Shown piece after piece: positions 1-64,000 of a DNA stretch of 64,000 nucleotides. Source of the stretch: a virus. Every line of letters begins with the position of its first letter. Positions within the stretch are counted from its first letter, which is position 1. Made by a program: the position numbers and the translations under genes. Location: positions 1-64,000 of the IMG/VR virus record IMGVR_UViG_3300028563_000016; one strand, 5' to 3'. The notes under the pieces are model-generated. The model worked only from the letters and a program-made list of their open reading frames with translations. It made no database searches and was not told where the DNA came from.

Positions 1-115
1 TGGTGTTTTCAGTGGAAAGAAATCACGCCAATCAGGATGATTTTGCATTGTGAAAGATTATATACGGATTTTCACAAAATTACACTATGTATTTTGCATC
101 AAAGTATGATACAAT

Positions 116-538
116 GTGTTCATGAAGCTAATTTTTCTTGATATTGATGGTGTGTTAAATTCACATGGTAATCCAAAAATTGAACATGATAAAGTTTTAC
201 TCCTGAATGAAATTGTAAAAGAAACAGGAGCAAAAGTTGTCATAACATCAACGTGGCGAATTGGTCAATCAATTGATACGCTTCAAAAAACGTTGAATGA
301 TTTAGATTTTGTCGGAAACATAGTTGGCAAAACGGTAATGTTATGGTCTCGAGGTGAGGAGATTGACGATTACTTATACCAACAAAATTTAACTTCGCAA
401 GAAGACGTAAAGTACATCGTCATAGACGATCTATGGGTTTCTGGACATGAGTATAAGCAATTGAAAACAAAGACGAAGTATGGATTAACAAAGTGGCATG
501 TTGACTTGGCAATCATGATGCTGAACGTTGATGAGTGA
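116..538 (+). CDS. HAD-superfamily phosphatase (Swiss-Army-knife RNA-repair HAD-like)
   Basis: Motif I FLDIDGVLN, motif II ITSTWR, RGEEI, and motif IV YIVIDD. Confidence 0.85.
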   Translation: MFMKLIFLDIDGVLNSHGNPKIEHDKVLLLNEIVKETGAKVVITSTWRIGQSIDTLQKTLNDLDFVGNIVGKTVMLWSRGEEIDDYLYQQNLTSQEDVKYIVIDDLWVSGHEYKQLKTKTKYGLTKWHVDLAIMMLNVDE

Positions 539-550
539 TATTTATCATTC

Positions 551-1009
551 ATGAATATTCGACTTCTTCGTGAATGCATTCGTAAAATCATCAAAGAAGG
601 CACTTACGACAGTAAGTCATCTGAAGCAAAAAATGCAATCAATGCAATTCGTGACAAAGGTTATGATGAAATTGCTGACGTGATTGCACGTGCTTGGACA
701 CTACACGATCTATTAGGCGATCAAGCAAAAGACGTGGCTTCACATGCAAAAGGCGGTGATTCACGGTTCACCGTAGATGATATGTTTAAGTCAGCTGATC
801 AATTGATAAAATTATGTGATAGGACGTTGAAACCAAAACTTCAGCAAAAAGACTTATTGACTGACTACGTTGAAGAGGAAATTAGTTCCGCAAAGAGCGC
901 GTTAGACATTGCGGAGACACCAAAAGACATGTCATTGCTTGTACAACGTCCAATACACAACGCAATTGAGGGTGCGGTTGAAAAGATTTTAGACAAGTCT
1001 TTGAATTGA
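551..1009 (+). CDS. Hypothetical protein, probable head-internal/virion protein
   Basis: N-terminal LLRECIRKIIKE motif; ATATTTAT just upstream. Confidence 0.5.
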   Translation: MNIRLLRECIRKIIKEGTYDSKSSEAKNAINAIRDKGYDEIADVIARAWTLHDLLGDQAKDVASHAKGGDSRFTVDDMFKSADQLIKLCDRTLKPKLQQKDLLTDYVEEEISSAKSALDIAETPKDMSLLVQRPIHNAIEGAVEKILDKSLN

Positions 1010-2467
1010 TCAAAGAATTAATACTTTTGTACTAAAAACTCCATTCGCACCGTCAGTGCCCCCTTGAACGCCTCCCATGGTATCCACAATTGGCGTTGCA
1101 GTTACTTGACCACCCGCGCCACCATTGTTGACACGCGTCCCAAGTATTGCTTTATCTGCGCCCTCACCGCCTAATTTTAGGACAGCACTTTTTGCGGGTG
1201 TAAAAACTATCTCACCGCTAGTTTTTATCAAGACACTTGCACACTTGTCAGGATCAATTGGCGAATCTATAATTCTACCTTGTTCGTCTCGTTGATCATC
1301 ACCCGTAACAAGTATCACTAAGTCTTGGCGCGCTATAAACCTTATTTTGTCTGACCTCATCACGGCTGCGCCTTCGCCTTGTGAACCATCAGACACGTCG
1401 CCACCTGAATGTGCAGATATAGCTTTGTCTATCTGCAACTTCGTGTCAATTTTTGTGCGCTGCCAACCAGCAATGCGAGTGCGGTCGTTCTTGTAATCTG
1501 GATCACCCTCGCCGGGTGATAACTCGCTCTTGCTTTTGCCAAGTTCGTTGAAACCGAGAGAATTTTTGACGGGTGTACCACCGGTCGACGTAGTCTGACC
1601 GCGCCCGACGACTAAGTCAATTGCTCCAACATTTTCACCTGGTAAGTCAGTTTCAGGTAACTTTGGTACATTGCCAACGTCAGGATCAACGTTATATTGC
1701 GCCGAAATTGACGTTCTATCAGTGCCTAACACGATTAATGAATTATTCGAACCCTCAATGAACAGTTCACCAGGTCTACCTCTATAACGAGGGACAGGTT
1801 CTATCTGTAACAGCTTTGCTGCGTCTGCACCGGTGATCAAATTTTCATAAGACTTTTCGTCACCTGGTAACGTTGCAGTTTGTCCAATTACATAATGATT
1901 TCCATCACTATCAATTCCTACGGCACCGTTCGGAAAATCGTACGTGACTTTTGTGCCATTTGCGGTGTCAATTGTTCCGGGAACATATGACGGATCAAGC
2001 TGTCTGTTGCTGTGTGTATGATTTACGTCGTCAACAAAGTTAGGCTCTGCAATCTTACTTATCCAATATCCGAGTTCATTCACTTTTGCGTCTGGATTCT
2101 CAAAGAATGCCCAAACGTGTTCACCTGGCTTCACCGGTAACGACAAGTGTGTCATCATTGGATACATGACGAGAACTTGTTCGCTTGCAGCGGTCGAAAT
2201 ATTTAACATTCGGCGAGCAATGATTGAATTTCTCGGCGCGACAGCGGCATAACGTATGTTTGATACTTGTAACGTGTGTTCCCAATACGTCAGTTTTGTG
2301 TCGTCTATCATTTGTGGATCAGATATGACGTCAAGCACGACCATACGTAGAAATATTGGAAACCCACCCGTTTGCGCGTTATCAAAACGTTTTGCGTCAA
2401 GAATTTTCCCATAGTTTCCCTCCGCTATATTTTTTATACTTGCATTTTGATCGTAATTGGTTCTCAC
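1010..2467 (-). CDS. Putative baseplate hub/spike (gp5/VgrG-like N-terminal OB region)
   Basis: HLSLPVKPGEHVW..FF, GE..IEGSNNSLIVLG, IDLVVGRG and SDKIRFIAR motifs as in large-myophage hub proteins. Confidence 0.55.
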   Translation of the reverse strand: MRTNYDQNASIKNIAEGNYGKILDAKRFDNAQTGGFPIFLRMVVLDVISDPQMIDDTKLTYWEHTLQVSNIRYAAVAPRNSIIARRMLNISTAASEQVLVMYPMMTHLSLPVKPGEHVWAFFENPDAKVNELGYWISKIAEPNFVDDVNHTHSNRQLDPSYVPGTIDTANGTKVTYDFPNGAVGIDSDGNHYVIGQTATLPGDEKSYENLITGADAAKLLQIEPVPRYRGRPGELFIEGSNNSLIVLGTDRTSISAQYNVDPDVGNVPKLPETDLPGENVGAIDLVVGRGQTTSTGGTPVKNSLGFNELGKSKSELSPGEGDPDYKNDRTRIAGWQRTKIDTKLQIDKAISAHSGGDVSDGSQGEGAAVMRSDKIRFIARQDLVILVTGDDQRDEQGRIIDSPIDPDKCASVLIKTSGEIVFTPAKSAVLKLGGEGADKAILGTRVNNGGAGGQVTATPIVDTMGGVQGGTDGANGVFSTKVLIL

Positions 2468-2473
2468 GTATGT

Positions 2474-2836
2474 TTACTTTTTGTTGATTTGTGAAAAAAT
2501 CTCTTCAGGGCTGCTACCACTATCTTCTTCTTCTCGAAGTTGATTAATGTGTTCAGCAAGTTTGCCAAGCTGTTCATTCGCTTTTTGCATGACGGTTATT
2601 GCATTATGAATTGTGCGCCCATGGACTGCCCATTCAGAACCGCTATTCCCAACAATTTCAACGAGAATTTGTAATGTACAATGAGCATTTGCTCGATCGC
2701 ACACGCAATTGTTATAAATTTCTGTTAAAAGTGATTTTCGTTTATCTGATAAATTTTCAATGTCACCGAGCAACGCTTTAAATTCTTCAGTCTTCTTTTC
2801 AAAATCAATTTCTGTTGGTGGGATAAAATTCGCCAT
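2474..2836 (-). CDS. Hypothetical helical protein
   Basis: 120-aa ORF in the same run as the sigma factor and hub genes. Confidence 0.6.
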   Translation of the reverse strand: MANFIPPTEIDFEKKTEEFKALLGDIENLSDKRKSLLTEIYNNCVCDRANAHCTLQILVEIVGNSGSEWAVHGRTIHNAITVMQKANEQLGKLAEHINQLREEEDSGSSPEEIFSQINKK

Positions 2837-2851
2837 GTTTATAACTATTTC

Positions 2852-3598
2852 TCAATAATCGTTTTCATCCTCTTCCTTTTGTTCCATATATAATCGCTTT
2901 ATTACGGCAATCGCAGTGATGAGCTGCTTGTGTGACAAATTCGTCAAGTCTTTCATGTAAAGACTCATTGCCGCTTTGCTCACAATGTCTATTTCGTTCT
3001 TGTTTTGAAACAACGTTATGATGCCATTCAACGTTGAAAGTTCATTTTCGGTGCTCACATTTTCACGTATTACATGTAATCTATCTAAAATTTCCTGCGA
3101 AGCAAACTGATCTTCAAGTTGCTCGTCCTGAGCCTGTACTGAACACTTTTCTTCAAGAATGTGATAGTCTGAAAGAGTTAATGATTCAGGATCGTCTATT
3201 GACAAAAACTTCTTTGTTGACTGCGACTTTTGCTTCGTGCGAATTATCAACCAATTTTTTGCGCACACGTTGAAGTACGAAAATGCTGCACATCCTCGAG
3301 TGGGATCAAACTTATTCAAAGTTTCAAACAGAAAGCACACGCAGTCATTTTTCAATGTCTCATACGTGTCATGAGCCGACGTGAACTTGTGTATATTTAT
3401 CAAATTTTCGACAAGCTTCTCAAAAGCAGGAGCAATCTTTGTGACGTACGTCTTATTTCGCACGTTGAAGTCGTCTTCAGTCTGATACTCGACGACCGCA
3501 GCTTGCGTGTCTGCGTTGAAGTACATTCGAGACTGACGTGCCTTTTCACGCTCTTCAGGAGTTCCAGTTGTTGGCTTGCGTCTTCGTCGTTGTACCAT
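2852..3598 (-). CDS. Phage RNA polymerase sigma factor (gp55-like late sigma)
   Basis: Region-2-like LNKFDPTRG..AFSYFN..AKNWLI; MYFN..TQ.AVVEY. Confidence 0.7.
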   Translation of the reverse strand: MVQRRRRKPTTGTPEEREKARQSRMYFNADTQAAVVEYQTEDDFNVRNKTYVTKIAPAFEKLVENLINIHKFTSAHDTYETLKNDCVCFLFETLNKFDPTRGCAAFSYFNVCAKNWLIIRTKQKSQSTKKFLSIDDPESLTLSDYHILEEKCSVQAQDEQLEDQFASQEILDRLHVIRENVSTENELSTLNGIITLFQNKNEIDIVSKAAMSLYMKDLTNLSHKQLITAIAVIKRLYMEQKEEDENDY

Positions 3599-3664
3599 GA
3601 TATTTTTAATTTATAGCATTATGAAGAAGTTGAAATGTTTACAGATAATTATGTTTGAGGTTTT

Positions 3665-4417
3665 ATGAAAACGATCAAAGAAGCGCTAGAAGATTTTGAT
3701 GAAGAATTTCGTACTAATCCAATGTCTGCTGATAATCCGGATCATTGGGCATATTCTGGATCAAATCAACGTTTGCGACCAAGTGGTATGGGCGCTCAAG
3801 AAATTGATGATGACGAAGACAACGAATTTGATCTTAGTGAACCCGACGAAGAAGAAGATGGGTATCCCAATGAAATTCCTGTTGATGACGACAACATTTG
3901 CACGCATTGTGGATGTTCAAACGATGATCATGCTGTAGATTGTCGATATAACAGAGAGCTTGACGATGACATGTCACCTGACGCTTGTGAAGAGTGTGGT
4001 GGAAACATTGTTGGTGGCGAATGCACGAGTTGTGGCAAAGCAACAAGTAAATATGACATCAACGAAGACGGACCCGTTGGTTATGAAGGACACGAAGTCG
4101 AAAAAGAAGTAATTGAAGAAGCAGACGATTTTGGAACAACCGCCAATCGAACTGAAACAGAGCTTCCCGCTGACTATGAAACGTGCGGTGATTGTGGATT
4201 TGATCACGACTATGAGTACGAAGAAGCAGCAAAGTGGCACACTGAAAATCCAGGAAGCTACGATGGGTTGCAGGAAACTTTCTCGTTCGATCGCTTCATG
4301 GACAACATTTTACTTACTGAAACACGCACCATTCAATGTCAACCCGACAGTCCACAACGTATACGACAGGCACGTCGACAAGAACGACCTCTTGGAAGAA
4401 CTCGATACGCGAGGTGA
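3665..4417 (+). CDS. Acidic protein with three CxxC Zn-ribbon units
   Basis: CTHCGC, CEECGG..CTSCG, CGDCG; very D/E-rich; GAGG RBS. Confidence 0.55.
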   Translation: MKTIKEALEDFDEEFRTNPMSADNPDHWAYSGSNQRLRPSGMGAQEIDDDEDNEFDLSEPDEEEDGYPNEIPVDDDNICTHCGCSNDDHAVDCRYNRELDDDMSPDACEECGGNIVGGECTSCGKATSKYDINEDGPVGYEGHEVEKEVIEEADDFGTTANRTETELPADYETCGDCGFDHDYEYEEAAKWHTENPGSYDGLQETFSFDRFMDNILLTETRTIQCQPDSPQRIRQARRQERPLGRTRYAR

Positions 4418-4420
4418 TTC

Positions 4421-4990
4421 GTGGCATATCACATTTCAAGATTTGACGACATAAAAAATATGCTTCGACCGGGTGACGTTGTCGCCTTTGGCGGAAATGG
4501 CATTGTGTCAGACGTTGTCAAGTTGGCGTGTCATTCACACGTCTCACATGTCGGTTGCGCGCTCTCACTTGATCCAGTAAAAATCATTGAGAGCACGTCG
4601 TTGAATGGACTCGTTGGAGTGACAATAAACTTGCTTGAACAACGTTTGAATTACGACGGTGAAGTGTGGTTATTACCTTTGTCAGACGACATACATCGAG
4701 CACTCAATAAAACGTCGTTCTTCAACTTCATGTTTGATCAAAACAAGAAGCCATATGACTTCTACGGTGCTGCGGCGAGTGCTTTGCACATTGAACGTGA
4801 TAAATTAGACATGTCAAAGTTCTTCTGTAGCGAACTCGTCGTTGCAGGACTTGAAGCGGGTGGGTTGAACATAACGAACAGACCTGACTTTGTGCGACCA
4901 TGTGACCTGTGTGCGATGCACATATTTTCAGGTGAGTATTATCAGCTTATGGGTGAGCCACAAATCATTGATGAATACATAATTTGTTAA
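4421..4990 (+). CDS. Permuted papain-like amidase (YaeF/YiiX, NlpC/P60)
   Basis: PGDVV, SHVG, PYDF and FFCSELV (His before Cys, the permuted order). Confidence 0.85.
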   Translation: MAYHISRFDDIKNMLRPGDVVAFGGNGIVSDVVKLACHSHVSHVGCALSLDPVKIIESTSLNGLVGVTINLLEQRLNYDGEVWLLPLSDDIHRALNKTSFFNFMFDQNKKPYDFYGAAASALHIERDKLDMSKFFCSELVVAGLEAGGLNITNRPDFVRPCDLCAMHIFSGEYYQLMGEPQIIDEYIIC

Positions 4991-5262
4991 ATCAATGGTT
5001 CAATGTCCAAATCGTCGTTTTCTTCAACAAACATTGGTGCTGCAAGAAAGTGTTTTTGTAAGCATTCCCAATGTTTTTCTGGAACAACATCAGCAATAAC
5101 TCTATATCCTTTTGGCCGCATCCGTTCTTTGATGCGTTCACGACACTTTTCAACGCGTTCTTTTTGTTCTTCTTTTGTAAGATGAACTTTCGAAAGCTCG
5201 TTCAACAAAAATTCAGCGTCTTCACCTTCGAATACAGGCGTTGCTTCAATTGGTGTTGCCAT
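4987..5262 (-). CDS. Hypothetical protein (probable start MATPIEATP)
   Basis: GGAGA RBS before the internal ATG of the 4987..5352 ORF. Confidence 0.5.
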   Translation of the reverse strand: MATPIEATPVFEGEDAEFLLNELSKVHLTKEEQKERVEKCRERIKERMRPKGYRVIADVVPEKHWECLQKHFLAAPMFVEENDDLDIEPLI

Positions 5263-5332
5263 TACGAAATAAATTCTCCAATCACCCACATTAGAAAAAT
5301 TACACCAAACACAACACATAATGTTATGTACA

Positions 5333-5638
5333 TCATTGTGACACATCCTCAACTACATTTGTGATGTTTTTTGCAACGATTGCGACTGCGTCCCGTGATC
5401 TGATTAGTTCAGCGCAAAGAGAACGTATTTCAGGAGAATCATATAAGATTGGAGTGCTTGACACGTTTACGAGATTTTTGTAACAACTGTCAAGTTCATC
5501 TAACGCGTTTTCAATTGTTTCAAGCGTAGTTGATAACCTGTCTTGTTGTTCTGCACATTTTAGAAAAAGTTTTCGCGTAAGGAACGTTAATGACGTTGAA
5601 TACAAAATCAACAATATTATTGATAAAACAGTTAACAC
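5333..5638 (-). CDS. Membrane-anchored coiled-coil protein
   Basis: N-terminal hydrophobic helix followed by a heptad region. Confidence 0.55.
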   Translation of the reverse strand: MLTVLSIILLILYSTSLTFLTRKLFLKCAEQQDRLSTTLETIENALDELDSCYKNLVNVSSTPILYDSPEIRSLCAELIRSRDAVAIVAKNITNVVEDVSQ

Positions 5639-6804
5639 AATAAATCTCCAATCGCTGCATCGTATGATTTAAAAATTTCACTAAGCGCTAGTTTCTCAAC
5701 AATCTTTGGTTGAAGCTCGCGAGCCCATTGCGTTGGGATCTCTGAGCGCTCACGAAATTTTATCAATTTACTTTTGAAATCATGTTCAGATGCTTCTGCC
5801 CATCTCGCATTTTGCATAAAAATATTTGTATCAACACGTTGTGGTGGAATTTGTTGTAATGTATAATCAACCTTTACAAACTTTCCCAAGTTCAAAAACT
5901 CAGTGTGTGCGCTCCAATTCGTTGCAATGATTGGCAATCCTGACGCGGCAGCTTCACATGCGGGCAGGTTCCAACCTTCGCCTCGAGACAACGTCACCAT
6001 TGCTTTTATCTGCGGGTGTCTGTACAATGCTGCAACTTCGTCGTCGCTCATGTCGCCGTGAAGCAGTGTAACTTTAGGTTTTCCAGACCTGCGAACTTGT
6101 TTCAACAAGTCTTGTAACAGCTTCTTCGTGTTTGCTCGATCAATCTTGGTGTTCTTTCCAAGATTTGTCTTGATAACCAACCCTACATCGTCGTTACCCT
6201 TGAACGCCTCACAGAACCACTTGATCGTGTTGAAGATGTTCTTACGATCAGTACGTGCGTCTGCCGCTGTGAGTTGTCCGAACAATAAAAAGTTGAAAGG
6301 CGTCTCAAAGTCAGGCAACGTCAGGAGATCATTTTTTACGCACGCATCATTGTATGCTTCATTGACGACGTGTAGTGGTACGTTGACTGTGCCTGAATTT
6401 GTCAATGATGCTGCGGCATGCAAAGACGGCACGACGATTGCGTTCATCTTGTTACAAGCTTCAACCCACGTAGGATTACACCTATCGCACTCGACCATTG
6501 CCGACACGCCAATATTCACGTTACCAATGTCTGTCGTGAACTCGTTGGGCAACTTCACGTGAATTGCAACGTCAGCCTTTGTGGGAGGATTGCTGCGATG
6601 CATAATTTCACCGATGAGACCATCACAGGCGTTTTCATCTAAAATCCACGGGCATTGCCCCCACGGTGTGAGGTGGAATTTTACGTCAAGATTTGGTTTA
6701 GAAAGTAAAAATTTTGCAATCTGACGTCCATGCACAGAATATCCGGATTGTACACAAAGTGGACCAGAAAGAATTACGGTTTTCATAGTGTTATTGCCTC
6801 CCAA
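5632..6804 (-). CDS. Glycosyltransferase, GT-B/GT4-like
   Basis: SGYSVHGR, RKNI and SRGEGWNLPACEAAASGLPII (Ex7E); likely start at MKTVIL (6786). Confidence 0.9.
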   Translation of the reverse strand: MGGNNTMKTVILSGPLCVQSGYSVHGRQIAKFLLSKPNLDVKFHLTPWGQCPWILDENACDGLIGEIMHRSNPPTKADVAIHVKLPNEFTTDIGNVNIGVSAMVECDRCNPTWVEACNKMNAIVVPSLHAAASLTNSGTVNVPLHVVNEAYNDACVKNDLLTLPDFETPFNFLLFGQLTAADARTDRKNIFNTIKWFCEAFKGNDDVGLVIKTNLGKNTKIDRANTKKLLQDLLKQVRRSGKPKVTLLHGDMSDDEVAALYRHPQIKAMVTLSRGEGWNLPACEAAASGLPIIATNWSAHTEFLNLGKFVKVDYTLQQIPPQRVDTNIFMQNARWAEASEHDFKSKLIKFRERSEIPTQWARELQPKIVEKLALSEIFKSYDAAIGDLLC

Positions 6805-8042
6805 CGAGTATTATTTGGAAGCCGTTTATTTTTCCAATCATCAACAAGTTTTGTCAAAGTTTCATCCCACGTTGTTATAAGATTGTTCACGCTATACTCT
6901 TTACGAGTGTATTCCATTCCACGTAACCCAAGTTCTTTTCGTTTTTCTTCACCCATTTCATAAACTGTCATAAAAGCGTTTGCGAACGTTTTGTTTGAAC
7001 ACCAATCTTCATTTATCCAAGGAACAACTTGTGTTCCCCTGAGCGAGACTACTTCGGGTGTTATTGCGACGCCGTATTGTTCACCTGTTTCAACGTCTTC
7101 TATTTGGCGCGTGATGCCGCCGGTTTTAAGAGCTATATTTAAACGCCCGGTCATCCGAGATTCTAATAACGGCAAGCCAAATCCTTCTGCATTTGATCTA
7201 TTTACGACAACATCACACGCATTGTACAATGCGTTCATTTGTTCAAACCCAACACGATCGTTTGAGAATATAACATTGTCTTTCACATCAAACAACTCAA
7301 CGAGTGATTGTAAGTTTGGTCCCTCTTGATCAAAAGGATCAGTGTGCATCACCAACGTTGATTTTCTATGTCCGTATTTTTTTTCAAGTTCATCAAGAAA
7401 CATTTTGAACGAACACACTATGTCAGATGGATTTTTTCGATGCGCGTTGCGACTAACAAACAGTGGCATGAAGTGATCAACTCGTCCAGTACCAAAAAAC
7501 GCAAGCTTTGCATTTCGTGCATCTGCATCACTCATTGGAAAATACGTTTCTTTTGGAACAGCATGAGGCACGTATGAAGTTCTATCAGGAAACCATTCTT
7601 TCAAAAAAGAATACGCAACCCAATTGATACAATTCAATAAATCACAACTTTCATATAATGGTTTGTTGAACGTCGGTGCAGGATAGTTGTCCCACAACGT
7701 GTTGTATGCTATTGGACAAATTTGATGCACTTCGTCTTCATGAGCAAAGATGTGCATAAAAAAACGAGGATCAGTGAACAAAAGCATTACATCGGGTTTT
7801 TCAGATACCAATACTTGACGAATTAAATTTGGATCTCCAAACCCATTGATTGGCTTTATGATAAAGTCATCATTGACTACAATGGTGCGCATGTCTTCTT
7901 GTCTAAGGGCGGCTCCCAAACAACGAAACGTGAAACGTCCTGTCGATACTAATCCATTTATTAAAACACGACTTTGTGTCGCGACGCCCGACGTCGAAAG
8001 TTGCATGTCACTTATCATTAAAACTTTTATCTTTTGTGCCAT
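6783..8042 (-). CDS. Glycosyltransferase, GT-B/GT4-like
   Basis: SRNAHRKN; LYNACD..SNAEGFGLPLLE. Confidence 0.9.
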   Translation of the reverse strand: MAQKIKVLMISDMQLSTSGVATQSRVLINGLVSTGRFTFRCLGAALRQEDMRTIVVNDDFIIKPINGFGDPNLIRQVLVSEKPDVMLLFTDPRFFMHIFAHEDEVHQICPIAYNTLWDNYPAPTFNKPLYESCDLLNCINWVAYSFLKEWFPDRTSYVPHAVPKETYFPMSDADARNAKLAFFGTGRVDHFMPLFVSRNAHRKNPSDIVCSFKMFLDELEKKYGHRKSTLVMHTDPFDQEGPNLQSLVELFDVKDNVIFSNDRVGFEQMNALYNACDVVVNRSNAEGFGLPLLESRMTGRLNIALKTGGITRQIEDVETGEQYGVAITPEVVSLRGTQVVPWINEDWCSNKTFANAFMTVYEMGEEKRKELGLRGMEYTRKEYSVNNLITTWDETLTKLVDDWKNKRLPNNTRWEAITL

Positions 8043-8086
8043 ACGTAGATGTTAAGAAAATAACTCACCTCATATCTATTGTTTAG

Positions 8087-8275
8087 ATGAAACTGACAAT
8101 TAGACAACTTCGTCAAACAATTCGTGAAGGACTTGCTGGTTCACAGCCCGAAGAAGACTATTCTAACGAGATTGTTGATGACAAATCTCTTGACGGTGAG
8201 AGCTTGCTTGTAAATGACGAAACAAAGAAAAGAATGCGAAAATATTTCAAAGCAATGGGACTTGCAACGCATTGA
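8087..8275 (+). CDS. Small probable virion protein
   Basis: N-terminal MKLTIRQLRQTIRE motif; ATATCTAT upstream. Confidence 0.5.
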   Translation: MKLTIRQLRQTIREGLAGSQPEEDYSNEIVDDKSLDGESLLVNDETKKRMRKYFKAMGLATH

Positions 8276-8283
8276 GGTGTATC

Positions 8284-8538
8284 ATGAAACGTTTTTTGTT
8301 TGTGTTCATGTTTTTACTTTCATCATGCTCACCAATGATATCTTGGCATGATAAGCAAATGGTAGCCACAATGCAGGTTGCTGGTAAATCATTAAGTTGT
8401 TTTAATTCACAATGTTGCTTTCCATACAAACACCACAAGGACGTGAAAAATGTACACGTCATGGTGTGTTCAGAACAACAACTTGACAAAGATGGTTTTC
8501 ACCAACTGAACGTTTCAACAAAAATATACTTTCGTTAG
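8284..8538 (+). CDS. Putative lipoprotein
   Basis: MKRFLFVFMFLLSSC lipobox-like signal. Confidence 0.5.
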   Translation: MKRFLFVFMFLLSSCSPMISWHDKQMVATMQVAGKSLSCFNSQCCFPYKHHKDVKNVHVMVCSEQQLDKDGFHQLNVSTKIYFR

Positions 8539-9107
8539 TTCACGAACGACTTGTCAACGTTCACCGTCAAGTGAAACGAGATTTCAATGTCATAACTCGT
8601 TGAAATAGTCAAATCTTTTGTTAGAGTTGCATCCAATACGACATTCAACGTCGTTTTACCGCTCTCAAGCAACTTTTTTACATCATCAAATTTTGCAGTC
8701 ACAGGAATAGAAATATAACTTGATGTTACTTCAACGTTTGTTAACGTATGTTTTACAAGTGCAATATTTGCTAAACTCGCTGAAAAATCGTTAATATTTT
8801 TCCAGCATCCAGGTGTTCCGCAATCGAGTTTCACTACGATGTCTGACAATGAATAACTTGCACCGTATTTAGCGCTGTCAAAATTCTTCAATTCATTGCT
8901 TACGTCAACGTCTGTTGACGCAGGTAAAGACACTTTTTCACTAAAATTCGCGGGTAAATAATTTTGGTATGACAGCTTTATTGGCATAATAAATGATTGC
9001 AAGCTTGCGGCGACATCAATGTGCTTTTTGACGATTATATCATCATCAAGAGACGCCGAAATACAACCAGTCGTAATTAGCGCAAGAATAACGAATATAT
9101 TTTTCAT
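8535..9107 (-). CDS. Putative lipoprotein
   Basis: MKNIFVILALITTGC lipobox; beta-rich body. Confidence 0.65.
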   Translation of the reverse strand: MKNIFVILALITTGCISASLDDDIIVKKHIDVAASLQSFIMPIKLSYQNYLPANFSEKVSLPASTDVDVSNELKNFDSAKYGASYSLSDIVVKLDCGTPGCWKNINDFSASLANIALVKHTLTNVEVTSSYISIPVTAKFDDVKKLLESGKTTLNVVLDATLTKDLTISTSYDIEISFHLTVNVDKSFVN

Positions 9108-9146
9108 TTTTGTTCCTTTACACGATTTTATATCACTATGATCAAA

Positions 9147-9401
9147 TTATAAGAATATCACCAATCCAAGTATATCGATTAATCCTGCAACGGGCATCAG
9201 CAAATATGCTATTATTGGATGAAAACACCAAAATAACGTCAACACTCCAAATACAACACCATGTATCATGAATTGTCGACCCACGCTTCTCCCAAAGTCT
9301 GACATCATCTCTTTTGCGAAAACATTATAACCACATATCCACATCACGATTGCGATACCAGAGACAAGAAAAAACACTTTTCCAAAAATTGACAACTTCA
9401 T
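9147..9401 (-). CDS. Small multi-pass membrane protein
   Basis: Three hydrophobic segments. Confidence 0.55.
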   Translation of the reverse strand: MKLSIFGKVFFLVSGIAIVMWICGYNVFAKEMMSDFGRSVGRQFMIHGVVFGVLTLFWCFHPIIAYLLMPVAGLIDILGLVIFL

Positions 9402-9443
9402 GATAGAATCAATCTATCATAAAATGCAACTTTTTACACTTTC

Positions 9444-10190
9444 TCAAAAGAATGAATTAAACCCAATCTTGAATGCGCCGCCAACGCGAGCGTGTAAGGA
9501 CGGATCGCCAACGACAATGTCGTCGTTATTCACCAGGTTGTTTATGTTGTGAGTCTTCACGTCAATCCAACTCACACCTGCGCGTAAAAAGAACCGAAAG
9601 CTCCTGCGATTTCCAAATTCCAACCCACAAAGGATTTGCTTGTAATCCCACCCAACAGAAGCGCCTTTGCTTGAAGGCATACTTCCTTGTGCAATGTGTC
9701 CAAATTCTGCTGTCAAGGTGGGTGCAATTGGAAAATTTATTGGATCGAACGTAAGCGACGCCGCGTATCCCAATTTTAGAACATAATTCGCCATTACATC
9801 AATGTGAACGAATTGAAATCCTGGGTGAATTGAAATTCCAACTTGGGGTCCTGACGGGACTCCAACACCCGACGTCAAGCCAACCCACTTGTTACGTTCT
9901 TTGGGAGGTAAAGTGATTGAACCACCGAACAATGTAACCCTTGAGGGTTGTTGCAAAACAGGTTGTACAATAATAGGTGGTGGCACAACTACGGGCGCTT
10001 GTTCGCGTTCGATAATGTTAAAAGCAAAATCTTCTTGCCCATCATCTTGTGTTGTCTCGTCGTCAGGTTGTTCAGTATCAAGTTGAATTCCGGAATTTTC
10101 TTCAATATTTGCATCAACAAGTTTTTGATCTTGCGCGTATGAAACACTTGAAATAAATAATAACGGCAAAAAAATAGTGATAAATTTCAT
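9444..10190 (-). CDS. Putative outer-membrane beta-barrel protein
   Basis: Sec signal ending SYA|Q, acidic/Pro linker, Gly/aromatic amphipathic strands, C-terminal Phe. Confidence 0.55.
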   Translation of the reverse strand: MKFITIFLPLLFISSVSYAQDQKLVDANIEENSGIQLDTEQPDDETTQDDGQEDFAFNIIEREQAPVVVPPPIIVQPVLQQPSRVTLFGGSITLPPKERNKWVGLTSGVGVPSGPQVGISIHPGFQFVHIDVMANYVLKLGYAASLTFDPINFPIAPTLTAEFGHIAQGSMPSSKGASVGWDYKQILCGLEFGNRRSFRFFLRAGVSWIDVKTHNINNLVNNDDIVVGDPSLHARVGGAFKIGFNSFF

Positions 10191-10291
10191 TATTGACTCC
10201 TGTTTTAGAATATCACAATTATGAAAATATTACACTTTTATTATCACAACTTTGCAATGATATCACCGTAATAATCAACACATCAATATTT

Positions 10292-11029
10292 TCATGTTAA
10301 TTTTGCTTTTGCTTTCGCATATGCATTTAAAAATTTATCATCATTGTAATTAAATTCATTCGTTCCACGAAATAATTCGCAATCGTCAAACCCTTGCAAC
10401 GCAAACATGTGTGGAAATGATTTTACAAATACGGGTAAATTTTGTAATGCACGTAAAATTTTATCCCTTTTGTCAAATTGTCCTTTTAACCCACGATGAA
10501 TTCCATAGTGATATGCTTGAACGTTTGATAACATTGTTGCATGAGAACCCGCAGGAATTAGTGATTCTGGAAAGTTTCTGAAATTATCATGACGCATCGT
10601 CACGTTGTTTTTTGTGCACCTATCAGTGTATAAATTGTCAATTTTCACGTTCCATTCTACTTGCGTAGAATACACGTTCAATCCCATCACGTAATTGTTC
10701 GTCAAGTAATCGTAAAGAGGCGCTTGTAACGATGTGAATGTCTTTGTGTTATCACGCAGTGGAGCTAAATGTAAATTTAATATTTTTGTTGCATCGTCGA
10801 ACACATGATCATGTGCGAGTATTGTGTCAGCGTCGACTTGAATAAAAAAATCGTATTCACATTTTACTATGTTCCACGTTGAATACAATTCTTTTGCTGC
10901 ATCACGTTCTGATTTGTCTTTTACAAGATACTTTGAAACAATTACGTTCTTTTGTTCATCAATGAATTGTTGTGAACAATCAAACTCGTTTTCATTACAG
11001 TACATTGTACCAACAAAAATTTTGAACAT
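10292..11029 (-). CDS. Glycosyltransferase-like (GT-A fold)
   Basis: DxD motif FFIQVDAD. Confidence 0.6.
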   Translation of the reverse strand: MFKIFVGTMYCNENEFDCSQQFIDEQKNVIVSKYLVKDKSERDAAKELYSTWNIVKCEYDFFIQVDADTILAHDHVFDDATKILNLHLAPLRDNTKTFTSLQAPLYDYLTNNYVMGLNVYSTQVEWNVKIDNLYTDRCTKNNVTMRHDNFRNFPESLIPAGSHATMLSNVQAYHYGIHRGLKGQFDKRDKILRALQNLPVFVKSFPHMFALQGFDDCELFRGTNEFNYNDDKFLNAYAKAKAKLT

Positions 11030-11226
11030 AATATTTTATTCACAATGTTATAAAATGACAGCTGGAGGTTTTCAAAGCGACAAACACACGTGAGCAATCT
11101 ACTTGAACCAATGGCATAAACTTTATCATCTTTTATCTGAATCAAACCAACGATGAAACACAATTTCGTCTTCAGATTGAGACAATTTTGCGTTTTTATC
11201 GACCCAATACTGTTTAACATCAATGT

Positions 11227-11490
11227 TCATTCTTCGTATCCAAGTTTTTCGAGTCGTGCAACTTCACGGTTCATGTAAAACTGTGCTTTTTTTGCATCAC
11301 GCAAAGAGGGAGTTTCATCTTTCATTCCCATGCGCCACAAGTATTTGTAAACATTTCCACAATTAAAATTCATGTGTTCTACTATATCAATACACTCAAT
11401 GCCGGATGGGTGCATGTTATAATGTGCAGGATGATTTACGTGCTCTTTTTTTGATAATTTTTTCTTCAACGTACATGATTTCTTACGCAT
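11227..11490 (-). CDS. DUF3310-family phage protein
   Basis: VNHPAHY..ECID..F..GNVYKYLWR..K..D.KKA.FY. Confidence 0.9.
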   Translation of the reverse strand: MRKKSCTLKKKLSKKEHVNHPAHYNMHPSGIECIDIVEHMNFNCGNVYKYLWRMGMKDETPSLRDAKKAQFYMNREVARLEKLGYEE

Positions 11491-11494
11491 GTCA

Positions 11495-12265
11495 TTATTT
11501 TAATTCATCACAAAGTGCTTGTAAATTAACCATGTTAAAATTATTTCCCGCCTGTAAACGAGCACTTGTTTGTTGTGGAAATGTGTGACACACGCCTTTA
11601 TCAATAAAACCAGAAACATACGTCATGTCTTTGTCTGCACAATCATACATGTGTTTTTCAAACATTTGCATAACATGACATGGATTTGGATAACCAATAA
11701 TTCTTTCAAAATCAAACGTTCGCCACAGTGTGGGACGCGATATTGGACGAAAATTTGATTTGTAAAAAGTGTGATTTCCAACGAATTGTTTGTCATAGTG
11801 AACAACGTTTTGGCATCTCACACCGACATGTGACACTGACTCGTGATTTATGTGTTTAGGTGTCGATAAACTATCATAACGTTTAATGTCATTGACATCA
11901 TATTCTGGAAGTCTAATACAGTTTACGTCTGGATTTTTATCCATGTATGACACGGCGTCTGCAACAAACGTTCCATCGTACACGACAAAATCATCGTACA
12001 TGTATGCAAAATATTTACATTTTAACGATTTTGCGCGCAGTAATGCAACGTAATGAGCTACAACATCAACCCATTTGTTATTCGCATTAAAATATTCATA
12101 ACACGTGTTAACAACTGAACGTGTTGGAGCGGCGTTATCAACGACTATGATGTGTGCGTCGTTTATTGTTTTAAGCGATTGATATGATTTTTCCCAAATA
12201 TCAAGTCGCTTAGCACGATTTACGTCTGTCAAGTACGACAACCACGATATGACGATTTTAGACAT
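11495..12265 (-). CDS. Glycosyltransferase-like (GT2/GT-A)
   Basis: IIVVDNA; YFAYMYDDF. Confidence 0.65.
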   Translation of the reverse strand: MSKIVISWLSYLTDVNRAKRLDIWEKSYQSLKTINDAHIIVVDNAAPTRSVVNTCYEYFNANNKWVDVVAHYVALLRAKSLKCKYFAYMYDDFVVYDGTFVADAVSYMDKNPDVNCIRLPEYDVNDIKRYDSLSTPKHINHESVSHVGVRCQNVVHYDKQFVGNHTFYKSNFRPISRPTLWRTFDFERIIGYPNPCHVMQMFEKHMYDCADKDMTYVSGFIDKGVCHTFPQQTSARLQAGNNFNMVNLQALCDELK

Positions 12266-13067
12266 GTGATAACACCGATCCGATAATTGTACTCGACGTC
12301 ATGTATTTTTCCCATGTGTACACACAATATTCGCTTCGAATTTTATAGTCATCACAAACTAAATCGACATAATTTGGCACGTCACCAGGTGTGTATTCAA
12401 TACAACATTCCAATATTTCTTTCTTCCAATACGAAGACGGTGGCACAAGTGATGGAATTCCCAAACACAGCGCTTCGTATGTTCCATGACGTGGACCTAT
12501 GCCATGCGGTTGCAACGTAAAATAAGAATTCATTAGTTCTTGAACGTAATTGTTTGTTCGCAATCCACTCATTTCAACAAACGTATCACCATACGCTGCT
12601 TTCGCTGAATTCACGTCCGCTTTGCGATCGTAAGCGTAGCAAGATGCATATCCGCCAAAGAACGCAACGAGGTGCTCACCACTTAAATTTTCTCGAAAAG
12701 CATGACGATTGTTTATGATGTGTGAGTACGCATCGTAATACGACCACGGAAAACACGTTAATAGCTCGCCTTTTATTTCGTCAATTTTCTCGTAAAAGTG
12801 TTTGCTACACGTCGGTGATAAGTTTGGCTTCACGTAAAAGAATTTTTTGTACCTGTTTCGTGCAGCGATGCACAAATCAAGTCTTTCAGTGCTCTCAACC
12901 TGACTGTCTAACACGCCGTCATGACACTCCCACCAGACTTCACAAGTTGGCATGTCCCACAACATCGTCTTTGCGACTATTTCTTGTCGTTGTTGCCATT
13001 CTTTGGGAATTGATGGTAGGAGATAATTGAAACGATGTGATGAGACGTAACAGATGTTATGCTGCAT
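12258..13067 (-). CDS. Glycosyltransferase-like (GT-B, exostosin/GT47-like C-terminus)
   Basis: Y..EL..S.FTLQPHG.G.RH..YEAL.LGIP. Confidence 0.55.
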   Translation of the reverse strand: MQHNICYVSSHRFNYLLPSIPKEWQQRQEIVAKTMLWDMPTCEVWWECHDGVLDSQVESTERLDLCIAARNRYKKFFYVKPNLSPTCSKHFYEKIDEIKGELLTCFPWSYYDAYSHIINNRHAFRENLSGEHLVAFFGGYASCYAYDRKADVNSAKAAYGDTFVEMSGLRTNNYVQELMNSYFTLQPHGIGPRHGTYEALCLGIPSLVPPSSYWKKEILECCIEYTPGDVPNYVDLVCDDYKIRSEYCVYTWEKYMTSSTIIGSVLSHV

Positions 13068-13113
13068 TATTTTTAATTTAATTTATTATCGTAATTTTGT
13101 ATACATATAACAC

Positions 13114-14230
13114 ATGATTATTTCGATATCTAATGTTGAACTATCTGGCACATTGACTGGTGATTTTAATGACACAACCACATTTCCAAAATATGATTTG
13201 CCATCAACAAACATTGTAATTTCTGCATCAATGGGTACTGATTTTTATCTTAACAAAGGATACGTTAACAACATCAAGTTATGTAACAATTTTGCCAATT
13301 GGATCGCTTGATAAACAAATAATTTCATTTTTAATCAATGACACAACGTATCAATATGACATTATCAATTCCGGAACGTTAAACACGAACACACTTTTTA
13401 GTAGTCATGTCAATGCACCCGTGAAAGTTGACGTTCAATTTAACGGAACTGACTGGGAATTAAATTCGTTTAAAAATTTATCATATACAAATTATACTGC
13501 ACCTTCAATTGATCCTACAAGTATTTCAGGACTTGTTCATTGGTATCGTTCAGATCAACTTGTTACATATGATGAAAATGGTATATCGTCATGGGACGAT
13601 CTTATTGGAAATGCAAACGGAATTCAAACAAATAACAACAATAAACCAACGTTTTATTCGTCATCAAGTTTAAATGGCCATCCAAAAATTAGATTTGGAG
13701 AAGGAACACCAATTATTAATCAATCGACAATGGACGCTTTAAATTTTTCAATAACATTAGCACAACCATATACAATTATTTTAGTTTGGCAAAGATGGAA
13801 TGATGTTGGATATAATAATAATGATGGTAGCACGGTACATTGGTCTATAATCGGCAGTTCAACTGGAGACATTGCATTACAAGAATATACCGACGTTCAT
13901 ACACGATGGAATTGTGGTGCAAATCTAACATATTCTTCATATTTAAATGATGCATATGATGTAGGTATTGACACATTTGGTGTAACAACACTCATTGGAA
14001 ATGGAACGTTATCAAAAATCATCAATAATGGAACAATACTTGCAACTGGTGATGCTGGAAATGCTGCATTTAATGGCTCAACTTATGCATTAAGTCTTGG
14101 TTCAAGAGGTGACGTATGGGGATGTAGTTACATTGACGCTGTTGAGATGTGTATTTTCAATAAATCATTAAATGATGCTGAAATTAGTGTATTACAACAA
14201 AATTACTTTCATGTTCGTTATGGCATCTAA
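13114..14230 (+). pseudogene. LamG/concanavalin-like lectin-domain protein split by a frameshift (ORFs 13114..13311 and 13292..14230)
   Basis: GLVHWYRSD..SSWDDLIGN and E..IFNKSL..EI..L..Y...YGI; the second frame is open from 13220, and removing one T at 13242-13246 fuses the ORFs into 371 aa. Confidence 0.65.
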
Positions 14231-15129
14231 TATCTGATAATAGATTTATAATATTTTTTTTCATATCATGATATTTCATTAAACATGATGTATAACGTAC
14301 AATTCTATTTTCATATTCTCGTAAACCAACATCAATTACATCACATAATTCTTTAAATGAAAACAATTGATTGTCTTCACCAATTACAATCATTGATTTT
14401 TTCATTTCGTTTTCCATATATGAGGGAACATCTCCGACAGGAAGACACCATGACATACCAAATTCTGCATATTTTGGTACAAATCTATCCCTCCACCCAG
14501 CTTTACACACACTGCCTAATTTACATTGATCTAATATTTCAAAATATTTTTCACCAAAAACTTGATGTGTTGCTTCAGAAATTGAATTTCCTGGATGTAA
14601 TATTACGCCCACCTTGTATCCATTATACCTTTTTTTTTTGTAAACTAAACAAATTAAATATCTGTGTACGAACAGGATACGCAACATTGTCAAGTTGACC
14701 AGAAATCAAAATATCGTATTTTTTTTCTTTCCGTGGGCGTAATGATTTAATTGATAATGGACATTTTAAAACATGTAATCCATGACTTTGTAAATCTTCA
14801 ATGTTTCGCTTTGAAGGAAACGTTATTATGACATTTTTACAGTCAATTTGATTCAAAAGCTCATAAACTGTTCGAAATAATATTCCATCACTTTTACTTT
14901 CGTCTATGACGTAGATGTATTTATGACATTGTAAATTACGTAATTTTTCCTTTGAAGATTGATGTTCAAATGAAATAAAGACAACAATTGTGTCAGAATC
15001 ATTGAAATTTAATTCATTAAATTCTTTTTCAGAAAGAATTTTAACACCATTTATTATCAATTCTTCAAATAATCCGTTAAAATTCCAAATATAATTAAAT
15101 TGATTGTCTTTGTGAATAAAATATATCAT
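14184..15129 (-). pseudogene. Glycosyltransferase-like gene interrupted at an A10 tract
   Basis: KKYDILISG..YPVR in the upstream ORF and LHPG..Y.E.L....FVPKY.E in the downstream ORF; A9 instead of A10 at 14630-14639 gives a 314-aa protein. Confidence 0.7.
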
Positions 15130-15572
15130 TTTACAACTTCTATATTTGAATAATAACCTTTGGTGATGTTTGCGACACCATGAATTATGGCATTTTCTAC
15201 AATCAATCCACAACTAATATGTGCATTGCCACCAATTACCGCATTCGCGCCAATGTAGCCTCCATATACTTTTGCATTTGTTGAAATTCTTGCATTTTCT
15301 ACAACGATTGCAAATCCAAAAACTTGTCCGCAATTGTACACCCACACATGTCCACGAAGAACTGCTTGACCATACACTTTTGCGTCACAATTGACGACAA
15401 CGTGATCTTCGACGATCGCTTCATCAAACACTAACACATTCCTGCCAACGAATGCTGTTTTTGCAACGTATGCAGTGTCAGCAACCCATCCACCAAGAAT
15501 TCCTGATTTCACATGTCGATGTGCACGAACAAGTCCGTGTCCATCACCAAAATCGTAAAAACATTGTGTCAT
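15126..15572 (-). CDS. Hexapeptide-repeat (left-handed beta-helix) protein
   Basis: Repeated A.V.G.A.V hexads after GGWVA. Confidence 0.8.
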   Translation of the reverse strand: MTQCFYDFGDGHGLVRAHRHVKSGILGGWVADTAYVAKTAFVGRNVLVFDEAIVEDHVVVNCDAKVYGQAVLRGHVWVYNCGQVFGFAIVVENARISTNAKVYGGYIGANAVIGGNAHISCGLIVENAIIHGVANITKGYYSNIEVVK

Positions 15573-15578
15573 AATTTC

Positions 15579-16541
15579 CTAAATCGATTGTAATAACGTG
15601 CGGTACTTTTCAAACCCGCGTGGTATTTTCCAATCGTCAGGAACGACAGGAATTGTGGGAACACACTGCAATAAGTTCGTTGATATCGCGCTTTGTGGCA
15701 ACACATCTTCAGCGATTCCAACGGGAGTAGAAATTGTCGGAACTTCACATAACGAAGTTTCCAACAAAGCTTGCGGCCCACCTTCATAACGAGCAGAAAC
15801 TACGTATAAATCTAAACAATTGTATAGCTCATTGATTGTTTCAATCTTTGGTAGCTCGATGTACGTATATGGTATGTTTGCAAATTGTAAACGATTAATC
15901 ACATATTGGCGCCGCCAACCTGCAAGTAACACATGAACGTTTGGATGAACTATTGCTTGCGATATCACATAGTCACAAAATGTGTCAGGACCTTTTTCCC
16001 ACTTTCCGGTGAAATCTCCTGACGCTATCGAAGAACCTTCGGTATCTCGTTGAAAACTGCCTATAACGTATGCGTCGTGTGGAACGTTATATTTTTGACG
16101 AAGAGAAAGTTTTTCATCAATGGGTTTAAACAAAAATTGATTTGCCCAATAAGGCAGCACATGTACGTCTTTTTTGGGAAGTTTGAGATTTTCTTGAATT
16201 TCTTTTACTTGCTCTAACGTGTGACGATTGAAAACGTGATACGCATGAGTGAATTTGTCACGAGCAATAAAATCAAGAGCTTCTGCTCTTCCAAATTTAG
16301 TGGGTACAATATGGTGTATTGTTGTTAAAACTCGCTTGTTAACAAGAAGTCCTGCGCGCGCAAGACCATACCAACACCAATCTGCAAGTAAACAAATTAT
16401 ATCTGCTTGTGCTGGACTTGGGACACACATATCTTGATTTCCTTCAAAAAACTCGCGTGACATGCGATCACATATCCAATTTTCATTTGACGGCAAAACG
16501 TAAACTTTTTTATATGCGTGAAAGTGCTGCATTTTCATCAT
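15579..16541 (-). CDS. Glycosyltransferase, GT-B/GT4-like
   Basis: IGSFQRDTEG, EKGPD and LYNCLDLYVVSARYEGGPQALLE. Confidence 0.9.
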   Translation of the reverse strand: MMKMQHFHAYKKVYVLPSNENWICDRMSREFFEGNQDMCVPSPAQADIICLLADWCWYGLARAGLLVNKRVLTTIHHIVPTKFGRAEALDFIARDKFTHAYHVFNRHTLEQVKEIQENLKLPKKDVHVLPYWANQFLFKPIDEKLSLRQKYNVPHDAYVIGSFQRDTEGSSIASGDFTGKWEKGPDTFCDYVISQAIVHPNVHVLLAGWRRQYVINRLQFANIPYTYIELPKIETINELYNCLDLYVVSARYEGGPQALLETSLCEVPTISTPVGIAEDVLPQSAISTNLLQCVPTIPVVPDDWKIPRGFEKYRTLLQSI

Positions 16542-17148
16542 CCTTTAATTCACGATCAGTAATTCTGATAAGACGTAATTCTTTTAGAGTAAAATATGCG
16601 TCACATAATCTATCACGATCATATTTTGATTTTTATGGACCTGTACAAAGTTGTTCATATGGTCTGTCAAGACCATGCCAATATAATCCATCAAGCTGTA
16701 CATATGTATTACAACTTTTTACATAAAAATCAATACGATAATTATTTACACTTATGTGATGTATTACGTCTTCACAACCAAAACGTTGTATTAAAAGTTC
16801 ATAAAGTCTTTCTTCAGGTCTTGAAGACCACAATTTACCGTTACGTCTAATTGTTTCAAATCGTTTTTTTACCGCGGCGGGTGAATTTGAACGTACACTT
16901 GTTTTCTTTGCAGCACATGAACGACATGTCATATACCCGGATTGTGTTGATCGTTTTACGTTACGAATAATACCACATTCTAAACACGTGACAGTTTTTC
17001 TTGATCGTTGTGAATTTAAAATTCTTTTAGAACAACTTCTACATTTTCTTTGTACTTGAACGCCTAATTTAAAATCAATTTTTTCTTGTTTAAACAAGTA
17101 TTTTACTTCTCTGGAAGAGTTACAAACATCACAATATACGATATGCAT
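16510..17148 (-). pseudogene. Zn-ribbon PD-(D/E)xK (Vsr/DUF559-like) homing endonuclease with an internal TAA
   Basis: SRPE, IDFY and YVQLDGLYWHG; the frame continues past TAA 16633-16635 as KSKYDRDRLCDAYF..LRLIRITD to a stop at 16510. Confidence 0.75.
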
Positions 17149-17162
17149 ATTAACTTTACTTT

Positions 17163-17378
17163 CTACATCACCAAATCGTACACGTTATACTTTCCAAATT
17201 CGTTTTCACGTTCTTCAACAAACTTTAAATCTTGACTTGCATAAACATGAGCCACATTTCCGAGTTCAGTTTTACAAAAAGAATATTGACCATCACAATG
17301 TCTGAACCAGACATATGTTGAACCATCGGTTGTCAAACAGTTTATCATCGAATTCTGTGGAATTTCATATAGTTTCAT
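17163..17378 (-). CDS. Hypothetical protein
   Basis: 71-aa ORF in the co-directional run. Confidence 0.5.
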   Translation of the reverse strand: MKLYEIPQNSMINCLTTDGSTYVWFRHCDGQYSFCKTELGNVAHVYASQDLKFVEERENEFGKYNVYDLVM

Positions 17379-17403
17379 GATGTTTCATCGTAATACACAC
17401 GTA

Positions 17404-17853
17404 TCAAACGTTACACACTATATTCGTCTTGTCGTTAATTTTTTGAATTATCTTTCGTAAGTCACTTGGTAATATGTTCATGAAATCAACAATTTCAATG
17501 TCTTTTGCGTCTTTGCACCTTATAACCATATCATTCGTGCCTTTACACTCTTCTAAATTCTTCGGGTAAACAAAGTAGACGCACATGTCGACGGGATTTG
17601 AAATAACGTGTTCGCGCTCTAACATTTTAATGTTTCTCAAAATTCCCGCAGCGTGGTTGTGGATTGTCCAACTTGCAGGATAATCACGAACTGTCATGCC
17701 CATCATCTTTGCGCACTCGCTCGCAAGTTTATCTGCGCCTCGGCAGTAACCCGTTATGACTGTCGTACACTTGCATTTCGGGAAGTAATCAAGAAAATTG
17801 ATGATGTAATCTTCGTAACTGAAATCGCGACTTCCACAAACGAGAATTTTCAT
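17404..17853 (-). CDS. YspA/DUF2493 SLOG-family protein
   Basis: KILVCGSRDF, ITG..RGAD, AG..RN..ML and KGT.DM. Confidence 0.85.
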   Translation of the reverse strand: MKILVCGSRDFSYEDYIINFLDYFPKCKCTTVITGYCRGADKLASECAKMMGMTVRDYPASWTIHNHAAGILRNIKMLEREHVISNPVDMCVYFVYPKNLEECKGTNDMVIRCKDAKDIEIVDFMNILPSDLRKIIQKINDKTNIVCNV

Positions 17854-17932
17854 TTTTTATTCTTTCGAAAAAATATTTCAATGTGATTAGCAGAAAATAA
17901 AAGTAACACAATGATTACACAAAAAACATTTA

Positions 17933-19615
17933 TCATTTTGTCTCTCGCTTTGTCACAATAATTCTAAATTCTGGAAAATACAACGCGTCGATGTCTGTCC
18001 CAAGAAAACACCTAACGGCGTCATCTGGGCTGTCTACGATGGGTGAACGATCATTTTGGCTCGTGTTTAGTAGAATTGGCACTCCTGACTTTTGCTCCCA
18101 CAACGTCAAGAATTTGTGCCAAAATGGATTTGTTTCTTTTTCGACCGTTTGAAGCCTTGCTGTTCCGTCGACATGAATTACAGCAGGAATTAAATTTCTC
18201 TTTTCTTCTTTTACATTTGCCGTAAATCCCATGTATGGACTATCAATTGTGCCTTCAAACCACTCATTTGCTTTTTCTTTTAATACACTCGGAGCAAACG
18301 GGCGGAACGCTTGACGATGTTTCACCTTCTCATTTATCAAATCCTTCATCGACAAGCTTCGTGGATCAGCTACGATAGACCGATTTCCCAAAGCCCTTCG
18401 TCCACACTCTGATCGTCCTTGAAAAATTGACACAATCTTTTGATCGAGCAACATGTCTATCACAAGATCGTCAGTTGTTCTATTAAACTTCAACACGCCT
18501 TTGCTTACTGTACAGCAATTTGCTTTAGTTCGTAGTACATGTGAATTTACCTCAACTTTGTCTTTATAAAAGTCTAAGGCCTTCAACACATCGCTTTCAG
18601 TGTAGCTATTTCCCATGTAAGGTGAGAACGAGTGCGATGTGTAGATGCGTGGGTTGTCAAGGATGTGGTGCCAATGATACGAGCAACATCCCAAACACAG
18701 TCCCCCATCATAGGGCACCGGCGGCACGAACACGTTCTTCACGTTCGGAAACCATTTTTGTATCTTGCCTGTCATCAACGAGTTCAATGCAACACCGCCG
18801 CTGACACAGACGTTTTCAACTTTTTCTACGCCTGCATGTAACATGATATTGTAGATGTACTCTTCGGTTGCAAGTTGAAGCGAGGCTGCGATGTTACACG
18901 TCTCTTCGAACGAAGACTTTGCGATGTATTCAAACTTTCCTATGTATGGGTGTTTTGGTGAACGTGGATCTTTTGCACTCATCCCTTTCACGTGACCCTC
19001 AGGAGCCTGGCACACGCGTCGATTGGTTTCTCCATTGAACCACGTGCGAATTTCACCGATGTACTTCTGTGAATCACCGAATGCGGCAAGCGCCATCACT
19101 GTGCCGCAGCAATTTCCCTGCGGGAAGCCTGATTCTAAGCGAAATATGAAACGCGTTGCACGTGACCATACTGTCCCAACGTTCACACCCGGGAAGTGTC
19201 CGACAAAATCTATTTTGTTGTCGTGTCCATGATACACGCCAGTGGTGATTTCATTTCCATGCTCATCGTCTATGCCACCGCCATCAATTGTAAAAATCAG
19301 TGCGTCCTTCATCTGTGATGAGTAAAATGCATGCGCAGCGTGAGCCAAGTGATGTGAGTACAGGTGAACTTTGTCTATTCCTATCGTGTCGAGCACGCTT
19401 GTGATGTGTATGTCACGTGACAGGTGTTGCGGGTAGCATGACACTGCGACGTCAGGCTTCACGAACTCACGCTCGAACATGTACGCGTGAATGGGATTTC
19501 CCATGGGCTCTTTCGTACGTAGAACTCTTTCGAGCTCAACGTGCTTCGTGACGATGCCATCTTCGAGCGTGCACCAGGACGCATCGTGATGGTGATGATA
19601 GCCAATGATCTTCAT
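17933..19615 (-). CDS. Carbamoyltransferase (NodU/CmcH/TobZ family)
   Basis: HDAS, HHLAHAAHAF, IDGGG, SGGVALNS, GRRALGNRS, FRPFAPS, HVDGTARLQTV and LLNTS; likely start MKIIG. Confidence 0.95.
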   Translation of the reverse strand: MKIIGYHHHHDASWCTLEDGIVTKHVELERVLRTKEPMGNPIHAYMFEREFVKPDVAVSCYPQHLSRDIHITSVLDTIGIDKVHLYSHHLAHAAHAFYSSQMKDALIFTIDGGGIDDEHGNEITTGVYHGHDNKIDFVGHFPGVNVGTVWSRATRFIFRLESGFPQGNCCGTVMALAAFGDSQKYIGEIRTWFNGETNRRVCQAPEGHVKGMSAKDPRSPKHPYIGKFEYIAKSSFEETCNIAASLQLATEEYIYNIMLHAGVEKVENVCVSGGVALNSLMTGKIQKWFPNVKNVFVPPVPYDGGLCLGCCSYHWHHILDNPRIYTSHSFSPYMGNSYTESDVLKALDFYKDKVEVNSHVLRTKANCCTVSKGVLKFNRTTDDLVIDMLLDQKIVSIFQGRSECGRRALGNRSIVADPRSLSMKDLINEKVKHRQAFRPFAPSVLKEKANEWFEGTIDSPYMGFTANVKEEKRNLIPAVIHVDGTARLQTVEKETNPFWHKFLTLWEQKSGVPILLNTSQNDRSPIVDSPDDAVRCFLGTDIDALYFPEFRIIVTKRETK

Positions 19616-19632
19616 ATGAGTAATATAATAAT

Positions 19633-19866
19633 TCACCGACGCAACACGTATTGCATTGATTCTTGAGCCTCTTTCCATTTAACCCAAAACTTTGACGAAC
19701 GAGTTGCTTCACACTCAGGACATGTAAAAGACACGCGATTGTTGTAAACAGTAACTTTCCACCCAACGGGACAACAAAGTTCTAATACACTTTCATTTTC
19801 AGCTTCGACAGTTCCTGGAACAAAATGTGCGCCGCACTCTGCACATGAAATTGTAAATATTACCAT
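19633..19866 (-). CDS. Small Zn-ribbon protein
   Basis: CAECG and CPEC. Confidence 0.5.
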   Translation of the reverse strand: MVIFTISCAECGAHFVPGTVEAENESVLELCCPVGWKVTVYNNRVSFTCPECEATRSSKFWVKWKEAQESMQYVLRR

Positions 19867-20555
19867 GTCTGCTCCTGATTATATAGCTTTCTGAAGTCTT
19901 TTTGTTGAATGAAATACGTGCATGGAAATTCACCCAACGTTAAAACTCCCCAACCTGTCACAGACCTCGTCTTGTGACCTCGCCACGGGTGATGCCAAAT
20001 CGTTTTGTAATTTAAACGCAGAACAGTTCCAAACTCAACCATTCGTTTTACGTCAGTGTGATCTCGTGAGCAGAAAAAATTATCTGCTCCCGCGGGATTT
20101 GTGACGACGACGAGTGAACTATCAAACCGTTCGTATTTGTTATGTGTTGATAACAAATGAATTTCGTCTCGTAATTCACTCACTCGTTCCGGTAACCCAT
20201 GTGTCAACGATTTGAATAAGTCGGATGAAATTACGGGATACAATATTGAATCATAGTCATCAGGGCGCGTATGTAAAATATTTTCTTGATAAAGAAAGTG
20301 TGTTTCAACCCCGTTATATGGATCAATGCCTGACTTTTCACGTATTTCTTGTGAACAAATACAGTTTCCTAAAGGTTTACCCGTCTTGTCATAGAATTTT
20401 CCAAGCCCAAAACAAACTTTACACCCATTGTTTTCAACAAACCTCTTGTGAAGAAGTCTCGCAACGTAGTTGTGACTGTTCAAAATCAGTCGCTTCACGT
20501 TTTTGAGTTCCTGTTTTTTCTGTTTCAGGACGTCGTCGATTGTGGTGAGATCCAT
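19860..20555 (-). CDS. Hypothetical protein with CxxCxGxG motif
   Basis: CKVCFGLG..C.C. Confidence 0.55.
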   Translation of the reverse strand: MDLTTIDDVLKQKKQELKNVKRLILNSHNYVARLLHKRFVENNGCKVCFGLGKFYDKTGKPLGNCICSQEIREKSGIDPYNGVETHFLYQENILHTRPDDYDSILYPVISSDLFKSLTHGLPERVSELRDEIHLLSTHNKYERFDSSLVVVTNPAGADNFFCSRDHTDVKRMVEFGTVLRLNYKTIWHHPWRGHKTRSVTGWGVLTLGEFPCTYFIQQKDFRKLYNQEQTW

Positions 20556-20573
20556 TTGTCAATAAACAAATTA

Positions 20574-21530
20574 TCACATTGACGAGTGAATTACACTCTC
20601 AAACAATTCAACGTATTTTTTTGCAACGTTCTTTATCGATACATCAACGTGTGAACCCAAAGACTTGACGTCAGGTAATTGTTTTATCTGCTTCACGTTT
20701 AGTGTGGGTGGTAAATCCCAATCAAAGTACCCGTGTTCAAGTTCATTCTCTTCTTGCAAGACTATCCCAAAGTCTTTGACAATTTCTTTAGTGCCGCCTG
20801 AAGATGCACATATCACAGGAGTTTCTTGAGACAACGCATGAATTACAGTGTTAGGGCAGTGATCACACCACGCACTATGAATAAAATACGTCGACATCGC
20901 ATAGACTTCAAGACACACGTCAAGCGATTGACAACCCGCATAAAAAATTCCTGTGTCAGCGCGTAATAAGTCGTAGTTTTGTTGATTGTCGACAGTGCCA
21001 AGAACTATCAAACAACTCTTCTTGTCGGGCGACAAGCTTCGCAGGTGTTTGAACAGCTCAACATTTTCTCGCAATCGCTTTTGTGTGTGCCACATTGCCG
21101 AGCAAGAGTACACTATGTCATGTTCTTGACGAATTCTCTCTAACCCTGTGAACTTGTGTTCACGTATTGGCGTTGCGTCAGTGCCATTGTGAATGACGAC
21201 GCTTTGCTTTGGCTCGCCAAACAGCTTCGTGATGACTCCTTTATCAAACTCGCTCTGAAACACGACTGCGTCTGCGAGAACGTACGTTTGTTTTATGTTC
21301 CTGTTTTTCTGTTCAAAGTCTTTTTGCGACGACCATATGCCGTCGAGTCGATGTACAACTTTGTCACACAGCTTTTCTCCCGTTCTCTCAATGAACACCA
21401 AGCTCACGTCTGCGTTGCTGTCAAAGACGACTTCGTGTCCTATCTCAAAGAAAGCCTTTGCGAGACAAGTTCCAAAACAGTTTGGACCGCTTGAACTGCT
21501 CAAGTCGATATTATTCAGCTGAATTCGCAT
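20574..21530 (-). CDS. Glycosyltransferase, GT-B/GT4-like
   Basis: HRLDG, VVFQSEF, IHNG and DHCPNTVIHAL..PVIC..SGGTKE. Confidence 0.9.
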   Translation of the reverse strand: MRIQLNNIDLSSSSGPNCFGTCLAKAFFEIGHEVVFDSNADVSLVFIERTGEKLCDKVVHRLDGIWSSQKDFEQKNRNIKQTYVLADAVVFQSEFDKGVITKLFGEPKQSVVIHNGTDATPIREHKFTGLERIRQEHDIVYSCSAMWHTQKRLRENVELFKHLRSLSPDKKSCLIVLGTVDNQQNYDLLRADTGIFYAGCQSLDVCLEVYAMSTYFIHSAWCDHCPNTVIHALSQETPVICASSGGTKEIVKDFGIVLQEENELEHGYFDWDLPPTLNVKQIKQLPDVKSLGSHVDVSIKNVAKKYVELFESVIHSSM

Positions 21531-21698
21531 ATTCGCTCCAACATGCTAAAACTAACCATCTATTAAGATTGTCGCGAACACGTAACACGTAATAACACCC
21601 AGTAAAATGCGCATCATACTCTGAAAAATCTTGCATCCAATTTGACGTGTCACTTCTTTAACAATAATAATTTGACTGTGTTTTTTGACACCTTCATA

Positions 21699-22304
21699 TT
21701 ACAACCCATGAATTTGTGAAGGATCATCATCTGGCTTGATCGCGAGTAACAACTTTTTATTCGCAACGTTTCTTGGAATCACTCCCGCGTTGTTCGTCTC
21801 GTCAATGTGACACTCTTTTGACGCACTAACCCAATCAAAACTCTCACAATAGTGAGTAAAATATTTCCACGTGTGTTCAAAGCCAGCACCGAGTGCCCAC
21901 GCCATCGAGTGTATTGCTAATTGCGCGTTTGCAGGAAACTTGTTCCAATTGATGAATGCGTTTGAAATGTATTTCTCGTTCGCCTGAAGTCTCTGCATCA
22001 CGATATTGTCGATGCTTGCATCAGTCAACATCAACGTTGCGACTTTTTCTGCGGCTTTGTGACCGCCTTTTGCGAGACTTTTGTTTTCTTTTATCTTATT
22101 CCATTCAACAACAATTTCATCCTTTGTTGCAGGTAACTTCGTGTCTCGATGTATCCATGGCAATTTCAACGCGCGTTCTACGGGATCGATGAGTACACCG
22201 ACCGCACACGTTATGAGCTGCTTTACGTCAGCGTACATCACATAAATTCGCCCTTCAAGCTTTGTGGAAAATGAAGGAAAAATGTCTATGACTGATTTAT
22301 ACAT
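21699..22304 (-). CDS. Lysozyme-like endolysin (GH24/T4-lysozyme-like)
   Basis: LEG....MYAD...LIT.AVG.L, P.NAQLA..SMAW.LG, W..A..E and RN..N. Confidence 0.7.
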   Translation of the reverse strand: MYKSVIDIFPSFSTKLEGRIYVMYADVKQLITCAVGVLIDPVERALKLPWIHRDTKLPATKDEIVVEWNKIKENKSLAKGGHKAAEKVATLMLTDASIDNIVMQRLQANEKYISNAFINWNKFPANAQLAIHSMAWALGAGFEHTWKYFTHYCESFDWVSASKECHIDETNNAGVIPRNVANKKLLLAIKPDDDPSQIHGL

Positions 22305-22675
22305 TATCGCCTTTTCACAAATTTGATTATGTCATCAGCAAAGTCTGTTCCATTCAAAAGCATTGCCATGAGAGCGAGTTCTTTGGACGGAATGTTTTCC
22401 ATCTTTGCTTTCTTTTCAAAAATGTTTGGATCAAGTTCTTCCTTACCATTTATCTTCAAAGATCCGTAATAACATTGAGCGATATAATTTGCGCTTTCGT
22501 TGTCAAGCTTCACGTTAGATTGCTTCAATACGTCAGTCAAACAATTAAATATAACGGTGTAAATCTCAACACACGTTGCTTTGTTTAGGCTCCTACCATC
22601 CAAAAACATTGACAATCTTTCACCTAACAACAAACTAAACACGTCGTTGAACGTCTTCTTTTCACTTTGTGTCAT
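22304..22675 (-). CDS. Hypothetical protein (paralog of 23222..23632)
   Basis: Shares the KTF..V.S..L.E, CL.D and GT.F...RR pattern. Confidence 0.55.
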   Translation of the reverse strand: MTQSEKKTFNDVFSLLLGERLSMFLDGRSLNKATCVEIYTVIFNCLTDVLKQSNVKLDNESANYIAQCYYGSLKINGKEELDPNIFEKKAKMENIPSKELALMAMLLNGTDFADDIIKFVKRR

Positions 22676-23219
22676 TTTCCTGTTTCCTTTTTAACGTAAG
22701 CTTCGTTGCAGCGGTTTGAACTGCTTGTTTTTGACACTCATCAATCCATGAGTTACCCGAACTAATGCCTAATGCGGTCAGGCCCGTTCCAACGCCTGTC
22801 GTTATCAACGCGCCGATCATCACGCCCTTATTGACTTCCTTTTCAGTGACAGCAAAGCCAGACAGACCAGTGCCAATGCCGGCAGCCGCGATTCCTGCCG
22901 AAGTGCCGAAAATGTGCAACGTGTCAAGCGTGTTACAATGTTCCTGTGAGACAGCGGCGGTTGCAGCTTGTGGGTTCGCAGTGGGTGACACGTCAAAGTG
23001 ACTAACGCATCCCATCGCCAACATCGTCGCCAGGAGAGAAATTTTCTTTGCAAGTGGTAGAGCCCATTCAGGTATTGTCATTTTATTTTTCTCACAAAGT
23101 TGTAATGCGAGTGCACGTGAGTGTTCTGCGTTCTGTGGGAGATCTATGTCACAAAAGTACGCGTAGTCTTTTTGCAGATTTTCAAGCTGATTTTCTATAC
23201 CCGTAGTGTGAAGAGGCAT
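22662..23219 (-). CDS. Membrane protein with Gly/Ala-rich helices
   Basis: LLATMLAMGC segment plus two Gly-rich hydrophobic helices. Confidence 0.55.
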   Translation of the reverse strand: MPLHTTGIENQLENLQKDYAYFCDIDLPQNAEHSRALALQLCEKNKMTIPEWALPLAKKISLLATMLAMGCVSHFDVSPTANPQAATAAVSQEHCNTLDTLHIFGTSAGIAAAGIGTGLSGFAVTEKEVNKGVMIGALITTGVGTGLTALGISSGNSWIDECQKQAVQTAATKLTLKRKQENDTK

Positions 23220-23221
23220 TG

Positions 23222-23632
23222 TTAATTCTCCAACATTCTTCGTTGATGTTCAGCCAATAGCTTCTCACAAAACGGCGTTCCTTCAAACATTTCGGACAAT
23301 GACACCACATCGCTGGCGCTAATCTGATTTAGTTCAACATCGTTCGTCACTATTAAGTCAACGATCTTAGTGTCAGGTGTCAGTTGAACATTTTTGAATA
23401 CCTCATTTACTACCCATTGTGCGCCTGCTACAGAAATTGACGTTGCATACACGCTGTCACGTAGGCACTCCATGAACACGTTTGCGATTAAGTCTCTAAC
23501 TTCGTGCAGGTACTCAACGTCGACTTCTTTGTTATAAAGCTCCGACAATTTCACCGAGAGAACGTTTTCAAATGTTTTTGCAAAAGTCATGATGTCAATA
23601 TTTCCATATAAGATTGTATACATTCGTCCCAA
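23222..23632 (-). CDS. Hypothetical protein (paralog of 22304..22675)
   Basis: Similar to its paralog; likely start at MTFAKTF. Confidence 0.55.
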   Translation of the reverse strand: MGRMYTILYGNIDIMTFAKTFENVLSVKLSELYNKEVDVEYLHEVRDLIANVFMECLRDSVYATSISVAGAQWVVNEVFKNVQLTPDTKIVDLIVTNDVELNQISASDVVSLSEMFEGTPFCEKLLAEHQRRMLEN

Positions 23633-24516
23633 TCTTGTATTCGATAATCGTTCTGCACGTACTTTTTTCTCAACAAAATCTTCTCAAGCTGCTTCACATT
23701 GTCGTACAAGTGTTTTTCGTCTCCTGCGAACTCGACTGCGCCACCACCATCTGACAACGCGTACGATGGTACCCCACAACTGATACTTTCTAAAAGCGTG
23801 TTAGGACCTGGGTCTCGACGACTCGCAAAAACATAGACATCGTGTTTTGATAATTCACGTCCAAGTGGCTCACCACACAAAGGTTCAACGTGAACGCTGT
23901 TCTTAAGCTGAGCTTTTGTCCTACCGACGAACGTGAACTCAAAGTCGTCGTGCTTTCCGACAAACTCATCGAGCCACACAAACACGTCCTCGCCCTTCAA
24001 TGGGTTATCAGACCACGAGTGTGCGACGACGTAAGTCTTGTCTGACACTCGAGACAATTTGTTGTTGTGATCCTTGAAAATCCCTTTGTCACACCCATTG
24101 ATTATCACGTGTGTACTCGGGTGTCTCAGGTGAACAAACTTGTGGTTGGCAAAGTAGCTGCACATCCATTCAGAGACGTACACGACGTGCATGCTGTTCT
24201 GCACGACGAATGCTATCTCACCGTCAACGTTGTTCGTGTTCTTGCGAGCATCGCAATCGTTGACACGGGTGATTATCTTTAACTTCTTGAGACGACCATG
24301 AGGCGAGATTGCGTAGTTTATGATTTGTGTTGCTGACGGCAAGCCACTGTCACTACCCATGCCTGCGATCAGTACGGTATCAGCGTCGTCAATGCGATCA
24401 ACAATTTTGTCACCGAGACGTTCATAAATGGCATTCACCCACCTGACGCCTCCACCCCATGGGCCATGATAGGGCCGACGATTTACGTATAACTTCATGA
24501 CACTAATATAATACAC
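23587..24516 (-). CDS. Glycosyltransferase, GT-B/GT4-like
   Basis: GPWGGG, HSWSDNPLKG and FASRRDPGPNTLLESISCGVP. Confidence 0.85.
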   Translation of the reverse strand: MYYISVMKLYVNRRPYHGPWGGGVRWVNAIYERLGDKIVDRIDDADTVLIAGMGSDSGLPSATQIINYAISPHGRLKKLKIITRVNDCDARKNTNNVDGEIAFVVQNSMHVVYVSEWMCSYFANHKFVHLRHPSTHVIINGCDKGIFKDHNNKLSRVSDKTYVVAHSWSDNPLKGEDVFVWLDEFVGKHDDFEFTFVGRTKAQLKNSVHVEPLCGEPLGRELSKHDVYVFASRRDPGPNTLLESISCGVPSYALSDGGGAVEFAGDEKHLYDNVKQLEKILLRKKYVQNDYRIQDWDECIQSYMEILTS

Positions 24517-25464
24517 TCACGCGACGAGTTTTTCTTTCACCCACTCAGGGCACCAACGAGAGTCCCAACTCACGGTGTTCAGCATATGTTCCCGAGGCAC
24601 TTCTAACAAATCACGTTTGAACAACGTCAGCGGCCTGTGGTTCCATAACGCCTTGTGCTCAACATTGATATAGTTCTTGTTTTCGTAGAAGCACCTGTTG
24701 ACGTGGCGCTGCACTTGCGTGCCCTTGACGACGTTGTCTTGTTCACCAAGTCGAGCCACGTTGTACTCGGTGAAGTGACCGCAAAAGTTGGGTTGCGTGA
24801 ACGACGACGCGTGCATGACGACCTTGGGATCATTCTTCGACAGGAGCTCCTGAACGAACTGCACGGGCTTTCGCATGTGCTCCATGACTTCGCTAATGAA
24901 GTACACGTCAGCGGGAGGAATTTCGTCGCGGGAGCACACCTCAATGTCTTCACCCTCAAAAAAGCGAGACGCAAGCTTTGTCTGTAAGGTGGCGGACGCA
25001 CAGTTCTGATAGACTACCTTTGCCTTCAGCCCGAGCTTCTTGAACAAGTGAGCGATGTGCAAAGTCGACAGGCCGATGCCCGCACCGAAGTCGACGACTG
25101 TCTCGACGTCGTTGAACACGTTATTAGACAGCTTTTGCGCAGTCTCGAACAGGCTCTCGAAGCGTTGCACGTACGCTCGAGACCAATAGATATAAGTGTT
25201 GAAGCAACCGAGCGTGAAAAGAGGATCAGAATACAACTCTGCTTCTGCTTTTTCGTCCTTTGACGATGAATTCCAACGTTCAAGCAGAAAGTTTCCACAC
25301 TTCCAATCGTTCGTTATTTTGCTCCCGTCGAACGACGTCCACTCGTAGACCCATGACAGTGGCCTCTCTAAGATTTCTGCAAATACGGGAGCGTATTCAA
25401 GAAATATTTCAGTGCTGTTGTGCTTGTCAGATAAGTTCATATCAATAGATAAATCTATCGGCAC
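24517..25464 (-). CDS. Class I SAM-dependent methyltransferase
   Basis: VVDFGAGIG; SEVMEH. Confidence 0.8.
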   Translation of the reverse strand: MPIDLSIDMNLSDKHNSTEIFLEYAPVFAEILERPLSWVYEWTSFDGSKITNDWKCGNFLLERWNSSSKDEKAEAELYSDPLFTLGCFNTYIYWSRAYVQRFESLFETAQKLSNNVFNDVETVVDFGAGIGLSTLHIAHLFKKLGLKAKVVYQNCASATLQTKLASRFFEGEDIEVCSRDEIPPADVYFISEVMEHMRKPVQFVQELLSKNDPKVVMHASSFTQPNFCGHFTEYNVARLGEQDNVVKGTQVQRHVNRCFYENKNYINVEHKALWNHRPLTLFKRDLLEVPREHMLNTVSWDSRWCPEWVKEKLVA

Positions 25465-25665
25465 AAAGCGTTACATTCTGTGCTGTGAATTATTCACGTT
25501 CTTCGACAGGATGTTCGTACTTTGCGTCAAAGAACATGTCATCGAGCCAGCTCGGAATTTCTTCACTTTCCATAGTTCAAGTTTACCACAAATTGTGAAA
25601 ATTTACACATTTAATAAATTTTTTGAGAAAGTGTATAAATAACGAAATTGTGTTATACTCTATTC

Positions 25666-26355
25666 ATGGCAATGATCAAAAATGCAAAGTCTCTCGAAGA
25701 AAAACCCTCAAAGAAAGCTTCTAAGAAAGAAGAAGTTGAGATTGCGCAGCTAAGCGAGCTCGCAAAGCTCGACGCGCTCATCAAGACTTTGTCTACAATG
25801 AAAGCAAATGTCGAGCAAAGCGTCAAAGAAACAGCTTTCAAAAAGTTCATTGAAGACGCAAAGATTTCTCACAAGAAGGTAGACAGCTTTCGCGGCGTTG
25901 ACGGTGACACGAGCGCTTCAGTTGAAATTCGAAAGCGCACGTCAGCTGCAAAGTTGAGCAAAGACGAAATAACATACCTGACTTCAAAAAACATTCCCGT
26001 TGAAACAGTCATTGAAGTACAGAAATTGTATTCTATCAATCCAAAATATGCAAGCGATGACGTGCTCATGGAAAAAATAGAAATTGCATTGGAAACAGCA
26101 CTTGAAGGAATAGTCGACACGTCAGATTTTTTTGTAGTTCAAGAAGAACGCAGCAAGGTTGTTGTCGGTGACGAGACGATCACAAAAGCATTCGCTGGAG
26201 AAATTGATGAACAAGTAATTCGCATGACGACATGTCTTGCAATCAAACCAAAGTGTGACAACTTTGACCTTGTTGTCGCATTGAATTCAGTTTTGGAATC
26301 TTGTGAGAGCGTCGAAGAAAAAGTTGAAACTGAAGAGACTGCGAAGGTTGCGTAA
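25666..26355 (+). CDS. Hypothetical protein (likely start MAMIK)
   Basis: Long ORF whose stop overlaps the ligase-like start; TGTTATACT directly upstream. Confidence 0.6.
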   Translation: MAMIKNAKSLEEKPSKKASKKEEVEIAQLSELAKLDALIKTLSTMKANVEQSVKETAFKKFIEDAKISHKKVDSFRGVDGDTSASVEIRKRTSAAKLSKDEITYLTSKNIPVETVIEVQKLYSINPKYASDDVLMEKIEIALETALEGIVDTSDFFVVQEERSKVVVGDETITKAFAGEIDEQVIRMTTCLAIKPKCDNFDLVVALNSVLESCESVEEKVETEETAKVA

Positions 26356-26963
26356 TGGAATACGATAAATTCACATATCTCTTTCCACCGAGACCAACCG
26401 CACAAATACCCAAAAATCTGTTGGGCTTTTACGAAAAACAAGGTTATCTTGCACAGGTGAAGAAGAATGGCACTTGCACAGTGATATTCGCTCGAGGACT
26501 TGATATTACTTTCATGACGCGACACAACGACTATCACAAGCAGTGGAGCGCACAGGACTTGCACAAACGACCGTTTCAGTCTTCAAGTTTGAAGTACAAT
26601 GTCTTTTGTGGTGAATTGATACACAACAAGACAAAGAACACAAAGAATCAATTATACATTTTTGACATCATTGTCAGAGATGGCACACAACTCGCTGGAA
26701 CTACGTTCGCAGAGCGGCAGGTGATGTTACACTCGATGTTTGGTGGAAAAGACGAGGGTGATCAGACGCGGGTGAACGAATTTGTGACAGTCGCAAACAG
26801 TTTCAACAAAAGGTTTGCTGACGTGTGGAATTCGTTGAGCGATGAAGACGAGGGAATTGTATTGAAGAAGTCAACGGGTAAACTTGAACCTTGCTTCAAC
26901 CAAAGCACAAATTGTGGATGGCAATGCAAGACGCGCAAAAGCACTAAGAACTATTCATTTTGA
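26355..26963 (+). CDS. ATP-dependent ligase/capping-type nucleotidyltransferase, adenylation domain only
   Basis: Motif I QVKKNG, III FCGEL, IIIa YIFDII, IV DEGIVLK and V CKTRK. Confidence 0.75.
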   Translation: MEYDKFTYLFPPRPTAQIPKNLLGFYEKQGYLAQVKKNGTCTVIFARGLDITFMTRHNDYHKQWSAQDLHKRPFQSSSLKYNVFCGELIHNKTKNTKNQLYIFDIIVRDGTQLAGTTFAERQVMLHSMFGGKDEGDQTRVNEFVTVANSFNKRFADVWNSLSDEDEGIVLKKSTGKLEPCFNQSTNCGWQCKTRKSTKNYSF

Positions 26964-26978
26964 TCACAAGATAACACG

Positions 26979-27009
26979 TTGTTGACACGTGAAACACGTG
27001 TGTCAATAA
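26979..27009. terminator. Imperfect hairpin between convergent genes (possible bidirectional terminator)
   Basis: TTGTTGACACGTG-AAA-CACGTGTGTCAATAA. Confidence 0.5.
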
Positions 27010-27013
27010 TGAT

Positions 27014-27799
27014 TCATTTTATCACGTCTTCCCAGCGCGCACCCTCACTCACGAAGCCACGTTTTGCGAGGAAATTGGCTTCTTCTTTCTGAAAACGTGC
27101 GTCTTCAGTGTGATAGACTTCGCCACCCTGTTCGTCTATCGTGTACGAGTATGTAACCATCGGCAAGTACCCTGAACATTTTGCTTTGTGTAGAACAGGT
27201 AAGTAAAGCGCTCTGTCTCCAGCGCGTCTGACAAGTTCACCGTTCATGTTCGTGAAGTTTTCGTATGGCACGTCGTTGATGAGCTTTTTGCGAAACGTTT
27301 TGAGGTGCGATGAGCGCCATTCAGATTTATAAGGATTTTTGTCAGTTAGCGAACCACTAATATTTCTACATGATCCCGTCCAACGATGAGCTGTCCAAAC
27401 ACAATCATAGCCACGTTGATACGATATGTCTAAAGCGAGCAGCGCGTCACTGTCACAAAGTGCATCGTCACCATCAATTCTACACACGATGTCTTCGTCG
27501 GAGCAAAAATTCTTTATCCCGTAGAGCACGTTCGAAGTCTCGTAACACTTGCCACGATCAATGTCTTCGTTCCAAACGGTGATAATCTTAATTTCTTCTT
27601 CTGGTAAAGTTAGAAGTCTGTGAAATCCTGCAATGATGTCGTCTTCTTTGTCTGCCTCTTCTTTACTCGAACAGTCATCAATTAATATGATTTTCCAATT
27701 CGTGTACGACTGACACGCTATTGAGTGAAGACAACGAGCGAGCGTTTTTGATGCATTGAAGATTGGACAAACGAAAATAAACTTTTCACGTTTCATCAT
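27014..27799 (-). CDS. Glycosyltransferase family 2
   Basis: PIFNA..L..CL.SI..QSY.NW.IILIDDCS; IDGDD. Confidence 0.9.
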   Translation of the reverse strand: MMKREKFIFVCPIFNASKTLARCLHSIACQSYTNWKIILIDDCSSKEEADKEDDIIAGFHRLLTLPEEEIKIITVWNEDIDRGKCYETSNVLYGIKNFCSDEDIVCRIDGDDALCDSDALLALDISYQRGYDCVWTAHRWTGSCRNISGSLTDKNPYKSEWRSSHLKTFRKKLINDVPYENFTNMNGELVRRAGDRALYLPVLHKAKCSGYLPMVTYSYTIDEQGGEVYHTEDARFQKEEANFLAKRGFVSEGARWEDVIK

Positions 27800-27957
27800 T
27801 TTTCCTTAATCACAACAATTTTTGAAGGCACGATCTTCGGTAATTGTTTCCAATCAATCATCCAAAACGGCCACCTTGCGACTAACTTCGCGCTTTCATC
27901 AACACCTTCCCAAAACTTACGATGTTCTTCTGTCGATGTATTTCTATAAATTGTCAC
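27796..27957 (-). CDS. Small ORF missing from the track (53 aa, MTIYRNTSTEEHRKFW...)
   Basis: GTG start overlaps the upstream stop; TGA overlaps the next ATG. Confidence 0.45.
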   Translation of the reverse strand: MTIYRNTSTEEHRKFWEGVDESAKLVARWPFWMIDWKQLPKIVPSKIVVIKEK

Positions 27958-28256
27958 GTTAACATCTCCTGCCCACGCATGTACTCTTCACACACGTCAA
28001 CGATCTTTGCTTGTGGCAATTCTTCAAGCATGTCACCAATGCCAATTTCTTCCATGCGTCGTTGCATGGCACAATCTTTGCACAAGTATTCGTTTGGACA
28101 TTGGTGATTGTGAGCACGCAAGACGTACATCGCATGTGCTTGGCGAAGCATGTTACTTGATGGACACTTTTCGCTCGTACACTTCAACGTGAAGACTTGT
28201 AACAAATCGCGCACCAGAGACACGGGATACTGTTTATACCGTTTGATGTCAAGCAT
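27954..28256 (-). CDS. Cys-rich hypothetical protein
   Basis: CxxxxC and CxxC motifs; likely start at MLDIK. Confidence 0.45.
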   Translation of the reverse strand: MLDIKRYKQYPVSLVRDLLQVFTLKCTSEKCPSSNMLRQAHAMYVLRAHNHQCPNEYLCKDCAMQRRMEEIGIGDMLEELPQAKIVDVCEEYMRGQEMLT

Positions 28257-28512
28257 GTGACAGTCTTTCTTTGACGGTTTCAAGCCAATCACACAAAATT
28301 TGTTTATCAATTTCAGAAGTAGTTTCTGACGTCATTATGACTGAATTCAAAACGTCAATATTGTTTGCAAGCGGTTGACGTTGCTTTACATATTTCTTTT
28401 TGCTCCCGTGAGCACGTCTGTACTTGCGATTTTCGTGAAAAGGACCACAAACGAATTCATTAAAGTCGTTGTCACAAATTTCTGACGCAGGGAGAATTTC
28501 AGGAGGATGCAT
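28249..28512 (-). CDS. Hypothetical protein
   Basis: Overlaps its neighbours in the minus-strand run. Confidence 0.45.
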   Translation of the reverse strand: MHPPEILPASEICDNDFNEFVCGPFHENRKYRRAHGSKKKYVKQRQPLANNIDVLNSVIMTSETTSEIDKQILCDWLETVKERLSHA

Positions 28513-28667
28513 TTATAATCCTGTTCCAACGTAAAATTTCATTTAATTCTTTTTCAGTTATTTCAAGTTCAAGTCGTCGCATTAATTCTTTTCCAACATC
28601 AGAACGCAAATAATCAATTTCTTGAAGAAGTTCATCATTTGTTAATTTTGTGAGATCGTTCATATGT

Positions 28668-29423
28668 TTACCAATCACACGCATCTCTAACAAGATCTTT
28701 TTTGATAGCTAAAACTTGACCATAATTTATATCTTCATCTGCTAACTGTCTCTCGTCTACAAAAATTCTCCTGTCAAGTCTGATAATTTCAGCTTCTTTA
28801 TATCCTTCTTTATCCCAATCAATCGTGTTGATAAAATCTGCGCATTTAATTCCTGGATCGTCTTTCGACGGGAGATGATAATCATCCATCAACACTGCGC
28901 TATTCACAAGCACCTTCGTTCCCTCCCAATCTGCCTTCGTGCCCTCGAACGAGTGATCAGCATCGATGTACGCAAAGTCGAACTTCTCACCCTTCTCAAT
29001 GAGCTGTGCCAAGACTGCTTGCGACGGGCCCTTGACAAAGGTGATGTTCTCAAACCACTCTTTCGGAAACACGTTCTGAAGCTGTTCAAAGAAGTTCTTG
29101 TCAGTTGCGATGTCCATCGTCAAGATTTTTCCCTTGACGCCCATGTCGTAGAACGCCTTTGCGACACAGAACGTAACGTAGCCGCGGCCCGTGCCGACCT
29201 CGAGGAACGACTTGAAACCATACTGCTTCACGAGGTAGTAAACGAGAATTCCTCGTTCATAATTGCTTCGATAATAACACCCAACAGATTTATAAAGAGG
29301 ATCACCGGGTGAACGAGTTCTCTTGGCTGTAAACTCCGCAATTTGATCGAAGTCGCCAAGACAAATGTCTTCAACATTAACGCAAAGTTCAGCGAGTTTA
29401 TCTTTAATGTGTACTATTTTCAT
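28668..29423 (-). CDS. SAM methyltransferase (Methyltransf_24-like)
   Basis: FLEVGTGRGY, FDFAYIDADHS.E....D and LMDDY. Confidence 0.9.
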   Translation of the reverse strand: MKIVHIKDKLAELCVNVEDICLGDFDQIAEFTAKRTRSPGDPLYKSVGCYYRSNYERGILVYYLVKQYGFKSFLEVGTGRGYVTFCVAKAFYDMGVKGKILTMDIATDKNFFEQLQNVFPKEWFENITFVKGPSQAVLAQLIEKGEKFDFAYIDADHSFEGTKADWEGTKVLVNSAVLMDDYHLPSKDDPGIKCADFINTIDWDKEGYKEAEIIRLDRRIFVDERQLADEDINYGQVLAIKKDLVRDACDW

Positions 29424-29941
29424 GTTTGCTCCAACAATTTCAAAATTTCATTGTCACACTCTTCAGAAATTTCATCCCATAGTGACTTATATTTTACGTT
29501 GTCCAACGTACGTACAGAACCATTTTTGTTCCAAGGTTTGTCAAGCAACACAATTTCAGCGAACGGCACAAATTCATTGTTTTCAATGTATCCGACGACA
29601 GCATCTTCGTTCGTTTCATTCTTATAAAATGACAAAATGCCAACGTATGTACCAATTTTTGGCCTCTCACTATCAAAATTTGGTCGATACAAACATGAAC
29701 ACTCAACTAACATCAACGTGTTGTCTGACACTTTTACAACAAAATCGGCGGGAGATTTTTTAGTTTCCCGACAGTACTCATTACATGCGTCTATTAGAAC
29801 CTCTGACAAGCACTCATACCACTCACGAATTGAACCACGAAACACGTATCCCGACGATATGATCGTTTCATTTGGTTCTCCCGTGTGTTTATCAACAAAA
29901 TTACCAGGCTGACACGAAAAATACATTTTCTTCATGTACAA
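29420..29941 (-). CDS. Stand-alone fragment resembling a gp23-type major capsid protein (A-domain/C-terminal part)
   Basis: PGNFVDKHTG, FRGSIREWYE.L.E.LID.CNE..R.T.K..ADFVV, YVGILS and VVGY..FVPF follow the gp23 motif order. Confidence 0.55.
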   Translation of the reverse strand: MYMKKMYFSCQPGNFVDKHTGEPNETIISSGYVFRGSIREWYECLSEVLIDACNEYCRETKKSPADFVVKVSDNTLMLVECSCLYRPNFDSERPKIGTYVGILSFYKNETNEDAVVGYIENNEFVPFAEIVLLDKPWNKNGSVRTLDNVKYKSLWDEISEECDNEILKLLEQT

Positions 29942-30084
29942 AATACTAATCTGTCGATGACAACGGGTACAAAATACGCATCAAAACGCCACTGTATACA
30001 TGATAAATCCCATTGCACACCAAATGCACACAAGAACTATCGCACCAATCAAAAATTGTTTATCGTCTTTTTTCGACAGGAACA

Positions 30085-30390
30085 TTAAATTAGCTCCTCC
30101 CTGCACTTCTTACAATTGTCGTTCGACCACAAGAAGTGTATCCACCCCAACGAAAACGTGCAGTGACAACCATCATAATACAGGTGATAAGAACCCCAAT
30201 GAAAATATTTCGTGATGCTGATCAAATAGTTCACTGAGTGATTATCATGCCATTTATTGCCATGCTTTGACTTATGCTGGTGAATGAAACCCGCATAAAA
30301 TTTCCCGATTTGAAACGTCCACCTGAACGCTAACGGGTAATATTCACCTATGCGAGTTTCAGGGACTTCTTTAGATTTCCAGAATATCAT
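30085..30390 (-). CDS. Hypothetical protein (aromatic/His-rich)
   Basis: 101-aa ORF overlapping the upstream stop. Confidence 0.5.
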   Translation of the reverse strand: MIFWKSKEVPETRIGEYYPLAFRWTFQIGKFYAGFIHQHKSKHGNKWHDNHSVNYLISITKYFHWGSYHLYYDGCHCTFSLGWIHFLWSNDNCKKCREELI

Positions 30391-30848
30391 TCTTCCTCGT
30401 AGTTGTCAATAGTTTCTTGCACAAGTTTCCAAAATTCAAGCGTGTCATCGTCATCAAGAGGAATTAGTCTCTTATTTCCGATTCGTTTCGAGTAATAATT
30501 TATGATGCGTGTAGTCGCATTCCGACGTCTGCCATCATCTATTTTTGACATCTTTACTTGAACTTTTTTGAAAGCCTTTTCTTTGTTGAACGATCCTTTG
30601 ACTTCGTGAAAGTATGCTCTCGCGAAACTATCAAGAAGTCTGGACACTTCGTTGAACAGCCAATGATCGTAGTCTTGTTGCACACAAAGCGAATTTTTAC
30701 GTGCCAATCGTGCTTTGTAGAATTCTCGTATTGCTCCAGTGAGGTATTCCAATAAATTATCAGTCCACACTTCTTGCGTGTGCGCTTTTTCCATGAGAAG
30801 CATTTTCTTAATGGCTTCTCGCAACAGCGTCTCTTCATATTTTGTCAT
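30387..30848 (-). CDS. Hypothetical, probable head-internal protein
   Basis: N-terminal LLREAIKKMLLME; TAGTTTAT upstream. Confidence 0.5.
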   Translation of the reverse strand: MTKYEETLLREAIKKMLLMEKAHTQEVWTDNLLEYLTGAIREFYKARLARKNSLCVQQDYDHWLFNEVSRLLDSFARAYFHEVKGSFNKEKAFKKVQVKMSKIDDGRRRNATTRIINYYSKRIGNKRLIPLDDDDTLEFWKLVQETIDNYEEE

Positions 30849-31003
30849 GTGAACATTATAAACTAATCGCGACAAAATTACACGTCATTGTATTGCGTGT
30901 AGAAGAAAGCCGAGCAAGAAACCAAACACGCTTCCCACGAGCACTCCCACTACGGGCCACCTGCGAAATATATCTGACAACGACGGTGTTTCAAATGAAA
31001 AAC

Positions 31004-31228
31004 TCATGACATTTCGACTTTCTCATCATTGATGGTGATTGTTTTAAAAAATCGAAAGTCATTGGCATCATACATTGGCGGTGAAATCTCTATAACGTAT
31101 TGTTTATTGGGAACGCGTTTTAGTTCAGGCGTAGATGCATCTTGCGCTTCTGATAGGCTACCAACACGAGGTTCTACGTTTGAAAGAATAGAACCCAATA
31201 CGTTTAATTGTTCATATGTTAATTTCAT
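31004..31228 (-). CDS. Hypothetical protein
   Basis: 74-aa ORF coupled to the upstream gene. Confidence 0.45.
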   Translation of the reverse strand: MKLTYEQLNVLGSILSNVEPRVGSLSEAQDASTPELKRVPNKQYVIEISPPMYDANDFRFFKTITINDEKVEMS

Positions 31229-32001
31229 AATAACTCCTTTTGAACGCTTCCATAATCAATGTTCAAATCTTCTAACTTCTTCTTGTCATAAATCACAAGT
31301 TTCATTGTCGGATTTGAATTCCGAATGTGATCAAGTTTGTCACGTTGTTCCCAACTCCAAAACGCGCCCTTGACGTCGACGTGTTCGTTAGTAGACGGGA
31401 GAAAGAAGTCTGGATAGTAAGAGCGAGTTGCGCCATCGGGAGTTGTGTATGGAAACCTGCCTCGGTGAGCAACGTAGTCAATGTTATTTGCGTCGAAGTA
31501 ACGAGCGACTGCGACTTCCCACGTGCCTTGAAGCTTCACTATCTCGCCGGATGGCTTTGTGTGAGCGTACCACTTGCACTTTCCGACGGGCACATTGTCG
31601 TACTTGCCGTCTAGCCAGGCTTGACGACGTTGCTGAGCATGTTGTTCTCTAAAAATAGGATCATTTGCAAACTTTTCTTTTCGAGTTTTAGATTGTTTTG
31701 CGCGAGCATCAGGCTGTTTCATCCCATTTTTATCGCCGACATTAACTTCGTTTCGAATTAGTCCTTTACTAATATTTTCAGCCCATTCAGGATGTGTGGC
31801 TTTTGAACGATAAACTTTACCACGTGCAGGATTATTTGTCGAAGCCCACACTTTATAACACATACGATTACAAAAACGACGTTCACGATGTTTGTAGCGT
31901 ACAAATTCTTTTGTGCCACACACTATGCATGTGACCTCGACTTCGGGATGTCTAGACATCACGTTTTCTATACGCCCTTCCAACCATTTTTTCCCAATCA
32001 C
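31225..32001 (-). mobile_element. Free-standing PD-(D/E)xK homing endonuclease with Zn-finger and NUMOD-like region
   Basis: CIVCG..FCNRMC, QGTWE and YYPDFFLP...VDVKG. Confidence 0.75.
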
Positions 32002-32914
32002 GATGTTCAGGTGGTACCAATTCTAAATTTTTATCTCGTATAGCTTCCATCAACTTTGGTTTCATCCCAACGGCATTTGACATGAAAACCATCGCAGAGA
32101 GGTCTTTCGGGAAACAATGGCCGCGGCCTCCGGGAATGCCATTTTCACCAGGTACATTCATGTGTGTGCCACCAAGACGAGGATCAAGCTTTGCGTATTC
32201 AACGATTTTATCGTAATCAACGTTATATCCTAACTCATCAAGTTTATTTGCTATTTGCCACAGTTCACAACTCAATACAACACGAGCCATGAGTTGAATA
32301 TTTGTGAAATACTTTACAAATTCAGCCGTTGAACTACTTGTCTTGATAATTGGTACGTTTGGAAATGCGGTTTGAAATAATTGTTTAACAACATTGATAT
32401 AAGGACGAGGCCCACCGAGAATTATGCGATTTTGATTTCGCATGTCGTCAACAGCGTTCTTTTCTGTTAAAAATTCAGGGCTGAAGCAAATTCGAAGTCC
32501 AGTATTTTCATACTTTTTATTCCACTTTTCAGTACTTCCAGGAGGAATTGTACTTTTTACAACAACAATATGATTTCCTGGGATGACGGCGAATTCTTCA
32601 AGAACACTTTCAACAATTGAAAGATCACATTCGCCGTCATCCCACATTGGCGTTGGAAGACAACAAAAATAAATTCCCGAAAACCCTTCCTTCGGTGAAC
32701 AGCTCTCGACTAACTCTCGAATGTTTTCAACGTTTCTATAATCAGGAGCTCCTGAACAATCAGTAAAATATCGTATTTGTGCTTTTTCAGCACCCACGGC
32801 ACACTTGCCTGCTTTGTCGTAGTTATAAACAGTCAGTCCACGCTCAACTAATACTTGAGCAAGTGAACCACCCACAAAGCCCGCACCTATCACTGCAACC
32901 GATGTCTTTGTCAT
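31952..32914 (-). CDS. UDP-glucose/GDP-mannose dehydrogenase family (short form)
   Basis: GAGFVG, CLPTP, VVKSTIPPG, SPEFL.E, AEFVKY..N, DPRLG and GHCFPKD. Confidence 0.93.
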   Translation of the reverse strand: MTKTSVAVIGAGFVGGSLAQVLVERGLTVYNYDKAGKCAVGAEKAQIRYFTDCSGAPDYRNVENIRELVESCSPKEGFSGIYFCCLPTPMWDDGECDLSIVESVLEEFAVIPGNHIVVVKSTIPPGSTEKWNKKYENTGLRICFSPEFLTEKNAVDDMRNQNRIILGGPRPYINVVKQLFQTAFPNVPIIKTSSSTAEFVKYFTNIQLMARVVLSCELWQIANKLDELGYNVDYDKIVEYAKLDPRLGGTHMNVPGENGIPGGRGHCFPKDLSAMVFMSNAVGMKPKLMEAIRDKNLELVPPEHRDWEKMVGRAYRKRDV

Positions 32915-32947
32915 GTAGTAGAATTTATGCTACACAAGAGCACGTGT

Positions 32948-33457
32948 TCACTTAATTGGCCACCACTCAGGAACTTTTGTTCTTGGCTCCCACGCAGCAA
33001 ATTTTGCCTTTTCACCCACGTAGTAGTTTCTGTACGCTTGCACTGCATCATCGTGATTTCTGTACTTTTCCGGCATTGCTTGCGCAAAGGGCGAGTGATG
33101 CTTGAAGTTTCCGCATCGATAAAATTCTTCACCCGCGAACTCTGACGCGCACTCGATGACGCGCTGCGACGCATGAACCCGCTTGTAGCGACGCGTGTAC
33201 TCGTCACAGAGCTCGAGCGAGTGCTTCACAAGCCAGTCAAAGTTGTCAGACGTTGCCATGGCCCACCTGACGCATGGGTGATGCTTGTGCGTCGGTTTGT
33301 ACAGACAACACGCGTATTCAGAATAACGTATGGGATCCCGAAGGTGTATTGCAGTCGACAAGATTTGGGCGCTTTCGCAAACCATTTTCACAACGTGGCG
33401 ATTGCACTGCATTTGTGCTGCTTCATGAGGATCTGACGACAAAATAAAAATGTTCAT
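32948..33457 (-). CDS. Pyrimidine-dimer DNA glycosylase-like protein (DenV-related)
   Basis: MNIFIL, HVVKM..E.AQ.LST, H.HHPC..W, EY..RY...H, QAMP and AYR.YY. Confidence 0.85.
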   Translation of the reverse strand: MNIFILSSDPHEAAQMQCNRHVVKMVCESAQILSTAIHLRDPIRYSEYACCLYKPTHKHHPCVRWAMATSDNFDWLVKHSLELCDEYTRRYKRVHASQRVIECASEFAGEEFYRCGNFKHHSPFAQAMPEKYRNHDDAVQAYRNYYVGEKAKFAAWEPRTKVPEWWPIK

Positions 33458-33533
33458 TTTTTAATTTTATCACGTTTTGCCGATATAATAAACTCGTAAA
33501 TCACACAAATTACTATTGGCACGACGTAGATCA

Positions 33534-33713
33534 TCACAGACCACAGTGTTCGCACTCAGTAATTAACCCATCGCCAGAACTTTGTGATAGAAAGTCTATC
33601 GTGATCTTTCTGAGAAGCTTGCTGACAGACGTGTCCTTTGCTTTTGCGATTGTGACTAATTTTTCATAGTGTTCATCTGATAAACGTAATGTAGCTGAAC
33701 TTTCATAATTCAT
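33534..33713 (-). CDS. Ribbon-helix-helix (CopG/Arc-like) DNA-binding protein, 59 aa, missing from the track
   Basis: Translates as MNYESSATLRLSDEHYEKLVTIAKAKDTSVSKLLRKITIDFL...CEHCGL; GGGAAAGAG upstream. Confidence 0.7.
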   Translation of the reverse strand: MNYESSATLRLSDEHYEKLVTIAKAKDTSVSKLLRKITIDFLSQSSGDGLITECEHCGL

Positions 33714-33880
33714 GATAATATCTCTTTCCCTCTACAACATGGGGATAATAACATTCTTACCCGTAGTTTTTCACTGTTTACAAAAAAAATAAAAGATACT
33801 AAATATACAACACTTTTGAAACTTGTCCCTCATACTTATAAAAAGATGCCAGAAATGGCAAGAAAGAAAGAAAAAATAAT

Positions 33881-34582
33881 ATGGCAACAGTACTAACACC
33901 CATGCCCGGACAAACAGTCGTGTCTTCAGACGATAATGACGATCGACGGAACCGTGGTTACGAACATCGCGAGAATTTCGACAAGCGAGAACACTGGATC
34001 GACCAGCAAATTCTTGACAACCGCAAGGCGATTTCGGCTGACAATACTGTCATTCAAACTAATCAGTTTGCAATCGAAGGTCGGTCTTTAGTCGAGGCTG
34101 CGAAGAATGCGGCTGCACAGAGTCTAGAAAGCGCGAAAAACGCTGCTGCTCAAATTTTAGAAAGTGCGAAAAACACTGCGGCTTTGGACGTTCAAGCCGA
34201 GAAAAATGCTGCTGCACTAGGCGTTCAGGCTGAAAAACTGTCAGCGTCGCGTGAAGTTCAAGCGGAAAAAATTGCGGCTGCGTCTCTTGTCAACAGCTTG
34301 ACCCTGAATTCAGCAACTAACGTGCTTATTCAGACTAAGGCTGATGCGGCCACGTTGTTTGCTGCACAGAATGCTGCCTCTATCACCGCACAGATGGCGA
34401 CTTGTTGTTGTGAACTGAAAGAAGCAATTCGCGATGACGGTGATCACACTCGAGACGACATTGATGACCTCGAAGAGAGAATCAATGCCATTGAAAGTTT
34501 GAGGAATGCCGTTGATCTCGTTGATGCCAAGAACGAAATCACACTTTTGAAGACGAAGTTACCGACCGGTACTGTCGTCTAA
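33881..34582 (+). CDS. Ala-rich 11-residue-repeat coiled-coil protein with a CCCE motif
   Basis: Repeats E(S/A)AKNAAAQ(S/I)L and QAEKNAAALGV; QMATCCCELKE. Confidence 0.75.
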   Translation: MATVLTPMPGQTVVSSDDNDDRRNRGYEHRENFDKREHWIDQQILDNRKAISADNTVIQTNQFAIEGRSLVEAAKNAAAQSLESAKNAAAQILESAKNTAALDVQAEKNAAALGVQAEKLSASREVQAEKIAAASLVNSLTLNSATNVLIQTKADAATLFAAQNAASITAQMATCCCELKEAIRDDGDHTRDDIDDLEERINAIESLRNAVDLVDAKNEITLLKTKLPTGTVV

Positions 34583-34626
34583 ACTGACCCGTGTGACAGT
34601 GGGTTAACTGTCACTAAATAAGAATG

Positions 34627-34662
34627 ACAAAGCTCTTGCGAAAGTGAGAGCTTTGTGTTTTT
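34627..34662 (+). terminator. Rho-independent terminator (a second hairpin lies at 34593-34614)
   Basis: ACAAAGCTCTTGC-GAAA-GTGAGAGCTTTGT followed by GTTTTT. Confidence 0.75.
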
Positions 34663-34674
34663 AATAGAACGACA

Positions 34675-35007
34675 ATGAAAAATAAACAAAAATACGAACC
34701 AAGCAAAACATACATTGAACTGTTGGCATTACGAAAAGAAATCGCCACAATAAAAAATGGACATAAATATCAAAAACAAATCGTCGTAAATAAAAATCCA
34801 CATCCATGCACGAACGTCATGATGAACATTGCGTACGAATTATCTCAACCACAAATTGATGAAACACCAACACAACACATTGAAGAAACTATGAGTTCTG
34901 TTTCACCAAATGCATTGCGATTTTTAACAAAAGATGAACTTGAAACATTGAAAAAAGAAGAAGTCGTGCAACAAGTCAAAAAACGTGGACGAAAACGAAA
35001 AGTTTAA
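34675..35007 (+). CDS. Hypothetical protein with a basic C-terminus
   Basis: 110-aa ORF ending KKRGRKRKV. Confidence 0.5.
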   Translation: MKNKQKYEPSKTYIELLALRKEIATIKNGHKYQKQIVVNKNPHPCTNVMMNIAYELSQPQIDETPTQHIEETMSSVSPNALRFLTKDELETLKKEEVVQQVKKRGRKRKV

Positions 35008-37010
35008 TCTTTCACGCATAGTGGTTCTTGTTTTGTTACACGAATACATGGCGTTTGAGAACCATCCCAATTTCGATGAAACACCCAACCACCAATTTGT
35101 TCAAGTTCTGAAGCGCGGCGTTTGATCATTTCATCAGTCACTTGTGACCACGAAACATCAAAAAACATGTTATGTTCAGCGTCATCGACGTAACTGTTGT
35201 TAGTAAGGACGTTCCAATGCCTGCTCCAGAAATCACGATATAGGCGAATTTTTCTCTCAATGTCAACCCATGAGTAATGAAACACTCCAGGTAATTCGTT
35301 CACGTAAGCATTGAACCACTGTTCGTATGCAGCTAATGCGTTCTTGTCGCCTTGCAATGCTTTTGCTTGTGCATGTCGTGCATCGTTTGGCACGGCAGTC
35401 ACGAATGGAACGCGTAGACCGGTATCTCTGAACACCATGTCACACCCGTCGCTGCCACCTTTGCAATAAAGGTTTCCTTCATCATCTGTTGCGCGTAATT
35501 CGAGAGGGATGCCATGTGTCACTGTGTGGCATTGATCGTTCATTGACAAGCGCCATTTTTCAGGCGGAATATCTACGCGCACTTTTCCATTTTTCACCGG
35601 GCCCCACCATTCTACGACCGGTAAAGAAATTCCATCAATTCCATTATTTTTCATGTACTCACATAATGGAAGAATTTTCTTTGCATCGTCTTCTGACACG
35701 ACTTCGTCAACGTCCATCTGCCAACAGTAATCACCTGTGCACATGTCACGAGCTTCTGCTTTTTGCATGCCATCGAAGAGTGCAGATTGCTTTGAGTTCC
35801 AGTCGCGTGGAATTATCTTGACACGCACTTTACCACGTTTTACACCAAACCATTCGTCTGGAAATTCATACGGTTCACCCGTGTTTTTGCAATGTAGCAT
35901 TGCCTCTGCGTATAATCCTAACGTAAAGTGACAATCACAATCTCCTGGATATGCGAGCCAAATTAATTCGTTTAATGTTGTGTCGGTTGAACCACCATCA
36001 ACTACACACACTTCATCACAGAATTGTAACATTGAACGAATGCACGCTTCGAAAGGATATTGTTGAGATATACAATTGTACGTTGTGCAATAACCAGAAA
36101 TTGTTATGTTATTTGTTTCTATTTCACGAATGTTATCCCAAAATAATTGATGAGCATTTTGAAGATACGTTTCAATGTAATCAATACGTTCGTTAAACCA
36201 ATGTTCATCCTTGTGTTGAACAAACTTGTTCAAAACAAGTTCACAATTTAGCAATTTTCCTTCAATACAAAACCTCGGACATGTATCTGGTCCCGATGGA
36301 AGATATACGATACCTTTTGATTTTGACAATTTCTCCAATAGTTGATCATATGGCAAATTCCAAACAACTTCATATTTAATGTCATTTTTTTCGCAATATT
36401 GTTTTGCATTCTCAAAGCCTTTAACCCAACTTTGAGAACCCAACACAATCCACGTATCACTTTTTGTGTTTTCTCTTAGTAATTTGATTTTGTCAAGAGT
36501 TTTCTGATCAAAGACTGATGACAACACATCACTGTTTCGAGACAGCTGGGGAAAATTATCAAGATACACTTGTCTCTGTTTTTCTGACATGAACCATAGT
36601 TGTTTTGCATTTGAGAAGAAACTCGAAATTAATCTCCCGATGTCTTGAGTTGCACAGTCACATTTTCCAGTTTTTTCTATGTGAAGCTGTGGCAAACGAT
36701 ACAGACAAAATTTATAGTCAAATTCACAAACAACATATTTCAAAAATTTCGAGATCACCGGTAACAGTTGTGGATTAATTGTCGAGAAATTTCCAAACAC
36801 AAATATTTTGTTTATGTTGTTTTTTATGATTTGCTCAGTTATGTCACGAGCATGTAATTTAAAGTAAGCATATGGACACGAAGACATGATTGCCGCTAAC
36901 GTTGCTTCTGCGCCACCAAAATATTCATGTTCAAATAAATCTGATACAAACACGACACGTGTTTCTGGAGGGATCAGCATTGTCTGTTTTGACAAATCAA
37001 TAAAGTTCAT
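35004..37010 (-). CDS. Two-domain glycosyltransferase (GT-B + GT2)
   Basis: GGAE, WVKG and DTCPR..IE.KLL, then ISGY.TTYN, DEVCVVDGGSTD and WQMDVDE. Confidence 0.88.
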   Translation of the reverse strand: MNFIDLSKQTMLIPPETRVVFVSDLFEHEYFGGAEATLAAIMSSCPYAYFKLHARDITEQIIKNNINKIFVFGNFSTINPQLLPVISKFLKYVVCEFDYKFCLYRLPQLHIEKTGKCDCATQDIGRLISSFFSNAKQLWFMSEKQRQVYLDNFPQLSRNSDVLSSVFDQKTLDKIKLLRENTKSDTWIVLGSQSWVKGFENAKQYCEKNDIKYEVVWNLPYDQLLEKLSKSKGIVYLPSGPDTCPRFCIEGKLLNCELVLNKFVQHKDEHWFNERIDYIETYLQNAHQLFWDNIREIETNNITISGYCTTYNCISQQYPFEACIRSMLQFCDEVCVVDGGSTDTTLNELIWLAYPGDCDCHFTLGLYAEAMLHCKNTGEPYEFPDEWFGVKRGKVRVKIIPRDWNSKQSALFDGMQKAEARDMCTGDYCWQMDVDEVVSEDDAKKILPLCEYMKNNGIDGISLPVVEWWGPVKNGKVRVDIPPEKWRLSMNDQCHTVTHGIPLELRATDDEGNLYCKGGSDGCDMVFRDTGLRVPFVTAVPNDARHAQAKALQGDKNALAAYEQWFNAYVNELPGVFHYSWVDIERKIRLYRDFWSRHWNVLTNNSYVDDAEHNMFFDVSWSQVTDEMIKRRASELEQIGGWVFHRNWDGSQTPCIRVTKQEPLCVKD

Positions 37011-37104
37011 AGAAAAAATTATATTACAAGAAAAAAGAGACGTTCACAATCACTTTTTCTATACACGTTTCACGTAAACTATTATAATAGCTAATAGCTA
37101 AACA

Positions 37105-37167
37105 AGAGCTAGCAAGAGCTACTGTTTAATAGAGCTAGCAAGAGCTACTGTTTAATAGAGCTAGCAA
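37105..37167. repeat. 26-bp tandem repeat, about 2.4 copies (candidate origin iterons)
   Basis: AGAGCTAGCAAGAGCTACTGTTTAAT at 37105 and 37131, partial at 37157; extra TAGCTAA units just upstream. Confidence 0.9.
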
Positions 37168-37209
37168 CGTTTTGTACATTTGCCATTATATTGATTAAAC
37201 ACGATTAAC

Positions 37210-38412
37210 ATGATTAAATTTGATGTTGATATTCAAAAAACGATTCTCAAAATTTGTGATGAAATTTCACAATCATTAAAATTCGATAGATTTATTTTAC
37301 TTGAACAAAATGATAGATTGCTTAAACAAACAAATTTACAACATATTTTTAATTTCAAGTTTGAATCTGAACTTGATCGTTTGATTTTTCAAACAATTAT
37401 TACGTATGCGTTAAAAGCTGAACAGTTCGCGCCATTTGGCTTTGTTCGAACAATTGATTATTTATTAACTAAATTTATTCATAATCGAAATATTATCGAA
37501 ACTAACAACTCAATATCGAGTAAAGCTAAAAAATCTCATATTATTGACGTTATCAAGCATATTTCAAAATCAACATTTGTCACAGAAGTTGCGCTACGTG
37601 CTATTGAACTTGCAGGTCATTATGGGAAAGTTTTGGTTGAAAAAACACAATCCGACGTAGTGTCAGTAGAGCTTGTTCGTGGTTACACTTTTAGTGTAAT
37701 ACCCTCTTGGAACATGAAATTACTTCGTCTTGTGTCACCAAGAGTGATATGTATCGATGGTTTTATTGAGTCAGTTTCCGAAATTAATTCTTTATTAGAA
37801 AGTGCAGCAGAAAATAAAGAAACAGTTTTATTATTTACGCGTGGAATATCAGAAGAAGTTAAACACACGTTAAAAGTGAATAATGATCGTGGAACATTAA
37901 ACGTTTATTCGTATATCACTGAGACTGATTTGAGTGGATTGAACACGCTTAAGGACATAGCGACTGTGTGTTGTGGCGACGTTGTGTCGTCATTTAAAGG
38001 TGAACTAATTAGCACGATATCGCTTGCAACGTTGCCAATTATTAATGAAGCGACGTTATATTCGAATAAAATTGTCATAAAAAATATGTGTTCAAACAAT
38101 AACGTTAAACTTTTAGTGAAAGAACTTAATGAAAAAAAGAAAGAAAAAGTCGACGATGTGGTTGAACTAATAAACAAGCGTATTAAAAGTTTGTCACCCA
38201 ATCATGTAGTCATTAGACTTATTGATGATATTGATTTTGTGATAAATTCACAAAAAATTGATTACATTCTTCGTTCTATAAAATCTTTGATTGAACATGG
38301 TGTAACAATCATCGATAACAATATTTTGTTGACTGCGACAGAATTGGCTGCACAAAAATGCGCAAATGAATGCTATCTTTATTTACAAGATTTAAGTTGT
38401 GTCATTCGTTAG
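37210..38412 (+). CDS. Divergent GroEL/Cpn60-like chaperonin
   Basis: AIELAG..G.V.VE, VELVRGY.F, IDG.IESVSEI..LLE, L.DIA.VC.GDVVS and RIKSL; no GDGTT motif seen. Confidence 0.7.
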   Translation: MIKFDVDIQKTILKICDEISQSLKFDRFILLEQNDRLLKQTNLQHIFNFKFESELDRLIFQTIITYALKAEQFAPFGFVRTIDYLLTKFIHNRNIIETNNSISSKAKKSHIIDVIKHISKSTFVTEVALRAIELAGHYGKVLVEKTQSDVVSVELVRGYTFSVIPSWNMKLLRLVSPRVICIDGFIESVSEINSLLESAAENKETVLLFTRGISEEVKHTLKVNNDRGTLNVYSYITETDLSGLNTLKDIATVCCGDVVSSFKGELISTISLATLPIINEATLYSNKIVIKNMCSNNNVKLLVKELNEKKKEKVDDVVELINKRIKSLSPNHVVIRLIDDIDFVINSQKIDYILRSIKSLIEHGVTIIDNNILLTATELAAQKCANECYLYLQDLSCVIR

Positions 38413-39358
38413 GTTCTTTTAAAACATCCATGTCGGCGAGTGCTGCAATTAACCTTGCCGGATCTTTCACACCCAAGTCTTCTAACGCGGGTTTTACTTT
38501 GTTTAACACAACACGTTGTGTTTGATCGACTTGGCGTCCAGGTTTTATTTGTGGTTGTTGTGTTGGTGTCGTACCTGTTTCTTGAGATTCAACATCGTTT
38601 TTAGAACCTTGTTGCGATAATTTTTCTTCAGTAGAATTAGAAATTTCTTTTCCATGTTCAACTGCGTCTTCGGCTGCCGCAACTTTTGTGGTTATATCAG
38701 CAATGTTACTTAGTTGTTGCATGACTTGTCGACAAATAATCCAAATATCACCCTTTGTCATTTTTGATATGCCGGTAACGAAGTCGTTAACAACAAATCC
38801 TTGCAAATATTTCTTTGTCCAATTTGTTCCAAGTTTTTGAATTATTCCACTTTGTGGTTTAATTCCCTTTTGAACAATTGCTGTCAACGTATTTTTTCCA
38901 TTTATTCCAATAATTTCTTCGACAGTTTGATCATCGTCGCCACCCATTGCTGAAAGAAATTTGTACATTAACGTAAAAAATGAAAACAACATATTCGCAA
39001 AAGCTATCACGTCGACTAACGGATTGTCTTTTTCTTTTTTAAAAAGTCCAATGATTTTGTCAAACAAATTTTTAGATCTGTCTTTACCACTAAAAATTTG
39101 TTGAAGTTCTGCTATTGCAGATTTTGTTGCAGTTCGAAACAAAATAAATGGATCAGTGACGTCGGTTGGCGAATGCATTGGCCATTTTATTGCATTTAGT
39201 CTTTCAATAAGAGCGATTGCATCATTTGCTGTTGTTTGATCGAACACTTCACGTAGTAAAAGTGTCGTATTTGCGTTTCGTATCTTCTCTTGAAGAATTA
39301 ATTTCTTGTCAATGACGCTAATACGTGTTTTTAATTCACTGATTAGAAAACTATTCAT
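38402..39358 (-). CDS. Hypothetical, probable late/virion protein
   Basis: ATACTTAT just upstream; LILQE and LLLRE motifs. Confidence 0.55.
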   Translation of the reverse strand: MNSFLISELKTRISVIDKKLILQEKIRNANTTLLLREVFDQTTANDAIALIERLNAIKWPMHSPTDVTDPFILFRTATKSAIAELQQIFSGKDRSKNLFDKIIGLFKKEKDNPLVDVIAFANMLFSFFTLMYKFLSAMGGDDDQTVEEIIGINGKNTLTAIVQKGIKPQSGIIQKLGTNWTKKYLQGFVVNDFVTGISKMTKGDIWIICRQVMQQLSNIADITTKVAAAEDAVEHGKEISNSTEEKLSQQGSKNDVESQETGTTPTQQPQIKPGRQVDQTQRVVLNKVKPALEDLGVKDPARLIAALADMDVLKEPNE

Positions 39359-39407
39359 AACACATAAGTATGGAGTGACTTACTATCAAAATATAGGAGT
39401 TTTCAAA

Positions 39408-39689
39408 GTGGACGAAAAAACTACATTTCAAATTTTAACTTTCATAAAGAATTCACTCGAGGAAAAAATTGCCAATGCAGTAGGTGAAAATCAACTTTTG
39501 ATCGATCAAAAACAGCTACCTGTGTTGTTTGCTACGTTGCAAAACGTTGTTGATGCATGCCAGATACCTGTTTCAAGAATGTTAAATGAAGCAAACAAAG
39601 CTTATCAAATAAAATTTAACGTTCCTTATGAGACGACTGAAGAATTTGCTAAAAATCTTTCAAAGAAGTTTTCACGAAAAGAAAAGTGA
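39408..39689 (+). CDS. Hypothetical protein (probable GTG start)
   Basis: AGGAG RBS before GTG GAC GAA. Confidence 0.5.
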   Translation: MDEKTTFQILTFIKNSLEEKIANAVGENQLLIDQKQLPVLFATLQNVVDACQIPVSRMLNEANKAYQIKFNVPYETTEEFAKNLSKKFSRKEK

Positions 39690-39690
39690 C

Positions 39691-40158
39691 ATGTCAAATG
39701 GAATGAAACATTTGGTGAAATGTAGGTGTACATTACCTCAATTCAAAAAGGCGTTTTCACCACCAAATCACCAATTTATTGTATTTTCCGTAATAGACGA
39801 TAGCGATAATGTAATTCCAAAAATTGTTGTTTGTAACAATTGTGGCGTAGTTCACAAAGTGATTGATATCACAAAGTCAGTCATTGTCAACGGGAAAGAA
39901 AATATTACAACGCTTGTAACCGCAGAAGAAATTGCGTGTGGGTTACCTGAAAAGCTTGTTTCAGTTCTTGAAGCAAATAACGTTGACATTCCAACGTGGG
40001 AAGCTGTCAAATTTACATTTGACAATAAACAGTGGGGTAACATGGTCGTGTTGACGGGTGAAACAATAGACGATGAGAGAACAGGAAAATTTATTGTTCT
40101 ATTGAGCGAGACAGCTTTTCGCGTTGAAAACTTCACTCGTAAAGAGGTTGCACAATGA
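39691..40158 (+). CDS. Conserved phage protein with a Zn-ribbon
   Basis: KHLVKCRC.LPQF and CNNCGVVH; start at MSNG. Confidence 0.6.
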   Translation: MSNGMKHLVKCRCTLPQFKKAFSPPNHQFIVFSVIDDSDNVIPKIVVCNNCGVVHKVIDITKSVIVNGKENITTLVTAEEIACGLPEKLVSVLEANNVDIPTWEAVKFTFDNKQWGNMVVLTGETIDDERTGKFIVLLSETAFRVENFTRKEVAQ

Positions 40159-40409
40159 TGTACGGCAAACTTAGTTCTGAAAAGTTTTCAGAAGAAAATG
40201 AACAGTGTAGGGAAATTCTTGGTGAAATTGTTAATTTTGGTGTGTCTGATAGACAAAAACTTTTCATAATTTATTTGCTCGCTCTGGAATTAGAAGACGT
40301 AGAAAAGATGCAAAACATCGCATCTTTTATGAAAGAATTTTATGGTAGCGAAATTTTTCTAACTGAACACTATGAAAGCGAGAACGAAAATGGGACGTCA
40401 AGCACTTGA
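40155..40409 (+). CDS. Hypothetical protein
   Basis: Translationally coupled 84-aa ORF. Confidence 0.55.
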   Translation: MMYGKLSSEKFSEENEQCREILGEIVNFGVSDRQKLFIIYLLALELEDVEKMQNIASFMKEFYGSEIFLTEHYESENENGTSST

Positions 40410-40989
40410 GTGTACAAAGAATGCAACAACAAATAGTTCAGCGCTTGAGAGCATGCTTGTGCAGTCTCAGTCTCCGGACATGCGTGTCATAACGTTATAC
40501 GGAGACGTTAATGAACAATCAATTTCTACTACAATAGAAAAATTAATTTGGCTTGACAGTCAAAGTCACAAAGACATTCACCTCATAACTTCAACGTATG
40601 GAGGTGTAATACATGATATGATGGCTTTGTATGACACGTGCATGTTACTGAAGTCTCATGGAACTCAAGTTTGTACGGTTGGAATTGGAAAGATCATGAG
40701 CGCAGGTGTGTTAATTTTGGCTTGTGGTGCAAAAGGAAAGCGTCTCATTGGACGCACTACAACCGTAATGATGCACGGTGCAAGTAGTGGTACTGTGGGA
40801 AACGTGTTTGAAATGGTGAATGAAGTCACCGAAGCAAAAAGGATTAATGATCTGATGGTTGAATTGTTAGTTGAAAATACAAAGATGTCAAAGTCATACA
40901 TTGAAGACATGTTCAGTAAAAAACTTGACAAGTACATTGATGCAGAAAAAACAATTGAACTAGGAATTGCTGATAAAATCATTGGGTAA
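40390..40989 (+). CDS. clpP: ATP-dependent Clp protease proteolytic subunit
   Basis: STYGG, GKIMSAG (catalytic Ser), MMHG (His) and DKYIDAE...LGIADKI. Confidence 0.9.
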   Translation: MGRQALECTKNATTNSSALESMLVQSQSPDMRVITLYGDVNEQSISTTIEKLIWLDSQSHKDIHLITSTYGGVIHDMMALYDTCMLLKSHGTQVCTVGIGKIMSAGVLILACGAKGKRLIGRTTTVMMHGASSGTVGNVFEMVNEVTEAKRINDLMVELLVENTKMSKSYIEDMFSKKLDKYIDAEKTIELGIADKIIG

Positions 40990-41006
40990 TGTGGTAAAAT
41001 ATTCTT

Positions 41007-42554
41007 GTGAATATAACAATTGACGATTGGAAACAGCATTTTCCATATGACAACATTCGTCCTCAACAGGAGGATGCAATTAATTTTGTTCTTGATGCAT
41101 TTTTGAACAAAAAAAAGAAATTTTGTGTGTTGGAATGTGCCGTTGGTGTAGGAAAGTCAGCAATTGGAATAACGGTTGCAAGATTTCTGCGTGCAAGTAC
41201 ACATTTGAAAGTTAATTATGCGCTTGGTTCATACGTTTTGAGCACGCAAAAAGTCTTGGTGTCACAGTATACACGAGACTTTGGACCCAAGAATAGAAAT
41301 CTAATTAGAGAAATATCGTCCGCGAGCAATTTTACGTGTGCTCACAATCCTACACAAAAATGCAGTGAAAGCAAACGTATTTTAAAAGCTCTTAAAGAAA
41401 AGTTACAAGGGACTGAATTTTACAATACGTGTAAAAATAGGTGTCCATATACACTTGCAAAACAAGATTTTTTAAATGCTGACATTGGTGTGACGAACTT
41501 TTCGTATTTTCTTGCAGAAACAAAGTATGCGCATCAACTTGAACCCAGATCGTTAGTCATCGTGGATGAATGTCATTCGCTCGAGAATGTTTTAAGCAGT
41601 TTTGTTGAAATAACGTTTTCTGAAAAGTTCGCTAAAGACGTGTTGAATTGTAAGTTTTCAAAACGTGCAGCAACACAAGAAGAAGTTTTTGATTGGGTGA
41701 AGAAAAATTATAAGCCTTCATTGAGTAGAAAAATCAAAGCGCTTGAAAAGCAAATTGAAATTGAAATTGCAGGTTCAGAAGATTTGACTGTTGAAACTGC
41801 AAATAGCAAACAATTTGAGATGCTTGATAAACACATATGTAAAATCAATCGTTTTATTGAGGCATATGAACCTGATAATTGGGTGATGAACGTAGTTGAT
41901 GTGCAGGCGGGAGACAAAAAACTACGTCGTTATGAATTCAAACCTGTTGATATATCACCGTTTTGTGAAGACTATTTGTACAAGTATGGCACTGATCACG
42001 TGTTGCTGATGTCAGCGACAATAATGAACAAAGAAGCATATTGTCGATCAGTTGGAATCAAACCTGCTGATGCCGAATTCTACACCGCACCTTCACCGTT
42101 CCCGGTAGAAAATAGACAAATTCACATAATTCCCGCGGGTAGCATGTCGTATCGTTGTATTGATAACACATTACCCATTCTTGCTGAAGCCGTAAAAATG
42201 TTATTAGAACGTCATAAAGACGTCAAAGGGATGATTCATTGTGTTGATAAAGATACGCTTGTGACAATGAGTAATGGATCATATAAAAAAATTGTAGACG
42301 TTAAACAAAATGATAATATTTTAACATATAATGAAAATACTTCAAAATTTGAAAATCAATCCGTTATTGATGTTTGGGAAAATGGTATGAAAAATTGTAT
42401 TGAAATTGAATTTAAAAATGGAAATCGTGTTATATGCACACCTGAACATTTGTTTTTAACAAGAAATCGTTCTTGGGTACAAGCACAGTTTATAACTGAA
42501 TATGATGACGTAATCATATTGAAACGTCCCAATTGTGGGATAAACAACGTTTAA
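41007..42554 (+). CDS. DinG/Rad3-like SF2 helicase N-terminal part fused to an N-intein
   Basis: Q-motif RPQQ, Walker A GVGKS, Fe-S-type Cys cluster, DECH and MSAT; the intein begins at residue 412 (CVDKDTLV). Confidence 0.9.
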   Translation: MNITIDDWKQHFPYDNIRPQQEDAINFVLDAFLNKKKKFCVLECAVGVGKSAIGITVARFLRASTHLKVNYALGSYVLSTQKVLVSQYTRDFGPKNRNLIREISSASNFTCAHNPTQKCSESKRILKALKEKLQGTEFYNTCKNRCPYTLAKQDFLNADIGVTNFSYFLAETKYAHQLEPRSLVIVDECHSLENVLSSFVEITFSEKFAKDVLNCKFSKRAATQEEVFDWVKKNYKPSLSRKIKALEKQIEIEIAGSEDLTVETANSKQFEMLDKHICKINRFIEAYEPDNWVMNVVDVQAGDKKLRRYEFKPVDISPFCEDYLYKYGTDHVLLMSATIMNKEAYCRSVGIKPADAEFYTAPSPFPVENRQIHIIPAGSMSYRCIDNTLPILAEAVKMLLERHKDVKGMIHCVDKDTLVTMSNGSYKKIVDVKQNDNILTYNENTSKFENQSVIDVWENGMKNCIEIEFKNGNRVICTPEHLFLTRNRSWVQAQFITEYDDVIILKRPNCGINNV

Positions 42555-42672
42555 ATGAACTTGGAATATTATGAAAATTAAGTCAAAAAAATATGTCGGA
42601 TTACGATTAGTTTACGATATGACAGTTAATAAAAATCATAATTTCATTGCAAATGAAGTTGTAGTTCATAAT
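42240..42672 (+). mobile_element. Naturally split intein (IntN 42240-42551, IntC 42571-42672)
   Basis: Block A CVDKDTLV, block B CTPEHLFLT, stop; new ORF MKIKSKK..VYDMTV..NHNFIANEVVVHN|C. Confidence 0.92.
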
Positions 42673-43101
42673 TGTCAAACTTACAAAATTGCAACATTCA
42701 TAAAAGATTATGTAAATTCTGATAGAATTTTGTTACATAATTCTGAAAATCGTGATGCAGTGTTAAAACAACATATGAAATCAAATAAACCAACAATTTT
42801 ATTGTCTCCTTCGATGGCTGAAGGAATAGATTTGTTTGACGACAATAGTAGATTTCAAATTCTTTGCAAAATTCCATATCCGTTTTTAAAAGACAAAGTG
42901 GTGTTAAAACGAATGGAAAAAGACAAAGAATGGTATGCATATCAGACAGCAAAGACAATAGTACAATCTTTAGGAAGATCAGTTAGAAATGAAAAAGATT
43001 TTGCGGTGAGTTATATTCTTGATAGTGATTGGAAGCGTTTTTACGCTCAAAATAAACATATGTTTCCCACTGATTTCGTGCAACTTCTCATTGCGGAGTG
43101 A
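42571..43101 (+). CDS. C-intein fused to the helicase C-terminal domain
   Basis: After HN|C: LLSPSMAEGIDL, KIPYP, QSLGRSVR and YILDS. Confidence 0.9.
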   Translation: MKIKSKKYVGLRLVYDMTVNKNHNFIANEVVVHNCQTYKIATFIKDYVNSDRILLHNSENRDAVLKQHMKSNKPTILLSPSMAEGIDLFDDNSRFQILCKIPYPFLKDKVVLKRMEKDKEWYAYQTAKTIVQSLGRSVRNEKDFAVSYILDSDWKRFYAQNKHMFPTDFVQLLIAE

Positions 43102-43454
43102 TTATGCCAAGATTAAAACACAAAGTTTTAAAGTACGATCAAGTCGAAAATGATCCCGACAATGATGATCAGGTGAGCATCATGTCAATGTGGCGTGTCG
43201 TTGAAGACACCGTTGCTGCAATTCGTCTAGATGTTGCAAAATGTGCAAATGGAAGTATAGTTGCCGGCAGACGTTCACGAGTTGGGTTACGTAATATAAA
43301 GAACGTCGTTATGATACTCATACGTGAGACAAACAAACGAAACAAACAATCAATTAATCGTCGTCGTAAATATCGCGAAGAGAACGGCATTCAGCCGATG
43401 AATAGGGTGAAGTATCTCAAAAAGAAGTCAAAGATTAATGAGGAAAATAATTAA
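43098..43454 (+). CDS. Hc1/histone-H1-like DNA-binding protein
   Basis: DVAK..NG...AGRRSRVGLR.IK; basic tail. Confidence 0.6.
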   Translation: MIMPRLKHKVLKYDQVENDPDNDDQVSIMSMWRVVEDTVAAIRLDVAKCANGSIVAGRRSRVGLRNIKNVVMILIRETNKRNKQSINRRRKYREENGIQPMNRVKYLKKKSKINEENN

Positions 43455-43457
43455 AAC

Positions 43458-43751
43458 ATGGCAAATTTACGCACCCATCGCGCAGTGTTGGCTGACATAA
43501 TTGATTTACACCTTGATCCTACAAAACCACATACAATTGTTGGTAAAGATGGAAGATTAAAAATCTCGAATTTGTGGCATGATGAATTAGTTATCACGCC
43601 GACGATTTTTACTGACGAAACAGTCGAAGCTCCAGTTACTGACGAAACAGTCGAAGCTCCAGTTACTGACGAAACAGTCGAAGCTCCAGTTACTGACGAA
43701 ACAGGCGTTGTCGTAGTTGGTCGTCGTAGAAACAAGAAGACTACGAAGTAA
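43458..43751 (+). CDS. Hypothetical protein with TDETVEAPV repeats
   Basis: Conserved-looking N-terminus, acidic repeats, basic tail. Confidence 0.6.
   Translation: MANLRTHRAVLADIIDLHLDPTKPHTIVGKDGRLKISNLWHDELVITPTIFTDETVEAPVTDETVEAPVTDETVEAPVTDETGVVVVGRRRNKKTTK
43611..43704 (+). repeat. Perfect 27-bp coding tandem repeat, about 3.5 copies
   Basis: ACTGACGAAACAGTCGAAGCTCCAGTT at 43611, 43638 and 43665, partial at 43692. Confidence 0.95.
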
Positions 43752-43968
43752 TAAATTTACAAATTTTATTAATAATTTCTTTTTCTTGCTGCCCCGTGCT
43801 GATGCGATTATTTCCTATCGCTTTTCCAATGTCGTGAAGAGTGTGTGGCCCGTTGTTGACGGCAAGTATCATACAATTGTAGTTTTCAGAGAAACTGCAC
43901 CATTGTTTACATGATGTATTTTTGCAAGAGACATTATTTGTTGAACAGTTTGAATAACATGTTGTCAT
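43741..43968 (-). CDS. Cys-rich protein with a sigma region-4-like HTH
   Basis: Cys-rich N-terminus; GPHTLHDIG..IG..R....Q.EKE...KI. Confidence 0.6.
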   Translation of the reverse strand: MTTCYSNCSTNNVSCKNTSCKQWCSFSENYNCMILAVNNGPHTLHDIGKAIGNNRISTGQQEKEIINKICKFITS

Positions 43969-43996
43969 ATGGTATAGTTAAATAATAGGATAAGTT

Positions 43997-45358
43997 GTGC
44001 ACCGGTACAACAAAGAAAGCAGGCTCAACGTGGTGAAAACGTACGTTTTAGATACTAACGTTTTACTGAGCGATGCATATGCATTGTTTGCGTTTGAAGA
44101 CAACAATGTGATCATTCCAATGATAGTGTTGGAAGAACTTGATAAATTTAAGACACGTCAGGACGATGTTGGTAAAAATGCGCGCCTTGCAAACAGATTA
44201 TTAGATGAACTTAGAGAAGTAGGATCATTGGTTGATGGCGTGAAACTTCGTTGTGGTGGAACACTTCGAGTTATTTTAACAGATAATGAAATGTTGTGTT
44301 GTTTACCTGTTGAAATGCAACAACATCCGACCGCAGACAATTCAATAATCGCATTAGCGCTTGCGTTTAAAGATTCGCACCACATGCTAACAATGGTATC
44401 AAAAGACATTAACATGCGCATCAAGTGTGATGTGTTACGAATTAGGTGTGAAGATTATAAACACCTGCGCGTCACGGACGCGGAAGACAAATTATATACA
44501 GGCGTAAAAGTTCAAGTCGTTCCAGATGATGTTGTACAAGCATTTTATGATGACAATTTCTTAGATTTGAGTGACTATTGTTCATTATACCCAAATCAGG
44601 CTGTTGTGCTTAAGAGCGAAGATGAACAAAAAAAGACGATTAGATCTGTGCTTGCAAAGTGTAAACCAATTGCATCATCAAAAGACGTGATTGTTCCAAT
44701 TGCAAAAATTGGTGATGTGTATGGTTTACGATCAAGAAATAAGGAACAAGCGTTAGCGTTAGACATGTTATTGGATAATGACGTAAAGCTTGTGACGTTA
44801 GCGGGCAGAGCCGGCTGTGGGAAAACGTTATTGGCGTTAGCAGCCGGATTACAACAATTAAAGAAAAAATATTCTAAAATTATTGTTACACGTCCAATTC
44901 AACCATTAGGAAAAGATATCGGATTTTTACCGGGAACCATGGAAGAAAAAATGGCGCCGTGGATCGCCCCAATTAGGGACAATATCGGATATCTGATGAG
45001 TGCAAAAAATTCAAAAAATAATTTAATGCTCGACGCTATGTTGAAAAAGGGCGAAATTGAAATTGAAGCAATTACGTACATTCGTGGTAGATCAATTCCA
45101 AATGCGTTTATTATTGTAGACGAATGTCAGAATATTACGTTACATGAGCTTAAAACAATTTTGACTCGCGTGGGTGAAGGATCAAAGGTAGTTTTGACTG
45201 GCGACGAAAGTCAAATCGATAACGTGAACGTTGATATGTTTTCAAATGGTCTTACGCATGTCATTGAGAAGTTCAAGGATCAACAAATTGCTGCACATAT
45301 TAAATTAATTAAAGGCGAAAGATCGCAGCTTGCAAGCCTTAGCGCTGATATCTTATGA
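43997..45358 (+). CDS. phoH: PIN-domain PhoH-family ATPase
   Basis: YVLDTNVL (PIN), GRAGCGKT, IGFLPG, YIRGRS, DECQN and GDESQID. Confidence 0.95.
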   Translation: MHRYNKESRLNVVKTYVLDTNVLLSDAYALFAFEDNNVIIPMIVLEELDKFKTRQDDVGKNARLANRLLDELREVGSLVDGVKLRCGGTLRVILTDNEMLCCLPVEMQQHPTADNSIIALALAFKDSHHMLTMVSKDINMRIKCDVLRIRCEDYKHLRVTDAEDKLYTGVKVQVVPDDVVQAFYDDNFLDLSDYCSLYPNQAVVLKSEDEQKKTIRSVLAKCKPIASSKDVIVPIAKIGDVYGLRSRNKEQALALDMLLDNDVKLVTLAGRAGCGKTLLALAAGLQQLKKKYSKIIVTRPIQPLGKDIGFLPGTMEEKMAPWIAPIRDNIGYLMSAKNSKNNLMLDAMLKKGEIEIEAITYIRGRSIPNAFIIVDECQNITLHELKTILTRVGEGSKVVLTGDESQIDNVNVDMFSNGLTHVIEKFKDQQIAAHIKLIKGERSQLASLSADIL

Positions 45359-46245
45359 CAGTAATTAAAATTGAGAAAAAAGAAAAAACATGTGGTCGAA
45401 ATATACGATTGATGTGTGATGAATGTAAATGTGAATTTATAAAAACATATCAAAAGGTTCAAATAGAAAAAGTGTATCATTTTTGTTCACAAAAATGTCA
45501 TTATAATGCACAAAAGGATGGTCATATATTACAACTTGCGTTTTTAACAAAATATGGTGTTTCAAATAATTTTGCTAGGCAAGACGTTGTTGAAAAAATT
45601 AAAGAAACTACGTTTGCAAATTATGGCGTTACGAACATATCGCAAGATGAAAATATAAAACGAAAAAAAGAAGAGACGTGTTTTAAACATCACGGAGTTT
45701 TATATCCTTCACAAGATCCAATTATACTTACAAAACAACGTCAAACGTTTTTTGAAAATAATGGAGTGACAAATTGGCATGATCTTTGTGTTAAACGTGG
45801 AACAGTATTTCATGCATACGATCATGAAAAAATACGAATAAAAGCATTAGAAACTCGCATTACAAATTCATCATTATTTACGTCAAAAGCAGAAAAAGAA
45901 TTCATTGAACGTCTTGATATATTATTTATTGATAACGTTCATTCAAAACGCGTCAAAATGTGGCCAATTGATTGTTATGTCACATCATGTGATGTTTATG
46001 TGCAACATGATGGTGAACATTGGCACGGATTACAACAAAAATCATTAAAATATGACAAAGTATGTGAACAAGTAAAACGTGATCGTATTCAAGATGAATA
46101 TTTTACAATAATGAACATGAAGTTAGTTCGTATAGCAAGTTTAATAGCAAAAAAGATATCAAATGATGAACTACGTGATTTAATCGTGAATGCAAAAGTG
46201 GGTGTCACGTACGTTTACGGTGACGCAAAAGTTCCCGTTTTGTAG
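45355..46245 (+). mobile_element. Free-standing PD-(D/E)xK homing endonuclease (Zn-finger and YGV repeats)
   Basis: CDEC..FCSQKC, repeated K/NYGV, SKAE and ID.Y...YVQHDGEHWHG. Confidence 0.75.
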
Positions 46246-46251
46246 CACGTC

Positions 46252-46259
46252 ATACTTAT
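46252..46259 (+). promoter_or_regulatory. Putative late promoter ATACTTAT (representative copy)
   Basis: Same or near-identical octamer directly upstream of several late-type genes (33832, 39364-39371 minus, 59513, 62042, 538, 3645). Confidence 0.55.
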
Positions 46260-46263
46260 AAAT

Positions 46264-47235
46264 GTGTCAGGTATTTTAGATAATAAGACGCGTATATTAG
46301 ACACTATTATCACGCAGCAAGGTCGTGAACAACTTTCAATGGGGAAGTTGAAGATACGATATGTGTCGTTCACCGATTGTCACACTTTTTATAAAGCTGA
46401 TATTGTTAGCGGAACTCAAGATGCTGCTTCACGAATATATCTTGAAAGTTGTTGCTTACCACAAGATCAAATTACCTTTGAGGCAGACGATAGTGGCAAA
46501 ATAATGCCATTTGGAAATTCATCAAACGTTCAAATAAGAGCAGGCCAAGCGTATCATTTTACACCTGTGACGAGCAGTTTTATTGCAGGTAATTATGCGC
46601 CTGTATTTTACACAGGTGACGAATTCGCGTCATTAGCCGATGATTTGCTAGCATCATCAATAGATAATTTTACAAAATTACAGTTGGTTGGAACATTTGA
46701 TAAAGTGTTTGACGAAGACGGGTTTGGCGTTAGTAACAATGATGTAACGTTCGTAATTAACAACAACAAACCAGTAAAATATGGTTCAGAAACAGTAAAT
46801 TTAACATCACTCGACAGTTTATTTAATGATGCAAGATTTAGTAATTTAGAAAATTTTAAATTTTTGCCACCAATCAATAAAATTCAAAGCGCAATAGATA
46901 AATCTAACATTAATCAAACAAAGGATACGTGGTTAGGTCATTATAAACCTTTAGGCAGAATTCAAAATAATTCAATTACGTCAGGACAAATTGAAGGCGA
47001 ACTTGCTCATTATGAGCAACAAGGTTTCGCAAGAGAGGTGTATTTTGAACCAACATCAAAAAACAACAGATTAATGTTACAGTTTTTTGAGGTTACAAAT
47101 GATACAATGAAAAAACTTGACGTTGTTGATTTTGGTGTTCTTGGTAACAAGAAATATTTTTTTGTTGGAAAAATTTTTACAGATGCAAATAACGTAAACA
47201 CGTTTGTTCATTTGTTTACAATGGTGTTTTCATGA
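46264..47235 (+). CDS. Virion structural protein (baseplate/tail region)
   Basis: GILDNKTRILDTIIT..GREQL, related to the N-terminus of 56014..56730; ATACTTAT upstream. Confidence 0.6.
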   Translation: MSGILDNKTRILDTIITQQGREQLSMGKLKIRYVSFTDCHTFYKADIVSGTQDAASRIYLESCCLPQDQITFEADDSGKIMPFGNSSNVQIRAGQAYHFTPVTSSFIAGNYAPVFYTGDEFASLADDLLASSIDNFTKLQLVGTFDKVFDEDGFGVSNNDVTFVINNNKPVKYGSETVNLTSLDSLFNDARFSNLENFKFLPPINKIQSAIDKSNINQTKDTWLGHYKPLGRIQNNSITSGQIEGELAHYEQQGFAREVYFEPTSKNNRLMLQFFEVTNDTMKKLDVVDFGVLGNKKYFFVGKIFTDANNVNTFVHLFTMVFS

Positions 47236-49574
47236 CATATTACACTTACGCTAAAACAAAAATGTTAAATGTAGATAATACGTTTGCACATCTTGTTGCA
47301 ATGAATGATGATACATTAACGTTTGAATTCACGTACAGCGTGTCACAAGTCGACGTCGTTGTAAACAATGCATTAGCAGTCATTGTTTACGTGTACACAC
47401 AATCTGTAACACCTAGTTCGATACAATCGATAACAAACACACGCAATGCACAACAAGTTGTTTCTTCATTACAATCATACGTGTCAGATGTTAAAAAATC
47501 AATAAATGAACAAAAACAATACATTATAGCAACAAAAAGATCTGATATATCAGCATATGTTAATAACTCGGTATTATCAGAAATTAATTCAGGTTTTTCA
47601 AAGAATGACATATTTTTGCTTCGAAAGACAAAGTTAGCGCTGGCACAAGATACTTCTTTACCAACAATAACATTTCCACAAGATAGTGAAAAGTACACCA
47701 CGAATGATGCAATGACATTTATGAAAAATCTCATTCTTGATGGAATTGATCCAACAAAAGTTTTAGATTTAACAGATTTATCAATTTCGGCACACGATAG
47801 TATTGCAGGAACATCTAAAAATGTTAAAATTGATGAATTGATGACGTTAAAGAAATTACAAGATTTTTATCTCTATTCAGACACACAACAAAAAAGTGTT
47901 AACTACGCATTAGTAAATGCTCCTGATGATACAATTGAAGTTTCAATGTATGTTGCAGTCCCTAGAAACAAAATTAGCTCATCAAAGTTATACGTTAGAT
48001 TTGATTTAATCAATTCAACAACAATGTGCATTGATACTATTACGAGAGATTTTGATGTTACAAAACATATGCAAATATTTTCAATGCCCGTAATTTCACC
48101 AACGGTTTTGTTTAAGCGATCAACATCTGGCGAATCGCAATTAGAAATAAGACAAAATGATGAAAAGGCAAAAAGTATTAAACTTTATAAGAAAGTAATT
48201 TCGACGGTTAGTGCTGATTCAAATAACGGCTATTCGTTTTATAATGAATATAAATTAAAAAAAGCTGAAACCATTAAAGTACCCGTTAGTGAATGTGTTA
48301 ATTCATTTGCAGTTTATAGAGCAATTTCAACAGGAGAACAAAATAATATTAGTGATACGTTTACAAACGTTGTTGTTTCACCACGATTTTACGTAAATGA
48401 AAAAAATGTTGTTATTAATACTTTACAAATTGAGAATGGTATAAAGGTTTGCATTAGCAATATTCCAAATCGTGTTGTGTCTGTTGAAATTGTAGTGAGA
48501 AATTTATCTTATCATGAGGTTACATACAAAAATGTTGATAAACAAGTTCATTATGTGTCAAAGCTAATGTCTGTTGCAAAAGCAGGAATAGTCAACATTG
48601 ACAAAAACGTTAATAAAGGAAATGTATATGAATATGCGGCAAAACTAACATATTCTACTGGAGAATGGGTAATTACGGGATCTTGTATAGTTGAATATAT
48701 TAAGTCAGAAACTAACAAAATTTTTACAAATATTCAAAATGTTAAAATTGATTCAACAAATGTAGATGTGTCATTCGACATATCAACAAAAATATCTGAT
48801 ACCGACAATACGAACGTAAAAACATTATTGGAGGCCGCAGGAATAACACAATATGATGATATGTTAATAACAACTCGTGACGCTCTAAGCGTTTTAATAG
48901 CACACAATGTGCAACGCGTTGATCTAACATCAGGCGTTAGATCTGATTTTGGAATAATTACGGGCAATAATTTTATTGACAGTGCATTTGCAATAAACAA
49001 TTCAATTGAAAAATTGCAATCAACACATTCATACCGTTACGAAGTAATGCCATTGTTACGATCATCAGACACATTATTTTATGATTTATTAAAATCAGCA
49101 GTTGATGTAGAAACAAAAAAATCATTCAATTACAGTCCTGCAAAATATTTGAATCCACTCTCACTAGACAACGGAACGTTATATTCGAGCGATGGCATAA
49201 AACAACTTAATGCAAAAGATCAAATGTCATATGGTGCGATTGGAAATGTAATTACGACAAATGTTGTTTTCAATGAGATAGTTTCAATATCTACATCGAT
49301 CACGCTAGAACGCACAGATAGATATACAAACGTAATTAACTGGAAAGCTGCAAACGAACTATCAACAATTGATCATTTTATGATAATATTAAATAACATG
49401 AACGTCAAAACAATCGTTGGTAGAGTTCATTCACAATCTGAAAATTGTCAATTTACACACACATTAACAAAACAAAATATTGGAGCGTTACAATATGAAA
49501 TAGTTCCTGTGTTTAATGATTATAGTTTGGGTTCTTTTGTTAATACTGACACAATCTTTATAGAGGACATATGA
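47232..49574 (+). CDS. Large beta-rich putative structural protein
   Basis: 780 aa, coupled operon, FN3-like Y.Y patterns. Confidence 0.55.
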   Translation: MTYYTYAKTKMLNVDNTFAHLVAMNDDTLTFEFTYSVSQVDVVVNNALAVIVYVYTQSVTPSSIQSITNTRNAQQVVSSLQSYVSDVKKSINEQKQYIIATKRSDISAYVNNSVLSEINSGFSKNDIFLLRKTKLALAQDTSLPTITFPQDSEKYTTNDAMTFMKNLILDGIDPTKVLDLTDLSISAHDSIAGTSKNVKIDELMTLKKLQDFYLYSDTQQKSVNYALVNAPDDTIEVSMYVAVPRNKISSSKLYVRFDLINSTTMCIDTITRDFDVTKHMQIFSMPVISPTVLFKRSTSGESQLEIRQNDEKAKSIKLYKKVISTVSADSNNGYSFYNEYKLKKAETIKVPVSECVNSFAVYRAISTGEQNNISDTFTNVVVSPRFYVNEKNVVINTLQIENGIKVCISNIPNRVVSVEIVVRNLSYHEVTYKNVDKQVHYVSKLMSVAKAGIVNIDKNVNKGNVYEYAAKLTYSTGEWVITGSCIVEYIKSETNKIFTNIQNVKIDSTNVDVSFDISTKISDTDNTNVKTLLEAAGITQYDDMLITTRDALSVLIAHNVQRVDLTSGVRSDFGIITGNNFIDSAFAINNSIEKLQSTHSYRYEVMPLLRSSDTLFYDLLKSAVDVETKKSFNYSPAKYLNPLSLDNGTLYSSDGIKQLNAKDQMSYGAIGNVITTNVVFNEIVSISTSITLERTDRYTNVINWKAANELSTIDHFMIILNNMNVKTIVGRVHSQSENCQFTHTLTKQNIGALQYEIVPVFNDYSLGSFVNTDTIFIEDI

Positions 49575-52500
49575 CGTTGCAACAAACATTATCAAGCGGT
49601 AATTCTGCATTGACATTAGGAAATATTCAAATACAACCCGTAAATGATGTTAGTGGAATTGTATTGTCTGCAAAAACAGTTCCGGCGTTAAATTCATTAG
49701 GTGGTGTTGCAGCACATGAAGTACCAATTTCTCCGTCAATGCTACATTATAAGAATAATAACATTGAACTCATAAAAAATATTCAATTCAATTCAATAAT
49801 TGAAGATATTTTGTCAGATGAAGTCTATGTGTTAGCTCCAATGGAAAGTAAATACAACACAATTTCTTTGGCATTTCCAACTGTAAGTACTTCAAAACAA
49901 AAGATATTTTCTGAGAAAATAAAATCTAAATATGAAAATTTAACAAATGTTTCGCAAGAACGTCCTGAAATAATATCGATGATAGATTTTTTGCCAATAT
50001 TTGAGAATGAAAAATATCAACAGCGAAGTGTTTCAGATAATGATATAACAACATTTATGACATCTGCTGGAAAATTTGTTAATACACAAATGCAGGTTAG
50101 AAATTTGTTGTATGATAACATGTCGGCGATGATTGAAAGTCTTAAAAAAATTAATTCAAATTTGTCGTCAATGTGTGATAAGACAAATTCTGATTTTTAT
50201 AATCAGTTGTTAGCATTACGCACAATATTGCAGACTTTGTACAGAATTGTGTCAAATACAAATAAAATGAAAAGAAGTTTTAGTCTTCATGATGAATCGT
50301 ACATAATCGATGCGCCAAATATCATTGATGCGTATGCTGAAAATTATTCTCAAGTCGCATCAACTGATAATCTAAAACTATTGTATGCAAATTACGAATT
50401 TACTGTAAAAAGTTTAGTTGATGTGTTTACTAAATTGGGATATGTAGAAAAAAACGTTAAAACATTTTCTTCTACAAAAATATGGTTACAATTATTATCA
50501 GAGTACAAAACGATATTATCATACCACACACCAGGATTACTTGACTTAGATTATACAATTCAAAAAAATGATACCAATGCAACAAACATTAATAATGCAG
50601 GTAGTTTGTCGTATTTTTATGTTGTAAATGATGCAAAAACTGCAACGTTATCTACGTTTCTTGCACAAATTGTAGATACACCAACAGTTACTAATATTTC
50701 GCAAATAGAACAAAAATTTGGTACATTATATTCAACGTCATTTAAGTCTGATGAAATTAAAATATCTGCATTGTTATTCTTTTTATCAAAAGAATATCGA
50801 TATTCACTTGGTATTACAGAAAATGCTTATGTTTTATTGAACGCGTATAATTACACTGTTATAAAATCTGATTATTCTTCTCGACAACCTGAAAATGTTA
50901 AAATGTTTGATGCAATTTTTGGAAATCAAAAAAACATAACGCAGTTATCGACTAACAAAAATAGTATTTCAACATTATCGCAATTAATTGATTCAAATCA
51001 AAAAATTCTAACATTTGAAACAGAACAAATCAATTTAGCTACAAATTCATTCTTACCCGGATCTGAATACTATTTTAGTGATAACTTGACAGATGTTACA
51101 AAAATATCAACATTTTCTGTGACAGTTGATCAATATTTACAATCTTTTTGTAAATTATCATCAGTTCTTGATATTTTGTATTCAAACAAATCTAATACTT
51201 CTTCGTATTCTGACGCACTCAATAATCCTACTGATATATTCAATACTTTTGTTCTGCGATTTCAAAATTATGAAATCGCAGATGATATTTTGTCACCCGT
51301 GTTTGCGTTGGCAAACTCTAGTCTTGAATTAAAGGCTGCATTATTTTTATATGTGATGTCAGTTATTGATATTCGAATGTCATATATTGAATTGTTTGAA
51401 TGTATTATCAATACAATACAAAGAAATACAATTGACGTAACAAAAACGTTGAAAACAACACCTAGTAGTGATATGTTGTTGACGAACGAAATGATTGAAT
51501 CGTCGTTGTTTGATGGTACGAATATTCTTTTATTTTTAAGAGAATTTTTTTCAGACGTTGGTGCAAAATTTAATGTGTTGAATGATTCGTATACTGCATA
51601 TAGCGGTTTATCAAATTTGACGCTTTATATGGTGATGTTTGATGTATTTGTCGCATACTGTGCAAAAATGACAACGAAGAAAATTTTGGGTCAGACATAC
51701 ATCAATAACGCAACACAACAATCTGTTCTTACATATGTATTGGCGTCAACAGGAGCATCAAGCCAAACGCTTAATATGACGATTGTTGGAAAATTAAATC
51801 AAGAAATTGCAACTACGCAATTATTATTTTATACCGTATATGCAATTTTAACAAATTTACAATCATCAATTAAAAGTTACATAAATAATGTAAAATTTGG
51901 TAATGCAGAAGAAACTATAAATACAATAACGAATTTCATTGGAAGTGATAAACAAAATTTCCTAATGAGCACGCAACAAATATATTCGTTAAACAACTCG
52001 TTAATGAATGTATTTGAAAAATACAAAGAAACATCATCGACGTTTAAATCGTTAGATGATTTTAGCGTGTCATCCACATTACGAGATATATTTTTTGGTG
52101 TATTTTCAGATCCAACGCTAACGTCGGCAAAAGGTAATAACAAAAAATTGTTGTCAGTTGGAATCCCATTAGGTTTATCAGATAGTTTAAGACGACAGAC
52201 AAACATTGAAACATTGGTAACTTATGACGATAAGCAAATTGATCTTGTGAATTTATGTGTATACAAAATTGATATCATTAATGATGACATTGTGTATAAA
52301 CCACAAAAGTTCTTGTTTGATTTATCAAGGTTTGTTCCACGTGATGATACGTTATATTTGCAAAATTCAAACAAAACGTTAGTTGATGTCGTAAAAGCGA
52401 TTCCAACGCGTGACGCATCAATAGTATATGATAGCACAAATGTTCAGTATTATTCACCATCAAATACGGCGTTGACAGCAGCTTTTGATGCGACATATAG

Positions 52501-53278
52501 TTTTTTGAGTTATGATCAAAAATATCAAATTGCAAAAAATCATATTTTAAGCTTTTTTGTTGAAATGTACGTAAAATTTTTGACAGGTGTGTCAGTTTCA
52601 GAAGATAGTTTTGTAATGAGTGACGTTGGAAAGCTCGTAAACACAGATCTTCTTAGACAAATGATTAATACATACGTGATGTTGGCGACTACGTCTACGT
52701 CTGAATCTGAAGAAACAAATTCGGGTGGCATATTGTTTTCAAATGCATTACAAACAAATAGTGTTCAAACACAAAATGTGTCAATTAGTTCATTAAATAC
52801 ACAACAAGCAATTGTTGATATAAACTCAAATTTATCTCAAATTTCACAAAATAATTTTGATTCTGTATTACACGGCGTAAGAACAATAAATGGACTGTCG
52901 TACACATTAACGTCATTGTCTGATAAGGACAAATGTTCTTCGAAATTGCTCGCGCCCAAAATATTTGACAGGGTTTTTAATCTAATAATAGATCCTGATG
53001 ATTTTGAAATAGACGTTGAACAAACAAACAAATCACCGACAGGCACTCAATCACTACTTCAACTAATTTCAACTGGCGACGTCGTCGCGACAATTGTCAA
53101 TTCAACAACAAAAGTTCCTACGACTTTGGCATCAAACGTCGTGAGAGAGCTCGCTGCCGGAACAGGTAAAGTTGCGTATACGTTCATAAACAAGGATAAA
53201 AATGTTGGTGATTCAACGTTTGAAAAATATTTCGTAACAATAGAAACGTTTAGTCAAAACACCACGATCAATCAATGA
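49571..53278 (+). CDS. Large putative structural protein
   Basis: 1235 aa, S/T/N-rich, within the structural operon. Confidence 0.55.
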   Translation: MTLQQTLSSGNSALTLGNIQIQPVNDVSGIVLSAKTVPALNSLGGVAAHEVPISPSMLHYKNNNIELIKNIQFNSIIEDILSDEVYVLAPMESKYNTISLAFPTVSTSKQKIFSEKIKSKYENLTNVSQERPEIISMIDFLPIFENEKYQQRSVSDNDITTFMTSAGKFVNTQMQVRNLLYDNMSAMIESLKKINSNLSSMCDKTNSDFYNQLLALRTILQTLYRIVSNTNKMKRSFSLHDESYIIDAPNIIDAYAENYSQVASTDNLKLLYANYEFTVKSLVDVFTKLGYVEKNVKTFSSTKIWLQLLSEYKTILSYHTPGLLDLDYTIQKNDTNATNINNAGSLSYFYVVNDAKTATLSTFLAQIVDTPTVTNISQIEQKFGTLYSTSFKSDEIKISALLFFLSKEYRYSLGITENAYVLLNAYNYTVIKSDYSSRQPENVKMFDAIFGNQKNITQLSTNKNSISTLSQLIDSNQKILTFETEQINLATNSFLPGSEYYFSDNLTDVTKISTFSVTVDQYLQSFCKLSSVLDILYSNKSNTSSYSDALNNPTDIFNTFVLRFQNYEIADDILSPVFALANSSLELKAALFLYVMSVIDIRMSYIELFECIINTIQRNTIDVTKTLKTTPSSDMLLTNEMIESSLFDGTNILLFLREFFSDVGAKFNVLNDSYTAYSGLSNLTLYMVMFDVFVAYCAKMTTKKILGQTYINNATQQSVLTYVLASTGASSQTLNMTIVGKLNQEIATTQLLFYTVYAILTNLQSSIKSYINNVKFGNAEETINTITNFIGSDKQNFLMSTQQIYSLNNSLMNVFEKYKETSSTFKSLDDFSVSSTLRDIFFGVFSDPTLTSAKGNNKKLLSVGIPLGLSDSLRRQTNIETLVTYDDKQIDLVNLCVYKIDIINDDIVYKPQKFLFDLSRFVPRDDTLYLQNSNKTLVDVVKAIPTRDASIVYDSTNVQYYSPSNTALTAAFDATYSFLSYDQKYQIAKNHILSFFVEMYVKFLTGVSVSEDSFVMSDVGKLVNTDLLRQMINTYVMLATTSTSESEETNSGGILFSNALQTNSVQTQNVSISSLNTQQAIVDINSNLSQISQNNFDSVLHGVRTINGLSYTLTSLSDKDKCSSKLLAPKIFDRVFNLIIDPDDFEIDVEQTNKSPTGTQSLLQLISTGDVVATIVNSTTKVPTTLASNVVRELAAGTGKVAYTFINKDKNVGDSTFEKYFVTIETFSQNTTINQ

Positions 53279-53300
53279 TACAAACACCTAATTATTGTTG

Positions 53301-55097
53301 ATGACTATAACGTCTTTACCATCAGTTGAAATCTATAACGTGACAGTACCTGATGTCTCTGATTTAACTGCGGAATTTTTTTATAATTTCTTTTCTATTG
53401 ATGAATATACTAATGACAGTGGCGTAATTGACATTGATAAATTATCTTTAAATTCTTCACAAGCTCCTGATTCAGCATTTTTACAGTACGCTGTGTCTAA
53501 AGTTCCAAGAATGATTGTTTTGACGTGGACACCTGCAAAATATTCTGTGCCGTCAGAAAAAAGTAAATTCCAGGATGGTGCTCTAATAAAGAAGAATTAT
53601 ACTAACATTATAACAGAAGATAGTTTATCAAAATTGAAATTTTTGTCGATTTCGTATTTTGACGATGAAGTACAGGATAAAAGATTTACGCTCGTGTCAG
53701 GTTCGTATTCATCACGAACGTTTTCAAATTCTACGCCAACGAACGTTTCACCTGAGAAAATTGCAGCAGGCGCAAACACGATTACGCCATCGACAGTTAC
53801 GCAAGATTTTTTGTTATCGTCAATGACGAATCTCGCAAAGTCTGCCGGCGCGTATTTTGCAAAATCAAAATTAGACAAAAAACAGCCAATTGTCAACGTT
53901 TCGACAAGGGGTAAATTTGTAAAACAACAACTTGAACGTCAAATGTTTGATCCAGTATCGCCATATAGCATTGATTTAGTTGATGTGTACAAATTTACGC
54001 AAGAATTGGATTTTTCTAAATTTTCTGACGTAACAGATGATGATTACAAGACGTATGTACCGTATTTTGACATCACGTTAGTAGATTCAAGTATGACTCA
54101 TAACACTCAGCCTGAAATAGTAGGTTATGTGGTTGATAAATTTGAGATTACTCAAGACGGTGCAATAATCAAACATCCGCAAATAATTTTAGAGGATGCA
54201 TCACTCAGCAAATATGTTGATTTTAAAGTGAAATATGGTTCAACGTATTCTTATTCAATAAGAGCGATTACAATATACACGTTGACAGCAATTGATGCTA
54301 ACACAAATGATGTAGCTTTGCTTAGAACTTTAGTTGCAGGTAAATTATCAAGTAAAGTGTATGCTCAAGCGATTGACACACAAGCACCCCCACCCCCGGC
54401 TGACGTAGATTTTAGGTGGGATTATGACAATGATAGACTAGTAATAAATTGGACGTTTCCCGTTAATTCTCAACGTGACATTAAAAAGTTTCAAGTGTTT
54501 AGGCGACAGTCATTAAATGATTCGTTTGAGCTAGTGAAAATGTATGATTTTAATGATTCAAACACAATTGTAGACGACTTAGAGAATAATGTCGACAAAT
54601 CATTAGTACAAAAGCTAACGTCACCGTACAATATTTACTTTGATGAAGATTTTGACAAAACAAAACACCATAATGAGCGTAGTTCATTAATTTACGCACT
54701 TGCGTCTGTTGACGCGCATGGGTATACGTCAAACTATTCAATGCAATTCGCTGTGTGGTTTGATGTATTTAAAAATAAGGTACAAAAAAAATTAGTAAGT
54801 CATTCGGGTGCACCAAAACCATATCCAAACATGTACATAGAAGTCGATGCGTTTGTTGATACAATTCGTGTCCACGGGTCAAAGACAACGCATATGAAAT
54901 TATATTTTAACCCTCAATACTATTACATAATTGATAAAAATGGTGCAAAAGATCACGTTATTTCTACGTTACAAGAGCACGGTTCATATAAGCTCAACAT
55001 AATCAATCTTGACAATCAAAAGAGTGACGTGATGACAATAAACGTTGATGACAAACACTCGACATTGCTTTTAAGAAACTTAATGCCTGTTAGATGA
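53301..55097 (+). CDS. Putative structural protein with FN3-like domains
   Basis: VKYGSTYSYSIRA, APPPP.D, W.FP and YALASVDAHG..SNYS. Confidence 0.6.
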   Translation: MTITSLPSVEIYNVTVPDVSDLTAEFFYNFFSIDEYTNDSGVIDIDKLSLNSSQAPDSAFLQYAVSKVPRMIVLTWTPAKYSVPSEKSKFQDGALIKKNYTNIITEDSLSKLKFLSISYFDDEVQDKRFTLVSGSYSSRTFSNSTPTNVSPEKIAAGANTITPSTVTQDFLLSSMTNLAKSAGAYFAKSKLDKKQPIVNVSTRGKFVKQQLERQMFDPVSPYSIDLVDVYKFTQELDFSKFSDVTDDDYKTYVPYFDITLVDSSMTHNTQPEIVGYVVDKFEITQDGAIIKHPQIILEDASLSKYVDFKVKYGSTYSYSIRAITIYTLTAIDANTNDVALLRTLVAGKLSSKVYAQAIDTQAPPPPADVDFRWDYDNDRLVINWTFPVNSQRDIKKFQVFRRQSLNDSFELVKMYDFNDSNTIVDDLENNVDKSLVQKLTSPYNIYFDEDFDKTKHHNERSSLIYALASVDAHGYTSNYSMQFAVWFDVFKNKVQKKLVSHSGAPKPYPNMYIEVDAFVDTIRVHGSKTTHMKLYFNPQYYYIIDKNGAKDHVISTLQEHGSYKLNIINLDNQKSDVMTINVDDKHSTLLLRNLMPVR

Positions 55098-55131
55098 TAC
55101 ATGTAAGTAAATAATGAATATACTAAATTAA

Positions 55132-56010
55132 TTGATGATTATATACTGTCTTACAAACGTTATTAATGGTAAAAAATATGTTGGAATGACAACAATGACG
55201 CTTGAACGTCGTGTTGCAGGACATTTTGGAAGCGCAAGTAAAGATAGTCGCATGTACGTTTTACGTGCAATTGCAAAATATGGAAAAGATGCATTTAAAT
55301 CAAGTGTATTACAGGAGTGTGAGACATTCGAAGAGTTGATTACAGCGGAAAAATTCTGGATTGCGAAGTTAAACACAATGGATCATGCAATTGGGTATAA
55401 CTTAACGTTAGGTGGTGAAGGAACACCTGGTCATGTGGTGAGTGAAAAGACACGTGATATAATGCGTGAATTACATAAACGTGAAAATTTAAGTTTTAAG
55501 ACAATTACATTATTGGCACAGGCTGCAAAAATACGTTATTTTCAAGGCCATGGTGCATTGATGCGATCAAAAAGAAAACGAGGAAAAGATCATTTTTTCT
55601 TCGGAAAAGCGTTTGGACGAACCGGTCCATTGAGTGAAGAAACAAAAAAGAAAATTTCACTTGCACGTTCTGGAATGTTATTATCTAACGAACATAAAGA
55701 AAACATCGGAATTGGAGTTAGAAAATATTATACAAACCACGTTGGACCAAATCTTGGAAAAACATGGTCAGAACAACAATATTTAAATGATTGGCATAAT
55801 CGATTGTTACGAAAGAAACCCGTGTTTGGATTTGATGTTGAGGGCGAATGTTGTGTTATGTATTTTTCAGTCGATGATGCCGTAATAGGAACAAATTTGT
55901 CATATAGAAAAATATCATTTGTTAAAAAGAAACCAAAATTTTTCGACGGAATTACTTATTTTAGAAGTGAAAAAACGTTCGCTGAACTAAAATTTGTGAA
56001 CAGGAATTAA
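55132..56010 (+). mobile_element. GIY-YIG homing endonuclease with NUMOD3 repeats
   Basis: IIYCLTN.INGKKYVG, AI.KYG..F, E..WI, GYNLT.GGEG and SEETKKKIS. Confidence 0.9.
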
Positions 56011-56013
56011 AAC

Positions 56014-56730
56014 ATGGGATTATTAAATAATAATACATCAAATCTGCTTCTTGATGCAGTTTTAACTGATCTTGGACGTCAATTCCTTGCTCGCAATGAT
56101 GGTTCATTTTCAATTGTCAAATTTGCGCTCGGTGATGATGAAATTGATTATAATATCATTCAAAAATACGGCCGCTCTGTAGGAATAGAAAAAATAACAA
56201 AAAACACTCCCGTGTTCGAAGCATTAACAAATCCCGCCCATGCACTAAAATATAAGCTTGTTAGCATATCAAACCCAAACTTATTACGCTTGCCAACTCT
56301 CACATTGTCTGGAGACTCAAACGTCGATGGTACTGCGGGAACTGTTACGTTGGGTAGGAATTCACAAAAGTCAGCGACAGTCATCTTACAACAGACAATA
56401 CAGAACGAGACGACAATAGACGTCGAACTTCGCGACCAGACGTTCATTGTAGACTTACCTAACTTGTTCTTGCAATTGATTAGTGCAACGCCGGAGAACA
56501 TTGATGGTCAGCAACGTGCTCAGTACCTATTGTCAAGGACGCCCACAGAGAACGCATTTGGTGGATCAAGTTGTCAGTTCACGTTGAACACAAAGTCACT
56601 AAACGATGCGCTCTTTGCGGTGTACGGTAGCACAACAAATAAACAGATCATAAAGTCATATGTTCGTGTAACAGGATTGCAATCAGGTGCAGTCAAAGAC
56701 ATCGCGGTGTATATTAACAAAGCATTGTAA
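56014..56730 (+). CDS. Virion structural protein
   Basis: DAVLTDLGRQFLA.NDGSF.I.KFALGDDEIDY and PVFEA. Confidence 0.65.
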   Translation: MGLLNNNTSNLLLDAVLTDLGRQFLARNDGSFSIVKFALGDDEIDYNIIQKYGRSVGIEKITKNTPVFEALTNPAHALKYKLVSISNPNLLRLPTLTLSGDSNVDGTAGTVTLGRNSQKSATVILQQTIQNETTIDVELRDQTFIVDLPNLFLQLISATPENIDGQQRAQYLLSRTPTENAFGGSSCQFTLNTKSLNDALFAVYGSTTNKQIIKSYVRVTGLQSGAVKDIAVYINKAL

Positions 56731-56770
56731 CTTATCTTCTAAATCATCGCTTCAACCATGTGTTGTTGTT

Positions 56771-56798
56771 CCAATGGGCTCAGGCTCATTGGGTTTTT
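56771..56798 (+). terminator. Rho-independent terminator
   Basis: CCAATGGGC-TCAG-GCTCATTGG followed by GTTTTT. Confidence 0.7.
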
Positions 56799-56838
56799 AA
56801 ATGACGAGAATTGTGAGGTGAATTAAAATTTAGTAGAG

Positions 56839-57744
56839 ATGTATTTGCGAAACACGACTGAAATTTGTATTAATAAACGATGGGGACATGAATACGTTCG
56901 TAAATTGTGTGTTTTTGAGTGTGATGAGTGTCGTATTGAATTCACGTGTGGATATTCGAAATGTCATGAAGAATGCGGTGCGTTGAAATTTTGTTGTAAA
57001 GAGTGCGCGGATAAATCTCGATCAAGTGGAAAATTTTTACAAAAAGTAAAACAAGTAAATTTAGAACGTCATGGTGTTGAATTTGGTGGACAAGTTCTTG
57101 GTGCATCTGAAAAAATGATTGCTACACGAATTGAACGTTTTGGTACGTCTACACCAATACATTTTAACGAAGAAATATCTGTAAAGTTTCGTAAAACAAT
57201 GTTGGAAAATCATGGTGCAGAACATCCTTCGAGAGCAGAAGACGTTAAAGAGAAAAAGAAACAAACATATCTTGAAAGATATGGAATTCCAAGCACGTTT
57301 GTAGGTGATTCACCATTTAGATCTTCAAACGAAGATTATAGTATTTTTGGTGCAAAAGGTTATCGTTCACTTGAGCAAATTTCACAAGGAAATAGTTTAT
57401 CAAAACCAGAAAAATTATTATTAGGCTTTCTTGAAGAGAATTATGGACAAGTTAAAAAACAAATAGAAATTTTCCACGATAATTCAAAAAAGCCGTGGTT
57501 AATAGATGCGTACGTAACAAGTATTGATACGTACGTTGAACTTGATGGTGTATTTTGGCATGGGTTAAACAAAACATATGACGAATTACATCCTGATAAA
57601 CGGTTGCAATATGATTGCGATAGAAAAAAAGACGAATGGTTTAAAAACGCGGGTTTAAGACTAATTAGATTTACGGATTTACAAATAAATGAGTGTTCAA
57701 AAACAGGAAATTGGGCTTGCATAACTGCAACGCTCGGAGGATAA
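56839..57744 (+). mobile_element. Free-standing PD-(D/E)xK homing endonuclease
   Basis: CDEC..FCCKEC, repeated LERHG/ERYG, SKPE, IDAY..YVELDGVFWHG and LRLIRFTD. Confidence 0.78.
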
Positions 57745-57748
57745 ACCA

Positions 57749-58939
57749 ACGGCAATTTTTAAAGAATTAACCAGTTCAGATATTAAATCTTCTCGATCAT
57801 ATTTGTCGCAACTCGTTGATGTGTTACAAGAAGATGTAAGTGGATCTGTTTCTAGAAGAAAGTATCAATCTTTCATTACGGGAACAACTACTTCGATTGG
57901 CGTCACGTCCAGTCTTTTTCAAACAGTTTATGATAGTGATTTTACGTTACAGACGTCTAATGCGATAATGGATATCGCGTTTGGGCTATTACCTAGCGGT
58001 TCGACTGTTTTGACAAGTCAACAAGCAATAGACGTTGCTGGCAAAGAACTATTTCCATCATCATCGTTGATGATGCGCGAAAAAATGGACGTGTATAGAC
58101 AATTCGCACAGTCGTTATTGGGTGATGCAACGCAGGCATTCAGTTCACCCTTTGATAGTACTTCTGCGGGAGACAAAATAGACTGCGCTGTATTTATCGC
58201 GTTTAAACGCCTGTTTGCAAGAGATAAAATTTCACGTGAAACGCTTGCAATGAGATTTTATCAGACAGCGTCAATTAGCATACCAAATTTACAGACAAAT
58301 TCATTGTCTGGTTCTGCAATATACACTGACATGGGTGCCGCAACGAACAAGTTGACAGCGTTCGGCGGTGAGGTTGGAAACGTAATCGACTCTGCGAACA
58401 CGTCAAAAGGTGTCGGCCTCATGTTTTATGATAGAGGCATTCTTGTGCTTGATCTTGCAAAGATAACAAAAGCAGACCAGTATGTTAATGGAACGATAGA
58501 CGCAGTAACGCCAACAGGACAAATGACACTTGGAGGTGTAGGCACTGAAACCGCAGGAATATCAAAATTCATACCCGACTTTGTAGTGTCTGCTAGCATT
58601 GATAATATCATTGATCACATTGCAGGTTGTAGGATGGGAAGTGGTAGTAACACTGAGATAACGTTCCAAAATGTGACAAACATAAACTCATCATTAATAT
58701 TTTGCAGAGCTGCTGCTGATGAGTTTAATTACAGTTCGAATCCGACGTTTACTGATGACGCGTCGAGGATTGTTGTAATAACACCAGGACAGGAAGATGT
58801 GCAAAGTTCTTTTACTTTCATAACTTCGATTGGAATGTATGACTCGAATGACAATTTGTTGGCGGTTGGCAAGGTTTCTCGTCCAATAGAAAAAAATAAT
58901 CAAAGTGATTTAACGTTACGAACTCGACTTGATTATTAA
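57749..58939 (+). CDS. Virion structural (baseplate/tail) protein with an apparent ACG start
   Basis: GGAGG at 57736-57740, then in-frame ACG GCA ATT TTT AAA; C-terminus FNYSSNPTF..IGMYD..LLAVGK.SRPIEK..RLDY. Confidence 0.65.
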   Translation, partial: TAIFKELTSSDIKSSRSYLSQLVDVLQEDVSGSVSRRKYQSFITGTTTSIGVTSSLFQTVYDSDFTLQTSNAIMDIAFGLLPSGSTVLTSQQAIDVAGKELFPSSSLMMREKMDVYRQFAQSLLGDATQAFSSPFDSTSAGDKIDCAVFIAFKRLFARDKISRETLAMRFYQTASISIPNLQTNSLSGSAIYTDMGAATNKLTAFGGEVGNVIDSANTSKGVGLMFYDRGILVLDLAKITKADQYVNGTIDAVTPTGQMTLGGVGTETAGISKFIPDFVVSASIDNIIDHIAGCRMGSGSNTEITFQNVTNINSSLIFCRAAADEFNYSSNPTFTDDASRIVVITPGQEDVQSSFTFITSIGMYDSNDNLLAVGKVSRPIEKNNQSDLTLRTRLDY

Positions 58940-58983
58940 TTTCAAAAATGTACACAACGTATTTTTTGATGTAATAAAATGTT

Positions 58984-59451
58984 ATGCGATCTTGTTACGT
59001 CAAAATATCATTACAAAGAGCGCGTGATTTATTGTTATTTCTTCTTGCTTTTTCGTGTGCATCTTCACATCATATTTCGCGCACCGTGACACATGAACAA
59101 CGTGAGCAAACGTACTCATGTGTCACGTATAATCGTGAAACAATGATTCCAGGGTTTCAAACGTTGGGTTGTTCTCGTATTGAACAATCTAAGGGTTCAT
59201 TCACGTTACATCGAGGTGACACTGGCTCGGGACTGTATGATACACCATGGTGGTGCACAAAATGGTTAGTCAAAGCTGCAATGAACTCGAGAGGGTTTTG
59301 CGACGTTAAGTTGTCTGACGACAATGTGTTACATGCGTCGTACTGTGGTGACACACAGACTTTTTTGGCACCCACGCGCTTGAAGTGGGTTGTCGTAAAA
59401 AGTGAACACAACGTTGACAGAAATAAATTTTATGAAAATAACGCGAATTGA
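58984..59451 (+). CDS. Hypothetical exported protein
   Basis: Hydrophobic N-terminal segment LLLFLLAFSC. Confidence 0.45.
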   Translation: MRSCYVKISLQRARDLLLFLLAFSCASSHHISRTVTHEQREQTYSCVTYNRETMIPGFQTLGCSRIEQSKGSFTLHRGDTGSGLYDTPWWCTKWLVKAAMNSRGFCDVKLSDDNVLHASYCGDTQTFLAPTRLKWVVVKSEHNVDRNKFYENNAN

Positions 59452-59527
59452 AAATACGTTCAATATAAAGTTCAACGTCGAAGTGATGTGAGACACAATT
59501 TTCCGTCGCGACTTACTTATATCATCA

Positions 59528-62032
59528 ATGTCACTTCAACGATTATCGCCACAGGACATCGAGGTAGTCTCAGTTCAGACAAACCCGATTAGGCACTATG
59601 TTTCGAGTTCAACTGGCACTTCTGGCTTTGTGCAGTTGTTTCCACGTCAGACGCACATGTTGAAAGATATTTCACCATCAAGCGTATATGTTGACTTGAC
59701 ACATGATGACGCCGATTTATCGTCTTTATACAATTTTGCTCAGCGCCTAGGACAAGGAGCTGTTTTAAATTCAGGCAGTTATCTTGCAAATGACATTGCA
59801 AAATCATTCACTCGCGCGCTAAATCAATATCTTGATGGCGTTACTGCACAAATAACGTCTGAAAGAAACAGTAAGGTGTTGGATGTTGTGAGATTTACTC
59901 CCGGCGTTGTTTATTCACAAGACACTGTCAGCAAATCAATTGTCAAGAATTTATTGAACAACTATTACAACACAACGTATCCGACTGCACACTGGGGCTT
60001 TACAAATTACAATACATTGAATTTTTTCACCGCCTCGTCAGTTCCATCGTCAAGCGTGTTGATATATCCTAACGTCGATACAGAACACTCTGAATTTCAT
60101 GAAGGATACGTTAGTGGAACGTACACACCGTCTGGATCGTTTAGTTTTGATTTTTATATCAATCCACGTTATAAACAATCTGACACAGACGTTGATTATC
60201 ATGCAGGAACAATTTTGCATCTTTCGTCGACATATGCCTTATCATTAATTTCTGGTTCTTTACGAGACGAAAATGGAAAAGCAGCAGCATTTAGATTACA
60301 ACTTCAATTGAGTCACAGTGCGGACGTAAAACCATCACTTGCGAAGCAAGGAAACTATCCACAAGACTTAGTTTTTTTGTCAGATGACAACGGTTTACTA
60401 TACAACAATTGGCATCATGTTATTGTAAGATGGGGAACAAATAACTTTTACGGTGGAACGGGATCTTTTAACATTGACGCAGTAAATGCGGGAACGTTTT
60501 GTGTCCCAAGTGGAACTATAACTCCCAAACTGATGATTCCGGAACCTGACGTATTGTGTGTCGGAAACTATTTTGATGGTGTTGGTTTTGGTGATGCAGC
60601 TGCAAGTTTATTTTTTGCGACAAATCCTGCAACGAGAGATGGATTACAAATTTTAGTCAATGATGCTGGTGCACATGAGGCTCCCGTTGATTATGCGTTT
60701 GATCATCCGCTTAACGCTGAGTTACATGATTTGTCAATGCGCAGAAGGTATATGTCTGACACTGACATTGCATTTTCTGCGTCTAAACCACCCACGTCGT
60801 TAGACAAGTCATTCATGTTGTACATCCCTCCATTTTTTAGGCCAACGTCACCAATAAGAAAGTTTGTGGGTGATCATGGTGGAATATTACAAACACCATT
60901 TTTTGAAGTTGATGGAACAACGATCGATCCGTTCAACGTTGCAATGTCATTCGGAGTCGATGGACATTACATGAATATTGAGAATTATGTTCATGACTTT
61001 GCAAGTGATCTTGATCCACTGTTACATCACATGACTGGATCTGCAATCACAACGACAACTGACGCGTTGTTTGCAAACGACTTTCTCTACGCGCAACCGT
61101 TTGTAGTGCGTAGAAATACATTTATAATGCCATGTGATGACGGAAATTTCGTTCCTAGTTTTGAATTATTAATGAGTGAAAGCAAGACATATAACAAGTT
61201 TGTTGATGACTTGGGACAGACTGACTTTACGATGGTGAACTTAGATAACCTTGTAACTCCCGCGTCATTACTTTTTGGAAGTGACTTTGATCAAGGAAAC
61301 GTTGCTGACACAATTGCATACGCAATGGCGGATGATGCGATCGGTTTTTCACCTGAAAATGTAGCCGGGCCATTCGGTCCTGCGTATGCGAACTATGCGA
61401 GATCATTGGCAATATCAATTGCATCAGGTGAGTTTGAGCCTGGCATTCAAGCAACTGCGCCATTGACAATATACCAACGTACCCGCGATCCATCTTCAAA
61501 CCAAGTAACGTTCTTTAGCATAAGTAACATATTTTACGGTGATTCAATTAAACCACAAAGTTTTTATTTGAACGACGATAACTTGTCGGGCTCTGCTGGT
61601 ACAATTTCAATCACGTTGCGAGACGACGGGTACGGAAATTTGTATCGTGCTGATTGTTTGACAAAACAAGCAACGTGGAACTCGTGCGGAAATTTGTATT
61701 ACAATGAGGGTTTGGCTGTCGTCAAGAATCCTTCGTTGAACTTCTTTGGAAAAGAAAAGTACACGATTGATTTGCGAGGAACTCACAACGTTCACGTAAT
61801 GAAGATTGACGTGTTTGCACAGGCAGGTCAGATCAATTCATCTAGCAATCCGACTTATCTAAGTATCCCACCAAGTCTAATGGCGAACGAGTGGGACGAC
61901 ACGTTTGTGCAACTTTCAGGAATTAACTTTCATGATGACAACATGAACGTTGTCGCAAAGACATCATTTGCACAGCCCATAGTAAAAAGAGCGAGCGATC
62001 GACTCTGCATTCGTACAAAGTTTGATTTCTGA
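59528..62032 (+). CDS. Virion structural protein with a LamG-like domain
   Basis: FSFDFYINP, WHHVIVRW and AELHDL; C-terminus paralogous to 57749..58939. Confidence 0.65.
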   Translation: MSLQRLSPQDIEVVSVQTNPIRHYVSSSTGTSGFVQLFPRQTHMLKDISPSSVYVDLTHDDADLSSLYNFAQRLGQGAVLNSGSYLANDIAKSFTRALNQYLDGVTAQITSERNSKVLDVVRFTPGVVYSQDTVSKSIVKNLLNNYYNTTYPTAHWGFTNYNTLNFFTASSVPSSSVLIYPNVDTEHSEFHEGYVSGTYTPSGSFSFDFYINPRYKQSDTDVDYHAGTILHLSSTYALSLISGSLRDENGKAAAFRLQLQLSHSADVKPSLAKQGNYPQDLVFLSDDNGLLYNNWHHVIVRWGTNNFYGGTGSFNIDAVNAGTFCVPSGTITPKLMIPEPDVLCVGNYFDGVGFGDAAASLFFATNPATRDGLQILVNDAGAHEAPVDYAFDHPLNAELHDLSMRRRYMSDTDIAFSASKPPTSLDKSFMLYIPPFFRPTSPIRKFVGDHGGILQTPFFEVDGTTIDPFNVAMSFGVDGHYMNIENYVHDFASDLDPLLHHMTGSAITTTTDALFANDFLYAQPFVVRRNTFIMPCDDGNFVPSFELLMSESKTYNKFVDDLGQTDFTMVNLDNLVTPASLLFGSDFDQGNVADTIAYAMADDAIGFSPENVAGPFGPAYANYARSLAISIASGEFEPGIQATAPLTIYQRTRDPSSNQVTFFSISNIFYGDSIKPQSFYLNDDNLSGSAGTISITLRDDGYGNLYRADCLTKQATWNSCGNLYYNEGLAVVKNPSLNFFGKEKYTIDLRGTHNVHVMKIDVFAQAGQINSSSNPTYLSIPPSLMANEWDDTFVQLSGINFHDDNMNVVAKTSFAQPIVKRASDRLCIRTKFDF

Positions 62033-62064
62033 AATTTCATGATATTTATCGACAGGAGAACATC

Positions 62065-62553
62065 ATGAAATTTCTACCCGTTTTAGCACTTATCATTGCA
62101 ACTTCATTTACGCCTGCTTGTGCTATGTTGACGCAGCCACAAACGCCTGTGACGACTATTACAAACGCTGAAACAATTGCTCGCACTACGCTACAAAACG
62201 CACAAATTGGGTGGCTTTTTGTCGTGCCGCTCATCACTGTTTCACATCCTGATAAAGTTCAAGACTTGACTACAAAATACTACGCCGCGGTGCAAAAGGC
62301 GTCTGACGCGCTTGATACTCTTGATAAAGTAAAAGCTTCTCTCACGAGCGGTGTCACGGTAACTATCGACTTGAACACTGCGTTGAAAGCGGAGTCGCTT
62401 GCAATCGTTGAGGTGATGAACATAATTGCTGAAGCAAAAGCTGCATCAGGAAAAGCAAAAGCTACGCAAAATAGTCATGCACAAAATCTTGGTGTGCCTG
62501 GCTATGACAACGCACTTGCAGGGTCTGATCAACTTCGTTCAATGGTGAAGTGA
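62065..62553 (+). CDS. Putative lipoprotein, helical
   Basis: Signal peptide ending TPAC; AGGAG RBS. Confidence 0.55.
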   Translation: MKFLPVLALIIATSFTPACAMLTQPQTPVTTITNAETIARTTLQNAQIGWLFVVPLITVSHPDKVQDLTTKYYAAVQKASDALDTLDKVKASLTSGVTVTIDLNTALKAESLAIVEVMNIIAEAKAASGKAKATQNSHAQNLGVPGYDNALAGSDQLRSMVK

Positions 62554-62973
62554 GTGCCTCGCAGACGTCGCAAAAAGCGTTATCACACCGGAATTCATTT
62601 AAGCGATAAATTGACAAGTAAAATGAAATACCGCTCTGGGTGGGAGTGTACTTTTGCATGTTTGCTCGACAATGATCCGACAGTAAAATTATATAGCTAC
62701 GAAAGTATCGTCATTCCTTACGTGTCAAACAAGACTACACACAAGGTGCGACGATACTTTCCTGACTTTTTCATTACGTATGTCGATGGTTCACGTGTTC
62801 TCGTTGAAATAAAACCACGACGAAAATTGGTTCAAAAGACGGTGCAGAAAAAGCTCGCTGCCGCTAAAAGTTGGTGTTCGTGTAACGACGTGACACTCAG
62901 GATCATTACTGAAGTTGAGTTAAAGGAATATGAACTGTCACAAAAAGAAGCGTCAGAATTGAAATCAATCTAA
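62554..62973 (+). CDS. Head-completion nuclease (T4 gp4/TnsA-like)
   Basis: YRSGWE, YE...IPY, RRYFPDF, VEIKP, K..AA..WC and IITE. Confidence 0.85.
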   Translation: MPRRRRKKRYHTGIHLSDKLTSKMKYRSGWECTFACLLDNDPTVKLYSYESIVIPYVSNKTTHKVRRYFPDFFITYVDGSRVLVEIKPRRKLVQKTVQKKLAAAKSWCSCNDVTLRIITEVELKEYELSQKEASELKSI

Positions 62974-63270
62974 AAACTTGACAATGTTTCTTGCGATTGT
63001 TTCTATGTCACTAATTTCGTTAACAACGGGAACGTATGATTTGTCTTCACGTTGTTTTATTAGATCGATGTAATAACAATTTGATCCGGTGTTGTTGCGA
63101 ACTAACGTAACGAGTTTATTGTCATTTTTTTGTAAATCAACAATTGTCTTTTTGTTCTCACCCACTGCAACGTTGACTACGGAAACAGGAGACATTTTTT
63201 GAACTCGCCAAACAATGTTTATGATTGTTATGTCGGTGTAATAAATGCTTTGGAGCTCAACGTTGTTCAT
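62965..63270 (-). CDS. Hypothetical protein
   Basis: 101-aa ORF with GGAGA RBS. Confidence 0.45.
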   Translation of the reverse strand: MNNVELQSIYYTDITIINIVWRVQKMSPVSVVNVAVGENKKTIVDLQKNDNKLVTLVRNNTGSNCYYIDLIKQREDKSYVPVVNEISDIETIARNIVKFLD

Positions 63271-63322
63271 GAAAAGTTCTCCTGTTGATAAATAGGAGAG
63301 AATTAATTGTATACAATTTTAA

Positions 63323-63892
63323 CTAACAATATTCTTTCAACCCCGCCAATGCCACGACATAAGCATCAACTTCATCGTAGCAAAATCCTTCAATCGAAAC
63401 TTTGCCTTTGTTCTTTCCACGAGAACACGTGATCGTTGGCCAAACTACGTTCTTGAGGTCATGTGTAGACATGTGGTTGAACACTTGTTGCTTGTGATCG
63501 ATGCCAACCTTCTTTGCTTGTTGCATCTTCATTCCACACGCTTTTCGTGCATGTGTGCAAGCGATGAACGTGGGCGTAAATCCCGTTACGTTGCGAGCGA
63601 TGTAAGATGCAATGCCATTAAATTGTGAAAGCGTCGATATTGTCTGTGCAGAACTTGAACCTGCAGAAAATTTCATTGCGATGTTTTCAACAAAAAGATG
63701 AGTTATTTTATTGAATAATTTTCCATTCTGCAAAATTGACTTCAACACTTTTTCAAACTCGTCGGCCTTTTCCCAAGGTCCTTCAAACTTTGACAAGTCG
63801 ACATGTGCAAGCTCGAATTCACCCTGCTTTGTGACAGCCGCAACACCGACGACGTGAGTGCTGATGTCGAGCCCAAAAGAAACAGTCTCCAT
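63323..63892 (-). CDS. RuvC-like Holliday junction resolvase
   Basis: GLDIST..G, FVE, L..FNG, ARK and D..DAYVVA. Confidence 0.8.
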   Translation of the reverse strand: METVSFGLDISTHVVGVAAVTKQGEFELAHVDLSKFEGPWEKADEFEKVLKSILQNGKLFNKITHLFVENIAMKFSAGSSSAQTISTLSQFNGIASYIARNVTGFTPTFIACTHARKACGMKMQQAKKVGIDHKQQVFNHMSTHDLKNVVWPTITCSRGKNKGKVSIEGFCYDEVDAYVVALAGLKEYC

Positions 63893-64000
63893 GAATGATT
63901 AATAAACTACGGAGAATTTTTTGAAAATTTATCCCTTAATACACATGAACTGCTTCAACATGTGTTCTTATACGCTCCTGGTGTTGCTATCACGCTTCCA

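Follow-up and report, generated by a model that had tools for sequence, protein, structure and literature searches.

A putative clade-wide glycan-assembly region with a conserved transferase frame and exchangeable decorating genes in an uncultured huge phage

Gene content of the glycan region

The window (the whole 64,000-nucleotide stretch analysed) is included in a 75.7-kb fragment, ∼22% of the ∼340-kb genome of an uncultured huge phage that was recovered from metagenomes of the rhizosphere. Its glycan region spans 5.6–37 kb, and ∼31 kb of the phage genome are spent there on soluble sugar-transferring and sugar-decorating enzymes (Table 1). All of these enzymes are encoded on the minus strand, as the preliminary description had stated, and no membrane-spanning segment was predicted in any of them. 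The block is broken up by unrelated genes (denV, ligase-like, SLOG, HNH and TnsA-like) and by genes for four envelope proteins, of which two are lipoprotein-like, one has three membrane segments and one combines a signal peptide with a C-terminal Phe. The operon of this phage is also lengthened by unrelated insertions and homing-endonuclease genes. A weak match to a PHROG ‘virion structural protein’ (E 7.5e-6) was obtained for 13292–14230, and no virion protein was identified within the window.

Table 1. Coordinates of the glycan-region features in the window. GT, glycosyltransferase.
Position	Strand	Feature	Evidence and occurrence
5632..8042 (5632-6804; 6783-8042)	-	Adjacent GT4-type pair, 419 and 390 aa	Pfam; both E-x7-E
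10292..11029	-	Candidate GT-A fold protein, VDAD motif	Atlas lead only; homologs in 5/80 loci
11495..12265	-	Candidate GT-A fold protein, YDD motif; regular operon member	Low-confidence model; family within operon in 21/80 loci
12258..13067	-	GT-B fold protein, exostosin/RXYLT1-like	Atlas structure and feature search
14184..15129	-	Frameshifted gene	Broken by A10 run at 14630-14639
15126..15572	-	Left-handed beta-helix (hexapeptide) acyltransferase-like protein	Weak LbH/Hexapep matches
15579..16541	-	GT4-type GT, canonical E-x7-E	Pfam; homologs in 45-48/80 loci
17933..19678	-	TobZ/NodU/CmcH-type O-carbamoyltransferase, variable cassette	Pfam, both domains; within operon in 11-12/80 loci
20574..21530	-	GT4-type GT, D-x7-H variant	Pfam; homologs in 59-60/80 loci
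22304..23632	-	Two paralogous small proteins (123 and 136 aa) either side of a 185-aa Gly/Ala-rich protein	Family in 50/80 loci, often two copies
23587..24516	-	GT-B (GT1-type) GT, D-x7-E variant	Pfam, 26.8 bits; homologs in 52-53/80 loci
24517..25464	-	Probable class I SAM methyltransferase	Weak UbiG/BioC matches, E ~1e-3; missing from G002
27014..27799	-	GT2 GT with DGDD	Pfam, 39 bits; homologs in 64-65/80 loci
28668..29423	-	SAM-dependent O-methyltransferase	Methyltransf_24 and Methyltransf_3; homologs in 26-33/80 loci
31952..32914	-	Short UDP-glucose-dehydrogenase-family protein, 320 aa	Pfam, N-terminal 83 and central 50 bits; found in about 9-12/80 related loci
35004..37010	-	GT668, 668-aa two-domain protein, leads operon	Pfam GT2 match

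About 11 glycosyltransferase-like genes had been counted in the preliminary description. Seven have Pfam support and an eighth, at 12258, is supported by its Atlas structure, whereas 10292, 11495 and 14184–15129 are unproven. The genes at 5632, 6783, 15579 and 20574 exceed the gathering cut-off of 27 for Glycos_transf_1/Glyco_trans_1_4 (CAZy GT4-like), and 23587 lies just below it. In GT668, the Pfam GT2 match is confined to residues 395–449; the C-terminal half is GT2-like and the N-terminal half (∼290 aa) is a Cys-rich domain. Residues D433, D435 and E436 (D-x-D-E) are invariant in a comparison of homologs, and the family profile also matches the GT2 motif of chondroitin synthase. The 12258–13067 protein has no Pfam match, and a sequence search gave just two homologs, both from close relatives; its Atlas model gives TM values of 0.68–0.80 against GT-B clusters (GT4, exostosin/RXYLT1).

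Among the candidates, the Atlas lead for 10292–11029 is a cluster with 17% GT2 members. Foldseek gave the 11495–12265 AF2 model (pLDDT 41) weak matches, nearly all of them to GT-A folds and all with E > 0.001, and a GT2 profile search matched neither of the two proteins. The pieces of the frameshifted gene align to residues 25–188 and 186–321 of an intact 324-aa homolog (P0003), and the frame is restored in a contig from run X3 by a TA inserted behind position 14630. This gene is part of a 2.1-kb insert that is missing from the two closest relatives, G001 and G002, and no match to a GT family or PDB entry was obtained, even via the intact homolog.

Of the decorating enzymes, the carbamoyltransferase was rightly described as a full NodU/CmcH protein: it is full length, Carbam_trans_N and Carbam_trans_C both match (65 and 211 bits), the GxxALGNRS motif is present, and residues 103–573 align to PDB 7xb6, NovN and TobZ (PDB matches: NovN, TobZ and GdmN). 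Two SAM methyltransferases had been proposed; the one at 28668–29423 is solid, but that at 24517–25464 is weak. The proposed UDP-sugar dehydrogenase has the NAD and central domains with the catalytic Cys, its HCFPKD aligning with the catalytic SCFPKD of PDB 3vtf (UGDH), but it is a short form that stops at residue 320. A six-frame search of the contig at E ≤ 1 found no C-terminal UDP-binding domain (PF03720). Most of its 150 best homologs are 250–325 aa long, and short (275–325-aa) forms make up a large family. Because the dehydrogenase is without this domain, the ‘uronic-acid-containing’ glycan that had been suggested is doubtful. For the acyltransferase-like protein, similar-sized ORFs (150–151 aa) occupy the matching position in G001 and G002, and no homolog was found among the 80 wider loci.

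Conserved transferase frame and exchangeable cassettes

GT668 belongs to a family with > 1098 full-length homolog clusters at ∼50% identity; it heads a co-directional glycan operon and is carried by 331 IMG/VR contigs. The synteny comparison that the preliminary description had called for was run on 80 fetched loci around GT668 and on six near-complete relatives. In the 80 loci, GT668 leads a same-strand array with homologs of 27014, 20574, 23587, 15579, 22304 and 11495, the 27014 homolog following GT668 directly in most relatives. The small-protein family at 22304–23632 is a regular operon member. All six near-complete relatives carry GT668 as well as the 6783/5632 pair, adjacent and in the same order, and these proteins are 37–58% identical across the six.

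The 5.6–37 kb region is this phage's copy of a clade-wide glycan-assembly region. Its frame is fixed, with GT668 at one end and the GT4 pair at the other, and four more transferases are widely shared. The analysis supports the original proposal that the region encodes an elaborate pathway for building and decorating an oligosaccharide, all the more so because hundreds of related phage contigs carry the same operon. As an experimental handle, the region offers three strictly conserved transferases (GT668 and the GT4 pair, 6/6) that frame strain-variable tailoring genes.

While the frame of three transferases is kept, the decorating genes vary. Cassettes are swapped between conserved flanks in the window, G001 and G002, and content is variable over the 80 loci too. 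The swappable genes of the window are the carbamoyltransferase, one or two methyltransferases, the acyltransferase-like protein and the short dehydrogenase; those of relatives include radical-SAM enzymes, a 4,6-dehydratase, a DegT aminotransferase and a nucleotidyltransferase, and amino-sugar genes likewise vary. The carbamoyltransferase is missing from both G001 and G002, and in G002 its slot is occupied by two radical-SAM/SPASM enzymes and a methyltransferase. The dehydrogenase is only 52–56% identical to its counterparts in G001 and G002, as against ∼85% for neighbouring genes. Even among strains of the same samples, co-occurring variants were seen in the rhizosphere runs as loose contig ends at those cassette borders. 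The carbamoyltransferase and dehydrogenase are strain-variable accessories, not fixed parts.

About 1.5–2.5 kb past the GT pair lies a gene for a conserved 485-aa protein, present in 6/6 near-complete relatives. The small gene that precedes it shares a start-proximal motif with the terminase gene. None of the glycan genes of the window carries such a motif, so that they might not belong to the late genes.

Likeness to known systems

Tens of kilobases given over to sugar chemistry are a recurrent feature of large phages from water and soil. The closest known kind is the published host recognition cluster of pelagiphages and cyanophages, described as a hypervariable island in pelagimyophages and cyanomyophages (PMC7029224). 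There, as here, close relatives differ in a non-syntenic island of a large phage genome that is rich in GT, UDP-glucose dehydrogenase and radical-SAM cassettes. Similar sets occur in HTVC008M, where GT, methyltransferase, Nol-like carbamoyltransferase and UGDH genes adjoin, and in Synechococcus phage S-SCSM1, which has a carbamoyltransferase, epimerases and five GTs. The full-length carbamoyltransferase matches in these two phages are only 28–30% identical to that of the window, and identity to any phage match is < 40%. Unlike the host recognition clusters, the island has no identified tail-fibre gene, comes from the rhizosphere and is led by GT668, for which tblastn found no match in 50,697 GenBank phage records. 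The fixed three-transferase frame of this clade is not described in PMC7029224.

By gene content, the phage also resembles the ‘moraphages’, aquatic jumbo phages (PMC12619734); both are jumbo lineages with PhoH, Clp, primase, exonuclease and T4-type virion genes. Four putative GT orthogroups, of unknown function in that study, belong to the moraphage core genome, and the paper gives neither operon structure nor cassette turnover.

Clusters for DNA glycan hypermodification likewise combine GT-A and GT-B transferases related to LPS enzymes (bioRxiv 10.1101/2023.12.21.572611; PMC13326640). Unlike those, the window has no base-handle enzyme near the operon or in the contig, and it has far more transferases than known DNA pathways. 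The 5hmC carbamoyltransferase (PMC8670742) is of the same superfamily as the window's enzyme, and hydroxymethylase-like genes occur in most well-covered relatives; in contrast to that enzyme, the phage protein is without the signature residues. At TobZ positions 421/423 it has Gly and Arg, against Cys and Thr in the one published 5hmC enzyme sequence compared, while position 408 is Trp in neither. With these TobZ-like residues, and no TS homolog in 75.7 kb, assignment to the 5hmC carbamoyltransferases is not supported.

Candidate acceptors of the glycan

Of the three acceptors that the preliminary description had offered (virion proteins, DNA and the host surface), we tentatively favour the phage's own virion proteins. 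An oligosaccharide would be assembled stepwise in the cytoplasm from nucleotide sugars and would then be O-carbamoylated and methylated; its most likely acceptor would be at least one virion protein, which would give the phage a strain-specific glycan coat. Relatives carry genes for a PglF/PseB-type dehydratase and a DegT aminotransferase, as commonly found in pathways for protein-glycosylation and O-antigen sugars. Also in favour are the conservation of the frame across the clade, the soluble enzymes with no lipid-carrier partner among the scanned ORFs, the swapping of cassettes, and the conserved gene for the 485-aa protein beyond the GT pair with its terminase-type neighbour. Against a virion acceptor, no virion protein was identified within the window, its glycan genes are free of the terminase-type motif, TS-family genes occur in most well-covered relatives, and lipid-linked O-antigen intermediates are also acted on by soluble GT4 and GT2 enzymes. 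Precedents exist in mycobacteriophages, whose capsid and tail-tube glycans are virus-encoded (Freeman 2023, as cited in PMC12619734), and in Megavirinae, where fibril glycosylation clusters are clade-specific (PMC10117803). These systems share with the window soluble virus-encoded transferases, rare-sugar pathways that differ between clades, and no host lipid-carrier machinery; the likeness is one of logic only. Were the virion the target, phage self-glycosylation would extend far beyond mycobacteriophages.

That the glycan is instead built on DNA is possible but rather unlikely. Here 5-hydroxymethylcytosine would replace cytosine through an enzyme encoded in the remaining 78% of the genome, the transferases would build the decorated glycan on hmC, and host type IV restriction enzymes would drive cassette turnover. 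The preliminary description had seen neither a flippase or polymerase nor a hydroxymethylase or TET-type enzyme in the window, and none was found in the 75.7-kb contig either. It had also asked for a search for base-modifying enzymes beyond the window: the rest of the contig yielded none (no TS-like, TET/JBP or C5-methylase gene in 75.7 kb, ∼22% of the genome), but a TS-family gene was found in 10 of the 14 well-covered relatives (completeness ≥ 45%). Two of these genes were compared with PDB and resemble cytosine hydroxymethylases rather than thymidylate synthases; one scores 247 bits with T4 dCMP hydroxymethylase against 48 bits with thymidylate synthase, and another matches the CMP hydroxymethylase MilA (142 bits). 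Because of these genes, DNA remains a live acceptor. Moreover, nearly all Pfam GT1/GT2 genes of the six near-complete relatives (a count that leaves out the T4 alpha/beta-GT families) lie within the glycan region and none beside the hydroxymethylase, so any hmC glycosylation would have to use them. Phage GT clusters are known to attach glycans of one to three sugars to 5hmC (bioRxiv 10.1101/2023.12.21.572611), a carbamoyltransferase of the same family carbamoylates 5hmC (PMC8670742), and the lack of a terminase-type motif in the glycan genes also fits a DNA acceptor.

In contrast, GT668-led operons are retained in three relatives (completeness 93%, 93% and 100%) that have no TS-like gene; searches for a C5-methylase in all three and for TET/JBP in two of them were negative, which argues that the conserved transferases are independent of a known DNA base handle. 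Where a hydroxymethylase is present, it lies > 100 kb away from the operon. The carbamoyltransferase and its eight clade homologs with a readable motif all have the TobZ-type Gly and Arg (RALGNR) instead of the Cys/Thr of the proven 5hmC enzyme, and the contigs in which a carbamoyltransferase was flanked by GT group 1 genes were unmodified (PMC8670742). Finally, at least seven transferases are more than any known DNA glycan would take. It is unlikely that the clade (331 IMG/VR contigs) builds a carbamoylated, methylated multi-sugar glycan on its own 5-hydroxymethylcytosine DNA via the three-transferase frame, reshuffled cassette-wise between strains. With DNA as the target, base hypermodification would reach a new level, far more complex than any known case. 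Cytosine hydroxymethylase-like genes are present in some members of the clade and missing from others, which provides a direct route to test DNA against virion.

Remodelling of the host envelope, in which the enzymes would act in the infected cell on lipid-linked intermediates of the host's O-antigen, capsule or core, we consider improbable. The altered surface might block competing phages or stop progeny sticking to debris. O-antigen and capsule clusters usually contain GT4 and GT2 enzymes together with a dehydratase, an aminotransferase and a nucleotidyltransferase, and four envelope proteins lie inside the island. The similar pelagimyophage and cyanomyophage islands were read as O-chain modification (PMC7029224), and the adjoining genes of the Pelagibacter phage HTVC008M point the same way. 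However, no initiating (phosphoglycosyl) transferase, flippase/ABC transporter, polymerase or ligase was found among the Pfam-scanned ORFs of the contig, and if the hosts of the six relatives differ, the conservation seen in GT668 and the GT pair agrees better with an acceptor carried by the phage than with one supplied by the host. That conservation would also be compatible with a conserved lipid acceptor.

Compared with the favoured virion acceptor, a soluble product, that is, a small aminoglycoside-like or peptide-linked glycoconjugate with no macromolecule decorated, is very improbable, as no scaffold-forming enzyme or exporter was seen and a metabolite of this kind gives little reason for three transferases to be so strictly conserved in a huge phage of lytic type, even though the nearest solved carbamoyltransferases (NovN, TobZ and GdmN) tailor antibiotics and the radical-SAM/SPASM enzymes and methyltransferase in the carbamoyltransferase slot of G002 would suit such chemistry.

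Genomic context and spread of the glycan operon

The window covers the first 64 kb of a linear 75.7-kb contig with a CheckV completeness of 22%, so that the genome would be about 340 kb. The contig encodes a T4-type large terminase, a primase, an SbcC-like exonuclease (nearest to that of Microcystis phage Mel-JY01, at 27% identity, and to those of huge metagenomic phages), an RNA ligase, ClpP, PhoH and a split helicase. GenBank phages gave zero nucleotide matches to the window by megablast, and zero matches by tblastn with the 668-aa two-domain transferase encoded at 35004-37010 (GT668), a 1235-aa protein and a 485-aa protein (1010-2467). All public runs containing the stretch are 2019 rhizosphere metagenomes, and no RNA data are listed among them. 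We infer a Gram-negative host from two predicted lipoprotein-type signals and a signal-peptide protein with a terminal Phe.

GT668 heads the glycan gene block at 5632-37010 (single numbers denote genes by start coordinate). Its full-length homologs, about 50% identical, form more than 1098 clusters on contigs of up to 345 kb, and 331 IMG/VR contigs carry it. In 80 fetched GT668 loci, we counted the same-strand genes after GT668. Homologs of 27014 were found in 64-65 loci, of 20574 in 59-60, of 23587 in 52-53, of the small proteins 22304/23222 in 50 and of 15579 in 45-48; rarer were the O-methyltransferase (26-33), 11495 (21), the carbamoyltransferase (11-12) and a short dehydrogenase (9). The same loci also contained families not present in the window, i.e. 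a Polysacc_synt_2 4,6-dehydratase (47), a DegT aminotransferase (15) and a sugar nucleotidyltransferase (13), as well as further GT2 genes and a PfkB kinase. Gene orders are typically compact; one of them reads GT668, nucleotidyltransferase, GT2, small protein, GT4, GT4, carbamoyltransferase, GT-B, 11495-family. Homologs of 37210, ClpP, helicase and PhoH are conserved on the opposite side of GT668.

Nearly all Pfam GT1/GT2 genes of six near-complete relatives are concentrated in a single region. All six keep the GT4-type genes 6783/5632 adjacent and in order (37-58% identity), and a homolog of the 485-aa protein lies no more than about 1.5-2.5 kb beyond them. The island is thus an operon shared across the clade, and the 31 kb in the window are this same region, stretched by insertions, namely denV, a ligase-like gene, a SLOG gene, endonuclease genes and four envelope-protein genes. 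Scanning 25.3-37.4 kb for sigma-70 promoters and terminators gave counts equal to those in shuffled sequence.

Enzymes of the island

The preliminary description counted about 11 glycosyltransferase-like genes. Pfam supports 5632, 6783, 15579 and 20574 as GT1/GT4-type, and 27014 and the C-terminal half of 35004 as GT2, while 23587 falls 0.2 bits below the GT1/GT4-type cut-off. The E-x7-E motif is canonical in 5632, 6783 and 15579 and takes variant forms in 20574 and 23587. No profile matches 12258, and its AlphaFold2 model, built on an alignment of three sequences, is poor (pLDDT 33); with an Atlas model of the identical protein, full-length structural alignment to GT-B clusters gave TM 0.68-0.80, and RXYLT1_C, exostosin or Glyco_trans_1_2 domains occur in its feature neighbours. 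For 11495 and 10292 there are leads only. The former has a similarly shallow alignment (three sequences) and a poor model (pLDDT 41), with which Foldseek returned weak matches, nearly all to GT-A enzymes and none as good as E 0.001; the single lead for 10292 is a neighbouring cluster, 17% of whose members carry GT2. The N-terminal domain of GT668 retrieved nothing from PDB sequences with single-sequence or profile queries. None of the island enzymes has a membrane-like segment.

Of the genes in the earlier count, 14184-15129 matches no glycosyltransferase family. It is broken at an A10 run, and its two pieces can be aligned, one after the other, to an intact 324-aa metagenomic protein, which likewise matches no such family and gave nothing convincing against PDB and Pfam. 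By hhalign, this intact homolog showed no relation to the 12258 family. The A10 form stands at about 41x word depth in the source run; a contig from another rhizosphere run has TA inserted in the A run, restoring the reading frame, which argues that the break is a polymorphism or an assembly error rather than a fixed state.

The carbamoyltransferase (17933-19678), previously described as a full NodU/CmcH enzyme, is indeed complete and closest to NovN, TobZ and GdmN. Searching IMG/VR for its kin yielded only 28-41% identity and no synteny. A 77-aa ORF (window 19633-19866) overlaps the start of its gene. As to the two SAM methyltransferases reported, the O-methyltransferase (28668-29423) is solid by Pfam, and the assignment of 24517 is weak.

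The gene taken for a UDP-sugar dehydrogenase (31952-32914) retains the NAD and central domains as well as the catalytic Cys motif, but terminates at residue 320, and the UDP-binding domain is absent from every frame of the contig. Its counterparts in two close relatives (G001 and G002) have 318 and 321 aa. At E<1e-30, an exhaustive homolog search gave 186 clusters. Lengths of 250-325 aa predominate among the 150 top homologs, of which 115 keep the Cys motif. By this comparison, the short form is not a wreck. Truncation by the downstream TnsA-like gene was rejected, since both relatives likewise have the 318-321-aa form with a 261-aa ORF behind it and short forms constitute a large family.

Cassette turnover and inserted genes

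In the comparison with relatives proposed earlier, G001 and G002, both IMG/VR contigs, show 75-85% DNA identity and synteny with window 8-34 kb, with turnover of cassettes. Both lack the carbamoyltransferase, whose slot in G002 is occupied by other enzymes (see table) and two unknown proteins. Also missing from both are a 2.1-kb insert with the broken gene, ORF 29420 and HNH gene 16633, the last as expected of a mobile gene; 24517 is missing from G002, and each of the two carries an additional ORF of about 385 aa. The dehydrogenase is 52-56% identical in these relatives versus about 85% for its neighbours. There are four points at which contigs from rhizosphere runs diverge from the window (13048, about 15497, 16661/16694 and 20555/20556), three of them lying at or near borders seen against G001/G002; different variants are thus found together in one habitat. 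G+C is 40-47% over much of the island (18000-36000) versus 29-37% in the neighbouring core genes (36000-58000), and only 26% in the broken gene (14623-15213), consistent with a mosaic origin of the cassettes. G001 has homologs of all four envelope proteins, which could be superinfection-exclusion or host-envelope factors.

Features of the inserted and exchanged segments and of the neighbouring 485-aa protein
Feature	Record and position	Strand	Remarks
Lipoprotein-type signal protein	window 8272-8538	plus	
Lipoprotein-type signal protein	window 8535-9107		
84-aa protein	window 9147-9401		three membrane-like segments
248-aa protein	window 9444-10190		signal peptide and C-terminal Phe, like outer-membrane barrels
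IS605-type TnpB gene	L007 15539-16597 (G001)		Cas12f-like TNB domain; adjoins envelope-protein genes
Carbamoyltransferase slot in G002	L008 5587-7894		two radical-SAM enzymes (one with SPASM domain), Methyltransf_23 protein
Homing-endonuclease-type genes	window 16633-17148, 45355-46245, 56839-57744, 55132-56010, 31225-32001, 62554-62973; L006 4495-5322		three paralogous HNH, one GIY-YIG, three TnsA-like/DUF7487
120-aa coiled-coil protein, then 485-aa protein 6 nt later	window 1010-2836		coiled-coil gene with terminase-type start-proximal motif TAnTTAT

Large T4-like phages with hypervariable glycan islands (PMC7029224) and a jumbo-phage lineage with core glycosyltransferase orthogroups (PMC12619734) have already been described. 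What is new is a rhizosphere member whose operon has been lengthened by insertions, the co-occurrence of cassette variants in one habitat, and the short dehydrogenase family.

The glycan acceptor

We tentatively favour virion proteins as the acceptor. The conserved transferases are independent of a base-handle gene, and the GT pair adjoins the conserved 485-aa protein, whose gene comes after one bearing the start-proximal motif TAnTTAT, also found ahead of the terminase. This argument is weakened by the glycan genes themselves, which lack the motif. The 485-aa protein has no match in Pfam or PDB; it may be a late or virion protein, and possibly the acceptor. As described before for the window, no flippase or polymerase was found, nor an initiating transferase, among the Pfam-scanned ORFs of the contig.

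DNA is a less likely acceptor. In its favour, a thymidylate synthase (TS)-family gene occurs in 10 of the 14 relatives of at least 45% completeness. The gene of G003 (L094 1414-2175) scores 247 bits with T4 dCMP hydroxymethylase versus 48 for TS in a PDB comparison, and that of G004 (L093 1471-2472) scores 142 bits with the CMP hydroxymethylase MilA, far closer than to TS. Hydroxymethylated cytosine is thus probably present in the DNA of at least part of the clade. However, these TS-family genes lie > 100 kb from the operon, and GT668-led operons persist without a TS-like gene in three relatives (93%, 93% and 100% complete); C5-methylase was not found in any of the three, nor TET/JBP in the two searched. 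The window's reported lack of a base-handle enzyme extends to the whole 75.7-kb contig, in which no TS-like, TET/JBP or C5-methylase gene was found. In addition, the carbamoyltransferase and eight clade homologs with a readable motif have Gly at TobZ position 421 and Arg at 423, whereas the proven 5hmC carbamoyltransferase has Cys and Thr, and carbamoyltransferases with flanking GT group 1 genes came from unmodified contigs (PMC8670742). The uneven spread of hydroxymethylase-like genes in the clade, also new, makes the choice between DNA and virion testable.

Less probable still is the host envelope as target, although the gene content of the island is that of O-antigen clusters. Similar pelagiphage/cyanophage islands have been interpreted as serving O-chain modification (PMC7029224), and the annotated clusters of HTVC008M and S-SCSM1 resemble the one in the window. 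That the pathway yields a soluble product is improbable.

What the first reader, a model, noticed from the sequence alone, without database searches (positions are those of the whole stretch)
29420..29941. Stand-alone mini copy of the major capsid protein outside the structural module
Seen: a 173-aa ORF with FRGSIREWYECLSEVLIDACNEYCRETKKSPADFVV...YVGILS...VVGY...FVPF. From memory of gp23-family capsid proteins, these motifs parallel the ANEI.R.T.RG.GNF / GVL / VGYKG / YAPY series. The ORF lacks the N-arm and most of the P-domain and sits among accessory genes. Inference: a capsid-derived decoy against capsid-sensing defences (CapRel- or Lit-like), an assembly modulator or interference factor, or a decayed duplicate.
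Basis: partly seen in the sequence, partly recalled or inferred. Interest (0 to 1): 0.72.

Follow-up and report, generated by a model that had tools for sequence, protein, structure and literature searches.

The report
Stand-alone capsid axial-domain mini gene
A giant uncultured T4-like phage from rhizosphere soil carries a small, intact, optional gene that copies only the central "axial" domain of a T4-type head-shell protein; it belongs to a large family not described in the papers I could search, it cannot build a shell, and it probably acts as a soluble look-alike of the shell protein, though its job is untested.

Summary
The ORF at 29420-29935(-) is real and is homologous to the C-terminal third of gp23-type major capsid proteins (MCPs). 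phmmer against a 558-aa MCP gives E 2e-10 and pairwise BLASTP gives 7e-20. An alignment-based AlphaFold model (pLDDT 87.7) superposes on T4 gp23 residues 330-521 (Z 9.2-9.5).

It is a clean HK97 A (axial) domain. About 48 residues that form the P-domain excursion in the full MCP are excised, and a unique 38-residue helical tail is added. It belongs to a family of at least 129 clusters. The duplication is old, the family evolves fast, and its distribution is patchy.

Only the first ~52 residues (strand, loop, acidic helix) stay MCP-like: 58% identity to MCPs, against 22-27% for the rest. Related strains in four rhizosphere metagenomes lack exactly this gene, so it is an optional cassette and not a decayed duplicate.

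In relatives the gene repeatedly abuts a two-domain UDP-sugar-dehydrogenase-like gene in sugar operons. That recalls the cellular Family 4 "A-domain encapsulins".

Function is untested. My best guess is a soluble capsid-domain mimic acting as a competitor or decoy (~0.35). The rivals are an enzyme partner and a head-assembly modulator. This scan has noted similar mini-gp23 genes before on other DNA.

The parts
29420..29935 (-). Mini-capsid (A-domain) gene, including the TGA stop. ATG 29935 is the favoured start (171 aa). Alternatives are ATG 29926 (168 aa, P0002) and TTG 29941.
   Evidence: homology; fold
29762..29926 (-). Residues 1-55 (P0002 numbering): strand, PG-loop and long acidic helix (REWYECLSE). 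This is the only part still strongly MCP-like.
   Evidence: for a 52-position region defined on MCP P0014, about residues 1-50 of P0002 (mini-MCP 58%, mini-mini 54% identity; this protein 46%); near-invariant W3 P7 G8 F10 G16 F29 G31 E35 W36 Y37 E38 L40 E42
29537..29761 (-). Residues 56-130: the beta-sheet part of the A domain. It has diverged fast (22-27% identity within the family).
29567..29590 (-). Junction (residues ~113-120) where about 48 residues of the full MCP are missing (the YKGGS..YAPYVPL..RKGVMTRYGKK stretch, taken to be the P-domain excursion).
   Evidence: alignment; (about 105 of 192 gp23 residues aligned; encapsulin residues 140-265)
29423..29536 (-). Residues 131-168: tail unique to this member, with a predicted helix at 146-167 and lower model confidence.
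   Evidence: pLDDT 52-74; no similar tail on other ORFs of this record
29424..29972 (.). Optional cassette. This stretch (the mini ORF plus part of its leader) is replaced by a 37-nt spacer in related strains.
   Evidence: table 5 and 5c: joint 29423->29973 in all four runs, side 113-255, flanks ~87-90% identical
29420..29423 (-). ATGA overlap: the mini's stop TGA overlaps the ATG of the next gene, suggesting coupled translation.
28668..29423 (-). SAM-dependent methyltransferase (O-methyltransferase-like), immediately downstream in the same operon.
   Evidence: Methyltransf_24 3.9e-13, Methyltransf_3 5.4e-12
31952..32914 (-). Two-domain UDP-glucose/GDP-mannose-dehydrogenase-like gene with no match to the C-terminal UDP-binding domain. 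It is the conserved neighbour of mini genes in relatives and lies 2 kb upstream here.
31225..32001 (-). DUF7487 / TnsA-like endonuclease-like gene directly after the dehydrogenase. It is a possible homing element that makes this a recombination hot-spot.
   Evidence: same arrangement in 10 of 80 DH loci
27014..27799 (-). Family 2 glycosyltransferase at the downstream end of the same co-directional gene array.

Best explanation
SHOWN:
- The gene encodes a folded, stand-alone copy of only the A (axial) domain of a T4/gp23-type HK97-fold major capsid protein.
- The hairpin that leaves the A domain for the P domain in the full protein has been cut out, and a private C-terminal helix has been added.
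- It has no N-arm, E-loop, spine helix or P domain, so it cannot build a shell.
- It belongs to an old, large, fast-evolving and patchily distributed family found in uncultured jumbo T4-like phages.
- Such genes coexist with a normal ~640-aa MCP gene in the same genome.
- Here it is a discrete cassette that closely related strains lack.

INFERRED:
- Selection holds only the first ~52 residues (strand, PG-loop, acidic helix) close to the MCP sequence. The protein therefore most likely works as a soluble look-alike of that MCP element and binds whatever normally binds it.
- The gene is optional, fast-evolving and sits in a variable island. I therefore think the partner is most likely a factor in phage-host or phage-phage conflict, such as a sensor of free capsid protein or a rival's capsomers. 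On this reading it is a competitor or decoy, not a building block.
For: Homology:
- phmmer finds 129 hits, including Gp23-bearing MCPs.
- BLASTP to MCP P0014 gives 7e-20.

Fold:
- The model has pLDDT 87.7.
- VIA gives Z 9.2-10.5 to T4 gp23 330-521, gp24 234-423 and the phage S6 capsid protein.
- All 50 top hits among 48,161 PDB representatives are HK97-fold proteins.
- The excised ~48-residue segment is visible in the alignment.

Coexistence with a full MCP: G001 and G013.

Old duplication and fast evolution:
- MCP segments cluster tightly with short branches.
- Minis are diverse with long branches, and same-genome mini and MCP do not pair.

Mosaic constraint:
- N region: 54% identity mini-mini and 58% mini-MCP.
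- The rest of the domain: 22-27%.
- MCPs hold ~70% throughout.
- E35, E38 and E42 on the helix are near-invariant.

Optional status:
- The joint 29423->29973 appears in four metagenomes, and the mini-bearing form is also present in them.
- Only 8 of 80 DH loci and 2 of 24 MCP-bearing partial records carry a mini.
- No mini is found in the 5 nearest complete phage records.
Against: - No binding partner was shown, and there are no expression data.
- The conserved N region may simply be the folding core of the domain rather than a binding surface.
- In this particular member two basic residues of the loop motif are lost (R5->C, K9->N).
- The repeated placement next to a dehydrogenase in sugar operons is not explained by a decoy role.
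- A decoy must bind a sensor without triggering it, which is an extra assumption.
- I found no described natural case of a capsid-domain decoy.
Confidence: 0.35

Rival explanations
1. Enzyme-associated A-domain protein, a viral counterpart of Family 4 'A-domain encapsulins'. On this reading it binds, stabilises or scaffolds the neighbouring two-domain sugar-nucleotide dehydrogenase, or another enzyme of the glycan operon such as the translationally coupled methyltransferase or the GT-like protein. Alternatively it presents a capsid-like acceptor surface to those enzymes.
For: Of five mini loci found without reference to the DH, four lie next to or near a DH-like gene in sugar operons: the window, L001, L019 and G013.

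In the reciprocal test, 7 of the 8 minis found near a DH abut it or sit one gene away on the same strand. They occupy different positions on both sides of the DH within the same operon backbone.

The mini overlaps the methyltransferase start here by ATGA, and the GT-like gene overlaps the mini in L099.

[quoted passage not shown] PF0899 (2pk8) aligns over 84 of its 94 residues at Z 6.0.
Against: - 72 of 80 DH loci have no mini within 8 kb, and about 7 operons with the same backbone lack it. The enzyme therefore does not need it.
- Close strains delete the gene cleanly.
- In G001 the mini lies by tail-sheath genes instead.
- A DUF7487 endonuclease-like gene recurs right after the DH, so adjacency may reflect a recombination hot-spot.
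- No fusion of a mini to any enzyme was found.
- There is no sequence match to Pfam DUF1884.
Confidence: 0.25
2. Modulator of the phage's own head assembly, or a minor head protein. The free A domain would dock onto MCP A domains or form capsomer-like rings. It could cap, delay or size-tune assembly, hold MCP soluble before assembly, or decorate capsomer centres.
For: The conserved element includes the long A-domain helix. A-domain helices are described as the main inter-subunit interface within a capsomer (PMC8346489).

Mini and full MCP coexist in one genome, and in G001 the mini lies in a structural region after tail-sheath genes.

Tandem double-mini proteins exist (P0101), which fits a self-associating module.
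Against: - The gene is dispensable in close strains and absent from most relatives, which is unusual for an assembly factor.
- Most copies lie far from head genes, among sugar or accessory genes.
- Minis do not track their own genome's MCP.
- There are no virion proteomics.
Confidence: 0.22
3. Decaying partial duplicate of the capsid gene with no function.
For: It is truncated relative to the MCP and diverges fast. This member has lost some motif residues (R5->C, K9->N).
Against: - All family members examined have intact frames.
- There are 129 clusters at 50% identity, with near-invariant residues across 115 aligned members.
- The internal excision is precise and shared across the family, and both ends of the domain are retained.
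- The duplication is old.
- The model folds confidently.
- The gene is tightly packed in an operon, with a stop overlapping the next start.
Confidence: 0.03

Closest known systems
T4-type major capsid protein gp23 and its vertex paralogue gp24 (Pfam PF07068; PDB 7VRT, 6UZC, 8GMO, 5VF3, 1YUE)
   Same: Clear common ancestry with the C-terminal third. It is 35% identical to a 558-aa Gp23-family MCP over 116 aligned positions. It has the same A-domain fold (Z 9.2-9.7, rmsd 2.5-3.0 over ~105 residues, gp23 330-521). The family shares the same last strand and the VLDMNII-type C-terminus; this member keeps the strand as VLLD and continues into its tail.
   Different: Only one of the HK97 sub-domains is present. 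There is no N-arm, E-loop, spine helix or P domain, and the P-domain hairpin inside the A domain is excised, so it cannot tile a shell. gp24 is a full-length paralogue with a defined place at the vertices, and this protein has no such place. The single sequence falls below the Pfam Gp23 threshold.
Family 4 'A-domain encapsulins' (Pfam PF08967/DUF1884; PF0899, PDB 2PK8; Andreas & Giessen 2021, PMC8346489)
   Same: A free-standing protein of ~100-130 residues that is only an HK97 A domain. 2PK8 aligns over 84 of its 94 residues (Z 6.0, rmsd 3.2). Both are encoded in operons with enzymes. The archaeal ones follow, among others, an NAD-dependent dehydrogenase (GAPDH) and bind it, and relatives of this gene abut an NAD-dependent sugar-nucleotide dehydrogenase.
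   Different: - Origin is independent and recent enough to be seen by sequence, from a gp23-type phage MCP. There is no match to DUF1884.
- It is viral, not archaeal or thermophilic.
- It has ~31 extra N-terminal residues (strand plus loop), which are its most conserved part.
- It is optional among close strains.
- No enzyme complex was shown.
Other mini-gp23 genes noted earlier by this scan in uncultured giant phages (e1-6030873, e1-5844437, e1-6011978)
   Same: Small intact genes that copy the A domain of a T4-type MCP. They were reported as fast-evolving, optional and of unknown function.
   Different: Those are on different DNA and have different contexts (next to the capsid gene, or behind a replication-type promoter). 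One carries a tail peptide shared with other proteins of its phage, and that was not found here. They do not come up as look-alikes by shared words. These are unchecked AI notes, not independent evidence.

Membership tests
T4-type major capsid protein (Pfam Gp23, PF07068) | Significant match of the protein itself to the Gp23 profile | tested here: not met
   There is no Pfam hit at E<=10 for the protein itself. Homology is seen only through phmmer to Gp23-bearing MCPs, BLASTP at 7e-20, and relatives such as P0003, P0067 and P0091, some of which pass the Gp23 threshold over profile positions ~213-315.
T4-type major capsid protein (Pfam Gp23, PF07068) | Complete HK97 fold (N-arm, E-loop, P domain with spine helix, A domain) able to form capsomers and a shell | tested here: not met
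   The model and alignments cover only gp23 330-521, minus a ~48-residue excursion. The protein is 168-171 aa, against ~640 aa for this lineage's MCPs.
T4-type major capsid protein (Pfam Gp23, PF07068) | A-domain fold shared with gp23/gp24 | tested here: met
   Z 9.2-9.7 to gp23 and gp24 with rmsd 2.5-3.0 over 102-107 residues. Foldseek's top hit is 5vf3_a at E 8.8e-4.
Family 4 A-domain encapsulins (PF08967/DUF1884) | The protein consists of an HK97 A domain only, ~100 aa | tested here: met
   Model residues 1-130 form an A domain. 2pk8_A gives Z 6.0 with 84 of its 94 residues aligned to model residues 32-129.
Family 4 A-domain encapsulins (PF08967/DUF1884) | Sequence match to Pfam PF08967 | tested here: not met
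   There are no Pfam hits for P0002 at E<=10. DUF1884 is not among the families hit by 41 relatives, nor by the 20 relatives scanned.
Family 4 A-domain encapsulins (PF08967/DUF1884) | Encoded directly downstream of an enzyme in a conserved two-component operon | tested here: inconclusive
   Relatives abut a DH-like gene on either side in 7 of the 8 DH loci that carry a mini, but 72 of 80 DH loci lack a mini. Here the DH is 2 kb upstream and the coupled neighbour is a methyltransferase.
Family 4 A-domain encapsulins (PF08967/DUF1884) | Physical complex with the partner enzyme, or self-assembly into facets | not testable with these tools
   This needs biochemistry or a multi-copy co-fold. Only one complex job was available.
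Capsid-mimic decoy / anti-defence protein (no curated family) | Blocks activation of a capsid-sensing defence system by the cognate MCP | not tested
   Host, defence system and assay are all unavailable. Only indirect traits were seen (optional, fast-evolving, MCP-like element).

The most novel reading that the evidence does not exclude
Jumbo T4-like phages carry a widespread family of soluble capsid-domain mimics. Each is a free axial domain that keeps only the MCP's strand-loop-acidic-helix element and acts as a natural decoy or antagonist of factors that recognise unassembled capsid protein, such as host capsid-sensing immunity or a competitor's capsomers. This would be the first structural-protein-derived decoy of its kind.
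Probability: 0.25. Interest if true: 0.85.

Novelty: new variant of a known kind. Interest (0 to 1): 0.6.

Why it matters
Stand-alone HK97 A domains are known only from a small set of archaeal and thermophilic 'A-domain encapsulins', whose role is itself unknown. I found no published description of a phage-borne version.

This gene shows that phages have independently made the same cut-down module from their own capsid gene. It has spread into a large, diverse and optional family, and selection keeps one short capsid-like element intact.

That gives a concrete, testable handle on three questions:
- what reads that capsid element in infected cells (defence sensors, assembly partners or glycan enzymes);
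- how A-domain-only proteins arise;
- whether A-domain proteins in general are enzyme partners.

The recurrent pairing with a dehydrogenase parallels the archaeal GAPDH case and is worth testing.

Tried and rejected
Searches with the single sequence found nothing:
- Pfam, PHROGs and PDB sequence searches.
- The word-index protein search found only the protein itself.
- tblastn of P0001 and P0016 against 50,697 phage records found no match. P0003 hit only an MCP locus.
- The ESM Atlas gave no usable hit.
- The single-sequence AlphaFold model was poor (pLDDT 45).

Attempts to get genomic context:
- The search for related loci with P0002 or P0044 found nothing.
- With the mini alignment or P0005 it was swamped by full MCPs.
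- The N-terminal extension of the ~232-aa forms is too divergent (19% identity) to use as a search pattern.

Interaction and expression:
- Complex prediction of the window's dehydrogenase with the mini returned no verdict (score 0.00, controls not run). This counts neither for nor against binding.
- No RNA holder is listed among the public runs.
- Sigma-70-like promoter and terminator matches are no more frequent than in shuffles, and there is no T4 late-promoter motif near the gene.

Selection and sequence comparisons:
- dN/dS could not be measured. The only close pair with DNA differs at 2 codons and all other pairs are saturated. The variant table from laid contigs was cut off before reaching the mini ORF.
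- The C-terminal tail does not recur on other ORFs of this 75.7-kb record, and the record holds no second A-domain or MCP hit.
- There is no gene conversion or co-variation with the own-genome MCP. The own MCP ranked 1st by only 0.009 in one genome and 11th of 22 in the other.
- No Rosetta-stone fusion to an enzyme exists. The longer relatives are tandem minis, loop insertions or tails.

Rejected readings:
- 'FVPF = YAPY'.
- 'Decayed duplicate'.
- 'Recent copy of this phage's own MCP'.

Literature: searches found no description of phage-borne A-domain minis or capsid-domain decoys. That library is incomplete.
Full report
**1. The observation**

The minus strand carries an open frame at 29420-29941. 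Public protein collections hold it as a 168-aa protein starting at ATG 29926 (P0002). Most small relatives begin M-x3-8-YWSR, which makes ATG 29935 (MKKMYFSC, 171 aa) the most likely start.

The gene sits in a long co-directional, tightly packed minus-strand array, in this order:
- a two-domain UDP-glucose/GDP-mannose-dehydrogenase-like gene (31952-32914);
- a DUF7487/TnsA-like endonuclease-like gene (31225-32001);
- several small ORFs;
- the mini gene;
- a SAM methyltransferase (28668-29423);
- further small ORFs;
- a GT2 glycosyltransferase (27014-27799).

The mini's TGA overlaps the methyltransferase ATG as ATGA.

The window is the first 64 kb of a 75.7-kb IMG/VR record judged 22% complete, which implies a genome of about 340 kb. 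The record holds no Gp23-type or NCLDV-type capsid gene.

**2. Is it capsid-derived?**

On its own the sequence matches nothing in Pfam, PHROGs or PDB sequences, in the word-indexed protein collection or in cultured-phage genomes.

An exhaustive phmmer search of 1.84 billion cluster representatives found 129 relatives at E<1e-3. They fall into four groups:
- About 76 small proteins of 120-180 aa. They start a few residues before a YWSRxPGKFVNKxTG motif and typically end with VLDMNII.
- A subgroup of about 232-241 aa with an extra ~100-residue N-terminal region.
- A few with loop insertions, C-terminal tails or a tandem pair of mini domains (P0101).
- Full-length 558-670-aa proteins with strong Pfam Gp23 matches (E 1e-69 to 1e-77). 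These are matched in their C-terminal third and end with the same VLDMNII.

Pairwise BLASTP of the query to one such MCP gives E 7e-20, with query residues 2-103 matching MCP residues 371-485. A profile of the small family has T4 gp24 as its only PDB sequence hits, though weakly (E~0.8).

The full MCP of this lineage matches 2,589 T4-like phage records. The nearest cultured ones are the Flavobacterium phage immuto isolates (48%), Microcystis phage Mel-JY01 (50%) and Rhodothermus phage RM378 (39%). The parent family is therefore unambiguous.

**3. Structure**

With the 115-sequence family alignment, AlphaFold gives a confident model: mean pLDDT 87.7, above 90 for residues 1-130, and 52-74 for the tail, which forms a helix at 146-167.

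- Foldseek's best PDB hits are T4 gp24 (5vf3_a, E 8.8e-4; 1yue), the phage P1 head, jumbo phage S6 and T4 gp23.
- Its best viral-model hits are MCPs and vertex proteins.
- VIA-align gives Z 10.5 to the S6 capsid protein (residues 360-529), Z 9.7 to gp24 (234-423) and Z 9.2-9.5 to T4 gp23 residues 330-521, which runs to its C-terminus. Rmsd is 2.5-3.0 Å over 102-107 residues.
- A Foldseek-independent search of 48,161 PDB representatives returns only HK97-fold capsid and encapsulin chains in the top 50.

Encapsulins align over residues ~140-265, which I take to be their A domain. A local alignment of minis with MCP segments shows what was removed. The minis follow the MCP from FWSR to ...ILVG, skip about 48 residues (YKGGS...YAPYVPL...RKGVMTRYGKK...) and resume at the final strand.

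From general knowledge of the HK97 fold (not tested here), that skipped stretch is the excursion from the A domain back into the P domain. The protein is thus a cleanly excised A (axial) domain.

**4. The family's evolution**

In a maximum-likelihood tree of 110 A-domain segments:
- The MCP segments form one tight cluster with short branches (0.01-0.3).
- The minis are spread over many deep, long-branched clades (0.4-1.5).
- The ~232-aa forms make one clade.
- Where one record holds both a mini and a full MCP (G001, 11 kb apart; G013, 65 kb apart), the two do not group together.

The duplication is therefore old, and the minis evolve several times faster than the MCPs.

Constraint is strikingly uneven:

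| Region | mini-mini | mini-MCP | MCP-MCP |
|---|---|---|---|
| First 52 residues (strand, PG-loop, long helix) | 54% | 58% | ~70% |
| Rest of the domain | 22% | 27% | ~70% |

This window's protein follows the same pattern (46% against 19-22%).

Near-invariant positions across 115 members include W3, P7, G8, F10, G16, F29, G31, W36, Y37, L40 and three acidic residues on one helix face, E35, E38 and E42. I saw no tracking of the own-genome MCP. A dN/dS estimate was not possible.

**5. Distribution**

The mini is patchy:
- Only 2 of 24 partial records that hold the full MCP also hold a mini.
- None of the five nearest complete phage records (three cultured, two huge uncultured) has one.

Public rhizosphere metagenomes hold this DNA. 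Contigs from four of them show two forms side by side:
- The mini-bearing form, with 0-5 differences per contig.
- A relative about 87-90% identical in the flanks, in which 29423 is joined to 29973 through a 37-nt spacer.

The relative keeps the methyltransferase ATG and a leader that resembles the one now in front of the mini, and it lacks exactly the mini ORF. The gene is therefore a discrete, dispensable cassette.

**6. Genomic company**

Mini loci found without reference to neighbours:

| Locus | Arrangement |
|---|---|
| L001 | PseB-like, DegT, GNAT, two unknowns, DH, MINI, cytidylyltransferase-NUDIX, radical SAM |
| L019 | PseB-like, DegT, GNAT, formyltransferase, GT-like, MINI (232-aa form), DH, cytidylyltransferase-NUDIX |
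| G013 | GT1 and methyltransferases, GT-like, MINI, 283-aa unknown, DH |
| G001 | the mini follows two tail-sheath-like genes |

The DH is a well-conserved gene of this lineage. It is 58-69% identical across relatives, 300-340 aa long, contains only the N-terminal and central domains, and occurs on contigs up to 349 kb.

For the reciprocal test I fetched 80 DH loci with 8-kb flanks and searched them with a family HMM:
- Eight loci carry a mini.
- Seven of those minis abut the DH or sit one gene away on the same strand.
- The positions differ: GT-like|MINI|DH, DH|MINI|CT-NUDIX, MINI|unknown|DH and MINI|DH.
- About seven operons with the same backbone lack a mini.

A DUF7487 endonuclease-like gene recurs immediately after the DH in ten loci and in this window. 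The linkage to the DH is therefore real, but it has two possible causes: functional coupling, or a recombination hot-spot.

**7. Comparison with what is known**

The closest described kind is the Family 4 'A-domain encapsulins'. These are ~100-aa A-domain-only proteins (Pfam DUF1884; PF0899, PDB 2PK8) found in hyperthermophilic archaea and two Bacteroidetes genera. They are encoded downstream of enzymes (hydrogenase, OsmC, GAPDH, DeoC), their function is unknown, and a stable GAPDH complex has been reported (PMC8346489).

The model aligns to 2PK8 over 84 of its 94 residues (Z 6.0). There is no sequence match to DUF1884, and the phage protein's most conserved part, the N-terminal strand and loop, lies outside the 2PK8 alignment.

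This gene is therefore an independent, phage-borne, gp23-derived version of the same idea, not a member of that family. It is also not a capsid or vertex protein in any functional sense, because most of the fold is missing.

Earlier notes of this scan report similar mini-gp23 genes in other giant phages. I used them as leads only.

**8. Mechanism**

Shown:
- an intact, folded, stand-alone A domain;
- an old family that evolves fast;
- an optional cassette;
- a capsid-like strand-loop-helix element under constraint;
- recurrent linkage to a sugar-nucleotide dehydrogenase gene.

Inferred: it acts through the retained capsid-like element as a soluble stand-in for the MCP's axial domain. My odds are:
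- competitor or decoy in phage-host or phage-phage conflict, about 0.35, because optional, fast-evolving island genes are usually of this kind;
- enzyme partner in the glycan operon, encapsulin-like, about 0.25;
- modulator or minor component of the phage's own head, about 0.22;
- dead duplicate, about 0.03;
- something else, the remainder.

A co-fold of the DH with the mini gave no verdict, and no expression data could be found.

**9. Verdict**

Of its functional options, one (decay) is rejected and the others remain open.

The finding is a new, phage-borne variant of a known but poorly understood kind of protein. It is of moderate to high interest and can be tested with ordinary biochemistry.

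Noticed in passing
window 31952-32914 (-); relatives P0132-P0250: The UDP-glucose/GDP-mannose-dehydrogenase-like gene has only the NAD-binding and central domains (300-340 aa, no match to the C-terminal UDP-binding domain). It is conserved at 58-69% identity on contigs up to 349 kb. It appears to be a lineage-wide, two-domain form of a normally three-domain enzyme.
   Followed up: partly
window 31225-32001 (-); L191, L192, L194, L196, L204, L209, L215, L224, L231 and others: A DUF7487/TnsA-like endonuclease-like gene lies directly downstream of the dehydrogenase in this window and in 10 of 80 related loci. It overlaps the DH's 3' end by 50 nt here. This looks like a homing endonuclease that targets the DH gene.
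   Followed up: partly
window 30381-30892: Contigs of the related strain also appear to skip the 162-aa ORF (30387-30875) and other short stretches (28499-28821, 30225-30347). The region between the DH and the GT2 gene therefore looks like a patchwork of optional small ORFs. Support is weak (only 35 letters on the shorter side of the joint).
   Followed up: no
P0101 (432 aa): One family member is a tandem pair of mini A domains joined by a ~100-residue linker. Others carry 40-residue loop insertions (P0091, P0114) or long C-terminal tails (P0125).
   Followed up: partly
L019:9713-10411; L099:6105-6803 (-); P0003, P0008, P0009 and others: A monophyletic subgroup of ~232-241-aa forms has an extra ~100-residue N-terminal region with no Pfam match. 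It is only 19% identical between two members, and its nature is unknown.
   Followed up: partly
L098 (G001) 2321-5365 and 5468-8476: Two adjacent ~1,000-aa ORFs both match tail-sheath domains, which suggests duplicated giant sheath genes. They lie just upstream of that record's very divergent mini copy.
   Followed up: no
window 26355-26963 (+) and 32948-33457 (-): The first is a small ATP-dependent ligase/capping-enzyme-like nucleotidyltransferase (202 aa). The second is a pyrimidine-dimer DNA glycosylase (T4 endonuclease V-like). They flank the glycan region.
   Followed up: no
window 29981-30106 (-): A 41-aa ORF with a hydrophobic, membrane-helix-like stretch lies directly upstream of the mini gene. 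It is retained in the mini-less strain.
   Followed up: no

Follow-up and report, generated by a model that had tools for sequence, protein, structure and literature searches.

Introduction

Genes interrupted by split inteins were described as fractured genes by Dassa, London, Stoddard, Schueler-Furman and Pietrokovski (2009; PMC2677866), who named gp41, IMPDH, DnaE, NrdA, NrdJ, ligase and terminase as hosts and GIY-YIG and Vsr-like proteins as endonuclease types, and who also described a hairpin upstream of the C-half. In step III of their model the endonuclease gene has been lost and the halves stay adjacent, as at the locus gp41-7 (PMC2677866). The locus reported here resembles these fractured genes in that two adjacent ORFs share a phage gene for DNA metabolism, with the break at the canonical split site of a mini-intein, and its relatives resemble them in having a free-standing nuclease gene whose end overlaps the start of the C-half; as at gp41-7, a short spacer alone separates the halves. 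However, the host list of Dassa et al. is without the XPD/Rad3/DinG-type SF2 helicase that is the predicted host gene here, the nuclease of the relatives seems to be of the T7 endonuclease I-like PD-(D/E)XK type rather than GIY-YIG or Vsr-like, and the hairpin was not found at the spacer of our locus, where the RNA showed no significant fold (z -0.12).

Two other groups of split inteins are close to the one described in this work. Among inteins with solved structures, NrdJ-1 (E 2.6e-5), Spl DnaX and gp41-1 (E 0.01) are nearest in sequence. NrdJ-1 and gp41-1 (PDB 8ubs, 6qaz) come from phages or metagenomes and share the block B context (CTPDH / CTPEH) with our N-terminal half (IntN), but their matches to it are short and of low significance, they occur in another host protein at another insertion site, and their splicing has been measured, whereas our pair is known from sequence. 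The cyanobacterial DnaE inteins of Ssp and Npu are, like the predicted intein of this locus, class-1 inteins with Cys1 and Cys+1, and their basic C-terminal half (IntC) of about 35 aa starts with M-(I/K)-K-I; their halves, however, lie far apart in the genome, whereas ours are separated by a few nucleotides. Charge complementarity between the halves is strong in DnaE split inteins. Here it is present only in part: IntC is basic (net charge +4) and IntN, unlike that of DnaE, is just slightly acidic (-2).

The DNA analysed, hereafter the window, is a stretch of 64,000 nucleotides (positions 1 to 64,000) of the IMG/VR virus record IMGVR_UViG_3300028563_000016. The record is 75.7 kb long and ~22% complete according to CheckV, which implies a phage genome of ~300 kb or more; the phage is an uncultured soil jumbo phage. 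No near relative was found among GenBank phages by blastn with window positions 40000-44000, and the best protein match in a cultured phage was to Tunturiibacter phage Tunturi_5 (31% identity). We propose that two adjacent genes of this phage are, in all likelihood, the halves of one helicase of the XPD/Rad3/DinG family, joined by a naturally split class-1 intein that has reached the endonuclease-lost stage.

Results

The two ORFs and the features assigned to them are listed in Table 1. At the boundaries of the putative intein, ORF1 passes from KGMIH into CVDKDTLV and ORF2 from VVVHN into CQTYKIA, and the two extein parts sum to 553 aa. The layout given in the preliminary description, with its TPEH motif, the stop at 42554 and the restart 16 nt later in another frame, was confirmed from the sequence in every point. 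Upstream of the ATG of ORF2 only a weak, Shine-Dalgarno-like GGA purine patch was observed.

Table 1. Features of the split helicase locus, in positions of the window.
Feature	Position	Strand	Description
ORF1	41007-42554	+	515 aa (411 + 104); helicase N-part, then N-intein; stop TAA at 42552-42554
N-extein	41007..42239	+	helicase residues 1-411; Walker A (GVGKS), four Cys, DECH box, SAT motif
N-intein (IntN)	42240..42554	+	104 aa + stop codon; Cys1 42240-42242; TPEH (block B) 42438-42449
Spacer	42555..42570	+	16 nt between ORF1 and ORF2; three-frame stops
ORF2	42571-43101	+	176 aa (34 + 142); frame differs from ORF1; C-intein, then helicase C-part
C-intein (IntC)	42571..42672	+	34 aa; starts MKIKSKK; NHNF (block F); ends His-Asn (42667-42672)
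C-extein	42673..43101	+	Cys+1 (42673-42675) and helicase C-terminal domain; 142 aa + stop codon

One stop per frame was found around the spacer (TAA at 42552, TGA at 42556 and TGA at 42572). Since the spacer is closed in all frames, no single frameshift or sequencing error yields one ORF, and a cis intein produced through frameshift or readthrough was ruled out on the same ground. Positions 42540-42580 were bridged without indel by Logan contigs from four public rhizosphere-metagenome runs, and these contigs show no continuous ORF, in agreement with the two separate genes described at the outset. In each of the runs X1 and X2 one contig of 1076 nt covered positions 41975-43050 with 0 differences to the window; run X1 may be the source sample of the window assembly. 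The split is real sequence and not an assembly artefact. Further downstream, the contigs of X2 and X3 are the same as the window up to about 43058 and then show 16-17 differences within 100 nt, together with a 1-nt insertion behind 43102 (window region 43059-43157), which, for the 3' end of the helicase gene, points to a strain-level mosaic or a recombination breakpoint.

Both halves of the putative intein passed the curated cut-offs of intein profile HMMs, in line with the preliminary description. Residues 412-515 of ORF1 scored 43.8 bits with TIGR01445, which covers the N-terminal splicing region (cut-off 24.5, E 3.8e-11), and 44.3 bits with PF14890 (cut-off 35.8, E 2.2e-11), and residues 1-34 of ORF2 scored 28.3 bits with TIGR01443, which covers the C-terminal splicing region (cut-off 15.6); ORF2 residues 1-37 also match positions 2-39 of the DnaE-C model PRK07373. 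The features of a class-1 intein, namely Cys1, a TxxH block B, a His-Asn end and Cys+1, are present. Cys1 (C412) and the Thr and His of block B (T478, H481) were invariant across 10 N-fragments (alignment A3), and in the C-halves (alignment A1) H33 was invariant and N34 and C35 were at least 90% conserved, the sole exception at N34/C35 being an intein-less fragment. Past its conserved core IntN carries an 11-aa tail, which relatives do not have. A model of the IntN/IntC complex (ORF1 405-515 with ORF2 1-42) reached an ipSAE of 0.65 versus 0.02 for the best control, and so passed a mark that 58 of 80 solved complexes reach, as do 2 of 110 mismatched pairs; agreement between its runs was at least 92% of contacts, with a partner pLDDT of at least 71. 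The model supports the view that IntN and IntC would be compatible for pairing, a pass that may reflect likeness to solved split inteins, because such complexes are among those solved. Splicing of the two halves looks possible from their residues.

The extein parts were recognized by helicase profiles, with DEAD_2 (33.2 bits, cut-off 21) and ResIII (34.5 bits) of Pfam on ORF1 and Helicase_C_2 (68.1 bits, cut-off 25.3) on ORF2. Residues 1-411 of ORF1 match the DNA helicase family phrog_2488 (E 3e-61), and matches in the PDB were to FANCJ, XPD and Rad3. Four Cys between motifs Ia and II, as in a predicted Fe-S cluster domain, are highly conserved in alignment A3 (C111, C142 and C146 invariant, C119 at least 90% conserved). 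The gene had been described as a DinG/Rad3 helicase, which stands as regards the superfamily (DEAD_2, Helicase_C_2) but not as regards a bacterial DinG orthologue, as the NCBIfam cut-offs of the DinG/YoaA equivalogs were not reached (24-41 bits vs 598-789). Its profile matches place the protein in the XPD/Rad3/FANCJ/DinG superfamily, in the phage branch phrog_2488.

The closest relative, L003, has ~87% DNA identity to the window, the same gene order and a contiguous 553-aa helicase ORF, which at the corresponding site reads KGICH followed directly by CQNYKIA, the IntN segment being absent. The exteins align with this helicase end to end (N-extein 94% identical over residues 1-411, C-extein 89% over residues 412-553), and because 411 + 142 = 553 aa is its length, the intein boundaries are exact; the spliced length that had been predicted beforehand is therefore the length of an existing intein-less helicase. 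The intein is likewise missing from most other relatives, L005 among them, which have Cys at position +1. The insertion point falls where the Helicase_C_2 domain begins, within a strand (KGIIH-C/T) that is conserved among relatives, and inteins usually sit at conserved sites. When the intein was removed and window positions 42001-42833 were compared with L003, identity was 0.78-0.82 near the site and about 0.88 in the flanks; this dip could be a co-conversion tract, although it is too weak for such a claim.

Among the 80 best helicase relatives in IMG/VR, the intein is present in five loci on four distinct contigs. On a tree built from the exteins only, the five intein-bearing rows need 5 changes, at least 4 of them forced by strongly supported branches, and for the window, L011 and L009 alike the sister is intein-less, with strong support. 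Such a patchy spread would be expected of a mobile element subject to gain and precise loss, and it argues against a role on which the phage depends.

A search with ORF2 returned 53 proteins, and at least 24 clusters, about 174-176 aa long and 51-62% identical, begin with the same IntC, in the pattern M-K/R-I/L, then NHNF, then VVHN followed by C; the start Met, the HN end and Cys+1 of IntC are kept in 24 homologues. With IntN only, a search of 1.8 billion representatives gave 2711 matches, and in 60 of the best 150 the match ends at most 25 aa from the C-terminus of the protein. All representatives that carry the helicase N-extein (11/11) end 2-21 aa after IntN, and a contiguous C-half was absent from each of these 11; a word-based search for longer proteins with IntC and the junction, which is weak evidence, returned none. 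Five of the 11 are full N-fragments of 480-520 aa, and the divergent N-fragments P0061, P0084, P0091, P0096 and P0144 end in IntN. Identity to relatives is 39-44% for IntN and 33-49% for the N-extein, and this similar conservation of intein halves and exteins suggests that the intein is under purifying selection; the conservation of single residues together with this extein-like conservation would argue for selection for a working intein. Because the split is kept in dozens of homologues at 40-60% identity, it appears to be old and not a recent break, as the reading of a natural split, rather than of a recently broken cis mini-intein, had supposed.

Some of the proteins found in these searches have other architectures. 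P0069 (620 aa) consists of a fragment of DnaE (DNA pol III alpha) followed by the closest relative of IntN (48% identity) and, within the same ORF, a Phage_endo_I-like nuclease domain, and thus appears to be an in-frame fusion of an N-intein with the nuclease family found as a free-standing gene in L011 and L018. P0065 (885 aa) and P0156 (513 aa) are helicase N-fragments in which a terminal IntN is accompanied by an internal intein; maturation of their products would take one splicing event in cis and one in trans.

The halves had been described as having no endonuclease between them, which holds for the window, where a free-standing endonuclease gene is absent and the 16-nt spacer is all that intervenes, but not for its relatives L009, L011/L012 and L018, in which an ORF of 244-274 aa lies between the halves and overlaps with its end the start codon of IntC. 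In L011 and L018 this ORF scored 26-30 bits with Phage_endo_I, at or just below the cut-off, and matched phrog_9019/945 (E 1e-17 to 1e-18 for phrog_9019); that of L009 gave no profile match and has the same D...E-x-K motif. By these profiles and this motif, the intervening ORF of the relatives matches a T7 endonuclease I-like PD-(D/E)XK nuclease. Where the nuclease gene is missing, the gap is 47 nt (L010) or 16 nt (window); how often the endonuclease gene is present or absent was counted over the five IMG/VR loci.

As for the surroundings of the helicase, it is flanked by a ClpP-like head-maturation protease (40372-40989; phrog_94, E 2.6e-24) and a PIN-PhoH-like protein (43997-45358; phrog_2765, E 4e-108), and the order protease-helicase is common to L003, L005 and L009. 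The PhoH-like gene is separated from the gene that follows by an ORF of 296 aa (45355-46245, + strand) that matches homing-endonuclease families (phrog_3339, E 6e-14; DUF7487, E 1.4e-9). L003 has both flanking genes and no match to this ORF, apparently a mobile, free-standing endonuclease gene whose insertion is particular to this phage. An ORF of 97 aa (43458-43751, + strand) contains three tandem copies of the 9-residue unit DETVEAPVT; its counterpart in L003 has 136 aa and a different repeat region, and identity to L003 is 0.65-0.71 here.

Discussion

The proposal made in the preliminary description, that a naturally split class-1 intein joins a two-gene helicase, is supported by intein profiles, by conserved residues and by diverged split homologues. 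We hypothesize that both halves, being encoded by neighbouring cistrons, would be translated, probably from one transcript, and that the 104-aa IntN and the basic 34-aa IntC would then assemble into a HINT fold. Cys1 would form a thioester, which would be transferred to Cys+1; the terminal Asn of IntC would cyclise with the aid of the penultimate His, and after this cyclisation the rearrangement of the ester to a peptide bond would give a 553-aa helicase with the junction ...KGMIH-CQTYK....

Other explanations of the two-gene arrangement differ in whether the halves splice at all. If they were splicing-dead and served as a non-covalent dimerisation module, the helicase would be a two-chain enzyme, and the modelled interface fits association with or without splicing chemistry; nevertheless, Cys1, the Thr and His of block B, the His-Asn end and Cys+1 are kept across homologues with 40-60% identity, and because selection for binding only would not keep the splicing residues, we consider this explanation unlikely. 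It is far more improbable that a cis mini-intein broke recently at this locus or that the assembly is in error, the gene being a pseudogene with a non-functional helicase, a view that would find some basis in the close spacing of the halves and in the intact gene of L003. This explanation is largely refuted, since the spacer has stops in all frames, the junction is identical in four runs, and the same split point and start Met recur in at least 24 divergent clusters and several N-fragments; the contiguous form was not found either, part of that search being weak evidence.

A different question is whether a splicing intein is of use to the phage. Conditional protein splicing occurs in some Cys-dependent inteins, and the long life of the split and the conservation of its splicing residues could be explained if the split were kept for conditional assembly of the helicase, for instance through redox- or timing-dependent splicing at Cys1/Cys+1. 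Yet the intein is scattered on the helicase tree with intein-less sisters to its carriers, nuclease genes lie between the halves in relatives, and close relatives do without the intein, so that we regard maintenance for such a purpose as quite unlikely, somewhat more so than the two-chain enzyme. Tree scatter and intervening nuclease genes are marks of a mobile selfish element; most likely, the split class-1 intein is such an element that comes and goes in the helicase lineage, and not a regulatory device. By analogy with the known fractured-gene arrangement, the window and L010 would match its endonuclease-lost stage.

No published split intein in a DinG/Rad3-type helicase or in a jumbo phage was found in a search that had most subscription journals outside its scope. 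The locus adds an XPD/Rad3/DinG-type helicase, with the first conserved strand of its C-terminal domain, to the host sites of natural split inteins, and the series of diverged natural IntN/IntC pairs provides candidate ligation tools. The post-translational control point put forward in the preliminary description would be speculation, and its new orthogonal pair a candidate at most. It is doubtful, if a little less so than any of the alternatives weighed above, that the at least 24 diverged pairs would form an efficient and mutually orthogonal trans-splicing set, or that the Cys1/Cys+1 chemistry would make helicase assembly conditional (e.g., on redox state) and thus a control point. The understanding of how split inteins work is unchanged by this family. 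At one and the same site, however, the helicase genes present three stages of the model of Dassa et al., that is, the empty site, the split intein with a free-standing nuclease gene, and the split intein from which this gene is gone, and the helicase-site family is a useful case for the origin and persistence of split inteins.
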